Made by a program: the position numbers and the translations under genes. This document shows, one piece after another, positions 1-45,810 of a stretch of DNA of 45,810 nucleotides. The notes beneath the pieces are model-generated. The model was given only the letters and a program-made list of their open reading frames with translations. It was not told where the DNA came from and did no database searches. The first letter of the stretch is position 1. Each line of letters begins with the position of its first letter. The stretch spans positions 1 to 45,810 of the forward strand of contig ONTV01000001.1 in NCBI GenBank assembly GCA_900320855.1, given 5' to 3'. This stretch comes from an uncultured Lentisphaerota bacterium (GTDB taxonomy: Bacteria > Verrucomicrobiota > Kiritimatiellia > RFP12 > UBA1067).

Positions 1-844
1 CGCGGCCGCCGTGCTTGGCCTCCCACTTCGCGAGTTTGGCGGCCTCCTTTTCGGCGCGGCGCGCCTCCTTGGCGGCGAGCTTCTCCTGGCGGATGCGCTC
101 CTTTTCCTCGGCGCGCTGGCGGCGCGCGGCTTCCTTCGCCGCGCGGGCGGCGGCGAGAGGGCCGTTAGGGGCGGAGTTAGGGGCGACTGAAGTCGCCCCC
201 TCCGAGAAGGGAGAAGTTGCCCCCTCCGAGAAGGGGTCGACTTCTTCCTTGCTCCTTGCTCCTTTCCCCAGCGCCCAGCGGAAGAGGGCGGCGAAGAAGT
301 CCGCGAGGTTTCGCGCGCCGACGGCGCCGACGAGCGAGAGGGCCAGGAGAATGACGACGAGGACGGCCGAGCCGAAGTCGCTCAGGAGCGGCGAAAGGCA
401 GCGCGTCATGATGAGGTAGCCGATGACGCCACCCGCGTCCGCGAGGTTGAGGTGGCGGGCGAGGGACGAAATGCCGTTCGCGTGCGCGCCGAGGACTTGC
501 AGGAGGCAGGCGACGGACGCGAGGAAGGCGGTGAACCAGATCTCGCGGCGGCCGGGGCGCATTCGGCGCCCGCGCACGAGGCAGAGCGCGGCGACGACGC
601 AGACGATCGGCACAATCCAGATCGCGAGGCCGAAGACGCGGTAGCCGTAGTAGGCGAAGCCGTCGCCGAGCGCGCCGATCCAGTTGTGCGAGGGCAGGGG
701 CGGGACGTTCAGCTCGGCGCGCGTGCGCCAATCGTAGGAGAGCAGCGCGCCCAGAGGAAAGAGCGCGAGCGGGAAGAGCAGCCAGGCGACGACGCTGCGC
801 CGCGTCTCGGCGCTGTCAGGGGTGCTGGAGGGCGGGTTTGTCAT
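1..844 (-). CDS. ftsK: DNA translocase FtsK/SpoIIIE, N-terminal membrane domain plus low-complexity linker (5' part only, runs off window start)
   Basis: Absent from the ORF track because it has no stop inside the window. I translated the minus strand from the ATG (complement of 842-844). It reads MTNPPSSTPDSAETRRSVVAWLLFPLALFPLGALLSYDW..NWIGALGDGFAYYGYRVFGLAIWIVPIVCVV..LADAGGVIGYLIMTRCLSPLLSDFGSAVLVVILLALSLVG, followed by a K/E/A-rich linker. The frame stays open to position 1. The four-TM pattern with G-rich loops is typical of the FtsK 4TM domain. Confidence 0.6.
   Translation of the reverse strand, partial: MTNPPSSTPDSAETRRSVVAWLLFPLALFPLGALLSYDWRTRAELNVPPLPSHNWIGALGDGFAYYGYRVFGLAIWIVPIVCVVAALCLVRGRRMRPGRREIWFTAFLASVACLLQVLGAHANGISSLARHLNLADAGGVIGYLIMTRCLSPLLSDFGSAVLVVILLALSLVGAVGARNLADFFAALFRWALGKGARSKEEVDPFSEGATSPFSEGATSVAPNSAPNGPLAAARAAKEAARRQRAEEKERIRQEKLAAKEARRAEKEAAKLAKWEAKHGGR
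164..266 (-). repeat. Three short tandem repeats inside the ftsK linker: 12-bp x2 (164-187), 24-bp x2 (195-235), 7-bp x3 (246-266)
   Basis: GTTAGGGGCGGA/GTTAGGGGCGAC; GCCCCCTCCGAGAAGGG at 195-211 and 219-235 (encodes PFSEGATS twice on the minus strand); TCCTTGC TCCTTGC TCCTTTC. Confidence 0.8.
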
Positions 845-971
845 GTGCGGATGCGCCGGACGCTCCGCCGACGGCGGAACTCTGCTTGACGGCGTGGTAG
901 AGGACGATGGCGAGGACGAGCGCGAGGAGCTTGATGCCCCAGTTGTCCGTCAGGAACGCGAGGCGCTTCAT
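816..971 (-). CDS. Small membrane-anchored ORF (51 aa) resembling only the N-terminal TM anchor of CdaR/YbbR-type cdaA partners
   Basis: Internal ATG of ORF 816..1784(-): MKRLAFLTDNWGIKLLALVLAIVLYHAVKQSSAVGG... Its start overlaps the cdaA stop (ATGA-type junction at 968-971) and its end overlaps the ftsK start by 29 nt. There are no YbbR repeats. Confidence 0.3.
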   Translation of the reverse strand: MKRLAFLTDNWGIKLLALVLAIVLYHAVKQSSAVGGASGASAHDKPALQHP

Positions 972-1792
972 GCGCGGCCTCCCTTCTTCAGGAAACGGGC
1001 CTGGACCTGGGCGAGCAGGCGGTTCGCCTTGCGCTCGCGGAACATGACCTTCGCGATCCAGCGCACGAGCGACGAAGCGCAGGCGGCGTCGCCCGCGTAG
1101 CGGATGAGCCGCCCGTTGTGGGCGACCGAAACGGCCCCCGTCTCCTCCGAGACGACGACGACGAGCGCGTCCGTCTCCTCGGAGAGGCCGACGGCCGCGC
1201 GGTGGCGCATGCCGCTGACGATGAGGTCCGGGTTGTTCGAGACGGGGAAGATGCAGTGCGCGGCGGCGAGCCGCCCGTCGCGCACCGTGACGCCGCCGTC
1301 GTGGAGCGGCAGGGGCGGCGTGAAGAGGCAGGTCAGGAGCTCGCGCGAGAACGTCGCGTTGAGCGGCACGCCCGTCTCCTCGTAGCTGCGCAGGCTGATG
1401 CCGCGCTCGAAGGCGATCAGCGCGCCCATGCGGCGGGCGGCGAGATGCAGGATCGCCTCGGCGACGTATTCGGGCGTCGCCGCGCCGTCCGGCCCGTACT
1501 TGCGCTTCTCGAGCGAGCCGAACGCGCCGACCTGGCTGAGGATGCGGCGGATCTCGGGCTGGAAGATGACGACCGTCGAGATCGCGAGGTAGACGAGCAG
1601 GCTCCGCAGGATGACGGAGAGGACGTCGAAATGGAAGACGAACGTGAAGAGCGTGAGTGCGGCGGCGAGCAGCCCCACGCCCATGAGGACCTGGCCGAAG
1701 CGCGAGCCGCGCGCGCGCTTCAGGATCGCGTAGATGACGATGTAGAGGATCGCGATCTGCGCGATCGCCGACAGATCGACCCACTCAGCCAT
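968..1792 (-). CDS. cdaA: Diadenylate cyclase CdaA (c-di-AMP synthase)
   Basis: 274 aa. An N-terminal triple-TM segment is followed by a DAC domain with GALIAFERG, PLHDGGVTV and GMRHRAAVGLSEETDALVVVVSEETG (the RHR motif). Confidence 0.9.
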   Translation of the reverse strand: MAEWVDLSAIAQIAILYIVIYAILKRARGSRFGQVLMGVGLLAAALTLFTFVFHFDVLSVILRSLLVYLAISTVVIFQPEIRRILSQVGAFGSLEKRKYGPDGAATPEYVAEAILHLAARRMGALIAFERGISLRSYEETGVPLNATFSRELLTCLFTPPLPLHDGGVTVRDGRLAAAHCIFPVSNNPDLIVSGMRHRAAVGLSEETDALVVVVSEETGAVSVAHNGRLIRYAGDAACASSLVRWIAKVMFRERKANRLLAQVQARFLKKGGRA

Positions 1793-1854
1793 GTGTCGCC
1801 GCCTCCGCGCCGTCTTGCGCGCGCTGCTGTTTCGTCTCGTATGCCATAGGCGGA

Positions 1855-1868
1855 ATTATACCAAAAAA
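1855..1868 (-). promoter_or_regulatory. Extended -10 promoter (minus strand TTTTTTGGTATAAT) for cdaA
   Basis: The reverse complement of 1855-1868 is TTTTTTGGTATAAT, about 60 nt upstream of the cdaA ATG. It belongs to the 12-member motif family in this window. Confidence 0.65.
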
Positions 1869-1983
1869 CGCGCGCGCTGCATTTGGGGTGTCCAGGCGGG
1901 CCTATTTCCGCTGGTTCTACTATCCGCTCGTCCTGCGCGCCGTCCAAGCCGCCTCGCGACGGGCGCCGCGAGGCGCAGGGGAA

Positions 1984-1996
1984 CTTATGGTATAAT
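1984..1996 (+). promoter_or_regulatory. Extended -10 promoter CTTATGGTATAAT for glgP
   Basis: TGGTATAAT at 1988-1996, 44 nt upstream of the glgP ATG and divergent from the cdaA promoter. Confidence 0.65.
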
Positions 1997-2040
1997 ATCT
2001 CCCCACAAGAACGAGAGGCACTTTGCCGAAAGAGAGACAG

Positions 2041-4497
2041 ATGGCTACGAAGAAGAAAGACCGCCGCGTCGAGATGTCCGTCGAGGGACTGAAGGACGAC
2101 TACGCCTGGCACCTGCGCTACACGCTCGCGAAGGACGACGCGCACACGACGCCGCGCGACCGCTACACCGCATTCGCGACAGCCGTCCGCGACCGAATCG
2201 TCGAGCGCTGGATCTCGACGCAGGAGGAGTACGGGCGCCAGAACACGAAGCGCGTCTACTACATGTCGCTCGAGTTCCTGATCGGGCGCCTCCTCGGCAA
2301 CAACGTCATCAACCTCAAGGCCGACCAGCTCTGCCGCGACGCGCTCCAGGACTTCGGCGTCAACTGGAACGACCTGCGCGACTACGAGACCGACGCGGGC
2401 CTCGGCAACGGCGGCCTCGGGCGGCTCGCCGCGTGCTACCTCGACTCGATGTCGACCCTCGACCTCGCGGGCATGGGGTATGGGCTGCGCTATGACTACG
2501 GCATCTTCCGCCAGCGCATCGTCGGCGGCAACCAGGTCGAGGAGCCCGACCACTGGCTCAAGGACGGCTATCCGTGGGAGATGGCGCGCCCCGAGTACGC
2601 GCAGCACGTCCACTTCGGCGGGCACGTCGAGTGCCGCACCGAGAACGGCCGCCAGACCTGGCACTGGGAGCCGGCCGAGACGGTGCAGGGCGTCCCCTAC
2701 GACCTGCCGATCGTCGGCTACCGCAACGCGGTGAACTCGCTCCGTCTCTGGTCGGCGAAGGCCGTCGACGACTTCGCGCTCGACAACTTCAACAAGGGCG
2801 ACTACGTCAAGGCCGTCGAGACGAAGGTCCTCGCGGAGAACCTGACGAAGGTGCTCTACCCGAACGACAACACGTCGGCCGGCAAGGAGCTTCGCCTCCG
2901 CCAGCAGTACTTCTTCGTGAGCTGCTCGCTGCAGGACATCCTGCGCCGCTACCGCCGCCTCAACCCGACGTGGGACGCGCTTCCGGAGAAGGTCTTCATC
3001 CACCTCAACGACACGCACCCGACGCTCGTCATCCCCGAGCTCATGCGCATCCTCATCGACCTTGAGGGGCTGGGCTGGGACCAGGCGTGGGACCTGACGC
3101 GCCGCGCGACGGGCTACACGAACCACACGATCCTCCAGGAGGCGCTGGAGAAGTGGCCGGTGCCGATGATGGAGCGGCTGCTGCCGCGCCACCTGCAGAT
3201 CATCTACGAGATCAACGGGCGCTTCCTCCAGAAGGTGAGCGCGCTTTATCCGGGCGACATCCAGAAGCTTCAGCGCATGTCCCTCATCGACGAGGGCGGC
3301 GTGCGCTCGGTGCGGATGGCGAACCTCTGCCTCGTCGGCACGTCGTCCGTGAACGGCGTCGCCGAGCTGCACACGAAGATCCTGAAGGAGAGCCTGTTCA
3401 AGGACTTCTACGAGCTCTGGCCGGAGAAGTTCCACAACGTGACGAACGGCATCACGCCGCGCCGCTGGCTCCTCAAGGCGAACCCGATGCTCGCGCAGCT
3501 CATCAGCGAGTCGATCGGCGAGAGCTGGATCACGCATCTCGACGAGCTCAAGGGGCTGGAGAAGTTCGCGAACGACGCGGGCTTCCTCGACGCGCTCGCG
3601 AAGATCAAGCGCTCCAACAAGGGCCAGCTCGCGGCTTGGACGCAGAAGAACCTCGGCATCGCGCTCAACCCCGACGCGATCTTCGACGTGCAGGTGAAGC
3701 GCCTGCACGAGTACAAGCGCCAGCTCCTGCTCGCGCTCTACATCATCGTCTTCTACAACCGCCTCCTGAACGACCCGACGTACGACCCGAAGCCGCGCCA
3801 GTTCATCTTCGCGGCGAAGGCGGCGCCCGGCTACTACATGGCGAAGCTCATCATCCGCTTCATCCACGGGATCGCGGGCGTCGTGAACGCGAACCCGAAG
3901 ACGCGCGACCGCCTGCAGGTCGCGTTCCTGCCCGACTACCGCGTCTCGCTCGCGGAGAAGATCATGCCGGCCTCCGAGGTCTCCGAGCAGATCTCGCTCG
4001 CGGGCATGGAGGCGTCGGGCACGGGCAACATGAAGTTCATGATGAACGGCGCGCTCACGCTCGGCACCTACGATGGCGCGAACGTCGAGATCAACCAGGA
4101 GGTCGGCGACGCGAACATGTTCCTCTTCGGCCTGCGGACCGAGGACGTCGCGCGCCTGCGCCCGACCTACGTCTCGCGCGACTACTACCGGAAGGACCCG
4201 GAGATCAAGCTCGCGCTCGACATGATCCGCGAGAACGTCTTCTCGCTCCTCGATCCGGGGCTGTTCGAGCCGATCCTGCGGAGCCTCCTGGACTACAACG
4301 ACTACTACATGCTCCTCGCCGACCTCAAGGACTACTGCCGCGCGCAGGATCTCGTCGACCGGACGTACCGCGACGCGAAGAAGTGGAACCGGATGTCGCT
4401 CGTCAACATCGCGCGCTCGGGCCGGTTCTCGTCCGACCGCGCGGTGATGGAGTACGCGAAGGACATCTGGCACGTCGAGCCCGTCACGTTCGCGTAG
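2041..4497 (+). CDS. glgP: Glycogen/maltodextrin phosphorylase
   Basis: ORF 2023..4497; the first ATG is at 2041 (MATKKKDRR). Conserved GLGNGGLGRLAAC and the PLP-lysine region EASGTGNMKFMMNGALTLGTYDGANVEI are present. Confidence 0.95.
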   Translation: MATKKKDRRVEMSVEGLKDDYAWHLRYTLAKDDAHTTPRDRYTAFATAVRDRIVERWISTQEEYGRQNTKRVYYMSLEFLIGRLLGNNVINLKADQLCRDALQDFGVNWNDLRDYETDAGLGNGGLGRLAACYLDSMSTLDLAGMGYGLRYDYGIFRQRIVGGNQVEEPDHWLKDGYPWEMARPEYAQHVHFGGHVECRTENGRQTWHWEPAETVQGVPYDLPIVGYRNAVNSLRLWSAKAVDDFALDNFNKGDYVKAVETKVLAENLTKVLYPNDNTSAGKELRLRQQYFFVSCSLQDILRRYRRLNPTWDALPEKVFIHLNDTHPTLVIPELMRILIDLEGLGWDQAWDLTRRATGYTNHTILQEALEKWPVPMMERLLPRHLQIIYEINGRFLQKVSALYPGDIQKLQRMSLIDEGGVRSVRMANLCLVGTSSVNGVAELHTKILKESLFKDFYELWPEKFHNVTNGITPRRWLLKANPMLAQLISESIGESWITHLDELKGLEKFANDAGFLDALAKIKRSNKGQLAAWTQKNLGIALNPDAIFDVQVKRLHEYKRQLLLALYIIVFYNRLLNDPTYDPKPRQFIFAAKAAPGYYMAKLIIRFIHGIAGVVNANPKTRDRLQVAFLPDYRVSLAEKIMPASEVSEQISLAGMEASGTGNMKFMMNGALTLGTYDGANVEINQEVGDANMFLFGLRTEDVARLRPTYVSRDYYRKDPEIKLALDMIRENVFSLLDPGLFEPILRSLLDYNDYYMLLADLKDYCRAQDLVDRTYRDAKKWNRMSLVNIARSGRFSSDRAVMEYAKDIWHVEPVTFA

Positions 4498-4530
4498 GGG
4501 GCTGCGGCGGAACGAATCGGAGAGTTGTCT

Positions 4531-4593
4531 TGAAATCTGAAATCTGAAATCTGGAATCTGAAATCCGAAATTTGAAATCTCAAATTTGAAATT
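4531..4593 (+). repeat. Heptamer tandem array, 9 units (TGAAATC x3, TGGAATC, TGAAATC, CGAAATT, TGAAATC, TCAAATT, TGAAATT)
   Basis: Read directly. It fills the glgP-proS spacer and ends 13 nt before the proS ATG. The start region itself (TGAAATG, 4608-4614) resembles a unit. Confidence 0.9.
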
Positions 4594-4606
4594 CCTCTGA
4601 AAACAC

Positions 4607-6322
4607 ATGAAATGGACTAAATCGCTCATCCAGACGCTCCGGGAGAATCCCGGCGACGCCGAAATCGACTCCCACAAGCTCATGATCCGCGCCGGCCTCA
4701 TGAAGAAGGTCGCGGGCGGCCTCTACTCCTACCTGCCGCTCGGCATGCGCGTTCTGAACAAGGTCACGAACATCGTCCGCGAGGAGATGGACCGCGCGGG
4801 CGCGCTGGAGATCGTCCTGCCGATCCTCCAGCCGGCCGAGCTCTGGGAGACGTCGGGCCGCTGGGAGGCGATGGGCCCCGGCATGTTCCGCCTGAAGGAC
4901 CGCGCGGCGCACGACTACGCGCTCTCGCCGACGGCCGAGGAGGTCGTGACGGACGTCGTCAACGGCGTCGTCTCCTCCTACCGCCAGCTGCCCGTCACGG
5001 TCTACCAGATCCAGTGGAAGTTCCGCGACGAGATCCGTCCGCGCTTCGGCCTCATGCGCTCGAAGGAGTTCCTGATGAAGGACGCCTACTCGTTCGACAC
5101 GTCGCTGGAGGCGGCGGACGCGAGCTACAAGGCGATGTTCGACGCCTACACGCGCGTCTTCGCGCGCTGCGGGCTCAAGGCGTATCCGGTCGAGGCCGAC
5201 ACGGGCGACATCGGCGGCAAGTTCAGCCACGAGTTCCACGTGCTCGCCGACGCGGGCGAGGACGGCATCGCGTTCTGCGACGGCTGCGGCTACGCGGCGA
5301 ACCTGGAGAAGGCGGAGCGGCAAATAATCGAATCGCCGAATGGTCGAATGGTCGAATGCGGGCCGTGCTTCCCCGCGCCGACGCCCGCGAAGTCGATTGA
5401 GGAGATGGTCAAGTTCTTCGGCGTGCCCGCGACGAAGATGGTCAAGACGCTCGTCTACGTCGCGGACGGCAAGCCCGTCCTCTTCTGCGTGCGCGGCGAC
5501 CGCGACCTGAACGAGGTGAAGGCGAAGCATCTCGTCGGGGCGAAGAAGTCCGCGCTCGCCGACTTCGAGACCGTGCAGAAGGTGACGGGCGCGCCCGTCG
5601 GCTACGCGGGCCCGGTCAAGCCGGCGGCGGACGTGCCGATCTACGCCGACCTCGACCTCAAGGGCGCGAAGGGCATGATCACCGGCGGCAACCTGCCGGA
5701 CGAGGTTGACCTCAACGACGTCGACTTCGACCGCGACTGCACGATCGCCGGCTACGCCGACCTCGTGGTCGTCCGCGACGGCGACGTCTGCCCGCACTGC
5801 GGCAAGCCGCTCGTCATCAAGCGCGGCATCGAGGTCGGGCACGTCTTCAAGCTCGGCACGAAGTACACGGACGCCTTCAAGGCGACGTTCAAGAACGCGG
5901 AGCTGAAGGAGAACGTCATGGTGATGGGCTGCTACGGCATCGGCGTCTCGCGCACCGTGCAGGCCGTCATCGAGCAGTGCCACGACAAGGACGGCATCGT
6001 CTGGCCCGCGTCCGTCGCGCCGTACGAGGTCGTCATCGAGAACCTCGACCCCGACAAGGCCGAGGTCACGAAGGTCGCGGACGAGCTGGAGGCCGCGCTG
6101 GAGGCGAAGGGCGTGGACGTGATCGTCGACGACCGCGCGGAGCGTCCCGGCGTCAAGTTCAAGGACGCCGACCTCATTGGCTTCCCTGTGCGCGTCGTCG
6201 TCGGCGCGAAGGGGCTGGCGAACGGCGGCGTCGAGGTGAAGCGCCGCTGCGAGGACAAGTCGCAGACGAAGGTCGTGCCGCCGGCCGAGGCCGTCGCGGC
6301 GATTCTCGCCGCGCGCGGCTGA
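4607..6322 (+). CDS. proS: Prolyl-tRNA synthetase, bacterial type with editing insertion
   Basis: 571 aa. MKWTKSLIQTLRENPGDAEIDSHKLMIRAGLMKK, class II motifs, and an INS domain between motifs 2 and 3. Confidence 0.95.
   Translation: MKWTKSLIQTLRENPGDAEIDSHKLMIRAGLMKKVAGGLYSYLPLGMRVLNKVTNIVREEMDRAGALEIVLPILQPAELWETSGRWEAMGPGMFRLKDRAAHDYALSPTAEEVVTDVVNGVVSSYRQLPVTVYQIQWKFRDEIRPRFGLMRSKEFLMKDAYSFDTSLEAADASYKAMFDAYTRVFARCGLKAYPVEADTGDIGGKFSHEFHVLADAGEDGIAFCDGCGYAANLEKAERQIIESPNGRMVECGPCFPAPTPAKSIEEMVKFFGVPATKMVKTLVYVADGKPVLFCVRGDRDLNEVKAKHLVGAKKSALADFETVQKVTGAPVGYAGPVKPAADVPIYADLDLKGAKGMITGGNLPDEVDLNDVDFDRDCTIAGYADLVVVRDGDVCPHCGKPLVIKRGIEVGHVFKLGTKYTDAFKATFKNAELKENVMVMGCYGIGVSRTVQAVIEQCHDKDGIVWPASVAPYEVVIENLDPDKAEVTKVADELEAALEAKGVDVIVDDRAERPGVKFKDADLIGFPVRVVVGAKGLANGGVEVKRRCEDKSQTKVVPPAEAVAAILAARG
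5322..5359 (+). repeat. Octamer array inside proS: AAATAA + TCGAATCG CCGAATGG TCGAATGG TCGAATGC
   Basis: Read directly. It translates in frame as QIIESPNGRMVEC. The unit and the AAATAATCGAAT flank match the array at 30010-30087. Confidence 0.85.
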
Positions 6323-6347
6323 ACGGCCCGCGCGCGCTCCGCCCCCG

Positions 6348-7205
6348 GTGAAGCTGTCCGTCCGAATCAGCCTGGCCGTGCTCGCGCTCTACGCGGGCGC
6401 GGCCGTCTTCGGCGAGGCGCAGTACCGGATCGCGCGGTTCCGGGACGTGACGCCAGCCTACAACCGCGTCGCGGCCGAGCAGCGCTTCCTGCCGCCGCTT
6501 GTCCCTGCGCCGACGACGGGCGAGCGCTATCTGCTGGGCACGGACAGTCTGGGCCGCTCCGTGGCGCTTCGGCTCGTGCAGGGCACGCGCATCGCGTTCC
6601 ACGTCGGCATCGTCACGTCGCTCATCGCGATTCCGCTCGGCGTGCTCCTCGGCCTGCTCGGCGGCTATCTGGGCGGAAAGACGGATTCGCTCGTCCTCTG
6701 GCTTTCGGCGACCGTCGCCTCGATGCCGGGGCTGCTCTTCATTTTGGCGATCTCGCTCGTCGTCGGGCAGGGGCTCTTGGGCATCTACCTGGGCATTGGC
6801 CTCACGACCTGGGTCGGCACGTGCCGGACAATCCGCGCGGAGGTGATGAAGCACCGGGACCGCGCCTACGTGCAGGCGGCGAAGACGCTGGGCTACTCGC
6901 CGCTGCGCATCATGTTCCGGCACATCCTGCCGAACGTCGCGCACATAGTCCTCATCCAGTTCTCGATCCGTTTTCCGTCCGCCGTCTCGACGGAGGTCTT
7001 CATCAGCTTCCTTGGCATCGGCGTGCAGGGCGAGCCGAGCTGGGGAATCATGATCAACAACGCGCGGCTCCGGCTCTGGCAGGGCGTCTGGTGGGAGATG
7101 ACGTTCACGACGCTGGCGATTTTCTTCCTGGTGCTGGTCTTCAACCACCTCGCCGACGCCCTGCGCGACCGTCTCGACCCCGCGCTCCGCGCCGAACGGG
7201 GGTGA
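6348..7205 (+). CDS. ABC transporter permease, OppC/DppC (BPD_transp_1) type
   Basis: 285 aa with a GTG start. LLGTDSLGRSVALRLVQG and an EAA-like loop (AYVQAAKTLGYSPLRIMFRHILPN) are present. No OppB/D/F or binding protein is adjacent. Confidence 0.8.
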   Translation: MKLSVRISLAVLALYAGAAVFGEAQYRIARFRDVTPAYNRVAAEQRFLPPLVPAPTTGERYLLGTDSLGRSVALRLVQGTRIAFHVGIVTSLIAIPLGVLLGLLGGYLGGKTDSLVLWLSATVASMPGLLFILAISLVVGQGLLGIYLGIGLTTWVGTCRTIRAEVMKHRDRAYVQAAKTLGYSPLRIMFRHILPNVAHIVLIQFSIRFPSAVSTEVFISFLGIGVQGEPSWGIMINNARLRLWQGVWWEMTFTTLAIFFLVLVFNHLADALRDRLDPALRAERG

Positions 7206-7230
7206 TCACGTCGTCAAGTCCGGCCCTTGG

Positions 7231-7242
7231 TTATGGTATAAT
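7231..7242 (+). promoter_or_regulatory. Extended -10 promoter TTATGGTATAAT
   Basis: Sits in the 75-nt gap before the SGNH hydrolase gene. Confidence 0.6.
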
Positions 7243-7280
7243 TACGCGATACGCCTGCTGTCAAGGCCAATGCAGAGGAA

Positions 7281-8549
7281 ATGAAGCAAGGAAAAAAAGG
7301 CATGAGAAAACTGATCGTCTGCGCGGTTGCGTTCGCCGCGTCCCTTGCCCCGGCGAGGGCGGAAGGAAATGTCTCCGACGTGGAGCGGGCCTGGACGGGC
7401 GAGTTGCCGTCCGCGTTCAAGAGCGGCGCGGCGGTTCCGGCCCTGGAGACGACGGGGCCGCGCGCGCAGCTCGTGGCGGGCGACTGGTCGCGCTTCGCGC
7501 GCGTCTTCGCGCGCCTGGAACGCGGCGAGCGCGTGCGCCTCGCCGTCGTCGGCGGCTCGATCACGCAGGGCGCGGGCGCGTCGTCGCGCGCGAACCAGTG
7601 GGCCTCGCGCTTCGCCGAGGGCTGGCGGCGGGCGTTTCCGAAGGCGACGGTCGATCTCGTCAACGCGGGCATTGGCGCGACGGGGTCGGACATCGGCGCC
7701 TTCCGCCTCGCGCGTGATGTCCTCGCGAAGGCGCCGGATGTGGTGGTGGTCGAGTTCTCCGTCAACGACGCGCCTGGCGAGGCGCGCGCGGCGTCCTACG
7801 AAGGCGTTCTTCGCCAACTTCTGAAGGACCCGCGCGGCATCGCCGTCCTTGCCCTCGGCATGGTCGGGCAGACCGGAAACAGCGCCCAGGCCTGGCACGG
7901 CAAGGTGGCGGCGCGCTACGAGGTTCCCTACGTGAGCTACCGGGACGCGCTCTACTATCCCTACGTGAAGGAGGGCGCGGTCAAGTGGACGGACATCTCG
8001 CCTGACACGATCCACCCCAATGACGAGGGACACGCCTATGCGGCCGCGCTCCTCAACTGGACGGTTTCGCGGCGCTACGCGGCCTGGCGGACGGCGGGAC
8101 GTCCAAGCCCCGCGCTTCCGCCGCTCGCCGCGCCGCTTTACGGCACACGCTACGACCAGGGCCGCTTCGCGCTGATGCAGGACGCGAAGATCCTCGAGAA
8201 CCGGGGCTTCTTTCCCCTGCGCGACGCCTGCTGGGGCGTGGGGCTCGCCTGCACGAACGCGAACGGACGTCTCGTCTTCGAGGTCGAGGGCGCGACGGTC
8301 GCGCTTCTCTACCGCTGCGGCAACAAGCCCTACAACTGGGGCAAGATCGCCGTGACGATTGACGGCGCGCGCGTGGTGGACGGCCTTGACTGCTTCCGCG
8401 ACCAGTGGTGGTGGTACACGCCCTCGCTCTTCCTCTGCCAGAGCCGACCCGGCCGCCATGTCGTGGAAGTCGAGACGAAGGCGGAGAAGAACGCGGCGAG
8501 CGCCGGCTACGGCTGCCATCTCACGGGGCTGCTCGTTTCGGAGGAATAG
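7281..8549 (+). CDS. Secreted SGNH/GDSL-family hydrolase with C-terminal beta-rich domain
   Basis: GGSITQGAGAS (block I Ser), VVVEFSVNDA (block III) and DTIHPNDEGH (block V). A signal peptide MRKLIVCAVAFAASLAPARA suggests the true start may be the ATG at 7302. Confidence 0.75.
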   Translation: MKQGKKGMRKLIVCAVAFAASLAPARAEGNVSDVERAWTGELPSAFKSGAAVPALETTGPRAQLVAGDWSRFARVFARLERGERVRLAVVGGSITQGAGASSRANQWASRFAEGWRRAFPKATVDLVNAGIGATGSDIGAFRLARDVLAKAPDVVVVEFSVNDAPGEARAASYEGVLRQLLKDPRGIAVLALGMVGQTGNSAQAWHGKVAARYEVPYVSYRDALYYPYVKEGAVKWTDISPDTIHPNDEGHAYAAALLNWTVSRRYAAWRTAGRPSPALPPLAAPLYGTRYDQGRFALMQDAKILENRGFFPLRDACWGVGLACTNANGRLVFEVEGATVALLYRCGNKPYNWGKIAVTIDGARVVDGLDCFRDQWWWYTPSLFLCQSRPGRHVVEVETKAEKNAASAGYGCHLTGLLVSEE

Positions 8550-8550
8550 C

Positions 8551-9783
8551 ATGGGCATGAGCGAAGACGTCAAGGCATATGTCCGGGCGCGGGCGCAGCG
8601 CGCGCGCGCCGCCGCCGGCGAACTGGTGCGGCTTTCGGCGTGCGAGAAGAACGCCGCGCTGGAGCGGGTCGCCGCCGCGCTCGAATCGCGGCGCGGCGAG
8701 ATCGCGGCCGCGAACGCGTGCGACGTCGCGCAGGCGAAGGCGGCGGCACTCGCGGAGGCGCTGGTCGATCGTCTGACGCTGACCGAGTCGCGCTTCGACG
8801 CAATGGTCGCGGGCGTCCGCACGGTGGCGGCTCTCCCGGATCCCGTCGGCGAGACGCTGGACGTGCGGGAGCGTCCGAGCGGCATCACGATCCGCAAGGT
8901 GCGCGTGCCGTTCGGCGTCGTCGCGGTCGTGTTCGAGAGCCGTCCGAACGTCTTCGTCGATACGGCGGCGCTCTGCCTCAAGACGGGCAACGCCGTCGTC
9001 CTGCGCGGCGGCAAGGAGGCGATCGAAACGAACCGCGCGCTGGCGGCGGCCGTCCGGGACGGCCTGGGCGACTTGGCGGAGGCGGTGCAGTTCATCGACA
9101 TTCTCGACCATGCGGCCGTGACGGAGCTTGTGCGGGCCGTGGGACTCGTCGATGTCGCGATCCCGCGCGGCGGCGAGCGCCTGATCCGCGCGATGTGCGA
9201 GGCGGCGCTCGTGCCGGTGCTGAAGCACTACAAGGGCGTCTGCCACGTCTACGTGGACGACAAGGCCGATCTCGCGATGGCGCTGTCGATCCTCGACAAC
9301 GCGAAGACGCAGCGGCCCGGCGTCTGCAACGCGGCCGAATGCCTGCTCGTCCACGAACGGCTTGCGCCGATCTTCCTGCCGATGGTGCGGGCCTGGGCGG
9401 CGGACAAGGGGGTTTTGCTCCACGAGGGGACGGACGGCGACGCGGCGGTTGACTGGGAGCGGGAGTTCCTGGCGCTGGAGATGAACGTCGGCATCGTCCG
9501 GGACGTCCGCGCGGCGGTCGCGCACATCAACCGCTACGGGTCGCATCACTCCGACTGCATCGTCACGAACGATGCGGCGCGCGCGCGGGAGTTCCTGCGC
9601 GACGTCGATTCGGCGTGCGTCTACCACAACGTCTCGACGCGCTTCACGGACGGCGGCGAGTTCGGCATGGGCGCGGAGATCGGCATCTCGACGGACAAGC
9701 TGCACGCGCGCGGCCCGATGGGGCTGGAGGAGCTGACGACCTACAAGTACCTCGTCACGGGCGACGGGATCGTGAGAAAGTAG
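8551..9783 (+). CDS. proA: Gamma-glutamyl phosphate reductase
   Basis: ORF 8359..9783, trimmed to the ATG at 8551 just after the upstream stop. MGMSEDVKAYVRARAQ..., with the aldehyde dehydrogenase-like NAAECLLVHE and the HHSDCIVT ending typical of ProA. Confidence 0.9.
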   Translation: MGMSEDVKAYVRARAQRARAAAGELVRLSACEKNAALERVAAALESRRGEIAAANACDVAQAKAAALAEALVDRLTLTESRFDAMVAGVRTVAALPDPVGETLDVRERPSGITIRKVRVPFGVVAVVFESRPNVFVDTAALCLKTGNAVVLRGGKEAIETNRALAAAVRDGLGDLAEAVQFIDILDHAAVTELVRAVGLVDVAIPRGGERLIRAMCEAALVPVLKHYKGVCHVYVDDKADLAMALSILDNAKTQRPGVCNAAECLLVHERLAPIFLPMVRAWAADKGVLLHEGTDGDAAVDWEREFLALEMNVGIVRDVRAAVAHINRYGSHHSDCIVTNDAARAREFLRDVDSACVYHNVSTRFTDGGEFGMGAEIGISTDKLHARGPMGLEELTTYKYLVTGDGIVRK

Positions 9784-9811
9784 TAAGGAGAAAGGAGTAA
9801 GGAGTAAGTGA
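9784..9811 (+). repeat. Heptamer array TAAGGAG AAAGGAG TAAGGAG TAAGTGA (three tandem Shine-Dalgarno cores)
   Basis: Read directly between the proA stop (TAG 9781-9783) and the GTG start of the OMP gene (9808). Confidence 0.85.
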
Positions 9812-10326
9812 GGAAGGCCTCATTTTTTCTCGTGTCTCTCGTGACCCTCTCGTCCCTCGCGTCATTTCCGGCCGTTGCCGTCGATGATCCGTCGTCGGCC
9901 CCAGCTTACCTTGGCGCGGCGGGGACGCTGACGTTGCCGCAGGGCGGGTCGCGCCTGCGTCGGTTGGGCGGCGCGGCCGTGCGCGGTGGCGTCTACCTCT
10001 CCGACTTCTGGGCGGTCGAGGGCGACGTCGCGTGGCAGGAGAACGCGGCGGGGCTGGGCGTCGATGCGCTGGTGCACGTGCAGGCCTGGTCGGGCTATGG
10101 CGACCTCTTCGGCTATTCGGCGTTCGATCCGTTCGTCACGGCTGGGGCGCGCGGCTGGCTCGTCTCGGACGGCGACGGGCAGGTCGGGCCGCAGATGGGC
10201 CTGGGCGCGTTCTATCACCTTGACGACAACTGGTCGCTGCGGGCCGAGGCGAACGTGACGCTTGGCGTTGAGACGCGGGTCGAGGCGATCTACACGATTT
10301 CGGTTGGCGTTCAGTATGGCTTTTGA
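9808..10326 (+). CDS. Small outer-membrane beta-barrel protein (OmpW/OprF-N-like porin family)
   Basis: 172 aa. It has a signal peptide MRKASFFLVSLVTLSSLASFPAVA, alternating amphipathic strands, and a C-terminal ...VGVQYGF ending in an aromatic Phe. Confidence 0.7.
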   Translation: MRKASFFLVSLVTLSSLASFPAVAVDDPSSAPAYLGAAGTLTLPQGGSRLRRLGGAAVRGGVYLSDFWAVEGDVAWQENAAGLGVDALVHVQAWSGYGDLFGYSAFDPFVTAGARGWLVSDGDGQVGPQMGLGAFYHLDDNWSLRAEANVTLGVETRVEAIYTISVGVQYGF

Positions 10327-10368
10327 CGAGACTTTGGAAATTTCAAGACAAAGGAGCAAGCAAAGAAG

Positions 10369-11262
10369 ATGGCAGGCAAACTGATTGACGGCAAGGAACT
10401 GGCGAAGAACCTGCGCGGCGAGATCGCCGCCGGCGTGACGGATCTGAAGGCGAAGGGGGGCGTGACGCCCGGCCTCGCCGTCATCCTCGTGGGGGAGAAC
10501 CCCGCGAGCGTCTCGTACGTGACGGCGAAGGAGAAGGCGTGCGCCGAGGCGGGGATGTACTCGCGCGAGATCCGCCTGCCCGCGACGATCTCGGAGCAGG
10601 AGCTCCTGGACGAGATCGCGCATCTCAACGTCGATCCGGCGATTCACGGCATCCTCGTGCAGCTGCCGCTTCCGAAGGGCTTCGACGAGAAGAAGGTGAT
10701 CGACGCGATCGCGCCGGAGAAGGACGTGGACGGCTTCACGCCGGTCAACGTCGGCAAGATGCTCATCGGCGAGACGTGCTTCCTGCCCTGCACGCCGCAC
10801 GGCATCATCAAGCTCATCGAGTTCTCGGGGATGGACCTGCGCGGCAAGCACGCCGTCGTGATCGGCCGCTCGAACATCGTCGGCAAGCCGGTCGCCGTCC
10901 TCCTCGCGCGCAAGGAGACGAACGCGACCGTCACGCTCTGCCACACGGGCACGCCGGACGTCGCGGCGTTCACGCGCACGGCGGACGTCGTCGTCGTCGC
11001 GACGGGGCGGCCGAACACGCTGACGGGCGACATGCTCAAGCCGGGCGCGGTCGTCATCGACGTCGGCGTCAACCGCATTCCCGACGCGACGAAGCCGAAG
11101 GGCTTTCGCCTCGTCGGCGACGCGGACTTCGCGAGCTGCGCGGCCGTCGCCTCGGCGATTACGCCCGTGCCGGGCGGCGTCGGGCCGATGACGATCACGA
11201 TGCTGCTCTGGAACACGCTCGAAAGCGCGCGGCGGACGGTTGCGTTGCGCCGTGGCTTTTGA
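10369..11262 (+). CDS. folD: Bifunctional methylenetetrahydrofolate dehydrogenase/cyclohydrolase
   Basis: [19 protein letters not shown]..., [35 protein letters not shown]. Confidence 0.95.
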
Positions 11263-11268
11263 TATAAT
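11257..11268 (+). promoter_or_regulatory. Promoter TTTTGATATAAT overlapping the folD stop codon
   Basis: The folD TGA (11260-11262) lies inside the motif. The secY ATG is 35 nt downstream and is preceded by AAAGGAG. Confidence 0.55.
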
Positions 11269-11302
11269 CACCCGAAATTTCAAAAAAGGAGAAAACGCAA
11301 TC

Positions 11303-12700
11303 ATGTCGATGACAAAGGGCTTTTCGAACGTGTTCCGCATTCCGGAGCTGCGCAAGAAAATTTTCATTACGCTTGGGCTGGTGTTCGTCTGCCGCCTCAT
11401 CTCGCAGATTCCGACGCCGGGCGTTGATTGGCGGACGCTTCAGACCGTCCTCGAGACGGCCAAGCAGAGTGCGGCGGGCGGCGGCCTTCTCGACTGGTTC
11501 GACGTCTTCACGGGCGGCGCGCTCGGGCAGTGCGCAATCGGCTTCCTCTCGATTTGGCCCTACATTTCAGCGCAGATCGTGATCCAGCTCCTCTCGTCCG
11601 TCATTCCGGCGCTTGAGAAGCTGAAGAAGGAGGGCGAGTCGGGCCGCCAGCAGCTTGCGCAGATCACGCGCTACCTTACGATCGTCCTCTGCGTCGTGCA
11701 GTCCTGGGGCATCGCGACGATGCTCAGCCATCCGGGCGCGCTCGGCCCGGCGTTCGCGGGCGTCGAGATCGTGGCGAATCCGGGCCTCGGCTTCCAGCTG
11801 ATGACCGTGATCGGCATGACGTCCGCCGCGCTCTTCGTGATGTGGCTGGCCGACCAGATCACGACCTTCGGCATCGGCAACGGCGCGTCGCTCATCATCA
11901 TGATCAACATCACCTCGCGTCTGCCGGAGGCCTTGATCCGCGCGTGGGAGCGCTACTTCGGCCTCGCGGGCGTCCAGGCGTCGGCCCCGATCGCCGAGCT
12001 GCCGATCGTCGTCCTGTTCTTCGTCCTCGTCGTCATGGGCACGGTCATGCTCACGCAGGGCGTCCGGAAGGTCGCGATCCACACGACGCGCCGCAGCGTG
12101 TCGGGCGGCAACACCTACGGGATGCAGCAGACGTTCATGCCGCTCCGGGTGAACTACACGGGCGTCATGCCGATCATCTTCGCCCAGCCGCTCCTCCAGA
12201 TTCCGAGCGCGATCCTCATGAAGTGCACAGACCCGACGTCGTCGGGGATTTCGGGCGCGCTGAACCGCTTCGCGCAGGATCTCTCGAACCCGACGCCGCT
12301 GCACATGATTGTCTATGCGGTGACGATTCTCTTCTTCGCGTTCTTCTGGGTGGCGACGCAGTTCAACGCGATCGACATCTCCGAGAACCTGAAGAAGGAC
12401 GGTTCGTACATCCCCGGCATCCGTCCGGGCCGCGCGACGGCCGAGTATCTCGACGACATGATGACGAAGATCACGCTGATCGGCGGTTCGGGCCTTCTCG
12501 TCGTCGCGCTCATCCCGATGATCCTCATGGGGTGGATGTCGATTCCGTGGGCGATTGCCTCGTTCTTCGGCGGCACGTCGCTCCTCATCATCGTCGGCGT
12601 CGCGCTTGACACGCTGCGTATCATGGAGTCGCATCTCCTCGTGCGCAAGTACGACGGCTTCCTCTCGCACGGCACGCTGCGCGGCCGCGGCGGGGTCTGA
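11303..12700 (+). CDS. secY: Preprotein translocase subunit SecY
   Basis: ORF 11240..12700, trimmed to the ATG at 11303 (MSMTKGFSNVFRIPELRKKIFITLG). It has a 10-TM pattern and GIGNGASLIIMINI. Confidence 0.95.
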   Translation: MSMTKGFSNVFRIPELRKKIFITLGLVFVCRLISQIPTPGVDWRTLQTVLETAKQSAAGGGLLDWFDVFTGGALGQCAIGFLSIWPYISAQIVIQLLSSVIPALEKLKKEGESGRQQLAQITRYLTIVLCVVQSWGIATMLSHPGALGPAFAGVEIVANPGLGFQLMTVIGMTSAALFVMWLADQITTFGIGNGASLIIMINITSRLPEALIRAWERYFGLAGVQASAPIAELPIVVLFFVLVVMGTVMLTQGVRKVAIHTTRRSVSGGNTYGMQQTFMPLRVNYTGVMPIIFAQPLLQIPSAILMKCTDPTSSGISGALNRFAQDLSNPTPLHMIVYAVTILFFAFFWVATQFNAIDISENLKKDGSYIPGIRPGRATAEYLDDMMTKITLIGGSGLLVVALIPMILMGWMSIPWAIASFFGGTSLLIIVGVALDTLRIMESHLLVRKYDGFLSHGTLRGRGGV

Positions 12701-13365
12701 TGTCCGGCGCCGCCCGCGCCGCGTCCGCGATGACCGCAAAGATCCTGGTTGTCGAAGACGACTTGACCATCCGCACGCTTCTCGGGATGGCGCTTCAGGG
12801 CGCGGGCTATCGGGATGTCCTCATGGCGGGTCGGGGTGACGACGGGTTCGCGACGGCGGCCCGCGAGCATCCCGACCTCGTGCTTTTGGACGTGATGCTG
12901 CCGGGGCTGGACGGCTTTTCAGTCGCGCGGCGGATTCGCGAGACGCCCGACTTGGCCGCGACGCGCATCGTCATGCTGACGGCGCGCACGGAGCCGGAGG
13001 ACATCTGCCGAGGTCTGGAGGCCGGCGCCGACGACTACGTGACGAAGCCCTTTGACCGACAGGTCCTGCTGGCGCGCGTCAAGGCCGTTCTCCGGCGCGG
13101 GCTCCCCGTCACGGAAGGCGTGGACCTGGACGGATTGACGATCGACGAGGCGGGCCGCCGCGCGACGTTGCGCGGCAAGGCGCTAGACCTTACGGGCGGC
13201 GAGTTCGATCTCCTGGTGCGGCTGGTCGCCCATCGCGGGCGCATCTTCGCGCGCTCGGCGGCCGAGCGCACGGTTGACGTGCAGGTTGCAAAGCTCCGCC
13301 AGAAGCTGGGCCCGTGGGCGAAGCACATCGAGACGGTGCGCGGCATCGGCTACCGCGTCGGCTGA
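12700..13365 (+). CDS. OmpR-family response regulator
   Basis: Receiver domain: KILVVEDD, LVLLDVMLPGLDG, DDYVTKPF. Winged helix: TVDVQVAKLRQKL..ETVRGIGYRVG. The start overlaps the secY stop (TGATG). An alternative start is the ATG at 12730. Confidence 0.9.
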   Translation: MSGAARAASAMTAKILVVEDDLTIRTLLGMALQGAGYRDVLMAGRGDDGFATAAREHPDLVLLDVMLPGLDGFSVARRIRETPDLAATRIVMLTARTEPEDICRGLEAGADDYVTKPFDRQVLLARVKAVLRRGLPVTEGVDLDGLTIDEAGRRATLRGKALDLTGGEFDLLVRLVAHRGRIFARSAAERTVDVQVAKLRQKLGPWAKHIETVRGIGYRVG

Positions 13366-13376
13366 GGGGGGGGGGG
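13366..13376 (+). repeat. G11 homopolymer between response regulator stop and kinase start
   Basis: Counted directly: TGA GGGGGGGGGGG ATGCCCATGAAA. Confidence 0.95.
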
Positions 13377-14558
13377 ATGCCCATGAAAGGCGATCGATGG
13401 GGCTGTGTCGGGCCGCTGCTCGCGGCGCTCGCGTTCCTCGCCGTGCTCGCGGCGTTCCTCTGGCAGCTTGTCGTCTACCAGCGTAACGTCCAGTCCTGGT
13501 CGGAACAGGAACTCCAGTCGCGGGCCGACCTCGCGGCAATCGTGCTCGCCGAACCCCTGCGCACGCTTGACTTCAAGGCCATCCAGGCCTTCGGCGACAA
13601 GTGCAAGGCGGACGGCCTTCGCCTTCGGATCTGCCACGGCGACCTCTTTTTCGTCTCGCCCCGAGAGGACAGGGACGGCTTTTACGACACGACGGGCGGA
13701 GCGGACGTCCCTTGCATCTTCAAGGTCACGAAATCGGGCAACTACCGAATTGGCGTCGGGCGTCCTTCGATTCACATGCTACTTCCGTTCCTAGGGGCCT
13801 TGACCGTCATCGTCCTTGCGGGGTTTTTGGGCGTCGCGGGCGTCATCGTCTTCTTCGTCGTGACCTGGCGGCAGCGGATGCGGATCCGCGCGCTCGCGAA
13901 GCTTGAGAAGTTCCGGCGCGAGTTCATCGCCGACATCTCGCACGAGATTAAGACGCCGCTCACCGGCATCCTCGGCGCGGCCGACCTGATGGACGCCCAT
14001 GATCCGCTCGCCGCGATGACCAAGAAGGAGGCCCGCCGGCTTCAGGCGCTTGTGCAGGAGATCCTGGACCTTGCGCGGCTGGAGCGCGACGGCGAGACCG
14101 TGCGCCTGGAGGAGGCCGACCTCGCCGATCTCGTGCGCGCGACGGTCGAGCGCCTTCAGCCCAAGGCCCGCACCGCCGGAGTCGACCTTGCGGTGGACGG
14201 GACGTCAGCCGCGTCTCTTCGGTGGGCGTGCGATCCGCAGCTTTTGGAGCAGGCGCTCACGAACCTGGTCGAGAACGCCCTCCGGCATTCCGGCTCGCCG
14301 ACCGTCCGCGTCTCGTGCGCGCGGATGGGGTCTGAGGCGCGGCTTGTCGTCGCGGACGCGGGGCGCGGCGTTCCGCCCGACGAGGCCGAGCGGATCTTCG
14401 AGCGGTTCCACCGGGTCGATTCGGCGCGGGCGGCGGAGACGGGCGGCGCGGGGCTGGGGCTGGCGATTGTCCGCCGCATCGCGCGTCTCCACGGCGGCGA
14501 CGTCGTCTGCGAGCCCGTCGTGCCGCATGGCGCGCGCTTTGTCCTGAGAATCAAGTGA
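13377..14558 (+). CDS. Sensor histidine kinase (HisKA + HATPase_c)
   Basis: ORF 13314..14558, trimmed to the ATG at 13377 (or 13383, MKGDRW). It has two TM segments, the H-box FIADISHEIKTPLTG, the N-box NLVENALRHS, and G-boxes DAGRGVP and GGAGLGLAIV. Confidence 0.9.
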   Translation: MPMKGDRWGCVGPLLAALAFLAVLAAFLWQLVVYQRNVQSWSEQELQSRADLAAIVLAEPLRTLDFKAIQAFGDKCKADGLRLRICHGDLFFVSPREDRDGFYDTTGGADVPCIFKVTKSGNYRIGVGRPSIHMLLPFLGALTVIVLAGFLGVAGVIVFFVVTWRQRMRIRALAKLEKFRREFIADISHEIKTPLTGILGAADLMDAHDPLAAMTKKEARRLQALVQEILDLARLERDGETVRLEEADLADLVRATVERLQPKARTAGVDLAVDGTSAASLRWACDPQLLEQALTNLVENALRHSGSPTVRVSCARMGSEARLVVADAGRGVPPDEAERIFERFHRVDSARAAETGGAGLGLAIVRRIARLHGGDVVCEPVVPHGARFVLRIK

Positions 14559-14614
14559 GAGCAAGTCTTTTGGGATGCGCGTGGACAAGAAAAAGGAAAG
14601 CGGAGGAAGAGGAG

Positions 14615-15289
14615 ATGAATGTGCGGATAGACGAATCGTGGAAGCGCGTCCTGGCGGACGAGTTCGAGAAGCCGTATTTTGCCACGCTCGTGTCGTTTGT
14701 CCGCACGGCCTACGCGAAGGGCGTCTGCTATCCGCCCGCGAAGTTCATCTTCAACGCCTTCGACCGCACGCCGTTCGACAAGGTGAAGGTCGTCATCCTC
14801 GGGCAGGACCCCTACCACAATCCGCGCCAGGCGCACGGACTTTCGTTCTCCGTGCCGAAGGGCGTCGCCCTGCCGCCGTCGCTCGTGAACATCTACAAGG
14901 AGCTTCAGGACGAGTTCGGCGGCGACTTCCTCTCGCGCGACGGCGACCTCACGGGCTGGGCCGAGCAGGGCGTCCTGCTCCTGAACGCGACGCTGACGGT
15001 CGCGGGCGGCGACTCGTCCATGGCCGGTTCGCACCAGGGGCGCGGGTGGGAGACGTTCACGGACGCCGTCGTGCGCAAGCTGGCCGAGGGGCGGAAGGGG
15101 CTCGTCTATCTCCTTTGGGGCTCCTACGCGCAGCGCAAGGCCGCGTTTGTCGATCGCGCGACGAGCCTTGTCCTCGCGACGGCGCACCCCTCGCCGCTTT
15201 CGGCCTATCGCGGCTTCTTCGGCTGCGGACACTTCAAGGCGTGCAACGACTACCTGGTGGCGCAGGGGAAGGAGCCGATCCAATGGTGA
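14615..15289 (+). CDS. ung: Uracil-DNA glycosylase family 1
   Basis: ORF 14555..15289, trimmed to the ATG at 14615. VKVVILGQDPYH, GLSFSV and HPSPLSA motifs are present. Confidence 0.93.
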   Translation: MNVRIDESWKRVLADEFEKPYFATLVSFVRTAYAKGVCYPPAKFIFNAFDRTPFDKVKVVILGQDPYHNPRQAHGLSFSVPKGVALPPSLVNIYKELQDEFGGDFLSRDGDLTGWAEQGVLLLNATLTVAGGDSSMAGSHQGRGWETFTDAVVRKLAEGRKGLVYLLWGSYAQRKAAFVDRATSLVLATAHPSPLSAYRGFFGCGHFKACNDYLVAQGKEPIQW

Positions 15290-15873
15290 GACGCGGGACG
15301 GCGGCCCTTGTTGCGCCCTATGCGGCCTGGATGGTGTTGATGACCGCGCTGCCGGCGACGGCGGCGATGTACGCCGTGCGTGGCGGCGTGACGGCGGCGC
15401 TCCTCCTGGTCGGCGGCGGGTTGGGGCTTTACCGTCCGACGGCGCGCACGCGGGCCGGTTGGCTGCGTGCGGCGGGCGTCGGCGTGCTGGCGGGGGTCGC
15501 GGTCTTCGCGGTCTGGATCGCGCCCGACGTCCTGTTCTCGTCCGCCGCGCCGTCTGGGCCCTCGCCCTACGCGCCGGAGGTCTGCGGCTGGGGTCTGACG
15601 CTGGCCAAGCTTGCGGCGAGCGCGTGCGTGATTCCGGTCGCGGAAGAGCTTTTCTTTCGGCGGTGGCTCGTCGATTTCGCGGGCTTCTGGTGGATGGTCG
15701 CCCTCTTTGCGGTCGAGCATGGCGAGCGGTGGCACGTCGGGGCGGTGACGGGCGTCGTCTACGGGCTTCTCGCGCGGCGGTTCGGACTGTTCGCGGCGAT
15801 TGTCGCGCATGCTGTCACGAACCTTGTCCTTGGCCTCTACGTCGTCCGTTGCGGCCAGTGGCAGTTCTGGTGA
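15283..15873 (+). CDS. CPBP (CAAX/Abi) family intramembrane glutamic endopeptidase
   Basis: This is the C-terminal part of ORF 14575..15873, from the ATG at 15283 (ATGGTGA overlap with the ung stop). It is polytopic and has the EELFFRRW and HAVTN motifs. Confidence 0.7.
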   Translation: MVRRGTAALVAPYAAWMVLMTALPATAAMYAVRGGVTAALLLVGGGLGLYRPTARTRAGWLRAAGVGVLAGVAVFAVWIAPDVLFSSAAPSGPSPYAPEVCGWGLTLAKLAASACVIPVAEELFFRRWLVDFAGFWWMVALFAVEHGERWHVGAVTGVVYGLLARRFGLFAAIVAHAVTNLVLGLYVVRCGQWQFW

Positions 15874-15906
15874 CTGTTTTTGCCGGTGGCGGTCGGCGTT
15901 GCGCAT

Positions 15907-15919
15907 CTTATGCTATAAT
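15907..15919 (+). promoter_or_regulatory. Promoter CTTATGCTATAAT
   Basis: Sits in the 85-nt gap upstream of the RND pump gene. Confidence 0.55.
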
Positions 15920-15958
15920 TCATCGATTTAAGAGAGACAGGGACAACCGAGAGATCCG

Positions 15959-18900
15959 ATGAAAAGCGTTTCCGAAATCTTCATCCGCCGTCCGAAGCTC
16001 GCGTGGGCGGCCATGATCGCCCTCACGCTCTGCGGGGCGATCTGCCTTTTCCGCACGCCGGTCGCCGAGTATCCGCAGATCGTGCCCGTGACGATCACCG
16101 TCTCGTGCACCTACACGGGCGCGAGCGCGACCGACCTCGACGCGTCCGTCGGGCAGATTCTGGAGGACGAGATCAACGGCGTCGAGGACATCTGGTACTA
16201 CAAGTCGTCGAAGTCGTCGAAGGGCCTCTACACCTGCTACTGCGTCTTCCGGCCGGGGACGCCCTCGAACGTCGCGCTCATGAACGTGCAGAACGCCGTC
16301 AAGCGCGCCGAGACGCGGCTGCCGACGGAGGTGACGCAGAACGGCATCACCGTCAAGAAGTCGCCCGAGGACCGCATGGTCATGTACTGCTTCGTCACGG
16401 ACGGCCGCGAGATGGACATCATGGAGCTCTCGAACTTCGTCGAGAAGCAGGTCGCCGACGCGATCTCCCGCGTCGAGGGCGTCGGCCAGGTCCAGACGTC
16501 CGGGCGCACGTACGCGATGCGCATCTGGCTCGACCCCGTGCGCCTCGCGGGCCTTGACCTCTCCATCGACGAGATCAAGGACGCGATCCTCGCGCAGAAC
16601 GTCCAGGCGGCTGCCGGCTCCGTGGGCGGCGAGTACGCGAACCGCTACCTCAACTTCAAGCTGAACGTGAAGGGCCGCCTCAAGACGAAGGAGGAGTTCG
16701 AGAACATCGTCATCCGCTCGAACCCGCAGACCGGCGCGCAGGTGCTCGTCAAGGACGTCGCGCGCGTCGAGCTCGGCTGCAAGGGCTACACGATCCGCAG
16801 CCGCTTCAACGACCAGCCGACCGTCTACTTCGAGGCGTACAAGGCGCCGGACGCGAACTCGGTCGAGACGGCCGCGCGCGTGAAGAAGGAGGTCGACAAG
16901 TGGATCTCGCGCCTGCCGAAGGGCGTCGAGGCCGTGCTGGTGGACGACTCGACGGCGTTCACGCTCGTCTTCCTGAAGGAGACGTTCAAGACGCTCGTGA
17001 TCGCGCTTCTCCTCGTCGTCGCGATCACGTACCTCTTCCTCCAGGACGCGCGCGCGACGTTCGTCCCGGCGATCGCGATCCCGATTTCGCTCCTGGCGAC
17101 GTTCGCCGTCCTCTACCCGCTCGGCTACACGCTGAACGTGCTGACGATGTTCGGCCTCATCCTCGTCATCGGCTCGCTCGTCGACGACGCGATCGTCGTC
17201 GTCGAGAGCTGCCAGTCGCTCATGCTCCGCGAAGGGCTGTCGGCGAAGGAGGCCGCGAAGAAGTCGATGTCGCAGATCACGGGCGCGATCATCGCGACGA
17301 CGCTCGTCACGCTCGCGTGCTACCTGCCGCTCGTCTTCTACTCGGGGATGGTCGGCATGATGTACGTGCAGTTCGCCGTGACGATGTGCGTCACGCTCTG
17401 CTTCTCGACGGTTGTCGCGCTCGTCCTCTCGCCCGTCCTCTGCGCCTACCTGCTCAAGCCGCCGCGCGAGAAGCCCGCGCGGGTCTTCGCGCCGTTCAAC
17501 TGGGCGATTGAGACGTTCCGCCGCGGCTACCTCCGCTTCGTCCTGTTCTTCATCCGCCACGCGCTCGTCACGCTCCTCCTCTTCGCGGCGTTCGCCGCCG
17601 CGCTCTGGTTCGTTTCCGGCAAGGTGCCGACGGCCTTCCTGCCGAAGGAGGACCGCGGCTACATCATGTTCAACGGGCGGCTCAGCGAAGGGCAGTCGCT
17701 GGAGCGCGCGATCGCCGTGTCGGACGCGATCTACGAGCGCATCCGCGAGATTCCCGGCGTCGTCTCCTGCACGCAGCGCTGCGGCTCGAACGGCATGTGG
17801 GGCTCGGGCGAGAACCTCTTCCAGATCTTCACGCGCCTTGAGCACTGGGACTGCCGCAAGACGGAGGAGAAGTCGATCGACACGGTGATGGCGCGCATCC
17901 GCGAGGTCATGGCGGACTTCCCGCAGGTCGACTACCTGCTCACGCAGCCGGCGGCGATCAAGGGCCTCGGCGGCAGCGCGGGCGTCGGCTTCAACTTCTG
18001 CTCGATCGAAGGCTGCGAGCCGGAGGAGCTCCTGGAGGCGGCGGACGCCTTCGTCCAGGCTCTCTCGACGAACGCGCTCGTCCAGGCGGCAAAGCACGGC
18101 TTCACCTGCTCGACGCCCCAGCTCGAGCTCAAGCTCGACCGCCAGAAGGTCGACGTCCTCGGCCTGACGCCGAAGAAGGTCTTCGCGGCCCTCCAGAACC
18201 AGCTCGCCTCCTACTACGTCAACGACTTCAACATCAAGGGCGGCGTCTACCAGGTCAAGCTCCAGAACGACCCGGACTTCCGCGTCGGCGTCGCCGACAT
18301 CGAGGCCGTGCGCATCCCGACGGCGGACGGATCGACCGTGCCGCTCGCCTCGCTCGGCACGATCGAGTACGTCGGCGGCACGCGCGAGACGATGAGCTAC
18401 AACAAGATGCTCGCGGCGTGGTGCGACGTCACGCCCGCGCCGGGCGTCTCCTCGTCGGACCTCATGCGCCTCATCGAGACGACGCCGAAGCCGAAGGGGT
18501 TTGACGTCGAGTGGGGCCCCGTCCAGTCGCAGGAGAAGGAGAACGAGGGGCGGCTCGCGATCCTGATGGCCTTCGCGCTCGTCTTCGCCTACCTCTTCCT
18601 CGTCGCGCAGTACGAGAGCTGGACGATTCCGATCTCCGTGATGCTCTCCGTCCTCTTCGCGCTCGTCGGCGCGTTCGCGGGCCTCTGGCTCACGAAGACC
18701 GACCTCTCGGTCTACGCGCAGCTCGGCTGCGTCATGCTGATCGGGCTTGCGGCGAAGAACGCGATCCTGATGGTCGAGTTCTCGAAGCAGGAGCGCGCGC
18801 GCGGCCTCTCGATCCTGACGTCGGCCTACAACGGCGCGAACCTCCGCTTCCGCGCCGTGCAGATGACGGCGTGGAGCTTCATCATCGGCGTCCTGCCGCT

Positions 18901-19060
18901 TGCGTTCGCCGCCGGCGCCGGCGCGGGCGCGATGAAGGCCATTGGCATCTGCACGATGTCGGGCATGCTTCTGGCGACGTTCGTCGGCATCGTCTTCGTG
19001 CCGGCCCTCTACGCCGTCTTCCAGCGCCTGCGCGAGCGGTTCACGAAGCGGCGGGGCTGA
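15959..19060 (+). CDS. RND efflux transporter, AcrB/HAE1-like inner membrane subunit
   Basis: 1033 aa. MKSVSEIFIRRPKLAWAAMIALTL, a 12-TM architecture with two large periplasmic loops, and a GSLVDDAIVVVE motif. Confidence 0.9.
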   Translation: MKSVSEIFIRRPKLAWAAMIALTLCGAICLFRTPVAEYPQIVPVTITVSCTYTGASATDLDASVGQILEDEINGVEDIWYYKSSKSSKGLYTCYCVFRPGTPSNVALMNVQNAVKRAETRLPTEVTQNGITVKKSPEDRMVMYCFVTDGREMDIMELSNFVEKQVADAISRVEGVGQVQTSGRTYAMRIWLDPVRLAGLDLSIDEIKDAILAQNVQAAAGSVGGEYANRYLNFKLNVKGRLKTKEEFENIVIRSNPQTGAQVLVKDVARVELGCKGYTIRSRFNDQPTVYFEAYKAPDANSVETAARVKKEVDKWISRLPKGVEAVLVDDSTAFTLVFLKETFKTLVIALLLVVAITYLFLQDARATFVPAIAIPISLLATFAVLYPLGYTLNVLTMFGLILVIGSLVDDAIVVVESCQSLMLREGLSAKEAAKKSMSQITGAIIATTLVTLACYLPLVFYSGMVGMMYVQFAVTMCVTLCFSTVVALVLSPVLCAYLLKPPREKPARVFAPFNWAIETFRRGYLRFVLFFIRHALVTLLLFAAFAAALWFVSGKVPTAFLPKEDRGYIMFNGRLSEGQSLERAIAVSDAIYERIREIPGVVSCTQRCGSNGMWGSGENLFQIFTRLEHWDCRKTEEKSIDTVMARIREVMADFPQVDYLLTQPAAIKGLGGSAGVGFNFCSIEGCEPEELLEAADAFVQALSTNALVQAAKHGFTCSTPQLELKLDRQKVDVLGLTPKKVFAALQNQLASYYVNDFNIKGGVYQVKLQNDPDFRVGVADIEAVRIPTADGSTVPLASLGTIEYVGGTRETMSYNKMLAAWCDVTPAPGVSSSDLMRLIETTPKPKGFDVEWGPVQSQEKENEGRLAILMAFALVFAYLFLVAQYESWTIPISVMLSVLFALVGAFAGLWLTKTDLSVYAQLGCVMLIGLAAKNAILMVEFSKQERARGLSILTSAYNGANLRFRAVQMTAWSFIIGVLPLAFAAGAGAGAMKAIGICTMSGMLLATFVGIVFVPALYAVFQRLRERFTKRRG

Positions 19061-19080
19061 TGCGTCCGCGCAACGGGCGG

Positions 19081-19092
19081 TTTTGGTATAAT
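19081..19092 (+). promoter_or_regulatory. Extended -10 promoter TTTTGGTATAAT
   Basis: 22 nt upstream of the nusB ATG. Confidence 0.65.
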
Positions 19093-19114
19093 ATCCGGCG
19101 AAAGGTTCTTTGAC

Positions 19115-19555
19115 ATGATGGCGACACGCAGACAGGCCCGCGAATGGGCGATTCAGATGTTGACGGCGGCGGACTTGAATCCCCCTCTTGACGTGGGGGC
19201 GTTCATGGCCTCCTACTGGGAGCAGATCCTCGACCTCGACGAAGAGGACGGCGGCCCTCAGCCGGCGCGCGGCAAGCTGAAGGCGTTTGCCGAAGAGCGT
19301 GTCGCCGGCGTCCTCGGGTCGCTCCAGGAGATCGACGCCCTCATCTCGTCCTTCCTCGTCGGCTGGGATCTCTACCGCCTCGGAACGATCGAGCGCGCGG
19401 TCTTGCGCCTGGGCGTCTGGGAGATGAAGAACACGGACGTCCCCAAGGCCGTCGTCATCAACGAGGCCGTCGATCTCGCGAACTGGTTCTCGGGCGCCAA
19501 GACGCGCACGATCGTCAACGGCGTCCTTGACCGGTATGCCAAGTCCCTCCAGTGA
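19115..19555 (+). CDS. nusB: Transcription antitermination factor NusB
   Basis: 146 aa. RRQAREWAIQMLT... and INEAVDLANWFSGAKTRTIVNGVLD. Confidence 0.9.
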   Translation: MMATRRQAREWAIQMLTAADLNPPLDVGAFMASYWEQILDLDEEDGGPQPARGKLKAFAEERVAGVLGSLQEIDALISSFLVGWDLYRLGTIERAVLRLGVWEMKNTDVPKAVVINEAVDLANWFSGAKTRTIVNGVLDRYAKSLQ

Positions 19556-20558
19556 CTTCATGTGGCGGGCGCTTGCGCTCGCGCGGCGCGGCTGCGGGCA
19601 CACGCGGCCGAATCCGCCCGTTGGCGCGGTCGTCGTCGCGGGCGGCGCGGTCGTCGGCGAGGGGTTCCATCGCCGGGCCGGCAGGGCCCATGCCGAAGTC
19701 GCCGCGATCGCGTGCGCGCGTCGGCGGCTGGGCGCGCGGGCCGAGGCCGTCCTCGCGGAGGCGACGCTCTACGTCACGCTGGAGCCGTGTTCCCGTCCGG
19801 GGCGCGTCGGCGCCTGCACGGACGCGATTGCCGCCGCCGGCATCCCGCGCGTCGTCTACGCCGTCGGCGACCCGAACCCGACCAATCGCGGGCGCGCGAC
19901 GCGCGTGCTGGCGGCGCGCGGCATCCGCTGCGAACGCTTTCGCGGCGACCGGCAGGTTCTTGCGGCGGCGCGCGACCTGATCGCGCCGTTCGCGAAGCAC
20001 GTGACGACGGGCCTTCCCTACGTGACGGTCAAGCTGGCGATGTCCCTGGACGGGCGCATCTGCGACGACGCGGGGCAGGCCCGCTGGATCTCGTCGGCGA
20101 CGTCGCGCGCGCACACGGGGCGTCTGCGGGCCGAGGCCGATGCGATTCTGGTCGGGGCCGAGACCGTGCGGCGCGACGACCCCTCGCTCCTGTGCCATCA
20201 GCGGCGCAATGACGACCTCGTGCGCGTCGTCGTCTCGAAGTCGGGGAAGCTGCCGCGCACGGCGCAGGTCTTTGCGGACGGAAAGAACGAGACGCTCGTC
20301 TTCCGCGACGCGGCGGAGGCGATTCGCGCGCTGGGCGCGCGGGGCTTCCTGCACGTCCTCTGCGAGGGCGGGCTGACGCTCGCGACGTCGCTCGTCGAGG
20401 CGGGGCTCGTGGACGAATGGCGGACGGTCCTTGCGCCCTGCGTCATCGGCCACCGTCCGATGCCGGCGGCGGCGCGCCTGCGGCTTGCGTCCGTGGACGT
20501 CTGCGACGCGGCGGCGGGCGACGTCCTCGTCTGCGCCCGCCGAGAAGACGGCCGCTGA
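19536..20558 (+). CDS. ribD: Bifunctional riboflavin biosynthesis deaminase/reductase RibD
   Basis: ORF 19527..20558, with an ATG at 19536 that overlaps the nusB 3' end. NPPVGAVVV, HAEVAAI and TLEPC form the deaminase zinc site, followed by the reductase domain. Confidence 0.9.
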   Translation: MPSPSSDFMWRALALARRGCGHTRPNPPVGAVVVAGGAVVGEGFHRRAGRAHAEVAAIACARRRLGARAEAVLAEATLYVTLEPCSRPGRVGACTDAIAAAGIPRVVYAVGDPNPTNRGRATRVLAARGIRCERFRGDRQVLAAARDLIAPFAKHVTTGLPYVTVKLAMSLDGRICDDAGQARWISSATSRAHTGRLRAEADAILVGAETVRRDDPSLLCHQRRNDDLVRVVVSKSGKLPRTAQVFADGKNETLVFRDAAEAIRALGARGFLHVLCEGGLTLATSLVEAGLVDEWRTVLAPCVIGHRPMPAAARLRLASVDVCDAAAGDVLVCARREDGR

Positions 20559-20588
20559 CGGGCGCACGAGTGCGAAAGGAGGAAGGGA

Positions 20589-22808
20589 ATGATGCTTGGA
20601 AAGATTCTGAAGCTTGAGGTGCGCGGCGCCTCGCACGCGCGGGCGATCCGCTTTGCGCTGGACGGCTTCCCGAAGGGGTATGCGGTCGATGCGGCGGCGC
20701 TTGCCGCGTTCATGGAACGGCGCGCGCCCGGCCGCGACCGGCTCTCGACGCAGCGGCGCGAGGCGGACGCGGTGACGTTCACGGCGGGCGTCGCGCGCGG
20801 CGTGACGACGGGCGGGACGGTTCGCGGCGAGATCCGGAACACGAACGCGCGTCCGGCGGACTACGGCGTCGGGCGCACGGTGCCGCGTCCCGGCCACGCC
20901 GACTTCGGCCAGTGGATCGAGACGGGCATCATCCCGACGGGCGGCGGAAAGAACTCCGGGCGGCTCACGGCGGCCCTCTGCGCGGCGGGCGGGCTCTGCA
21001 AGCAGTTCCTCGCGGCGCGCGGCGTCGCGGTCGAGGCGACGGTCGAGTCGATCCACGGCGAGACGGACGCGCGGCGGCAGGTGCACGCGATCGAGGCGGC
21101 GCGCGACGCGGGCGACTCCGTCGGCGGCTGGGTCGTCTGCACGGCGACGGGCCTTCCCGCCGGACTGGGCGGCGCGCTCGCGGACGGGCTGGAATCGCCG
21201 CTCGCCGCCGCGCTCTTCGCGATTCCCGGCGTGAAGGCGGTGAGCTTCGGCGACGGGCTCAAGGCCCCGGAGATGCTGGGCAGCGAATTCAACGACGCCT
21301 TCGTGGTCGGAACGGGCGGCGCCGTGCGGACGGCGACGAACCGGCAGGGCGGCATTCTCGGCGGGCGGACGAGCGGCATGCCGGTCACGTTCCACGTCGC
21401 GCTGCGTCCGACGCCGACGGTCTACAAGGCGCAGCCGTCGGTCGATCTCGTGACGCGGCAGCCCGCGACGCTCGCGATGAAGGGCCGCCACGACCCGTGC
21501 ATCGTCCGCCGCGCCGTGCCGGTCGTCGAGGCCGTCGCCGCGTTTGCGCTGGCGGACGCGATCCTGGCGGACGAGGCGGCGCGTCCGCGCATCTGCCTGA
21601 CGCTCACGGGCGCGACGCTGGCGGAAGACCTCGCGCAGTACGAGTCGCAGCGCGACTTCACCGACATGGTCGAGCTGCGCATCGATCTCCTCAAGCCGTC
21701 CGAGCGCAGGAAGGCGAAGGACTTCCCGAAGCGCCTGCCGCCGGGGCTGCCGGTCATCTTCACGAAGGACATCGACCACACCGTCCTCTCGGACGGACGG
21801 CGCATCAACCCCGTCCACGACTTCACGGGACCCGTGAAGCACATCGACCGGAAGTGCCGCGAGCTTTCGGGAAAGGCGGGCGCGATCGCGAAGGTCGCCT
21901 GCCAGCCGAAGTCGATGGCGGACGTCGCGCGGCTCTTCCGCGAGACGAAGGACTTGACGGACGTGCCGCACGTCACGCTCGCGATGGGCGCGCAGGGGCT
22001 GGCGACGCGCGTCCTGGCGGGGCGGACGCGGTCGCTCTGGACGTACTGCTCGGTCGGCGGGCTTGAGTCGATCGGGCACATCTCGCCGGAGGAACTGGTG
22101 CGGACGTACCGCTTCCGTGCGGTTTCGCGCGAGGCGACGCTCTTTGGCGTGACGGGCTGGCCGCTCAAGAAGACGCGCTCGCCCGAACTCCACAACGCCG
22201 CGTTCGCGACAGAGGACGAGGACGCGGTGATGGTGCCGTTCCCGGCGAAGACGGCGCGCGAGGCGCTCGCCTTCATGAAGGCGATGGGGATGCGGGGGCT
22301 GGCCGTCACGATTCCGCACAAGCAGGCGGTCCTGCCGCTTCTGGATCGGGTCGATCCGCTCGCGAAGAAGATCGGCGCGGTGAACACCGTCTCGTTCGAG
22401 GGCGGCAAGTACGTCGGCTACAACACGGACGTCGCGGGCTTCTCGGAGGCCCTCGTCGCGTTCGCGGGCGACTTGCGCGGGAAGCGCGCGGCCGTCCTCG
22501 GCGACGGCGGCGCGGCGCAGGCCGTGAAGGCCGCGCTCAAGGCGCTGGGCGTCCGCTTCGAGGTCTTCCACCGCCGGACGCCGCGCGCGGGTTTCGACCT
22601 CCTCGTCAACGCGACGCCGGTCGATCCGATCCCGGACTACGTCTTCACGGGGCGCGAGCTCGTCTATGACCTCGGCTACGTGCCGGCGGTGACGCCGCTG
22701 ATGGCGCGCGCGGCGGCGGCCGGCTGCCGCGTCGAGAACGGCTTTTCGATGCTCCAGGCCCAGGCGCGCGAGCAGCGGCGGATCTGGTCGTCCGGCTCCC
22801 GGCTCTGA
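20589..22808 (+). CDS. Fusion protein: chorismate synthase (aa 1 to ~333) + shortened type I 3-dehydroquinate dehydratase module (~334-505) + shikimate dehydrogenase (~515-739)
   Basis: A single 739-aa ORF. AroC part: RRAPGRDRLSTQRREADAV, RPGHADF, NSGRLTAA, MKGRHDPC. AroD part: ICLTLTG, VELRIDLL, PVIFT, VHDF, AIAKVA. AroE part: LFGVTGWPLKKTRSPELHNAAF, AVTIPHK, GAVNTV, GYNTD, LGDGGAAQAV. Confidence 0.85.
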   Translation: MMLGKILKLEVRGASHARAIRFALDGFPKGYAVDAAALAAFMERRAPGRDRLSTQRREADAVTFTAGVARGVTTGGTVRGEIRNTNARPADYGVGRTVPRPGHADFGQWIETGIIPTGGGKNSGRLTAALCAAGGLCKQFLAARGVAVEATVESIHGETDARRQVHAIEAARDAGDSVGGWVVCTATGLPAGLGGALADGLESPLAAALFAIPGVKAVSFGDGLKAPEMLGSEFNDAFVVGTGGAVRTATNRQGGILGGRTSGMPVTFHVALRPTPTVYKAQPSVDLVTRQPATLAMKGRHDPCIVRRAVPVVEAVAAFALADAILADEAARPRICLTLTGATLAEDLAQYESQRDFTDMVELRIDLLKPSERRKAKDFPKRLPPGLPVIFTKDIDHTVLSDGRRINPVHDFTGPVKHIDRKCRELSGKAGAIAKVACQPKSMADVARLFRETKDLTDVPHVTLAMGAQGLATRVLAGRTRSLWTYCSVGGLESIGHISPEELVRTYRFRAVSREATLFGVTGWPLKKTRSPELHNAAFATEDEDAVMVPFPAKTAREALAFMKAMGMRGLAVTIPHKQAVLPLLDRVDPLAKKIGAVNTVSFEGGKYVGYNTDVAGFSEALVAFAGDLRGKRAAVLGDGGAAQAVKAALKALGVRFEVFHRRTPRAGFDLLVNATPVDPIPDYVFTGRELVYDLGYVPAVTPLMARAAAAGCRVENGFSMLQAQAREQRRIWSSGSRL

Positions 22809-22850
22809 GTCCCGGACGGTGTGGTGACGACGCGGCCGGGCGCTGTCTCG

Positions 22851-22862
22851 TTTTGGTATAAT
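22851..22862 (+). promoter_or_regulatory. Extended -10 promoter TTTTGGTATAAT
   Basis: 75 nt upstream of the malic enzyme ATG. Confidence 0.65.
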
Positions 22863-22878
22863 ACGCCGTCGAGGGCTG

Positions 22879-22909
22879 GCGCGGACGGCGGAGGGTTCGT
22901 CGTCCGCGC
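22879..22909 (+). promoter_or_regulatory. 5'-UTR hairpin (9-bp GC stem GCGCGGACG/CGTCCGCGC, 13-nt loop)
   Basis: The arms are perfectly complementary (22879-22887 and 22901-22909). It lies between the putative -10 and the GGAGGA RBS of the malic enzyme gene. Confidence 0.35.
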
Positions 22910-22937
22910 GTGGCCTTGAATCTCCAGGAGGAATCCC

Positions 22938-24215
22938 ATGGCCTTTTCGCGCGAAGACGTTTTGAAGTACCACAAGGGCGGCAAGGTGGCGGTCACGCTG
23001 CCGAAGCCGCTCCAGACGAAGGACGACCTGTGCCTGGCCTACACGCCGGGCGTCGCCCACGCGGTGAAGGAGATCGCCGCGAATCCGTCGTCCGTCTACG
23101 ACGTGACGGCGAAGTCGAACCTCGTCGCCGTCGTCTCGGACGGCACGGCGATCCTCGGCCTCGGCGACCTCGGCGCGACGGCGTCGATTCCCGTCATGGA
23201 GGGGAAGGCCGTCCTCTTCAAGAGCTTCGCGGGCGTCGACGCCTGGCCCGTGCCGCTCAATGCCTGCCGCGCCGGCGGGGCGAACGTGGGCAAGACCGAC
23301 CCGGAGCGCGTCATCGCGGCCGTGAAGGCGATTGCGCCGCAGTACGGCGGCATCAACCTGGAGGACATCGCCGCGCCCGCCTGCTTCGAGATCGAGGACC
23401 GGCTTGACGCCGAGCTCGACATTCCCGTCTTCCACGACGACCAGTGGGGCACGGCGGTCATTGCGCTTGCGGGCGTCATGAACTTCGCGACGCTCGCCGG
23501 CAAGGACCTGAAGGTGCTCAAGGTCGTCGTCAACGGCGCGGGCGCGGCGGGCACGCGCATCGCCGACATGCTCAAGGCCGCCGGCGTCGTCGATCTCACG
23601 ATGTTCGACATCCGGGGCGTCCTCGCGACGACGCGCACCGACCTCTCGCGGCAGAACGCCGCCCACGCGCGCGACGTGCCCGAAGACCTGACGCGGCGTG
23701 CGGCCCTCGCGGGGGCGGACGTCTTCATCGGCGTCTCCGCCGCGAACGTCCTGTCGGGCGACGACGTGCGGGCGATGGGCGACTTCCCGGCGATCTTCGC
23801 GATGGCGAACCCCGATCCGGAGATCACGCCGGAGGCGGTCGCGAAGGCGCTCGCCGGGCGTCGGTACGTGATGGTGACGGGGCGCAGCGACTACCCGAAC
23901 CAGATCAACAACGTCCTCGGCTTCCCGTACCTCTTCCGGGGCGCGCTCGACGTGCGCGCGACGACGATCAACACGGCGATGAAGGTCGCGGCGGCCCATG
24001 CGCTCGCCGCGCTCGCGCGCGAGCCGGTGACGGACGAGGTGAAGGCGCTCTATCCGAACGAGACGCTCGAATTCGGGACGGGCTACCTCATTCCGAAGCC
24101 GTTCGACCGCCGTCTGCTCGTCGAGGTCTCGTCCGCCGTCGCGGCGGCGGCGATGGACAGCGGCGTCGCGCGCCAGCGAATCGACCTTGAGGCCTACCGC
24201 GCCGCGCTCGCGTAG
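22938..24215 (+). CDS. NAD(P)-dependent malic enzyme (short form, no PTA domain)
   Basis: 425 aa. LAYTPGVA, VVSDGTAILGLGDLG, PVMEGKAVLFK, GGINLEDI, VVNGAGAAG. Confidence 0.92.
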   Translation: MAFSREDVLKYHKGGKVAVTLPKPLQTKDDLCLAYTPGVAHAVKEIAANPSSVYDVTAKSNLVAVVSDGTAILGLGDLGATASIPVMEGKAVLFKSFAGVDAWPVPLNACRAGGANVGKTDPERVIAAVKAIAPQYGGINLEDIAAPACFEIEDRLDAELDIPVFHDDQWGTAVIALAGVMNFATLAGKDLKVLKVVVNGAGAAGTRIADMLKAAGVVDLTMFDIRGVLATTRTDLSRQNAAHARDVPEDLTRRAALAGADVFIGVSAANVLSGDDVRAMGDFPAIFAMANPDPEITPEAVAKALAGRRYVMVTGRSDYPNQINNVLGFPYLFRGALDVRATTINTAMKVAAAHALAALAREPVTDEVKALYPNETLEFGTGYLIPKPFDRRLLVEVSSAVAAAAMDSGVARQRIDLEAYRAALA

Positions 24216-24252
24216 CGGGCGTGACGGGCGGCGCGGTCACCGCGAACGGAAA

Positions 24253-24264
24253 ATATGGTATAAT
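24253..24264 (+). promoter_or_regulatory. Extended -10 promoter ATATGGTATAAT
   Basis: 69 nt upstream of the rhaA ATG. Confidence 0.6.
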
Positions 24265-24333
24265 GCCGAAAATGGAAAACGCGGGGCACGGCCCTTGCGG
24301 AAACAACGTCCACAACGAAAGGAACAGACGGGC

Positions 24334-25572
24334 ATGAGCTACGCGGAAGCGAAGAAACGGTATGCGAAGATTGGCATCGACACCGAGAAGGTGCTGAAGG
24401 ATCTCGCGAAGGTCTCCATCTCCCTCCACTGCTGGCAGGGCGACGACGTCGGCGGCTTCGAGACGACGGGCGGCGCCTCGGGCGGCATCCAGACGACGGG
24501 CAACTACCCGGGCAAGGCGCGCACGCCGGACGAGCTCATGCAGGATCTCGCGTTCGCGCTCTCGCTCATCCCCGGCAAGCACCGCGTGAACCTCCACGCC
24601 TGCTATGGCATCCACACGGGCGAGGTCACGGACCGCGACCGGCTCTCGAAGGAGAACTTCGCGCCGTGGGTGAAGTGGGCGAAGAAGACGGGCGTCAAGC
24701 TCGACTTCAACCCGACGTTCTTCTCGCATCCGAAGGCGGCGGACGGCCTGACGCTCTCCAGCCCCGACCCGAAGGTGCGCGCGTTCTGGGTCGAGCACGG
24801 CAAGCGCTGCCTTGAGATCGCGGAGTACTTCGCGAAGGAGCTCAAGTCGCCGTGCGGCGTCAACTTCTGGTGCCCGGACGGCTACAAGGACGAGCCGTCG
24901 GACCGCCTCGGGCCGCGCCAGCGCATGGCCGACTCGCTCGACAGGATCTTCGCGTGCAAGTACGACCGGAAGGCGGTCGTCCCGTTCCTCGAGTCGAAGC
25001 TCTTCGGCATCGGCGTCGAGAGCTACACGGTGAACTCGCACGAGTTCGTGATGGGCTACGCGATGAAGGCGAAGATCCTCGCCCTCCTCGACATGGGCCA
25101 CTTCCACCTCACCGAGTCGGTCGCGGACAAGATCAGCTCGTTCCTGATGACGTTCGGCAAGGTCGCGTTCCACATCTCGCGCCCCGTCCGCTGGGACTCC
25201 GACCACGTCATCCGCCAGAACGACGACCTCCGCGCCTGCGCGCAGGAGATCGTGAAGATGGACCCGAAGAACTTCATCATCGCGCTCGACTACTTCGACG
25301 CGTCGATCAACCGCGTCGCGGCGTGGGTCCTCGGTATGCGCAACATGCAGAAGGAGCTGCTCAAGGCGATGCTCACGCCGTGGAAGGACCTCACGAAGCT
25401 CCAGAACGCGGGCCGCTTCACCGAGCAGCTCGTCCTTCAGGAGGAGTACAAGAACTATCCGGCCGAGGAAGTCTGGGCGGAGTTCTGCGCGCGCGCGGGC
25501 GTCGTCGCCGACGAGGCGTGGCTCAAGTCCGTCGCGGCGTACGAGAAGGACGTCCTCTCGAAGCGGGGCTAA
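24334..25572 (+). CDS. rhaA: L-rhamnose isomerase
   Basis: ORF 24187..25572, trimmed to the ATG at 24334 (MSYAEAKKRYAKIGIDTEKVL, ISLHCWQGDDVGGFE). Confidence 0.88.
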   Translation: MSYAEAKKRYAKIGIDTEKVLKDLAKVSISLHCWQGDDVGGFETTGGASGGIQTTGNYPGKARTPDELMQDLAFALSLIPGKHRVNLHACYGIHTGEVTDRDRLSKENFAPWVKWAKKTGVKLDFNPTFFSHPKAADGLTLSSPDPKVRAFWVEHGKRCLEIAEYFAKELKSPCGVNFWCPDGYKDEPSDRLGPRQRMADSLDRIFACKYDRKAVVPFLESKLFGIGVESYTVNSHEFVMGYAMKAKILALLDMGHFHLTESVADKISSFLMTFGKVAFHISRPVRWDSDHVIRQNDDLRACAQEIVKMDPKNFIIALDYFDASINRVAAWVLGMRNMQKELLKAMLTPWKDLTKLQNAGRFTEQLVLQEEYKNYPAEEVWAEFCARAGVVADEAWLKSVAAYEKDVLSKRG

Positions 25573-25575
25573 GCC

Positions 25576-26604
25576 ATGGACGCGATGGCGGGCACTCTCG
25601 TCTGTGCGCTGGGCGGCATCGCCGGAGCGACGTTCGCGCTGCCGTTTCGCGGCGTGAAGGGCATGCGGTACGAATCGTACTGGTTCGTCTACGCCCTCGT
25701 CGGGCTCGTGCTCTTTCCGCTGGTGCTGGCGGCCGTGACGTGTCCGGGCGCCCTCGGAATCATTCGGGGCGCCGACGCGGCGACGCTGGGGCGCTGCATC
25801 GGCTTCGGTGCGCTCTGGGGATTCGGCGGCCTCACGTGGGGGCTGATGATCCGCTACCTCGGCATCGGGCTGGGGCTGGCGATCGGCTGCGGGCTCTGCT
25901 CGGCGACGGGGACGCTCATCCCGCCGATCGTGACGGGGCACGCGGCCGATCTCTTCAAGGACACGGCCGCCGTCGTGACGTTCGTCTCCGTCGTCGTTTC
26001 CCTCCTCGGCATCGTGCTCGTCGGCCTGGCGGGCCAGATGAAGGAAGGGGAACTCGACGAGGCGGCGAAGAAGAAGGCCGTCGCCGAGTTCGACTTCAAG
26101 AAGGGGCTGGTGGTCGCGCTCTTCTCGGGCATCGCCTCCGCCGGAATGAACTTTGGCCTTCAGGGCGGCGTGGCCCTTGAACGGGCGGCGGCCGCCGCCG
26201 GCATTGACGCGAAGTGGACGGGGATGCCGGTTCTCGTCCTCGTCCTCTGGGGCGGCTTTGTCGTCAACGCGGCGTGGTGCCTCTGGCAGAACGCGAAGAA
26301 CGGCTCGTTCGGCGACTACGCCGTCGGGCTCAAGCGCGTCGCGCCGGTTGCCCTGGCGGCGCTGTCGGGGGTGATCTGGGTCTGCCAGTTCGCGTGCCAA
26401 AAGGTCGGCGAACCCGCCATGGGCGAGATGCGCTACATCTCCTTTGCCGTCGTGATGGGCAGCTGCGTCCTCTTCAGCTCGCTCCTCGGCGTCCTGCTCG
26501 GCGAATGGAAGGGCACGTGCGCAAAGACGAAGGCCGCGCTCGGCGCGGGGCTTCTCGTCCTCGCCGTCTCGATCGGCCTGGCGGTCGTCGCGAAGACGGT
26601 CTGA
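25576..26604 (+). CDS. rhaT: L-rhamnose/H+ symporter RhaT family
   Basis: 342 aa and 10 TM. It begins FALPFRGVKGMRYESYWFVYALVG and sits immediately after rhaA. Confidence 0.8.
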   Translation: MDAMAGTLVCALGGIAGATFALPFRGVKGMRYESYWFVYALVGLVLFPLVLAAVTCPGALGIIRGADAATLGRCIGFGALWGFGGLTWGLMIRYLGIGLGLAIGCGLCSATGTLIPPIVTGHAADLFKDTAAVVTFVSVVVSLLGIVLVGLAGQMKEGELDEAAKKKAVAEFDFKKGLVVALFSGIASAGMNFGLQGGVALERAAAAAGIDAKWTGMPVLVLVLWGGFVVNAAWCLWQNAKNGSFGDYAVGLKRVAPVALAALSGVIWVCQFACQKVGEPAMGEMRYISFAVVMGSCVLFSSLLGVLLGEWKGTCAKTKAALGAGLLVLAVSIGLAVVAKTV

Positions 26605-26605
26605 G

Positions 26606-27190
26606 ATGAAGATACTCGCAGGTCTCGGCAATCCCGGCGCACAGTACGCCAACACGCCCCACTCCGTCGGCTTCGAGGCGGTGGACGCGCTGGCCGCCGC
26701 CGTCGGCGTTGCGTGGGAGGAGAAGCGGCCGTTCAAGTGCCTGATGGCGAAGGTCGTCCTTGCCGGCGTACCGACGCTGCTCGTCAAGCCGCAGACGTTC
26801 ATGAACCTCTCGGGCGAGTCGGTCGCGCCGGTCGTGAAGTACCACAACGCGACGCCCGCCGACCTCCTCGTCGTCCAGGACGACATCGACCTCGCCGTCG
26901 GGCGCCTCCGCATCCGCATGGGCGGCAGCTGCGGCGGGCACAACGGCGTCCGGAACATCATCGAGCGGCTGGGGACGCCGAACTTCACGCGCCTCAAGAT
27001 CGGTGTCGGCAAGGACCGGGCGAACGTGATTGCGCACGTCCTCGGCAAGTTCGACCCCGAAGCGCGCGCCGTCATGGACCGCGCGGTCGCCGCCGCCGCC
27101 GAGGCGGCCATTGCGATCGTGCGGGACGGCCCGGCGCGCGCGATGAACCTCTACAACGGCTTCGACGCGACGCGTCCGCCGCAGGCTTGA
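26606..27190 (+). CDS. pth: Peptidyl-tRNA hydrolase
   Basis: MKILAGLGNPGAQYANTPHSVGF, FMNLSGESV, QDDIDLAVGRLRIR, GGHNG. Confidence 0.95.
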   Translation: MKILAGLGNPGAQYANTPHSVGFEAVDALAAAVGVAWEEKRPFKCLMAKVVLAGVPTLLVKPQTFMNLSGESVAPVVKYHNATPADLLVVQDDIDLAVGRLRIRMGGSCGGHNGVRNIIERLGTPNFTRLKIGVGKDRANVIAHVLGKFDPEARAVMDRAVAAAAEAAIAIVRDGPARAMNLYNGFDATRPPQA

Positions 27191-27206
27191 ACTTCAAGGA
27201 GAGACT

Positions 27207-28403
27207 ATGGCAGGCTTGAACGAAACGCCGCGCGCCAACCGCATCCACATCGCGTTCTTCGGGCTGAGGAACGCGGGGAAGTCCACGCTCGTCAACGCCT
27301 TTACCGGACAGGACATTGCCATCGTGAGCGACGTCGCCGGCACGACGACGGACCCCGTTTCGAAGGCGATGGAGATTTTGCCGCTCGGCCCGTGCCTCGT
27401 CACGGACACGGCGGGGCTTGACGACGTCGGAGACCTTGGCGCGATGCGCGTCCGCAAGACGCTGGACGTCCTCGCGACGACGGACATCGCCGTCTGGGTC
27501 ACGGCCGCGTCCGCCGGATCGGGCGACGACGTGCCTGCCGACTTCCGGGCGGCCTGCGCGGCGCGCGCGGTGACGCTGCTCGTCTACCGGCGCGGCGATT
27601 CGGTCGAGGAGCTGAAGCGGAAGATCGCCGCCGTGCGCCTTGAGGACGACACGCCGGGCCTTCTGGACGGAATCGTCTCGGCGGGCGATCGCGTCATCTG
27701 CGTCTGCCCGATCGACGAGTCCGCGCCGAAGGGGCGTCTGATCCTGCCGCAGGTTCAGGTCATCCGCGACTGCCTCGACCGCCACCTCGCGTGCACGGTC
27801 TGCCAGCCGGCGGAGCTGGCGGACTGCCTTGCGTCCGCCGCCGACGCCGCGCGCACGGTCGTCATCACGGACTCGCAGGCGTTCGCCGCCGTCCACCAAA
27901 CCCTCCAAACTTTCCAAACGTCCAAACGCCCCAACATCCAAACATCCAAACATCCAAACGCCCAAACGCCCAAACCCGTCCTCCTCACCTCCTTCTCGAT
28001 TCTCTTCGCGCGGCAGAAGGGCGATCTGGACGCCTATCGCGCGGGGCTCGCGGCGCTGGCGGGGCTGAAGGACGGCGACCGGGTGCTGGTCGCCGAGGGC
28101 TGCACGCACCATCGGCAGTGCAACGACATCGGGACGACGAAGATTCCCAAGGCCTTGGCGAAGCTGACGGGCCGGAAGCTCGACTTCGCCTTTTCGAGCG
28201 GCGGCGGCTTTGCGCTTGCGCCGACGGACGGCGCACGCGTCGCGCTGGTCGTCCACTGCGGCGGCTGCATGCTGACGCGGCGCGAGGTGCTGCGGCGGAT
28301 CGCGGCCTGTCAGGCGGCGGGCGTGCCGATCGTCAACTACGGCCTTCTGCTGGCGGCGGCGAACGGCCTGCGCGCGGCGGACGTGCTGCACAAGGCGGAT
28401 TGA
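27207..28403 (+). CDS. hydF: [FeFe]-hydrogenase maturation GTPase HydF
   Basis: NRIHIAFFGLRNAGKSTLVNAF (G1), DVAGTTTDP, DTAGLDD (G3), and the C-terminal FeS ligand pattern EGCTHH...VHCGGC. The interdomain loop carries the repeat at 27894-27975. Confidence 0.85.
   Translation: MAGLNETPRANRIHIAFFGLRNAGKSTLVNAFTGQDIAIVSDVAGTTTDPVSKAMEILPLGPCLVTDTAGLDDVGDLGAMRVRKTLDVLATTDIAVWVTAASAGSGDDVPADFRAACAARAVTLLVYRRGDSVEELKRKIAAVRLEDDTPGLLDGIVSAGDRVICVCPIDESAPKGRLILPQVQVIRDCLDRHLACTVCQPAELADCLASAADAARTVVITDSQAFAAVHQTLQTFQTSKRPNIQTSKHPNAQTPKPVLLTSFSILFARQKGDLDAYRAGLAALAGLKDGDRVLVAEGCTHHRQCNDIGTTKIPKALAKLTGRKLDFAFSSGGGFALAPTDGARVALVVHCGGCMLTRREVLRRIAACQAAGVPIVNYGLLLAAANGLRAADVLHKAD
27894..27975 (+). repeat. 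Octamer-period array (about 10 units ending in CCAAAC; core ATCCAAAC x3, GCCCAAAC x2) in frame inside hydF
   Basis: Read directly. The units are CACCAAAC CCTCCAAAC TTTCCAAAC GTCCAAAC GCCCCAAC ATCCAAAC x3 GCCCAAAC x2. It translates as QTLQTFQTSKRPNIQTSKHPNAQTPKP. Confidence 0.85.
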
Positions 28404-28417
28404 CCGTGCTCGCGCGA

Positions 28418-28429
28418 TTTTGGTATACT
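28418..28429 (+). promoter_or_regulatory. Extended -10 promoter TTTTGGTATACT
   Basis: 74 nt upstream of the rplY ATG. There is one mismatch in the hexamer. Confidence 0.55.
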
Positions 28430-28503
28430 ACGGCCCGTTTTGACCGTGAGAGTGTAGCGCGCGTGCGCGAGAGTATCGCGGGGAATTACCAGAAAAGGCA
28501 AAA

Positions 28504-29184
28504 ATGGATCAGATTCGGATCAAGGCGGAGGCGCGTACCGAACAGGGTACGGCAGCAGTCCGTCGTTTGCGCCGCACGGGGATGATTCCCGGTTCGGTGA
28601 TGAAGATGAAGAAGGGCGGCACGGAGCTCGTCAAGCTTCCGGAGCACGACTTCATGATGGCGATGCGCGGGCGGACGGGCAAGCAGGTCCTCGTCACGCT
28701 TGACATGGACGGCCGCGAGATTCCGGCGCTTCTGCGCGAGATGCAGAACGACGTCCTCAAGGGCACGCCCATCCACGTGGACTTCAGCGAAGTGTCGCTG
28801 TCCGAGAAGGTCCGCGTCACGGTTCCGCTCTCCCTCGTCGGCGAGGCGAAGGGCGTGAAGCTCGGCGGCGGCGTCCTCGAGCAGGTTCTCCGCACGATCG
28901 ACATCGACGTCCTCCCGACGGACATCCCGGAGAAGTTCGACATCGACGTGTCGGCGCTTGACCTGGACCAGACGCTGTTCGTGCGCGACCTCAAGCTCGG
29001 CGACCAGTACACGGTCGTCACGCGCGGCGAGCTCGCGCTGGCGGTCGTCAAGGCTCCGGACGACGTGCCGGCGGCCGGTGGCGCGGCTGCGGCGGCTGCG
29101 GACGCGGCCAAGGCCCCTGAGGTCATCAAGAAGGGCAAGGAAGAGGAAGCCGGTGCGGCTGCCAAGAAGGAGGAGAAGAAGTAA
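28504..29184 (+). CDS. rplY: 50S ribosomal protein L25/general stress protein Ctc
   Basis: 226 aa. RTEQGTAAVRRLRRTGMIPGSV, and an A/K/E-rich C-terminal tail. Confidence 0.88.
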   Translation: MDQIRIKAEARTEQGTAAVRRLRRTGMIPGSVMKMKKGGTELVKLPEHDFMMAMRGRTGKQVLVTLDMDGREIPALLREMQNDVLKGTPIHVDFSEVSLSEKVRVTVPLSLVGEAKGVKLGGGVLEQVLRTIDIDVLPTDIPEKFDIDVSALDLDQTLFVRDLKLGDQYTVVTRGELALAVVKAPDDVPAAGGAAAAAADAAKAPEVIKKGKEEEAGAAAKKEEKK

Positions 29185-29573
29185 TGAAGAAGTACGATGC
29201 TCTCTACATCTTCGTCGGCGTCGCAAAGGACGATGCGGTCGAAGCCCCGCTCGAGAAGGCGTTGGCGGAAGTGACGCGCGTGGGCGGCAACGTCCTCGAG
29301 AAGGTCGTCCTCGGCGGGCGCACGTTCTCGCGTCCCATGAAGAAGCGCGACCGCGGCACCTACGTGAAGGTCCGCCTCGAGCTCGACCCGGCCAAGGTCG
29401 ACGAACTGGTCAACCGCTATCACCTCGTCGAGGACGTCTTCCGCGTGCAGATTCTCGCGGTCGATGACCGTCGCGAGGCGAAGATCGCGCAGGAGCGCGC
29501 CGAGCGCGCCGCGATCCAGGCGAAGAAGGACGCGGCGGCCGCCGCAGCGCTCGCCGCCAAGGTCGAGGCCTGA
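29184..29573 (+). CDS. rpsF: 30S ribosomal protein S6
   Basis: MKKYDALYIF..., with an extended C-terminal A/K tail. The start overlaps the rplY stop (TAATG). Confidence 0.85.
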   Translation: MKKYDALYIFVGVAKDDAVEAPLEKALAEVTRVGGNVLEKVVLGGRTFSRPMKKRDRGTYVKVRLELDPAKVDELVNRYHLVEDVFRVQILAVDDRREAKIAQERAERAAIQAKKDAAAAAALAAKVEA

Positions 29574-29592
29574 GTCGGAAGGGGGTGCCGCG

Positions 29593-30009
29593 ATGGCGTC
29601 TTTCAACAAAGTGATCCTGATGGGCAACCTCACGCGTGACCCGGACGTGCGCGTGACCGGGACGAGCGGCATGAAGGTCGCGCGGCTTGGTCTCGCCGTC
29701 AACGAGCGCCGGAAGGACCGCAACGGCAACGTGCAGGACTTCCCCGTGTTCGTCGACGTCGACGCCTGGGACAAGCTGGCCGAGCTTTGCGGGCAGTACC
29801 TTTCGAAGGGAAGCTCCATTCTCGTCGATGGGCGTCTTCAGATGGACACCTGGGAAAAGGACGGCGTCAAGCACCAGAAGCTCAAGGTTCGCGCGAGCAC
29901 GATCAAGTTCCTGCCGAAGGGCGACCGCCTTGCGGGCGGCCCGAAGCCCGTCGTGGAGCAGACCGCGCCCGAAACGGCCGAGAGCGATCCCGCCGACATA
30001 CCGTTCTGA
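29593..30009 (+). CDS. ssb: Single-stranded DNA-binding protein
   Basis: ORF 29464..30009, trimmed to the ATG at 29593. MASFNKVILMGNLTRDPDVR, with the acidic tip ...DPADIPF. Confidence 0.93.
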   Translation: MASFNKVILMGNLTRDPDVRVTGTSGMKVARLGLAVNERRKDRNGNVQDFPVFVDVDAWDKLAELCGQYLSKGSSILVDGRLQMDTWEKDGVKHQKLKVRASTIKFLPKGDRLAGGPKPVVEQTAPETAESDPADIPF

Positions 30010-30087
30010 AAATAATCGAATGGTCGAATGTTCGAATGATCGAATGGTCGAATGATCGGATGGTCAACGGACAGTAAGATCGAATCG
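30010..30087 (+). repeat. Octamer array: AAATAA + TCGAATGG TCGAATGT TCGAATGA TCGAATGG TCGAATGA TCGGATGG TCAACGGA, plus an isolated TCGAATCG at 30080-30087
   Basis: Read directly. It starts at the base after the ssb stop and ends 22 nt before the rpsR ATG. Confidence 0.9.
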
Positions 30088-30109
30088 TAAACCTTTAAGG
30101 AAAAACACA

Positions 30110-30340
30110 ATGGCTTTCAAGAAATCCAACAGCTCGGCCGGCGAGGAGTTCGCCGCGAGGAAGCGTCCGCCGCTCCGCAAGGGCGACGCGATCGACGTCA
30201 ACGACATCGAGACGCTCAAGTACTACATCACCGACTACGGCAAGATCCTGCCGGCGCGCATCACCGGCGTGACCTCGCAGCAGCAGCGCCAGATCCGCCA
30301 GGGCGTCAAGCGCGCCCGCAACATGGGGCTCATGGCCTAA
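30110..30340 (+). CDS. rpsR: 30S ribosomal protein S18
   Basis: 76 aa. [41 protein letters not shown]. Confidence 0.95.
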   Translation: [76 protein letters not shown]

Positions 30341-30356
30341 CGGGAGGAGCAGCGAT

Positions 30357-30830
30357 ATGGCACAGCACATCGAAGTCATGCTCATGGACAACGTGAAGAA
30401 GCTCGGCAAGGCGGGCGCGATCGTCAAGGTCGCCCCCGGCTACGCCCGCAACTACCTCTTCACGAAGGGTCTCGCCGCCGTCGCGACGGAAGCCGCGAAG
30501 CGCCGCCTGAAGAAGCTCGAGGCCGAGCGCGCCGTGCGCGCCGCCGAGGAGAAGAAGGCCGCGCTCGAGCTCGCCAAGAAGCTCGAGAAGCTCGAGATCA
30601 CCGTCTCCGCCCACACGACGGACGGCAAGCGGCTCTATGGCGCGGTCAGCGTCACGGACATCCTGGCGGCGATCGAGGCGAACCGCGGTGTCAAGGTCGA
30701 GCGTCATCAGCTCGAGCTCGACGACGCGCTCAAGGAAGTCGGCGTCTACGAGCCGACGATCGATCTCGGACGTGGCGTCACCGTCAAGTTCAAGATCACC
30801 ATTCTCGACGAGGAAGCGCCCGAGGCGTGA
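30357..30830 (+). CDS. rplI: 50S ribosomal protein L9
   Basis: IEVMLMDNVKKLGKAGAIVKVAPGYARNYL. Confidence 0.93.
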   Translation: MAQHIEVMLMDNVKKLGKAGAIVKVAPGYARNYLFTKGLAAVATEAAKRRLKKLEAERAVRAAEEKKAALELAKKLEKLEITVSAHTTDGKRLYGAVSVTDILAAIEANRGVKVERHQLELDDALKEVGVYEPTIDLGRGVTVKFKITILDEEAPEA

Positions 30831-32656
30831 CCAAGCTCGAGGAAAAATGGAAACTCACGCGGGAGACGGTCGGCAACGGCCGTCTCTCCGTAATCATGCC
30901 CCTTTACCGCCTCGCCGCCGAGGCCGAGGGGAATCTGCGCGCCGTCGCCGCGCTCTTCGAGCGGCATGGCGTCGAGGCGGAGCTCGTTCCGGTCGATGAC
31001 GGCAGCGGCGACGGCACGGCGGAGATCCTGCGCGGCATCCGGCTGGACGGCTTTTCGCACGTCACGCTGAAGAGCGTGGTCTGTCCGCGCAACGGCGGCA
31101 AGGGGGCGGCGCTCCGCGCGGGCTTCGAGGCGTCGAGCGGGCGCTACGTGCTTCTGCTTGACGGCGACCTGGACATCAATCCGCAGCAGACGCCGCACTT
31201 CTTCGAGCAGCTGGTCATCCGCGCGGCCGACATCGTCGTCGGCTCCAAGCGCCATCCGAAGTCCGTCGTGCAGTACCCGTGGCACCGACGGCTCGCGAGC
31301 GTCTGCTATTTCGCGTTCGTGCGCCTGGCGTTCGGGCTTCGGATCACCGACACGCAGACGGGCATGAAGCTCTTCAAGCGGGAGGTCCTCGGCCCGGCAC
31401 TCGACCGGATGCTCGTCAAGACCTACGCCTTTGACCTCGAGGTTCTCGCCATTGCCGCGCAGCGGGGCGCGAAGATCGTCGAGGCGCCCGTCGTCATCCG
31501 CTTCGGCGACAAGTTCGGTGCGCTGCGGGCGGAGACCGTCCGGCGGATGATGCTGGACACGCTGGCCGTCTTCTACCGGCGGCGGATTCTCGACTACTAT
31601 TCGAAATGCCTCGTTCCGCCGAAGCTCGACCGTGCGCCGCTCGTCTCGGTCGTGATCGCCTGCCCGAAGACGAGCTGGATGCTGGACGAGTGCCTGGACG
31701 CCCTTCGGGGGCAGTCGTACGCGAACTGGGAGGCGATTGTCCTGCCGGACGCGGCGGAGGGGGGGCGGACGGCGGACGCGGGGCGCGTTCGCTTTCTCCC
31801 GACGGGAAAGGTGCGCCCCGCCGAAAAGCGCAACCTCGGCATTCGCGCGGCGAAGGGCGAGATCGTCGCGTTCATCGACGACGACGCCTACCCGGAGGCG
31901 CATTGGCTCGAATACGCCGTCAAGTACTTCGGCGATCCGGGCATCGGCGCGGTTGGCGGGCCGGGCGTGACGCCGCCCGGCGACGTGCGCCTGGCCCGGC
32001 TGGGCGGCCGCGTCTACGAAAGCCGCCTCGTCTCCGGCACCTACAGCTATCGCTATCGCGCGGGCGGCGTCCGGATGGACGTCGACGACTATCCGAGCTG
32101 CAACCTCCTCGTGCGCAAGGACGTCCTTGACCGGATCGGCGGCTACCGGACTGACTTCTGGCCGGGCGAGGACACGCTTCTCTGCAAGGACATCGTTGAC
32201 CGGAGCTGGAAGCGGATCGTCTACGATCCGTGGGTCATCGTCTACCACCACCGCCGGCCGCTCTTCCGTCCGCACCTGCGCCAGCTCGGCCGCTACGGCT
32301 TTCATCGCGGCTATTTCTGCAAGCGCTTCCCGTCGAACTCGCGGCGGCTGTCGTATTTCATTCCGACGCTCTTCGACGCCTACCTGGCCGGGTTCGCGCT
32401 GCTCGCGGGGCTGGCTGCGCTCGGCTTCGTGCCGAGGCTGGCCGTGGACGTCTGCGGCGCGCCGCTGGCGCTTTACCTCGCGCTTGTGGCGGCCGCGTCG
32501 TTCAGCCTGCACCCCGTGGACGACCTGCTGACGGCCCTTGGCATCGTCCTGAGCCACGTCTGGTACGGCCTCCAGTTCCTGCGCGGGCTCTGCGCGGCGA
32601 AGGCGCCGTGCGAATACATCGGCGCCGACCACGCGGGCGGCGGCAATTTGGTATAA
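30827..32656 (+). CDS. Membrane-associated tandem family-2 glycosyltransferase (two GT2 domains + C-terminal TM segments)
   Basis: 609 aa. Domain 1: LSVIMPLYR..VDDGSGDGT..LLLDGDLD. Domain 2: VSVVIACPK..AIVLPD..FIDDDAYP. The GTG start overlaps the rplI stop, and the start is uncertain. Confidence 0.75.
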   Translation: MTKLEEKWKLTRETVGNGRLSVIMPLYRLAAEAEGNLRAVAALFERHGVEAELVPVDDGSGDGTAEILRGIRLDGFSHVTLKSVVCPRNGGKGAALRAGFEASSGRYVLLLDGDLDINPQQTPHFFEQLVIRAADIVVGSKRHPKSVVQYPWHRRLASVCYFAFVRLAFGLRITDTQTGMKLFKREVLGPALDRMLVKTYAFDLEVLAIAAQRGAKIVEAPVVIRFGDKFGALRAETVRRMMLDTLAVFYRRRILDYYSKCLVPPKLDRAPLVSVVIACPKTSWMLDECLDALRGQSYANWEAIVLPDAAEGGRTADAGRVRFLPTGKVRPAEKRNLGIRAAKGEIVAFIDDDAYPEAHWLEYAVKYFGDPGIGAVGGPGVTPPGDVRLARLGGRVYESRLVSGTYSYRYRAGGVRMDVDDYPSCNLLVRKDVLDRIGGYRTDFWPGEDTLLCKDIVDRSWKRIVYDPWVIVYHHRRPLFRPHLRQLGRYGFHRGYFCKRFPSNSRRLSYFIPTLFDAYLAGFALLAGLAALGFVPRLAVDVCGAPLALYLALVAAASFSLHPVDDLLTALGIVLSHVWYGLQFLRGLCAAKAPCEYIGADHAGGGNLV

Positions 32657-32657
32657 T
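32647..32657 (+). promoter_or_regulatory. Extended -10 promoter TTTGGTATAAT; tyrS appears leaderless
   Basis: TATAAT is at 32652-32657 and the ATG at 32666, leaving an 8-nt gap and no room for an SD. The GT2 stop TAA (32654-32656) lies inside the hexamer. Confidence 0.6.
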
Positions 32658-32665
32658 GTTGCGCT

Positions 32666-33910
32666 ATGAAACTGATTGAAGAGCTGAAGGCTCGCGGACT
32701 CGTCGAGGCGCTGACGGATCCCGAGATCGAGAAGGCACTGGAGCAGCCGATGACGGTCTACTGCGGGTTTGACCCCTCGGCGCGTTCGCTCCAGGCCGGG
32801 AACCTCGTCTCCATCATCGTCCTCAAGCGCTTCCAGCAGGCGGGCCACAAGGTCATCGCGCTCGTCGGCGGCGCGACGGGGCTCATCGGCGACCCGTCGG
32901 GCAAGTCGGCCGAGCGCAACATGCAGACGGTCGAGCAGGTCGCCGCGAACAAGGCGGGCATCCGCGAGAACCTCGCGCGCATCCTCGACTTCGACGGGCC
33001 GAACGCGGCCGTGATGGTCGACAACTACGACTGGTACAAGGGCACGAGCGCGATCGAGTTCCTGCGCGACATTGCGATCAACTTCCGCGTGCCGCAGATG
33101 CTCGCGAAGGAGTCCGTGAAGAAGCGCCTGGAGGCGCGCGAGGGCGCGCTCACGTTCACCGAGTTCTCCTACCAGATTCTCCAGGGCAACGACTTCCTCC
33201 ACCTCTACGACACGTACGGCTGCCAGATGGAGGTCGGCGGGGCCGACCAGTGGGGCAACATCACGGCGGGGACGGATCTCGTGCGGCGGATGCGCGGCAA
33301 GACGGCCTACGGCCTCACGTTCCCGCTTCTGCTCGACTCGACGGGCAAGAAGTTCGGCAAGTCGGAGGGCAACGCGCTCTTCCTCAACGGCGAGATGACG
33401 CCCGTCTTCGACTGGTACCAGTACTTCCTGCGCACGCCGGACGCGGACGTGATCCGCTACCTGAAGGTCTTTTCGCTGCGTTCGCTGGACGAAATCGCCG
33501 CGCTGGAGGCCGAGATGAAGGCGCATCCCGAATCGCGCATTCCGCAGAAGGCGCTTGCCGAGGAGATTACGCGGCTCGTCCACGGCGAGGAAGGCCTCCG
33601 GAAGGCCCAGGCGGCGACCGAGGCCCTGTACGCGAAGAAGACGGCGGCGGACGTCGCGAAGGCCGAGAACGTGCCGAGCGCGACGGTCGCGCTCGCGGAC
33701 TGCGTCGGCAAGGCGGTCTTCGCCGTCGCGGCGGCGGCCGGGATGTTCAAGTCGAACGGCGAGGCGCGTCGGCTGGCCCAGCAGGGCGGGCTTTCGCTCA
33801 ACGACGCGAAGGTCGACGAGAAGCGTCTCTTCGCGGCGGACGACGTGAAGGACGGCGTGGCCGTCCTGCGCTCCGGCAAGCGGAACTACTTCGTCCTTCG
33901 CTTCGCGTAG
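32666..33910 (+). CDS. tyrS: Tyrosyl-tRNA synthetase
   Basis: 414 aa. [44 protein letters not shown], KFGKS, and a C-terminal S4-like domain. The HIGH position reads QAGN. Confidence 0.9.
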   Translation: [414 protein letters not shown]

Positions 33911-33934
33911 GGAGCGGCTGTCCGGGATCTGACG

Positions 33935-35053
33935 ATGAAAACGATCGAGCGCTACGTCTTCGGCTCGTTTCTGTCGAGTTTCGCGCTCGCGTTCCTCGTC
34001 CTCTCGTTCGTGCTGACGATCGGGCTTCTCGTCCAGATCGTCGGCTTCATCATGGACGGCGTGCCGATGCCGCTCGTCGGCGAGTTCTGCGCCGTCTCGA
34101 TTCCGGAGACGCTCCAGTGGTCGATGCCGCTCGCCCTGCTCGTGAGCGCGATCCTCGTCTTCTCGCGCCTGTCGGCCGACAGCGAGATTGCGGCGATGCG
34201 CGCGTGTGGCGTCAACCTCCTCGCCGTGATGAAGTGGCCCGTTCTCTTCGGGATTGGCTGCACGCTGCTGAGCTTCTGGGTCAACAACGAGGTCGTGCCG
34301 CGCGGGCATGAAGTCCGCCGGACGCTCAAGACGCGCGTCTCCGTCAAGACGGGCATCAGCCTCCTGGAGCCGGGGCGCGTCATCGACGACTTCAAGGACC
34401 TGAAGATCTACTTTGCCCGCAAGGAGGGGAACTGGCTCCACGATCTCGTCGTCCTCGACTACTCGACGCCGGGCGTCGACCGCATGATCACGGCCGACAA
34501 GGCGCTCGTCACGCAGCGCGAGAGGGACATCGACCTCGAGCTCTACCACATGACGGTCGATCCCGTCGACGCGCAGCACCGCACGATGGCCCGCGCGAAC
34601 CGCTTCGTCTACACGCTCAAGGACGCGATCCGCGACTCGACCTACCGGCGGCGCACGAAGGACTTCCGCTTCGCCGAGATGTGCGCGACCATCCGGGCGG
34701 ACGAGGCCCGTTTGCGCGCGCTTGAGGCGGACGGGCACGTGGCCCCGGCCAAGCTCGACCTGGCGCAGCGCGAGCTGAGCGGCAAGAAGGTCGAGCTCAG
34801 CAAGCGCTTCGTCTTCGCGATGGCGTCGATCTGCTTCGTCCTCGTCGGCATTCCGCTGGGCATCCGCTCGCAGCGGCGGGAATCGACGGTCGGCATGGCG
34901 ATTTCGCTCGCCGTGGCGCTGGGCTATTACGTGCTCGTGATTCTGATGCTCTCGTGCGAGGAACGCGCGGCCATTCGGCCGTGGCTTCTCATCTGGCTGC
35001 CGGTCGTGGCCTGCTTTGCGCTTGCGGCCCGGCTTGTCCGCCGGCATCTCTAG
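33935..35053 (+). CDS. LPS export ABC permease LptF/LptG (YjgP/YjgQ) family
   Basis: 372 aa. MKTIERYVFGSFLSSFALAFLVLSFVL, with a periplasmic beta-jellyroll between TM3 and TM4. Confidence 0.8.
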   Translation: MKTIERYVFGSFLSSFALAFLVLSFVLTIGLLVQIVGFIMDGVPMPLVGEFCAVSIPETLQWSMPLALLVSAILVFSRLSADSEIAAMRACGVNLLAVMKWPVLFGIGCTLLSFWVNNEVVPRGHEVRRTLKTRVSVKTGISLLEPGRVIDDFKDLKIYFARKEGNWLHDLVVLDYSTPGVDRMITADKALVTQRERDIDLELYHMTVDPVDAQHRTMARANRFVYTLKDAIRDSTYRRRTKDFRFAEMCATIRADEARLRALEADGHVAPAKLDLAQRELSGKKVELSKRFVFAMASICFVLVGIPLGIRSQRRESTVGMAISLAVALGYYVLVILMLSCEERAAIRPWLLIWLPVVACFALAARLVRRHL

Positions 35054-35088
35054 TCTCTCTTATCAGTACAGGAAAGGAAGTGTTGTTC

Positions 35089-35868
35089 ATGGCGAAGATT
35101 CATCCGACGGCAATCGTCGAGGACGGCGCGCAGCTCGGCGCGGACGTGGAGGTCGGGCCGTACGCGCACGTGGGGCCGAACGTCCGCCTTGGCGACGGCA
35201 CGGTCGTCCAGCAGGGCGCGATCATTGACGGGCACACGACGCTCGGCACGCAGTGCCAGGTCTTCCCCTACGCCTGCATCGGCATGAAGACGCAGGACCT
35301 CAAGTACCGCGACGGCTCGGTCAGCTACGTCGAGATCGGCGACCGCACGGTCATCCGCGAGTTCGCGACGGTGCATCTCGGCACGGCCGACGGCGAGAAG
35401 ACCGTGATCGGCTCGGACTGCCTCTTCATGTGCTACTGCCACGCGGCGCACGGGGTCGTCCTCGGCGACCACTGCATCTGCTCGAACTCCGTTCAGCTCG
35501 CGGGCGACGTGCATCTGCAGGACTGGGCGATCGTCGGCGGCTGCGCGGCGGCCCACCAGTTCTGCACGGTCGGCCGCCACGCGATGGTGGGCGGCATGAC
35601 GAAGATCCGCCAGGACGCGCCGCCGTTCATGCTGACGGACATGGTCGAGGGCGCGATGAAGGTGATCGGCCCGAACGTCGTCGGCCTTACGCGGCGCGGC
35701 TTCGGCCGTGACGTCATCCAGGCCCTGAAGGAGGCCTATCGCTTCCTCTACCGCGACGGGCTCAACCGCACGCAGGCCCTGGAGCGCGTCGAGAACGACG
35801 TCGAGCCGTTCGACGAGATCCGGGAGCTCGTCGACTTCTACCGCAACTCCTCGCGCGGCGTGGCATGA
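35089..35868 (+). CDS. lpxA: Acyl-ACP--UDP-N-acetylglucosamine O-acyltransferase
   Basis: ORF 34954..35868, trimmed to the ATG at 35089. MAKIHPTAIVEDGAQLG, hexapeptide repeats, and a helical C-terminus. Confidence 0.92.
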   Translation: MAKIHPTAIVEDGAQLGADVEVGPYAHVGPNVRLGDGTVVQQGAIIDGHTTLGTQCQVFPYACIGMKTQDLKYRDGSVSYVEIGDRTVIREFATVHLGTADGEKTVIGSDCLFMCYCHAAHGVVLGDHCICSNSVQLAGDVHLQDWAIVGGCAAAHQFCTVGRHAMVGGMTKIRQDAPPFMLTDMVEGAMKVIGPNVVGLTRRGFGRDVIQALKEAYRFLYRDGLNRTQALERVENDVEPFDEIRELVDFYRNSSRGVA

Positions 35869-37013
35869 ACGCCTTCGGCTTTTCGGGAGCGACGTTCGAC
35901 TCCCGGCTCGTGGAGCCGGGGATGCTCTACGTCGCGCTGAAGGGCGAGAAGGCGGACGGCAACGCCTTCATCCCCGACGCGCGCGCGAAGGGCGCGGCGA
36001 AGGTGATCGGCGGGCCGAACGCGCTCGCGGAGCTGCAGGCCCTCGCGCGCGACTACCGCCGCGCGCTCAAGGCGACGGTCGTCGGCGTGACCGGCTCGGC
36101 CGGCAAGACGACGACGAAGGAGCTGCTGCGGACGTTCCTCGCGTGCGCCGGGAAGACGCACGCGACGGACGGGAACTTCAACAACCACCTCGGCCTCCCG
36201 ATCACGATTCTCAACTGTCCCGAGGACGCGGACTTCCTCGTCGTCGAGATGGGGTCGAACCATCCGGGCGAGATCGCGGCCCTCTGCGACATCGCCGAGC
36301 CGGACGTCGGCGTCGTCACGGGCGTCGGCACGGCCCACCTCGAATTCTTCAAGTCGCGCGCGGGGATCGCGGACGAGAAGGGGACGCTGCTCGCGCGGGC
36401 GAAGGACGCGGCCGTCTTCCCGGCGGCGGACGACTTCGCGGCGGCTCTCGCGGCGCGCGCGCGCAATCCCGTTGCCGTCGCGGCCGAGCCGCCGGCGGGT
36501 CTGCTGGACCCGGCCGTGCCGCAGCCGCCGCACTTCGCCGCGAACGCGGCGCTCGCCTTCGCCGTCGCCGCGCGCTTCGGCGTGACGTGTGCGCAGGCGC
36601 GCGCGGCGCTGGACGGCTTTGCCCTTCCCGGCGCGCGCTGGCGCCTCCGGGAGAAGTGGGGGGCGACCTTCATCGACGACACGTACAACGCGAACCCGGA
36701 CGCGATGATCGCCGCGCTCGACACGCTCGCGGCGACGCCGTGCGACGGCAAGCGTGTCGCCGTCCTCGGCGACATGTTCGAGCTCGGCCCGGACGCGCCC
36801 GCCCTGCACCGCAAGGTCTTCGACCACGCGATGGCCCTGAAGATCCCGCTCGTGATCGGCGTCGGCGAGCAGTCGGCGCAGTGCCTCTGCCACTGCGTCT
36901 ACAGGGATCTCGCGAAGCTGAAGAAGAAGTTCCGGCTCGACGTCTCGGCCGGCGACCTCGTTTTGCTCAAGGCCTCCCACGCGATGGGCCTCGGCACGCT
37001 CCTGGACGACTGA
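35865..37013 (+). CDS. murF: UDP-N-acetylmuramoyl-tripeptide--D-alanyl-D-alanine ligase
   Basis: 382 aa. DSRLVEPGMLYVAL, GVTGSAGKTTTKE, GNFNNHLGLPITIL, DDTYNANPD. The start overlaps the lpxA stop. Confidence 0.85.
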   Translation: MNAFGFSGATFDSRLVEPGMLYVALKGEKADGNAFIPDARAKGAAKVIGGPNALAELQALARDYRRALKATVVGVTGSAGKTTTKELLRTFLACAGKTHATDGNFNNHLGLPITILNCPEDADFLVVEMGSNHPGEIAALCDIAEPDVGVVTGVGTAHLEFFKSRAGIADEKGTLLARAKDAAVFPAADDFAAALAARARNPVAVAAEPPAGLLDPAVPQPPHFAANAALAFAVAARFGVTCAQARAALDGFALPGARWRLREKWGATFIDDTYNANPDAMIAALDTLAATPCDGKRVAVLGDMFELGPDAPALHRKVFDHAMALKIPLVIGVGEQSAQCLCHCVYRDLAKLKKKFRLDVSAGDLVLLKASHAMGLGTLLDD

Positions 37014-37017
37014 CGCG

Positions 37018-37725
37018 ATGATCGAAGTCCGTAACCTCGCGTTCACGTACCGCAGCCGCCCCGTTCTCCGGGACGTCTCCTTCGTCGTCTCGCCGGGCGA
37101 GGTCGTCAGCATCGTCGGCGCGAACGGCGCGGGCAAGACGACGCTCCTGAACGTCCTCGCGACGCTGGCCGTGCCCGATTCGGGGCAGATCCTGCTCGAC
37201 GGGCAGGACGCCCTCGCGCGGCCGCTCCGCTACAGCCGCCAGGTCGGCTATCTGCCGGAGTCGCCCGCGTTCTACGACGACATGACCGTGAAGGACTATC
37301 TGCGCTACCGGGCGAACCTCAAGGGCGAGCCGGCGAAGCGCGTCCGCCGCCGCGTGAGCGAAGCGGCGGAGATTTGCCGCGTCGCGGACTGCCTGGGCGT
37401 GCCCCTGAAGCGGCTCTCGCTCGGCGTCCGCAAGCGCGTGGCGCTCGCCGACGCGATTCTCCTGCGGCCGCGCGTCCTGCTGCTGGACGACTTCCTGGCC
37501 GGGCTGGACACGGGCATGCGCCGCGCGGCCGGCGACCTGCTTTCGAATGCGGCGGCCTTTTCGAGCGTGATCGTGACGGGCCACGAGCTCGACGACCTGG
37601 CGCGCTGGACGACGCGCTTCCTCGTCCTGCGCAACGGCCTCGTCTCGTCCGTCGAGACGGCCGGCCTGGAGGCGTCGGCCCTGCGGGCGCGCCTTGACGC
37701 GGCGTTGGAAGGGGGGGCGCGATGA
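37018..37725 (+). CDS. ABC transporter ATP-binding protein (GldA-like), with atypical signature/Walker B
   Basis: The Walker A motif is GANGAGKTT. The signature reads LSLGVRKR rather than LSGGQ. The Walker B region reads LLLDDFLAGLD, so the usual Glu after Asp is replaced. Confidence 0.8.
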   Translation: MIEVRNLAFTYRSRPVLRDVSFVVSPGEVVSIVGANGAGKTTLLNVLATLAVPDSGQILLDGQDALARPLRYSRQVGYLPESPAFYDDMTVKDYLRYRANLKGEPAKRVRRRVSEAAEICRVADCLGVPLKRLSLGVRKRVALADAILLRPRVLLLDDFLAGLDTGMRRAAGDLLSNAAAFSSVIVTGHELDDLARWTTRFLVLRNGLVSSVETAGLEASALRARLDAALEGGAR

Positions 37726-39788
37726 GCCCCGTGCGCGTGACGTGGGGGCGGACGATCGGCCACGCCCGGGGGCTCTACACGACGGCCCTGACCCTTGCGG
37801 GGTTCCTGTCGCTCGTCGCGGCGGCTTTCGCGTTCAACTTCGACCGGGCCGAGGGCGGCACGCTGCCGCTCACGGCCCTCTGGGCGGCGAGCGCGGCGCC
37901 GATCCTGCCGGTCCTGGCCGCGTTCCTCGCCATGGGCGTCTGGAGCGACGAGCGCCAGTCGGGGCGTCTCGCGGCGCTTCTCTCCGTGGCGGTGCGCGAG
38001 CGCGACTACGTCCTCGGCAAGTTCCTGGGCGTCTGGACGCTTCTGATGGCCGCGCTTGTCCTGTCGCTGGCCACGCTGGGCGGGGCGCTTCTTGTCCTGG
38101 CGCCGGCGGCCCTGTCGGGCGTGTCGCTTCTGTCGCTGCTTCCGCCGCTGCTGACGCTGGGCGTGCAGGGGCTGCTCTGGACGGCCGCCGCCGTGGCGCT
38201 GAGCGCGATGTTCCGCCAGGCCGCCGCCGCAGCCGCGACGGCCGTCGTCCTGCTTGTGGCGCTGCCGCGCGCGCTGTGGTCGGGCCTTCGCCTCTGGTCG
38301 TCGCGCGGGGCGACGGCCTTCGGCGAGCTGCCGTTTGACGCGCACGCCGTCGACGGGGCGCTGGGGACGTTTGCGCTCGGCACGCTGGTGGCCTATCTGG
38401 TCGTCACGGTCGTCTGCCTTCTCGTGGCCACGAAATGCGTGGCGGCAACGCGTTTCGTGGGCCGTGGCGCGCGGACGCTGCGGGTCTCGACGGGCATCGT
38501 CCTCGCGCTGTCCGCCGTCTTCGCGGCGCTCGTCGTGCGCCTTGCGCTGCGCGTGGACGCCACGGTCGAGCTGCCGGTCGTCGGGCTGTCCGACGAGTTC
38601 TCGCCCCGGACGCGCGGCATCCTCGCCGAGTCGTCGGGCGAGATCGCCGTGACGTGCTTCCTGTCGCGCGGCGACGCGCGGTTCCGTCCGCTTGGACATC
38701 TCCTGCGCTCGCTCCGCCGGGCGTCCGCCTCCCTCGGCGGCGCGCGACTGGAAATCCGCTTCGTCGATCCGCGCTGGGACATCGCGGCGGCGGAGCGCCT
38801 CGCGGCCCGGGGCGTCTCCGAGAATTCCCTCGTCTTCGAGAAGGGGCGCCGTCTCGTCGTCCTGCCGCTCAAGGACGGCTGCGGCGAGCGCCTCTGCGCC
38901 TCCACGATCCGGCGCCTGACGACGCCGCCCCAGCGGCGGAACGTCTACTGGACGGTCGGACATGGCGAGGCGACGCTGGACGGCTACGGGCTCTATGGCC
39001 TGAGCAACATCGCGCGCGAGCTTGCGCGCGAGGGCTACCGCAACGCCCCGTTCGACCTCGCGGCGACAGCGACGATTCCGAACGACTGCGCGCTGCTCGT
39101 CCTCTCCGGCCCGAAGAGCGCCTTTGCGCGCGTCGAGCTCGACCGGCTGGACGCCTACCTGCGGGCGGGCGGCCGTCTCCTGGTCTTGCTCGGGCCGGCG
39201 GAAGGCGCGGGCCTGGCGTCGCTCCTCGCCACCTGGGGCGTCAAGGCGACGCCGGTGGCGCTTGCGGGCGCGAAGACGCTTTCCGGCAGTGACGTCATCG
39301 TCACGGACTTCTCGGACCATCCCGTGTCCGCGCCGCTGCGGGGGTCCCGCATCGTCCTGGAGCGCCCGACGGCGCTGGCGCCGTCCGCCGTCGCCGTCTC
39401 GGGGGCGGGCGCCGACCACATCGGCTTCTCCGCGCTCGCGTCGCTGGACGGCGTCGTCCTGGCGGCGGCGGTCGAGCGCGGGTCGGCGGCCGGCGACGAC
39501 CTCGCGATCCGCCCGACGCGCCTCGTCGTCATCGGCGACGCGACGTTCGCCCTGAACGGCGCGCTGGGCGCGCGCGCGAACGCCAACCGCGATTTCCTGC
39601 TCAACAGCGTCGCGTACCTGTCGGGGACGGACGCCGTGGGCGCGAGCGGCACGGAGGCGGGGCTGCTCGTCTCAGGGCTTGACCGCGCCGCGCGGGCGCG
39701 CTTCGCCGTCGTGACCGTCGGCGTCCTGCCGTCCGTGGTGTTCCTGCTCCTCGCGGGCGCGACGCTGAGAAGGAGGCTGCGCACATGA
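37722..39788 (+). CDS. Fused ABC-2 permease (GldF-like) and GldG-like auxiliary domain
   Basis: 688 aa. About 240 aa at the N-terminus form a multi-TM region. A large periplasmic segment follows, of the kind seen in GldG/ABC_transp_aux proteins (FLSRGDARF..IRFVDP.., LLVLSGPKSAF..LDAYLRAGGRLLVLLGP), ending in a C-terminal TM. It is translationally coupled to the ATPase (ATGA). Confidence 0.65.
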   Translation: MSPVRVTWGRTIGHARGLYTTALTLAGFLSLVAAAFAFNFDRAEGGTLPLTALWAASAAPILPVLAAFLAMGVWSDERQSGRLAALLSVAVRERDYVLGKFLGVWTLLMAALVLSLATLGGALLVLAPAALSGVSLLSLLPPLLTLGVQGLLWTAAAVALSAMFRQAAAAAATAVVLLVALPRALWSGLRLWSSRGATAFGELPFDAHAVDGALGTFALGTLVAYLVVTVVCLLVATKCVAATRFVGRGARTLRVSTGIVLALSAVFAALVVRLALRVDATVELPVVGLSDEFSPRTRGILAESSGEIAVTCFLSRGDARFRPLGHLLRSLRRASASLGGARLEIRFVDPRWDIAAAERLAARGVSENSLVFEKGRRLVVLPLKDGCGERLCASTIRRLTTPPQRRNVYWTVGHGEATLDGYGLYGLSNIARELAREGYRNAPFDLAATATIPNDCALLVLSGPKSAFARVELDRLDAYLRAGGRLLVLLGPAEGAGLASLLATWGVKATPVALAGAKTLSGSDVIVTDFSDHPVSAPLRGSRIVLERPTALAPSAVAVSGAGADHIGFSALASLDGVVLAAAVERGSAAGDDLAIRPTRLVVIGDATFALNGALGARANANRDFLLNSVAYLSGTDAVGASGTEAGLLVSGLDRAARARFAVVTVGVLPSVVFLLLAGATLRRRLRT

Positions 39789-41467
39789 CGAACCGGAAGG
39801 CCATCCTTTTCCTCCTGCTCGCCATCGCCGTGCTGGTCGCGGCCGAGGTCGCCTTGAACGTGGTCGGACGCAAGCCGCGCGTGGCGACGCGCGCGTTCCT
39901 GTGTGAAGGCGCGGCGGAGAGCACGGAGCTGACGCTGGCGCGGCGCGGCGAACCCGTCATCCAGGTCGAGAAGGACGGCCCGTGGCGCCTGCGCCGTCCG
40001 TTCGCCGCAATCGCCGAGACGCCCGTCGTCCTGAAGCTCCTGGACACGCTCGCGCAGGCGCGCGTCGAGGAGTCGATCTCCGATGCCGAGCTGTTGCGCT
40101 GGGGTCGCACGCGCGCCGACTACGCGCTGGATGAGCCGCCGCTCCGCGTCGGCCTCTCGAACGCGACGGCGCGCGTCTCCCTCTCGTTCGGCCTGCTGAC
40201 TCCTTCGGGGGACGGCGTCTACGCGTCGGTGGACGGCGAACCGTCTGTCCTGATCGTCCCGTCGTCCGTCCTGGCGGCGGTTGACCTGCCCGTGGAGCGT
40301 CTGCGCCGTCGCCGCCTGTTCGGCTTTGGCGAGACGACCGTCGTCGCCTTTGACATCAAGCAGAATCCGGGCGCGATCCTGTCGTTCCAGCGGGAAGGGG
40401 ACGGCTGGCAAGTCGGTCGGGGCCGGGCCGCCGCGACGGTCGTCTCGAAGTTCCTCTCCGACCTGATGACGGCGGAGGCCAGCCGGTTCGTCTGGCCGAC
40501 GGGCGCGACGAACGAGAGCGAGCAGGCCTCGGCATCGCTGCTGGCGGGCTACGGGCTCGACCCCGAGACGGCCGTGACCGTCACGCTCAAGCGGTCCGGC
40601 GGACGGAACTCGTCGATTTCCTTTGGCAAGCGCGCGGACGCGGAGACGGTCTATGCGTACCTCCATGTCGCCGGCACGGTCGTCACCGTCCCGTCGGCGC
40701 TCAAGGACGAGGCCCTCCAGGACGGTTCGCGCTTCGCTGACGCGCGGCTTTTCCTCGACTCGCCCGAAAAGGTCGCGTTCGTGACGCTGGCGGACGGCGG
40801 CCTCGCGCTGTCGCTCTCCCGCGCCGACACGTTGGGCTGGCGGCTGGACGCGCCCATCTCCGCGCCGGCCGACGTCCCCGCCGTCGAAGCGCTGCTCGCG
40901 CGCGTCCTGTCCCTCACGTCGGCGGATCTCGACCCGGACGGCGTCGCCGTCTCCCTCGGCGCGTCGTCGCGGGCGGTTTCCGTCGCGCGCACGGCCCTCT
41001 TCCCGGCGGGCGGCGGGTTCGAGCAGCTGCGTTCGCGGGAGATCGTCGCGTTCGCGGCCGAGAACGTGAAGCGGCTCGTCGCGACGCGCGCGACGGACGG
41101 CGCGCGGGGCGTCTCGGTCGTCTTCGCGCGCGATCGCCGCGTCTGGAACGTCGAGTCCGCGCCCGAAGGGTCGGTGGCCTCGCCGACGGGCATCGCCCGC
41201 GTCCTGGACGCGCTCGCGCCCCTCCGGGCCGTGCGCGTCGAGAAGCTCAAGGTCATGGCGAGCGAATTGGCCTTCTATGGGCTTGAACACCCGTTCCTGA
41301 CGCTGGCCGTCGATCTGGACCGTGCGGACGCCGTTCGGCGGAACATCTTCGTCGGCGCGCCGGCGGTCGGGGGCGGGCGCTACGCGACGGTCGGCTCGTC
41401 CGATGCCGTCTTCGTGATTTCGGACGCCGACGTCACGGCGTTGACGTCTCCGCTGGTGGGGGAGTGA
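39785..41467 (+). CDS. Membrane-anchored periplasmic protein, DUF4340-like partner of GldG-type systems
   Basis: 560 aa with an N-terminal TM (ILFLLLAIAVLVAA) and a repetitive beta-rich body. The start overlaps the upstream stop (ATGA). The family call rests on context and general resemblance only. Confidence 0.45.
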   Translation: MTNRKAILFLLLAIAVLVAAEVALNVVGRKPRVATRAFLCEGAAESTELTLARRGEPVIQVEKDGPWRLRRPFAAIAETPVVLKLLDTLAQARVEESISDAELLRWGRTRADYALDEPPLRVGLSNATARVSLSFGLLTPSGDGVYASVDGEPSVLIVPSSVLAAVDLPVERLRRRRLFGFGETTVVAFDIKQNPGAILSFQREGDGWQVGRGRAAATVVSKFLSDLMTAEASRFVWPTGATNESEQASASLLAGYGLDPETAVTVTLKRSGGRNSSISFGKRADAETVYAYLHVAGTVVTVPSALKDEALQDGSRFADARLFLDSPEKVAFVTLADGGLALSLSRADTLGWRLDAPISAPADVPAVEALLARVLSLTSADLDPDGVAVSLGASSRAVSVARTALFPAGGGFEQLRSREIVAFAAENVKRLVATRATDGARGVSVVFARDRRVWNVESAPEGSVASPTGIARVLDALAPLRAVRVEKLKVMASELAFYGLEHPFLTLAVDLDRADAVRRNIFVGAPAVGGGRYATVGSSDAVFVISDADVTALTSPLVGE

Positions 41468-41485
41468 GCCTAACCAAAGGGTCAC

Positions 41486-41535
41486 CCTCGCGCGCGTCAT
41501 CCGCGCGTGACGGCGCGGGCGCGCGAGGCGTTTTT
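41486..41535 (+). terminator. Rho-independent terminator (10-bp GC stem CCTCGCGCGC/GCGCGCGAGG, then CGTTTTT)
   Basis: The arms at 41486-41495 and 41519-41528 are perfectly complementary. The T-tract is also the T-tract of the next promoter. Confidence 0.7.
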
Positions 41536-41543
41536 GGTATAAT
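41531..41543 (+). promoter_or_regulatory. Extended -10 promoter TTTTTGGTATAAT; leaderless U32 gene
   Basis: TATAAT is at 41538-41543 and the ATG at 41552, leaving an 8-nt gap. Confidence 0.65.
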
Positions 41544-41551
41544 CTCCCGCC

Positions 41552-42799
41552 ATGGAACGCCCTGAGATCTTGGCCCCGGCGGGGGACTTCACGTGCCTTC
41601 AGGCCGCGCTGGACGCAGGTGCCGATGCCGTCTACTTCGGCCTCGGCACGTTCAACATGCGCGCGCGGAGCGGCGTCAACTTCACGGAGGCGGACTTGCC
41701 CGAGATCGCGCGCCGCTGCGGGCGCGTGAAGCGCTACCTGACGCTCAACGCCATCCTGTTCGAGGACGAGGCGGACGCGGTCGAGCGGACGATCTGCGCG
41801 GCGAAGCCCTACGTGGACGCCTTCATCGTCTCCGACTGGGGCGTCATCGCGCTCTGCAAGAGGCACGGCGTCGCGTTCCACGTCTCGACTCAGATGTCGG
41901 TCTCGAATTCGGCGGCCGTGCGCTTTCTCGCGGCGCAGGGCGCGTCGCGCGTCGTCCTCGCGCGCGAGTGCACGCTCCGCGAAGTCGCGGCGATCCACGC
42001 GAAGACGGGCGTCGAGCTCGAATGCTTCGTCCACGGCGCGCAGTGCGTCGCCGAATCGGGGCGCTGCTTCATGAGCCAGGACGTCTTCGGCAAGAGCGCC
42101 TGTCGCGGCGAATGCGTCCAGCCCTGCCGGCGGAAGTTCCTCGTGCAGGCGGTCGATTTCTACGAGGACGCGCAGGGCGCGCCCGTGCACGAGGGCCAGG
42201 CGGCCTACGTCGTCGAGCCGCACACCGTCCTCTCGGCGCGCGACCTCTGCTCGCTCGGCTTCGTCGACAGGCTCATGGCGGCCGGCATCGCCTCCTTCAA
42301 GATCGAGGGCCGCGCGCGCAACGCGAACTACGTGAAGACGGTCGTCGCCGCGTACCGGCGGGCGGTGGACGCCGTGTGCGCGGGGACGTACACGCCCGCA
42401 CTCGTTGCGGAGCTGACGGCGTCCGTGAAGACGGTCTTCCACCGCGCCTTCTCGGATGGCCTCTACTTCGGGCGGCCGGGCGTCGACCAGTTCACGCGGA
42501 CGGAGGACTCCGAGGCGACGACGGTGAAGCGCCACATCGGCGTCGTCATCGACTATTTCCTCAAGGCCGGCATTGCGCAGGTGAAGGTGCAGGACCACGC
42601 GATCCGCCCCGGCGACCCGATCCAGATCCACGGGCCGACCACCGGCGTCCAGGAGCTCGTCGTGGGCGAGCTCCATCGCGACGCGGAACGTCCGTCCGTC
42701 GGCGAGAAGGGCACGTGGGTCACGTTCCGCGCGCCGCGCTGCCGCGTCGGCGACAAGGTCTTCTTCGTCGAATCGCGCGGGGCACCTCCGTCGGCGTAA
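41552..42799 (+). CDS. Peptidase U32 family protein
   Basis: 415 aa. EILAPAGDFTCLQAALDAGADAVYFG, ECFVHGAQCVAESGRCFMS, FKIEGR. Confidence 0.85.
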   Translation: MERPEILAPAGDFTCLQAALDAGADAVYFGLGTFNMRARSGVNFTEADLPEIARRCGRVKRYLTLNAILFEDEADAVERTICAAKPYVDAFIVSDWGVIALCKRHGVAFHVSTQMSVSNSAAVRFLAAQGASRVVLARECTLREVAAIHAKTGVELECFVHGAQCVAESGRCFMSQDVFGKSACRGECVQPCRRKFLVQAVDFYEDAQGAPVHEGQAAYVVEPHTVLSARDLCSLGFVDRLMAAGIASFKIEGRARNANYVKTVVAAYRRAVDAVCAGTYTPALVAELTASVKTVFHRAFSDGLYFGRPGVDQFTRTEDSEATTVKRHIGVVIDYFLKAGIAQVKVQDHAIRPGDPIQIHGPTTGVQELVVGELHRDAERPSVGEKGTWVTFRAPRCRVGDKVFFVESRGAPPSA

Positions 42800-42813
42800 T
42801 CCGGCGGACAGAA

Positions 42814-42825
42814 TTTTGGTATAAT
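42814..42825 (+). promoter_or_regulatory. Extended -10 promoter TTTTGGTATAAT; leaderless
   Basis: TATAAT is at 42820-42825 and the ATG at 42834, leaving an 8-nt gap. Confidence 0.65.
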
Positions 42826-42833
42826 TGGCGAAA

Positions 42834-44009
42834 ATGCAGAAAGATTTCCAAGTCGCCGTCTTCGAGGGCGGAGCGCTCCGCGTTGTCGCGTCCGGCCATC
42901 CCGGGCGCGAGGCCGTGCTGGCGTTGCCGACGAGCCGCCTGCTCGTGAAGATGGTGCGCGTGCCGGCGGGGGAGGACGCGGTTGCGGTCGCGACGCCCGT
43001 TCTGCAGGCGATGAGCCCGTTCCCCGACGAGCCGCTGACGGTGACGTGCGAGACGGTGCGCGAGACGGCGGAGGGCGCGGTCGTCCTGGCGGCGGCGCTG
43101 CCCGAAAGCGCGGCGGACGACATTGCCGAGGCGCTGGACGCGCAGAAGCTCAGCGTGACGCGCATCGACCTCCTGGCGCTCGGCGCGCTGCGCGACGTCT
43201 GGGGCCGCTTCGACGCGGCGGACGGAAAGCGGCGGCTCGTGCGCCTCACGTCGGCGGACGGCTGTACGCTCCTTGTCCTGGACGGCGACATGCCCGTGGC
43301 CGTCCGTGGTCTTGCCGAGGCGGACGATCCGGTGCGCGAGGAGATGCTGCTTTTGCTGGAGGCGGAATCGTTCGGCGGGCCGAAGCCGCTGGCGGAGACG
43401 CTTGCGGCCGAAGTGACGGACGCGGCGGTCGAAGGCGTCGCCGAGCGGTCGCTCGACGCGGCGGCGCTCAATGCGCTTCCGGCGAGCTGGCGCGAGGTGC
43501 TGGAGGAGACGCGCTTCAAGAAGCGGCTCGTCCGCAATCTCTCGGTCGCCGTCGGGCTCTGGCTCCTGGTCATGGGCGTCCTTTTCGGTGTGCCGGTCGC
43601 CTACGGCTTCCTGACGGACCATCAGAAGGGCCTTTCGCGCCAGCACGCGCGGCAGTACCGCCAGGTCAGCGACAAGAAGAAGAAGGTCGACGTCTTCAAG
43701 GCGTATTCCGACCACGGGCGCGGCGCGCTGGAGGTCATGAAGGCGGTGTCGGACCGCCTGCCCGCCGGAATCACGCTTTCGGGCTGGAACTACGACCGCG
43801 TGAAGGGGCTTCGTCTGTCGGGCGAGGCCGACACCGACACCGAGGTCTACGAGTTCAAGAACGCGATGGAGGCCCTGGCGTTCGGCGAGGACGAGGAGGC
43901 GCCGCGCATCTTCGCGACCGTCACGCTCGGCCGTCTCAACATGATGCGCGGCAAGCAGCGCTTTGACCTGGACCTCGGTTTCGAGACGCCGGAGGAGGGA
44001 GGGGAATGA
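42834..44009 (+). CDS. GspL / PilM-PilN-like assembly platform protein (cytoplasmic domain + TM + PilN-like periplasmic domain)
   Basis: ORF 42825..44009, trimmed to the ATG at 42834. A TM segment (LSVAVGLWLLVMGVLFGVPVAYGF) is followed by a coiled segment and the pattern LPAGITLSGWNY...GLRLSGEADTDTEVYEFKNAM typical of PilN/GspL C-termini. Confidence 0.55.
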   Translation: MQKDFQVAVFEGGALRVVASGHPGREAVLALPTSRLLVKMVRVPAGEDAVAVATPVLQAMSPFPDEPLTVTCETVRETAEGAVVLAAALPESAADDIAEALDAQKLSVTRIDLLALGALRDVWGRFDAADGKRRLVRLTSADGCTLLVLDGDMPVAVRGLAEADDPVREEMLLLLEAESFGGPKPLAETLAAEVTDAAVEGVAERSLDAAALNALPASWREVLEETRFKKRLVRNLSVAVGLWLLVMGVLFGVPVAYGFLTDHQKGLSRQHARQYRQVSDKKKKVDVFKAYSDHGRGALEVMKAVSDRLPAGITLSGWNYDRVKGLRLSGEADTDTEVYEFKNAMEALAFGEDEEAPRIFATVTLGRLNMMRGKQRFDLDLGFETPEEGGE

Positions 44010-44539
44010 ACGCGATGACGCTCAAGCAGAAGGCGGTCTTCGCCGTCCTGGCGGTCGTCGGCCTCTACGCCGTCGCCGCGCTCACGTGGTTTCTCTCGGC
44101 GGAGTCGGCGTGGAAGAAGGCGGCGCGGCGCTACGAGCAGGCGAAGGCGACGTACGCGAAGGAGGAGCGGCTCATCGCCGACAAGGCGAAGTGGGACGCG
44201 GCCTACGAGGCCGAGAAGGCCGCGATGCCGACGTTCGCGGCGGGCCGGGCGACGGACACGACGTGGCTGCAGAAGATGGGCGAGGTCGCGAACCGGAACC
44301 TCATCCAGATCTCGCAGCGCGGCACGCAGAAGGAGAAGCTTGAGATCGACGACGTGACGGTGCTGCCGATCGACGCGAGCTGGGAGGGCTCGCTGGAGGC
44401 GCTCGTCAAGTTCCTCTACGAGCTGGAGAATTCGAAGGAAGGGCTTTTCGACGTCGCCGAGCTGGACTTCAAGCCGAGCGCGAAGAAGGGCTATCTGCGC
44501 GGGACGTTCACGCTCAACTGCGCGTACATGAGGGAGTAG
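44006..44539 (+). CDS. PilO/GspM-like assembly protein
   Basis: 177 aa. An N-terminal TM is followed by a coiled coil, then ...[41 protein letters not shown], the PilO-type fold pattern. The start overlaps the upstream stop (ATGA). Confidence 0.55.
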
Positions 44540-44586
44540 GTGGAAAGGTGGAAGGGCGGAAAGGTGGAAAAGTAAAGAAAGGGAAT
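44539..44586 (+). repeat. Octamer array GGTGGAAA GGTGGAAG GGCGGAAA GGTGGAAA, decaying into AGTAAAGA AAGGGAAT
   Basis: Read directly. It starts at the last base of the pilO-like stop and ends 2 nt before the ATG at 44589. Confidence 0.85.
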
Positions 44587-44588
44587 TT

Positions 44589-44951
44589 ATGAAAAGAGCA
44601 ACAGTCAGTGTCCTGTCCTTTGCGGTCGCCCTGTCGGCGTTTGCGGCGGCGCCGTCGCTGCGCTCACGGCTTCTCGGCGGGCGCGCCGGTGACGCGCGCC
44701 CGGACAGCGCCGCGCGCCCGGCGGCTGCGGCGCAGCAGCCGGCGGTGACGGATGACGAGGCGGTCGCGGCGTTCGACGAGCTGTGCCGCTGCGAGGGCAT
44801 CATCCCCGCGCTCGAGTCGAGCCACGCGCTCGCCGAGGCGATAAAACGCGCGCCGACGATGCCGAAGGACTCGATTCTCCTCGTGTGCCTCTCGGGACGC
44901 GGCGACAAGGATCTGGAGAACATTGAAAATTACAAGAAGTCGAAAGGTTGA
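44589..44951 (+). pseudogene. trpB: Chimeric ORF: Sec-type signal peptide and Ala/Pro-rich segment fused to the last ~68 residues of tryptophan synthase beta
   Basis: [22 protein letters not shown]... is followed by [60 protein letters not shown]. That segment matches the TrpB C-terminus (E. coli ...[34 protein letters not shown]...NLSGRGDKD). No other frame upstream shows further TrpB sequence. trpA follows at the native spacing. Confidence 0.75.
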
Positions 44952-44955
44952 GGCA

Positions 44956-45693
44956 ATGAAACGGATTACAGAGGCATTTGAAAACGCAAAGGCGCAGGGG
45001 CGCGGCGCATTTGTCGCGTACCTCACCATCGGCTATCCGTCGCTCGCCAAGTGCGAGGCGGCGATAGACACGCTCGTCTCGGAAGGGGCGGACATCATCG
45101 AGCTCGGCGTGCCGTTCTCCGATCCGTTCGCCGACGGCGCGGTGATCCGCTCCGCGGCGTACGAGGCGCTGAAGCAGGGCGTGACGCTTGCGGACGTCCT
45201 TGCGCTCGCGAAGCGCGTGAGGGAGAGGCATCCGAAGACGGGGCTTGTCCTGTTCTCGTACTACAACCTCCTCTTCGCGAACGGACTCGACCGCTTTGCG
45301 GACGCGGCGGCTGACGCCGGAATCGACGCCGTGCTGGCGGTGGACCTTCCGCTCGAGGAGCGCGAGGAGCTGCTCGCCGTGCTGCGTCCGCGCGGAATCT
45401 CCTACGTCCCGCTTATCGCGCCGAACACTCCGATGGAGCGCGTGAAGGAGAGTGCGCAGGGACTCGACAACACGTTCCTCTACGTCATCACCGTGAAGGG
45501 GATCACCGGCGCGCGCAAGGAGCTGCCGCCCGACCTCGCGTCGCGCCTCGACGCGATACGCGCGGCGGTGGAGCTTCCGATCGCCGCCGGCTTCGGCATC
45601 TCCACGAAGGAGCAGGCGGAGGAGGTCTGCCGACATGCGGACGGATACATCATCGGGTCCGCGCTCGTGAAGCGCTTCGGCAATGCGTCCTGA
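44956..45693 (+). CDS. trpA: Tryptophan synthase alpha chain
   Basis: ORF 44923..45693, trimmed to the ATG at 44956. GRGAFVAYLTIGYP, ADIIELGVPFSDPFADGAVI, GFGIS. Confidence 0.92.
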   Translation: MKRITEAFENAKAQGRGAFVAYLTIGYPSLAKCEAAIDTLVSEGADIIELGVPFSDPFADGAVIRSAAYEALKQGVTLADVLALAKRVRERHPKTGLVLFSYYNLLFANGLDRFADAAADAGIDAVLAVDLPLEEREELLAVLRPRGISYVPLIAPNTPMERVKESAQGLDNTFLYVITVKGITGARKELPPDLASRLDAIRAAVELPIAAGFGISTKEQAEEVCRHADGYIIGSALVKRFGNAS

Positions 45694-45810
45694 AATCAAG
45701 GTCTGCGGAGTGAACGACGCCGCGTTCGCCGCGTCCGCGGCGCGCGCGGGGGTGGACTACCTCGGCTTCATATTCGAGCCGACCTCCCCGCGCGCAGTCT
45801 CGGTCGAGAA
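45683..45810 (+). CDS. trpF: Phosphoribosylanthranilate isomerase, N-terminal part (runs off window end)
   Basis: My translation from the ATG at 45683 reads MRPEIKVCGVNDAAFAASAARAGVDYLGFIFEPTSPRAVSVE. It overlaps the trpA stop. It is absent from the ORF track because it has no stop in the window. Confidence 0.75.
   Translation, partial: MRPEIKVCGVNDAAFAASAARAGVDYLGFIFEPTSPRAVSVE

Follow-up and report, generated by a model that had tools for sequence, protein, structure and literature searches.

Short AT-rich tandem repeats lie among the genes of an uncultured gut Kiritimatiellae bacterium, and we find that they are fast-changing, strain-variable repeats of an already described kind, not conserved parts of operons. 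On balance, we consider it probable that they are hypermutable, slippage-prone simple-sequence repeats with units of 7–9 nt (LSSR/VNTR type), a feature of the gut Kiritimatiellae clade. In the window, the whole stretch of 45,810 nt analysed here, six low-GC arrays with a period of 7–8 nt stand out clearly by TRF. Their GC content of 0.27–0.55, against 0.68 for the window, agrees with an earlier note that had described them as low-GC islands, and they exceed what composition would yield, as not one low-GC array of period 5–10 appeared when the window was shuffled 200 times with its dinucleotide composition preserved. Four of the six occupy promoter-less stop-to-start gaps (glgP–proS, aldehyde-DH-like–OMP, ssb–rpsR and ORF–secretin) and two are in frame in inter-domain linkers. 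The features are as follows.

4531–4596, unstranded: (TGAAATC)~9 array in the glgP–proS gap, from TRF and sequence (TRF: 4531–4592, 8.9 copies)
5322–5359, plus strand: array of the TCGAATGG family, headed by AAATAA, in frame within proS (TRF: 5328–5358, TCGAATGG, 3.9 copies)
9774–9817, unstranded: GAGTAAG (= TAAGGAG) array of about 6 units at the aldehyde-DH-like/OMP junction (TRF: 6.1 copies)
27896–27975, plus strand: array of about 10 octamer units of the CCAAAC family, in frame within hydF (TRF: 27904–27975, TCCAAACG, 8.9 copies)
30010–30087, unstranded: AAATAA head, (TCGAATGN)6 and degenerate units in the ssb–rpsR gap (TRF: 30016–30065, TCGAATGG, 6.2 copies)
44538–44586, unstranded: (GGTGGAAA)~4 and degenerate units in the ORF–secretin gap (TRF: 44538–44570, AGGTGGAA, 4.1 copies)
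246–264, minus strand: marginal TCCTTGC repeat (2.7 copies, score 38) within an FtsK-like ORF

The observation of arrays made in the earlier note is thus confirmed, as are the stop-proximal placement of the intercistronic ones, by direct reading of positions, and the in-frame occurrence in two genes, proS and hydF. Its count of at least seven loci stands for six; the repeat at 246–264 has too few copies for a seventh array, and the TCCTTGC unit forms a 4.4-copy array in L120. Repeats can be mishandled in metagenome assemblies, but the chance that these are assembly or sequencing artefacts is close to negligible: independent assemblies from other samples (L225/L240, L083, L239) give the same arrays base for base, and several samples and different assemblers returned the 109-nt glgP–proS allele five times and the 77-nt allele twice. 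Furthermore, the 84-nt ssb–rpsR allele was recovered four times, the arrays are shorter than usual read and k-mer lengths, and genes with in-frame arrays stay open.

The junction arrays vary within one species. Between the glgP stop (TAG, 4495–4497) and the proS start (ATG, 4607) lies a gap of 109 nt with the array from 4531 onwards; in a within-species comparison with flanks 98–100% identical, some strains have (TGAAATC)~9 in this gap and others an unrelated (ATTCGAYC)5–8 array. Class-B gaps of 69, 77, 77, 85 and 93 nt correspond to 5, 6, 6, 7 and 8 units. A third array family occupies the junction in related species, and flanks alignable at 92–94% identity enclose a gap that is itself unalignable. 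Within the rplY–rpsF–ssb–rpsR–rplI unit, the array adjoins the ssb stop (TGA, 30007–30009) ahead of the rpsR ATG at 30110. Contigs encoding identical S18 have gaps of 100, 84, 58 and 24 nt here; the first two differ by exactly two units, lost in some strains, the shortest lacks the array, and L090 retains a GC-richer, degenerate copy. These whole-unit alleles at both junctions bear out the suggestion that the arrays are slippage-prone.

At the third junction, the stop (TAG, 44537–44539) of the ORF at 44006–44539 adjoins the array, and a secretin-type gene starts at ATG 44589. Nine of ten strains lack this array and have a 4-nt gap instead (TGA GTTT ATG); that of the window sits in a replaced patch of 121 nt and can be derived from a local GAGGGAA seed. 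The array at 9774, which two independent assemblies (L225, L226) reproduce exactly, encloses the stop of the aldehyde-DH-like gene (TAG, 9781–9783) and reaches the GTG at 9808 of the OMP beta-barrel gene, forming a run of AAGGAG Shine–Dalgarno-like motifs up to its start. Because strains of the same species either lack an array or carry an unrelated one, operon function would not need the arrays, and any effects on coupling, mRNA processing or downstream translation would be incidental.

Both coding arrays leave their reading frames open. That of proS encodes QIIESPNGRMVEC, ProRS residues ~239–251, in the linker just ahead of the editing domain; it is absent from strain L241, from L002/L007/L008/L009 and from several sister species, has a degenerate, GC-richer (GC-ameliorated) copy in L001, and gives way to (GGAAGAA)3 at the same site in L005/L006. 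The ancestral sequence was replaced here, not merely interrupted, by two different arrays at one site. The HydF array spans residues ~230–257, between the dimerisation and tetramerisation domains; a sister strain lineage has a hydF 6 nt longer with different central units, and L081 has a GC-richer, degenerate copy. Both arrays are AT-rich and embedded in 68%-GC coding sequence.

Among the strains compared, no out-of-frame alleles of the coding arrays were seen. This bears on the proposal of a slippage-prone contingency mechanism, in which slippage would stochastically switch adjacent genes or set them like a rheostat. The slippage-prone part holds, given the whole-unit copy-number steps among natural strains, and two arrays stand ahead of envelope genes (OMP and secretin). 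An on/off switch, however, does not fit, because reading frames and promoters are intact in all alleles; moreover, no array lies between promoter elements and the neighbours are mostly housekeeping genes (proS, rpsR, hydF), so that we regard contingency loci as very improbable. The phase-variable contingency repeats of host-adapted pathogens have units of 1–5 nt. They share slippage-driven copy-number variation among strains with the arrays described here, whose units are longer (7–9 nt) and lie outside promoters and the 5′ ends of coding sequences.

The TGGTATAAT promoter motif, with at most one mismatch allowed, has 12 matches where 0.23 would be expected, and none of them falls in an array gap, as the earlier note had claimed. 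Sigma-70-like sites were likewise not found across the four array gaps, and their sole plus-strand terminator-like match, at 9806–9825, is weak and overlaps the OMP start. Across the clade, the intergenic arrays for which the genes on either side were called number 36, and 34 of them are in gaps without the motif. Behind these motif-free gaps could be a role at the RNA level, or a mechanism linked to the stop codon. One such role would be that of cis-acting RNA elements tuning the downstream cistron of a GC-rich polycistronic transcript, whether as structure-poor standby or re-initiation spacers, multiplied Shine–Dalgarno sites or single-stranded RNase entry sites. The promoter-free stop-to-start placement is consistent with this, as are the AAGGAG run that ends at a start codon and the TCGAATGA units, which read as chains of ATG…TGA mini-frames joined by ATGA overlaps. 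Further, predicted structure is all but absent (MFE > −1 kcal/mol) from 38 of the 72 clade arrays, and in 41 of 58 units (18 expected) G or C is missing altogether. Yet the commonest family has a predicted fold more stable than its shuffles, real units fold no less than permuted ones, and the units hold no more stop triplets than composition predicts. The arrays adjoin the stop codon rather than the start, the same context holds both orientations, and coding sequence hosts the same families. Given their absence or replacement among strains of one species, where they appear dispensable and interchangeable, together with both orientations and the stable fold of the commonest family, the required spacer or re-initiation role once suggested is unlikely, and we rate cis-acting RNA elements in general as distinctly unlikely.

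The enrichment at gene junctions extends beyond the window: the clade has 72 arrays in 1.13 Mb, of which 58 are intergenic (p = 3e-21), at a median of 9 nt past the stop and nearer to it than to the start. The period is constant at 7–9 nt, with octamers at least as frequent as heptamers. The units had been described as differing in sequence; instead, a few families recur at unlinked sites and in different species of the clade (14 pairs sharing a unit were expected and 70 were found, some of them at orthologous sites), every family in both orientations relative to genes. Such a limited shared repertoire with a constant period would suit clustered sites bound by a protein with sequence specificity for DNA or RNA, one per 7–8-nt unit, such as a cold-shock/S1-type OB-fold or nucleoid protein, in a regulatory or structural network; binding was proposed for TAACTGA arrays, with CspB binding to heptamer repeats noted (MacGregor 2015, PMC4679880). 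However, at least six unrelated families coexist in one genome, position is not conserved even within species, the arrays decay without apparent constraint and no candidate binding protein was identified, and we consider such a role quite improbable.

As hypermutable simple-sequence repeats, the arrays would pass through a cycle in which a new one arises at a site, replication slippage grows or shrinks it in whole units, recombination between lineages exchanges it as a short patch, and GC-biased substitution erodes it. Persistence would be confined to places where added length does little harm, namely tight operon junctions, in the short interval from a stop to the following ribosome-binding site, or flexible inter-domain linkers, provided that the gene gains or loses a multiple of three bases overall. 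We infer slippage as the motor and selection as the filter, with no dedicated function. Local slippage alone does not explain the recurrent families, the shared head, the units lacking G or C, the promoter-free gaps or the AT-rich arrays in GC-rich coding sequence.

Some of these findings would suit small polar dispersed elements, in which a dedicated or templated process would copy or insert a head-plus-array module at new sites and slippage would only resize it later; the module could travel by microhomology-mediated template switching off existing arrays or through a putative polymerase or reverse-transcriptase activity. Nearly all Kiritimatiellae TCGAATG arrays begin with a (G)AAATAA head, the one in proS coding sequence included, and GAAATAA head and GGG-type tail are kept at about 17 of 19 unlinked sites, although most of this evidence comes from contigs of one metagenome retrieved by the array pattern itself. 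The head was not seen among 122 TCGAATG arrays of other organisms (top head hexamers, 60 examples). Relatives contain head–array modules in tandem as well as pairs of inverted arrays on either side of GC hairpins, families replace each other at one junction, two different arrays took the place of ancestral sequence in proS, and young arrays are AT-rich and become GC-richer afterwards. Against this, no gene of the window codes for a transposase, integrase or reverse transcriptase, neither target-site duplications nor terminal inverted repeats were seen at the arrays, and the local seed can yield the 44538 array. Because species have junction alleles in common, what looks like repeated insertion could be old alleles recombining. 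We therefore regard dispersed elements as possible but unlikely.

The earlier note knew of no described element class matching these arrays; LSSRs, the heptamer arrays of Xanthomonas and Nostoc, and the TAACTGA arrays of Beggiatoaceae do match. Cyanobacterial STRR heptanucleotide repeats, reportedly described by Mazel et al. in 1990, also resemble them, as a small set of short-unit families in tandem arrays dispersed in the non-coding DNA of one lineage, but they have other unit sequences in another phylum and are likened by description, not by shared sequence. For Calothrix PCC 7601, three tandem heptanucleotides are mentioned (PMC4692102). LSSRs are tandem units of 5–11 nt, heptamers being commonest (Mrazek, Guo & Shah 2007, as summarised in PMC4679880). 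As far as that summary describes the class, the arrays share its head-to-tail units (here 7–9 nt), lengths far above chance, mostly non-coding location in a GC-rich genome and whole-unit copy-number change consistent with polymerase slippage. They differ in that octamers are at least as frequent as heptamers and that arrays whose unit length is not divisible by three also lie in frame within essential genes; Kiritimatiellae fall outside the 2007 survey as summarised there, and our literature search found no paper covering both Kiritimatiellae and tandem repeats.

In Xanthomonas (GGGAATC) and Nostoc (GGGGAYT), heptamer arrays separate co-oriented ORFs and lie 0–50 nt from a stop codon (Rehm et al. 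2015, PMC4692102). Likenesses include a high-GC host, about 90% intergenic location mostly between co-oriented ORFs, proximity to or overlap with the upstream stop, use of both strands, some inverted pairs, and length and sequence variable between close relatives (PMC4692102). Those genomes, however, have one dominant G-quadruplex-forming G-tract unit, with arrays reported at relatively conserved genomic locations (PMC4692102), whereas the units described here are of several unrelated, mostly AT-rich kinds that lack GGG runs, and array presence, family and copy number vary within one species. TAACTGA direct repeats occur in marine Beggiatoaceae, some cyanobacteria and Bacteroidetes, even in ribosomal-protein operons (MacGregor 2015, PMC4679880). 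Both systems have short units in tight gaps, those of ribosomal-protein operons included, with occasional copies within ORFs and the same candidate roles in translation or protein binding (PMC4679880). The TAACTGA arrays consist of a single unit in 2–6 forward copies directly upstream of the start, over the ribosome-binding site (PMC4679880), whereas the arrays described here comprise many units, in both orientations, and lie closer to the stop.

Six AT-rich tandem arrays of 7–8-nt units, each named here by its start, were recovered by TRF at the places where the earlier note had put them. Their periods are 7 or 8 nt and their GC content is 0.27–0.55, in a window of 45.8 kb with 68% GC; 200 dinucleotide-preserving shuffles of the window yielded no low-GC array at all. 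The flanking stop and start positions given by that note are also right when read from the sequence, and its count of at least seven loci stands for these six, the seventh being a marginal repeat of 2.7 copies.

Tandem arrays of the window (TRF; window positions)
4531–4592, glgP–proS gap, TGAAATC, 8.9 copies
5328–5358, in frame in proS, TCGAATGG, 3.9 copies
9774–9817, gap between the aldehyde-DH-like and OMP genes, GAGTAAG, 6.1 copies
27904–27975, in frame in hydF, TCCAAACG, 8.9 copies
30016–30065, ssb–rpsR gap, TCGAATGG, 6.2 copies
44538–44570, gap between an ORF and a secretin-type gene, AGGTGGAA, 4.1 copies
246–264, inside the FtsK-like ORF, TCCTTGC, 2.7 copies, marginal

The in-frame placement inside two genes holds, and both arrays fall between domains: at residues ~239–251 of ProRS, in the inter-domain linker before the editing domain, and at residues ~230–257 of HydF, in the linker between the dimerisation and tetramerisation domains. 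The FtsK-like protein has a 24-bp tandem duplication in perfect frame (189–235; PFSEGATS twice), which lies in the linker after its 4TM domain and adjoins the marginal TCCTTGC repeat.

Almost all genes of the window are on the plus strand, and the ORFs with Pfam matches are all housekeeping genes. After ftsK-like and dacA on the minus strand at the window start come glgP, proS, an ABC permease, a GDSL lipase, an aldehyde-DH-like gene, an OMP beta-barrel gene, folD and secY; then a two-component pair, UDG, acrB, nusB, ribD, an aroC fusion and malic enzyme; then rhaA, rhaT, pth, hydF, rplY-rpsF-ssb-rpsR-rplI, a GT2 gene, tyrS, lptF/G and lpxA; and finally a Mur ligase, ABC components, a U32 peptidase, two unknown ORFs, the start of a secretin-type gene and trpA. 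The Pfam search of the ORFs found no mobile-element gene, no tRNA or tmRNA was found in the window, and Rfam covariance models gave no match at gathering thresholds across its entire length. The ProRS is 97–75% identical to proteins of human and animal gut MAGs labelled Kiritimatiellae, Kiritimatiellaeota or 'Lentisphaeraceae', and an exact look-up returned no identical protein on record. ProRS sequences 77–87% identical to it also occur on contigs L008, L012, L014, L018, L065 and L067 (L-numbers denote homologous or array-bearing loci from other genomes and metagenomes), which are filed as Alistipes, Gemmiger, Azospirillum, Lachnospira, Faecalibacterium and Methanomethylophilaceae and are probably mis-binned in those genome records.

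The extended −10 motif TGGTATAAT, allowing at most one mismatch, has 12 matches in the window against 0.23 expected. All 12 lie at or adjoin gene boundaries upstream of start codons, with none in an array gap, in agreement with the earlier note. By our own reading of the gene and motif coordinates, nearly all other gaps of at least 40 nt carry TGGTATAAT, so that the arrays account for the long promoter-less gaps. A search of the gaps for known RNA families, tRNAs, promoters and terminators gave nothing convincing: none of the four array gaps contains a sigma-70-like site, and the single plus-strand terminator-like match is weak and overlaps the OMP start. Across the clade, the motif shares a gap with only 2 of 36 intergenic arrays for which both flanking genes were called. 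Judged from motifs only, the distribution in the window supports the proposal that the arrays lie inside polycistronic transcription units. At 32649–32668, 41535–41554 and 42817–42836, TGGTATAAT ends exactly 8 nt before the ATG (of tyrS, the U32 peptidase and ORF 42834, respectively), which would imply leaderless or near-leaderless mRNAs for these three genes; the motif is placed likewise in relatives, as in L012 upstream of proS.

The same loci were found in other samples by exact-protein look-up, with flanking genes 98–100% identical to those of the window. At the glgP–proS junction, two unrelated classes of array allele occur within the species. The first, seen in five assemblies with a few point differences, has about nine TGAAATC units in a 109-nt gap after a TAG stop; the second has (ATTCGAYC)n, the reverse complement of the TCGAATG family to which the proS and ssb–rpsR arrays of the window belong, after a TAA stop, in gaps of 69, 77, 77, 85 and 93 nt that correspond to 5, 6, 6, 7 and 8 units, plus one 68-nt variant. 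On contigs encoding an identical S18, the ssb–rpsR gap of the window type measures 100 nt; in four samples it is exactly two units shorter, at 84 nt. A 58-nt gap has an array that is degenerate and richer in GC, and a 24-nt gap has none. These changes by whole units bear out the suggestion that the arrays are slippage-prone. Strain L241 lacks the in-frame proS array, having a ProRS of 568 aa with TVPAADFAPC at the site, and in a sister strain lineage the hydF array has different central units and the gene is 6 nt longer.

Besides the window, only L233 has the 44538 array; nine further strains whose upstream protein is identical read TGA GTTT ATG. The array sits in a replaced patch of ~121 nt (44534–44651, compared with L227–L236) that takes in the stop codon, the whole gap and ~35 codons at the start of the secretin gene, changes the secretin signal peptide as well, and separates the window and L233 from the nine strains; its flanks are 99.7% identical upstream and ~96% downstream. 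The patch looks like a short recombination tract ending at the array. Nearby, the ORF at 44589–44951 encodes a secretin signal peptide at its start and then, in the same frame, the C-terminal end of TrpB, with trpA next. L233 is 99.97% identical to the window up to 44762 and beyond that has a normal secretin, so near this position the window contains a chimeric join made in assembly, or else a genuine deletion or fusion at a short shared sequence.

At a flanking divergence of ~1%, every comparable array differs: the arrays change far faster than the DNA around them. The same alleles recur in independent samples and assemblers, which rules out an assembly artefact, and the strain alleles within one species indicate that the arrays are real, dispensable and interchangeable.

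Turnover is also evident between species, where the flanks of the glgP–proS gap align at 92–94% identity and, for L003 to L007, the alignment breaks at the glgP stop and restarts at the proS start. Within this gap, L001 and L002 hold TGAAATC relics, L003 and L007 hold (CCCAAACCT)8 or (CAAACCTTC)4 with an inverted 9-mer element before the array, L004 has three reverse-complement TCGAATG units, and L005 and L006 have no array. At the proS coding site, a TCGAATSG array is common to L003 and L004, L001 has a GC-enriched copy of the same length, L005 and L006 have (GGAAGAA)3 in its place, and L002, L007, L008 and L009 have a presumed ancestral alanine-rich segment, with a GCG run in L007 and L008. 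In the latter two, this GCG-rich run (codons ~239–248) adjoins a 9-nt direct repeat, GAGCCGTGC followed by GGGCCGTGC or CCGCCCTGC; the site where arrays are repeatedly acquired was thus already of low complexity and prone to indels. Synteny of L001 and L002 with the window stops at ~7189, short of the 9774 junction.

We then consider the clade as a whole, in a set of 1.13 Mb of Kiritimatiellae loci with genes called by our own GC3-based heuristic. It includes ten contigs of metagenome OIYX01 that share 77–87% nucleotide identity with clade loci; because these contigs were fetched by the TCGAATG pattern, their TCGAATG arrays were left out of the family statistics. TRF finds 72 low-GC arrays in this set, with periods of 8 nt (42), 7 nt (22), 9 nt (7) and 6 nt (1). 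Intergenic positions are enriched: 58 arrays are intergenic and 14 coding (p = 3e-21 against a conservative coding fraction of 73%). The upstream stop lies at a median of 9 nt from the array and the next start at a median of 31 nt, with co-directional flanks in 39 of the 42 cases with both flanks assigned, a few of which are single ORFs later counted as coding. Array density is patchy among species, and the Verrucomicrobiota loci, among those listed, are almost devoid of arrays.

The units are not arbitrary, and the earlier statement that they differ in sequence is not upheld. The window families TCGAATG, CCAAAC, GGTGGAA, GAGTAAG and TCCTTGC recur at other clade loci in both orientations, and there are 70 same-unit pairs, counted with at most one mismatch and in any rotation or strand, where permuted units would give 14; some of these pairs are orthologous sites. 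Units without G or without C make up 41 of 58 (18 expected). Kiritimatiellae TCGAATG arrays almost always directly follow a (G)AAATAA head and end in GGG-type degenerate units; both window copies have head and tail, including the one inside proS. No such head was seen at 122 TCGAATG arrays of other organisms (commonest head hexamers and 60 examples), whose flanks are plain degenerate units. In relatives, same-unit arrays also occur as inverted pairs around a short GC hairpin or loop (L003 ~9830–9921; L007 ~9850–9954; L037 1797–1912 and 7073–7193; L150 3972–4136; L151 5303–5511; L028 13415–13490), which would form long imperfect hairpins; after the pair at L037 7073–7193 comes a TGGTATAAT promoter. 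The 9-mers GACAGGATT / CACGGATTT form a family common to L003, L007, L008, L022 and L059.

A metagenome scan for TCGAATG gave at least 120 contigs, which span unrelated organisms and GC 0.29–0.70 among the matches listed. Within L091–L210 (for example L156, L122, L141 and L161), many contigs from unrelated environments carry TCGAATGN arrays, and many of these bear further 7–8-nt arrays, L156 having 11 in 6.6 kb, and array-rich genomes therefore seem widespread and under-described. As to whether TCGAATG is a universally special unit, viral contigs gave no match to it, as against 5 and 9 matches for two scrambled 8-mers, from which arbitrary-octamer arrays appear to occur at a background rate, and there is no sign of a universal preference.

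Several functional readings were weighed. In favour of structure-poor spacers, half the arrays (38 of 72) cannot fold (MFE > −1 kcal/mol); however, MFEs in the TCGAATG family go down to about −6 to −16 kcal/mol, the arrays overall are more stable than their shuffles, and real units fold no less than permuted ones. Selection of unit base order for low RNA structure can be rejected, as idealised arrays fold slightly more on average than permuted-unit arrays; a composition bias persists, many units being without G or C. A strict RNA-level or otherwise required function is at odds with arrays that occur in either orientation, are lost in sister strains and give way to unrelated families. Seeding by duplication of a stop codon plus Shine-Dalgarno sequence fails as a general rule (stop triplets in 16 of 33 sense-strand units, 18 expected from composition), though it offers a plausible origin of the arrays at 9774 and 44538.

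The observation in the earlier note is thus confirmed, and its interpretation only partly supported. We lean towards reading the arrays as simple-sequence repeats prone to slippage, of the LSSR/VNTR kind. They would last in protein linkers, and in the stretch from a stop codon to the following ribosome-binding site, because added length can be tolerated at such places. The recurring families, the many units without G or C, the shared head and the inverted pairs are not accounted for by local slippage alone; because of the head, and because one family can replace another, a templated or mobile origin is still a candidate, if an improbable one. In its most specific form, which we consider unlikely, a fixed head such as GAAATAA, a 7–9-nt array and a degenerate tail would be written by templating as polar modules beside stop codons and into low-complexity coding linkers. 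Such micro-mobile DNA, of a previously unrecognised kind if real, would explain unrelated families replacing each other at one junction, AT-rich arrays inside GC-rich essential genes, and one head at unlinked sites in several species.

The main value of the arrays, which we favour as slippage-prone repeats, lies in their unusually clear population-level dynamics, with metagenomes providing two unrelated alleles at one junction and a series of 5–8 units. Because they vary so much, they can serve as they stand to tell strains of this organism apart at high resolution in gut metagenomes. It also calls for caution: AT-rich islands in GC-rich operons are not to be taken as regulatory elements, and protein-length differences in ProRS, HydF and secretin-type genes are unreliable. 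The shared head and the stop-proximal placement, the latter also a feature of Xanthomonas arrays, are clues to repeat seeding and offer a testable lead.

The arrays were compared with several other known systems. CRISPR repeats are 23–50 nt long with unique spacers, whereas the units here are 7–9 nt, contiguous and without spacers. MITE and REP-type elements are marked by target-site duplication, by a palindromic unit or terminal inverted repeats, and by many dispersed copies that are nearly identical. Inspection of the window arrays revealed neither inverted repeats nor target-site duplications; TCGAATG arrays do have a polar head at unlinked sites, and relatives have inverted pairs around hairpins. 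Contingency loci are similar in that copy number differs among closely related strains, but they switch through a promoter spacer or the coding frame, whereas here the array gaps lack a promoter motif and the coding alleles stay in frame. Tandem repeats of 7–9 nt were first seen in cyanobacteria, and the cyanobacterial STRR are specific heptamers (for example CCCCAGT) of heterocystous species, with units unlike those of the present Kiritimatiellae host. In the library searched, no paper dealt with Kiritimatiellae and tandem repeats together.

The earlier view that no described element class matches is overturned by three precedents. TAACTGA arrays of Beggiatoaceae occupy tight gaps, including in ribosomal-protein operons, and have drawn the same candidate explanations (MacGregor 2015, PMC4679880), but they are forward and directly upstream of the start, over the ribosome-binding site, whereas here the median distance to the start is 31 nt and both orientations occur; TAACTGA is absent from the TRF output for the window and clade set. 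Heptamer arrays of Xanthomonas and Nostoc are ~90% intergenic, mostly between co-oriented ORFs, lie 0–50 nt from or overlap the upstream stop codon, include some inverted pairs and are of unequal length in close relatives (Rehm et al. 2015, PMC4692102). Our arrays resemble them in being intergenic, within ~50 nt of a stop and between co-oriented ORFs; the units of that system, four of which can form a G-quadruplex, have runs of at least GGG, which TGAAATC, TCGAATGG, TAAGGAG, TCCAAACG and GGTGGAAA lack. Finally, long simple sequence repeats (LSSR; Mrazek et al. 2007, as summarised in PMC4679880) have 5–11-nt units, most commonly heptamers, show a scattered occurrence across Burkholderia, Xanthomonas, actinobacteria and cyanobacteria, and were attributed to polymerase slippage. 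The arrays resemble them in several respects: head-to-tail units of 7–8 nt in the window and 6–9 nt in the clade, an excess over composition (six arrays against none in the shuffles), units of non-3n length that are mainly non-coding apart from the in-frame linker arrays, and whole-unit copy changes within one species. The uncultured gut Kiritimatiellae thereby join the scattered bacteria rich in 7–9-nt tandem repeats.

Follow-up and report, generated by a model that had tools for sequence, protein, structure and literature searches.

Long simple sequence repeats with units of 5-11 nt are abundant in scattered prokaryotic lineages and have been attributed to slippage; they are mostly non-coding, and unit lengths that are not a multiple of three are rare in genes (Mrazek, Guo and Shah 2007; PMC4679880). 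Heptamer direct repeats with the unit TAACTGA have been described from marine Beggiatoaceae, Cyanobacteria and some Bacteroidetes (MacGregor 2015, PMC4679880), and Geobacter metallireducens has multicopy sites made of four to five tandem units of 7-8 nt, which lie within as well as between genes (PMC2700814). The present study concerns a stretch of DNA of 45,810 nt (hereafter the window) in which an octamer array stands directly behind ssb, and in the literature we found no description of the TCGAATGN family, to which we assign this array, or of Kiritimatiellia repeats.

The cyanobacterial STRR heptanucleotide repeats were reportedly described by Mazel et al. in 1990. REP/BIME elements and MITEs are small, dispersed and non-coding, with conserved ends, and often lie just after stops inside operons; the defining marks of REPs and MITEs are palindromes or terminal inverted repeats, to which MITEs add target-site duplications. 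STRR, TAACTGA and the 5-11 nt repeats have been known for decades, and none of them has an accepted origin or function.

The array behind ssb is best read as one locus of a dispersed, polar octamer family, TCGAATGN, typical of this host-associated lineage of Kiritimatiellia and of its relatives. The original prediction had placed an octamer array right after the ssb stop codon, starting with AAATAA, and this was confirmed in the sequence and by Tandem Repeats Finder (period 8, 6.2 copies, 30016-30065). The TGA stop of ssb (30007-30009) directly abuts the array head, which overlaps the last base of the stop and adds a second in-frame stop (TAA); AAATAAT at 30010-30016 stands directly 3' of the ssb stop and is followed by six to seven CGAATGNT units, and all three reading frames are closed downstream of ssb. 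The core units are, in order, CGAATGGT, CGAATGTT, CGAATGAT, CGAATGGT, CGAATGAT and, as the last, CGGATGGT; in the phase in which the array had first been read, they are TCGAATGG/T/A/G/A plus TCGGATGG. The whole spacer between ssb and rpsR is 100 nt long, and the ssb and proS arrays have a G+C content of 40-43%, compared with 68% for the window. The operon order is L25, S6, SSB, S18, L9, according to Pfam labels on identical metagenome contigs, which come from rumen and gut metagenomes, and nearly all genes of the window are on the + strand. The closest genome records are human-gut MAGs labelled uncultured Kiritimatiellaeota, with L113 showing 86% nt identity over 4 kb. Coordinates of all features are collected in Table 1.

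Table 1. Arrays and neighbouring genes in the window, and the sequence at the same site in three close relatives (cells without an entry are left empty).
Feature	Position	Strand	Basis or label
(TGAAATC) x 8.9, 27% G+C, 3' of the glycogen phosphorylase stop and 5' of the proS ATG	4531..4592	+	
proS CDS, 571 aa	4607..6322	+	PF00587, PF04073, PF03129
In-frame family copy inside proS: AAATAAT (5322-5328), CGAATCGC, CGAATGGT, CGAATGGT, CGAATG	5322..5358	+	
(GAGTAAG/GAGAAAG) x 6, spanning the aldehyde dehydrogenase stop and the start of the next gene	9774..9817	+	
(TCCAAACG) x 9 = 72 nt, within the HydF-like GTPase gene (27207-28403) and in its frame	27904..27975	+	
ssb CDS	29593..30009	+	sequence; SSB label PF00436 on identical metagenome contigs
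Array head AAAATAAT, the family head unit (consensus GAAATAAT)	30009..30016	+	
Homogeneous core, six CGAATGNT units, N = G, T, A, G, A, G	30017..30064	+	
Decayed 3' end of the ssb array: three in-phase degenerate units CAACGGAC, AGTAAGAT, CGAATCGT	30065..30088	+	
Ancestral spacer part (21 nt), rpsR Shine-Dalgarno AAGGA at 30097	30089..30109	+	aligns with the short spacers of relatives
rpsR CDS, ATG at 30110	30110..30340	+	PF01084 Ribosomal_S18
(AGGTGGAA) x 4, adjoining a TAG stop on its 5' side, with the next ATG 19 nt downstream	44538..44570	+	
L119, directly after the ssb stop: TGA GAAATGAC CGAATAGA			
L120, directly after the ssb stop: TGA AAAACGAT CGAATGAC CGAATAGA			
L121, directly after the ssb stop: TGA GAAATAAT CGAATGAT CGAATAGT CGAATGAA			

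The 12-mer AAATAATCGAAT, which had been reported to head an identical copy inside proS, does occur exactly twice in the window, where 0.01 occurrences are expected (0 of 100 shuffles reached two). The shared stretch had been taken for a non-repeat flank, and in this respect the claim holds only for its length: the 12 bases are shared, but 11 of them are repeat (AATAATCG plus AAT) and the non-repeat part is a single A. In phase AATNNTCG, what had been called the flank is one A followed by the first repeat unit, AATAATCG. Results of a scan for three consecutive units, with one genome per GTDB species, show that further copies exist elsewhere, as the original prediction had supposed, with more than 105 unit stretches among the matches listed and several arrays per genome in many MAGs. 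The matches listed fall in Kiritimatiellia-type MAGs (some of them labelled Lentisphaeraceae or Verrucomicrobia UBA1629), in Planctomycetota, and in Saprospiraceae and other Bacteroidota. In 201 kb from six Kiritimatiellia-type MAGs there are 25 exact copies of the 12-mer and, since the head consensus described below agrees with it, the 12-mer is the standard head of the family. It is very improbable that the two arrays of the window are independent products of local slippage whose similarity is coincidental; each site does have an evolutionary history of its own, and sequence collections do contain arbitrary octamer arrays at a low base rate, but this reading is already contradicted by the double occurrence of the 12-mer and by the dozens of loci in related genomes that have this head and unit.

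The form of the family is a purine run, the head GAAATAAT, a series (CGAATGNT)n and a G-rich fade-out. The two ends were analysed at 30 Kiritimatiellia-type loci, where 39 arrays have three or more perfect-core units. Immediately before the first perfect unit stands one with the consensus GAAATAAT, whose best-conserved positions are kept in 38, 37, 35 and 34 of the 39 arrays, and the last perfect unit is followed by CGAATGGG, so that the arrays fade out towards 3'. Of 56 arrays, 38 start with the unit AATAATCG, as against approx. 22% of the later units, and each of the four bases upstream of the array is a purine in 46-55 of the 56. Variation of the unit is confined to one place, position 7 of CGAATGNT, which is the same in all arrays, and the six core positions are conserved. 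The array boundaries share one phase, with AATG bounding every array. Arrays of Planctomycetota have N = C, yet start similarly, with purines and then (G/A)AATG(C/A)T, and in RUG13365 (L054) a complete head-array-tail block is itself repeated. As for composition, the repeat units are G-rich and C-poor.

In viral contigs the unit was not enriched: it gave 2 matches, fewer than the 5 and 10 obtained for two permuted control octamers, and a phage origin was rejected on these grounds. The control matches also represent a measurable base rate for arbitrary octamer arrays, and because of this base rate the cross-phylum breadth of the scan should not be over-read; the stronger signal is the presence of many arrays per genome in particular lineages.

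Short-unit arrays of other sequence are also found in the window. Tandem Repeats Finder gave six AT-rich arrays of period 7 or 8 in the 45.8 kb, with at least 3.9 copies each, and other periods were represented just by weak-scoring, G+C-rich runs of 2-6 copies inside genes. Since four of these arrays, all A/T- or purine-rich with units of 7-8 nt, lie outside the ssb and proS sites, short-unit arrays are a property of the genome and not of one locus. The GAGTAAG/GAGAAAG array contains AAGGAG four times; the TGAAATC array is absent in L118, and L116 has other arrays instead. Arrays of unrelated 7-8 nt units occupy other spacers and turn over between relatives, and two or three array types are combined in several spacers. 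The length variants of malic enzyme that are seen among conspecifics turned out to be stop-codon SNPs and not repeats.

Several other identities of the ssb array were tried. Contamination with human satellite or adapter sequence was rejected, because the period is 8 instead of 5 or 10 and ten independent assemblies have an identical array. A CRISPR array was rejected too, since the units are 8 nt long and contiguous, in contrast to repeats of 23-50 nt with unique spacers.

The history of the site could be followed with a metagenome scan using S18, which gave 65 relatives with a readable ssb-rpsR spacer. In 62 of them the spacer is 24-38 nt long, A-rich and free of any array, which bears out the claim that the spacer of the window is abnormally long. 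A degenerate version of the array is present in the spacer of L156, and the seed is confined to the nearest relatives, which share 89.5-92.8% nt identity with the window over ssb, rpsR and rplI: L119 has 2 units, L120 has 3 and L121 has 4, compared with 7 in the window. In all three of them the sequence 3' of the motif aligns with the ancestral spacer. The spacers of L119 and L120 measure 39 and 47 nt, exactly one 8-nt unit apart, at 90% identity at 4-fold sites, and a second orthologous pair, L049 and L078, has 8 versus 5 units between conserved flanks. Within the species the picture is stable: the ssb array keeps its length, with one SNP, in ten conspecific contigs that were obtained from different samples and share 99.5-99.97% identity with the window, the hydF array length is also unchanged in them, and in a further conspecific contig, L202, the proS and TGAAATC arrays are free of indels. 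As judged from these alignments, the ancestral spacer was short (24-38 nt) and repeat-free. On the simplest reading, a two-unit block plus head would have been gained once, right after the stop, in the ancestor of a small clade; copy number then, as the compared sequences indicate, changed by whole 8-nt units between species and is fixed within the species. Whole-unit change, together with stability within the species, fits replication slippage at a modest rate. The history of the ssb site is one of inheritance within this clade, with growth in whole units (2, 3, 4, 7).

The proS copy has a different history. Its array (Tandem Repeats Finder: period 8, 3.9 copies, 5328-5358) encodes IIESPNGRMVE, within the peptide QIIESPNGRMVEC, and a comparison of 120 homologues places it in a hypervariable loop between two CxxC motifs, with ANLEKAER on one side of the array and a CxxC motif on the other. 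The commonest ProS state is a protein of 568 aa with an unrelated, G+C-rich loop, as in L116 (GAGGTTGCGGCGGCGGACTTCGCGCCG). The array-free allele has 27 nt of loop at this place, and in the window and in L118 an array of 36 nt stands in their place; in L117 the array, which is of the same octamer family, is longer, and other lineages have a different purine-rich repeat (GKKEEGRSEEG) at the same place. Alleles of 571 and 580 aa occur among the relatives, and the copy is in frame in every relative that carries one. The array is present in some relatives and absent from other close ones; array-bearing, array-free and other-repeat alleles coexist among proteins that are at least 90% identical, and the loop states are discordant with the tree of the rest of the protein. 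As the states are mixed and do not follow the tree, recombination between related species is indicated.

These histories bear on the common origin that had been claimed for the two arrays of the window. Both arrays do belong to one dispersed family with a defined 5' head, and to this extent the claim stands, but direct copying between the ssb and proS loci was rejected, because the 12-mer is the family consensus and the histories of the two sites differ. With the 12-mer as the consensus, any two members have a fair chance of sharing it. The further suggestion, insertion of a small mobile element, was not supported: no target-site duplication was found at ssb-rpsR when filled and empty spacers were compared, or at proS when array-bearing and array-free alleles were compared, where the array replaces sequence; no inverted repeats flank the ssb or proS copy, and no conserved unique sequence beyond the repeat was found in the family copies. 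No transposase (e.g., RAYT) was seen in the gene set of the window, which is annotated non-exhaustively. A MITE- or REP-like element was put aside, with no terminal inverted repeats, palindromic hairpin or target-site duplication at the tested sites.

An active, head-first insertion into purine-rich sites, either by a small non-autonomous mobile element or by an enzyme that adds units (telomerase-like or template-switching), nevertheless has some points in its favour: head, phase and tail are alike at many loci in several genomes; the first ssb state is a 16-nt block of two units, which no more distant relative has; unrelated sequence at proS has given way to a block; variation is concentrated at a single position of the unit; and the block in RUG13365 is repeated as a whole. 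We consider it quite unlikely, given that the hallmarks just listed (target-site duplication, inverted termini, hairpin, unique sequence outside the repeat) are absent, that no new insertions are seen among the ten conspecific assemblies, that viral contigs are not enriched in the unit, and that arrays starting and ending in AATG are expected from microhomology-mediated slippage anyway.

Regarding position, at least 15 of 47 Kiritimatiellia-type arrays start 4-21 nt after the stop of a same-strand long ORF (ORFs with high third-position G+C), and in some loci the head's own TAA or TGA is the stop codon. Between co-directional genes, 12 arrays are in sense and 2 in antisense orientation, a count which depends on crude gene calls; the gene caller is based on G+C by codon position, and its calls of "inside a gene" at unannotated loci were left out of the conclusions. 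Over the family in related genomes, most copies are in sense immediately behind a stop, and an occasional one is in frame within a tolerant protein loop, such as that of proS. Arrays adjoin the upstream stop and lie at varying distances from the next start, and the downstream genes retain their own AAGGA/GGAGG Shine-Dalgarno sites. A duplicated translation-initiation context was rejected, since the starts of about 70 genes of the clade use AAGGA/GGAGG and never CGAATG. Within 30010-30109 no promoter-like or terminator-like site was found, and the sole promoter-like site precedes the L25 gene, at 28400-28429. A structured non-coding RNA or ribosomal-protein leader was likewise rejected, as the ssb-rpsR spacer has no Rfam match even at E up to 1 and no stable fold, its minimum free energy being no better than that of shuffles (z = -0.28).

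It could be argued that the array works as an element of the polycistronic mRNA without a fold, i.e., as an unstructured, AU-rich platform after the stop which contains AUG and UGA. Such a platform would act on terminating ribosomes, so that translation of the next cistron is insulated or coupled, or would be bound by a protein that recognises the repeat, as was proposed for the TAACTGA repeats of Beggiatoaceae. The sense orientation in 12 of the 14 co-directional spacers (again by crude gene calls) and the starts shortly after stops agree with this, together with the conserved head and tail, the six conserved positions of the unit beside one free position, the array being kept at orthologous sites in several species, the closing of three frames after ssb, and the location in a ribosomal-protein operon, like that of some TAACTGA repeats (PMC4679880). 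Against it, the array-free spacers show that 62 of 65 relatives manage without an array, no optimum is evident in copy numbers of 2 to 7, and the same family occurs inside the coding sequence of proS, where such a role is impossible; these three points argue against a required function. Moreover, the downstream genes keep their own Shine-Dalgarno sites, arrays of Planctomycetota are seldom at ORF ends (2 of 23 next to one), and the orientation bias is inseparable from replication direction. Judging selection on the ssb array from its conservation was dropped: it is no more conserved than expected from 4-fold sites that are 72-82% identical, and conservation is uninformative on selection here because the species carrying it are too close (4-fold-site identity 0.72-0.82). 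Taken together, a function of the RNA seems to us rather unlikely. Pairing of the UGAUC/UGGUC of the unit with the 16S 3' tail and periodic Rho-binding (YC) were considered as well, as ideas on which we do not rely.

We therefore favour, with a probability of roughly 0.6, a neutral reading in which the octamers are a dispersed, polar microsatellite family evolving by slippage. Units would be gained and lost through replication slippage between the AATG microhomologies, 8 nt apart, and new loci may be seeded by a short pre-formed block copied from an existing array by template switching or gene conversion, with no need of a transposase. Arrays would then persist where they are harmless, either as an unstructured A/T-rich stretch 5' of the next gene's Shine-Dalgarno or in a surface loop where the frame is kept and no stop arises, and a specific function would be unnecessary. 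Slippage had been set aside in the original prediction; it is in fact the best account of copy-number change at each site, but it does not account for the same head and unit being seeded anew. This point counts against the neutral reading, since slippage leaves the same head and unit at independent sites, and their single boundary phase, unexplained. Three further observations count against it: the first ssb event resembles the insertion of a ready-made block of 16 nt, and that at proS is a replacement of 27 by 36 nt; the sense bias and the starts at stop codons could indicate an RNA-level role or a strand-specific process; and the fixed variable position of CGAATGNT is more orderly than random decay predicts.

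Slippage could in principle also serve a contingency (phase-variation) locus, in which frequent change of copy number would switch rpsR and rplI, or ProS; in favour of this is the short tandem unit, found between genes and inside a gene. This is extremely improbable and already contradicted, as copy number is the same in ten assemblies that differ by 0.03-0.5% elsewhere, the neighbours (ssb, rpsR and proS) are essential housekeeping genes and not surface or virulence genes, and the proS copy is in frame in all relatives. To speculate further, the polar TCGAATGN arrays might, instead of being passive microsatellites, be made or used by a dedicated system of Kiritimatiellia-type genomes, possibly shared with Planctomycetota, where the head is similar; to this we give only a small chance. 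Such a system could be a reiterative templated DNA synthesis which adds units head-first at gene ends, or a repeat-reading RNA-binding factor with ribosomes or mRNA just past termination as its target.

The family is worth recording for a datable gain in a conserved ribosomal-protein operon, the 2-3-4-7 series in sister species, the head and tail, and the association with stop codons. In-frame copies create new loop sequence in essential enzymes, namely in ProS and, with an array of a different unit, in the HydF-like GTPase. If polarity and orientation reflect mechanism, the family offers a tractable route to how repeats are seeded. In practice, such arrays break metagenome assemblies, and the lineage-specific peptide insertions that arise from them are taken for ordinary protein by annotation pipelines.

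In comparison with known systems, the TCGAATGN arrays resemble the simple sequence repeats with 5-11 nt units, as these are summarised in PMC4679880, in having head-to-tail units of 7-8 nt, a length beyond chance and a restriction to lineages. They are tandem arrays of a short unit, of beyond-chance length, and change by whole units between relatives, as is typical of that class. They differ from the class by being a dispersed family of one unit with conserved head and tail, A/T-rich in a genome of 68% G+C, starting at stops and stable within the species. The sites of Geobacter metallireducens have a fixed copy number, are paired on opposite strands and are read as regulator binding sites (PMC2700814), whereas the TCGAATGN arrays vary in copy number and are single-stranded in orientation.

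The copies of TCGAATGN tested here differ from REPs and MITEs in having no palindrome, inverted termini or target-site duplication. The resemblance to STRR is that both are short tandem repeats dispersed in the intergenic regions of one lineage, although the units and the lineage are different ones, and we know of no report of a polar head or of a stop-codon association in STRR.

The nearest described analogue of the TCGAATGN family is the TAACTGA repeats. In both there is one short unit in tandem at very many intergenic sites, oriented with the genes; there are arrays that overlap the upstream stop, arrays in ribosomal-protein operons and, in a few cases, arrays at tolerated places within ORFs; stops are present in all frames, and the phyletic distribution is patchy (PMC4679880). 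The TCGAATGN unit differs from the TAACTGA heptamer in being 8 nt long, of other sequence and provided with a conserved head unit. TAACTGA repeats stand just 5' of start codons, often replacing the Shine-Dalgarno (PMC4679880), whereas the TCGAATGN arrays abut the upstream stop and the Shine-Dalgarno is kept. The class of repeat is known, and the TCGAATGN family adds to it a well-resolved case.

At proS, the loop that carries the octamer array in the window (5322-5358) was compared across 120 ProS homologues (P0001-P0120), and array alleles, alleles with no array and GKKEEG-type repeat alleles were found to be intermixed among proteins at least 90% identical. As the loop alleles of these close proteins also match those found in more distant clades, the comparison suggests recombination at proS between related Kiritimatiellia species. 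The spacer between glycogen phosphorylase and proS varies as well: in the relative L118, whose ProS is 93% identical, the spacer is a plain 40 nt where the window has (TGAAATC) x 8.9, and in another relative, L116, (CACGGATY)3 plus (TCCAAACC)4 takes the place of that array. The arrays of the window that are built on other units are listed in the table, together with the promoter-like sites.

Repeat arrays and promoter-like sites (window coordinates unless a relative is named)
Feature	Position	Context
(TGAAATC) x 8.9, 27% G+C	4531-4592	fills spacer from glycogen phosphorylase stop to proS ATG
(GAGTAAG/GAGAAAG) x 6	9774-9817	overlaps aldehyde dehydrogenase stop and GTG start of next gene
(TCCAAACG) x 9, 72 nt, in frame	27904-27975	inside HydF-like GTPase gene 27207-28403
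(AGGTGGAA) x 4	44538-44570	immediately 3' of TAG stop, 19 nt before next ATG
Extended -10 box	about 24160-24185	upstream of rhaA
Promoter-like site TTGACC-18 nt-TATACT, with TG extension	28400-28429	upstream of L25 gene
Extended -10 box	about 32645-32665	upstream of tyrS (32666)
Extended -10 box, L119	15556	
Extended -10 box, L120	17606	
Extended -10 boxes, L121	7114 and 10538	

The array within the HydF-like GTPase gene is translated into the low-complexity linker QTFQTSKRPNIQTSKHPNAQTPK. At the position of this linker, QAIQAFQAS with a degenerate 9-nt periodicity is found in the L018 ortholog, and the ortholog in L089 has an unrelated linker that is 42 nt shorter. The TCCAAACG unit family is also present upstream of proS in L116, and its complement, GTTTGGAN, adjoins a TCGAATG array in L018. 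A weak, sub-threshold Rfam match to CRISPR-DR20 inside the HydF-like gene of the window (27835-27871; E = 0.54, 21.4 bits where the gathering score is 42) was taken as a chance match.

Two further arrays of the window lie at gene boundaries. The one overlapping the GTG start of a gene for a 172-aa outer-membrane beta-barrel produces four consecutive AAGGAG sites; the orthologous spacer of L120 (18878-19030) is 153 nt long and made up of different repeats with 7-8 nt units, which resemble GAGGNATG and GACTTGAA. In the (AGGTGGAA) array, the Shine-Dalgarno-like GGTGG recurs. Repeats were ruled out as the source of the length variants of malic enzyme (window gene 22938-24215; 425, 428 or 441 aa among the conspecific contigs L001, L004 and L006), which stem instead from SNPs at one stop codon after another (TAG/CAG, TGA/GGA).

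Contigs with close Ssb homologues are mostly shorter than 2 kb (for the window's own protein, 12 of 28 blocks), a pattern that would fit breaks in the assemblies at repeat arrays close to the ssb operon.

The extended -10 boxes TGGTATAAT, TGCTATAAT and TGGTACAAT lie just 7-11 nt upstream of ATG starts that have no Shine-Dalgarno sequence, an arrangement suggestive of leaderless or near-leaderless transcripts. The promoter-like site before the L25 gene probably drives the L25-S6-SSB-S18-L9 operon.

Other repeats were seen in the relatives: (AGTGAAC) x 37 at the end of a contig and 5' of a gene (L121 1-260), the 24-nt GGGGTCTGTCCCCACGAATCTTGA x 3.7 (L119 15266-15350), and repeats of about 117 nt, with a 316-nt super-unit also visible (L118 5830-6505), which hold the inverted 8-nt sub-repeats CACGGAGC and GTCTCCGT.

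Octamer arrays also occur inside larger repeat blocks. In RUG13365 (L054 2440-2620), the head, three units and the G-rich tail together, GAGAAATAAT CGAATAAT CGAATAAT CGAATGAT CGAAACGGGGGAAGT, form a block that as a whole recurs in tandem about every 49 nt. In the Saprospiraceae MAG JALZVK01 (L023, L024, L026, L032, L034, L104 and L110), CGAATGTT arrays are nested in a longer conserved repeat, often at contig ends, with the layout …CTCGTCAAACTTCATAATT (array) TTCCCTTGTTC…AAATCGTAAAAAAAG…; this repeat element is larger and distinct, but includes the same octamer, CGAATGTT.
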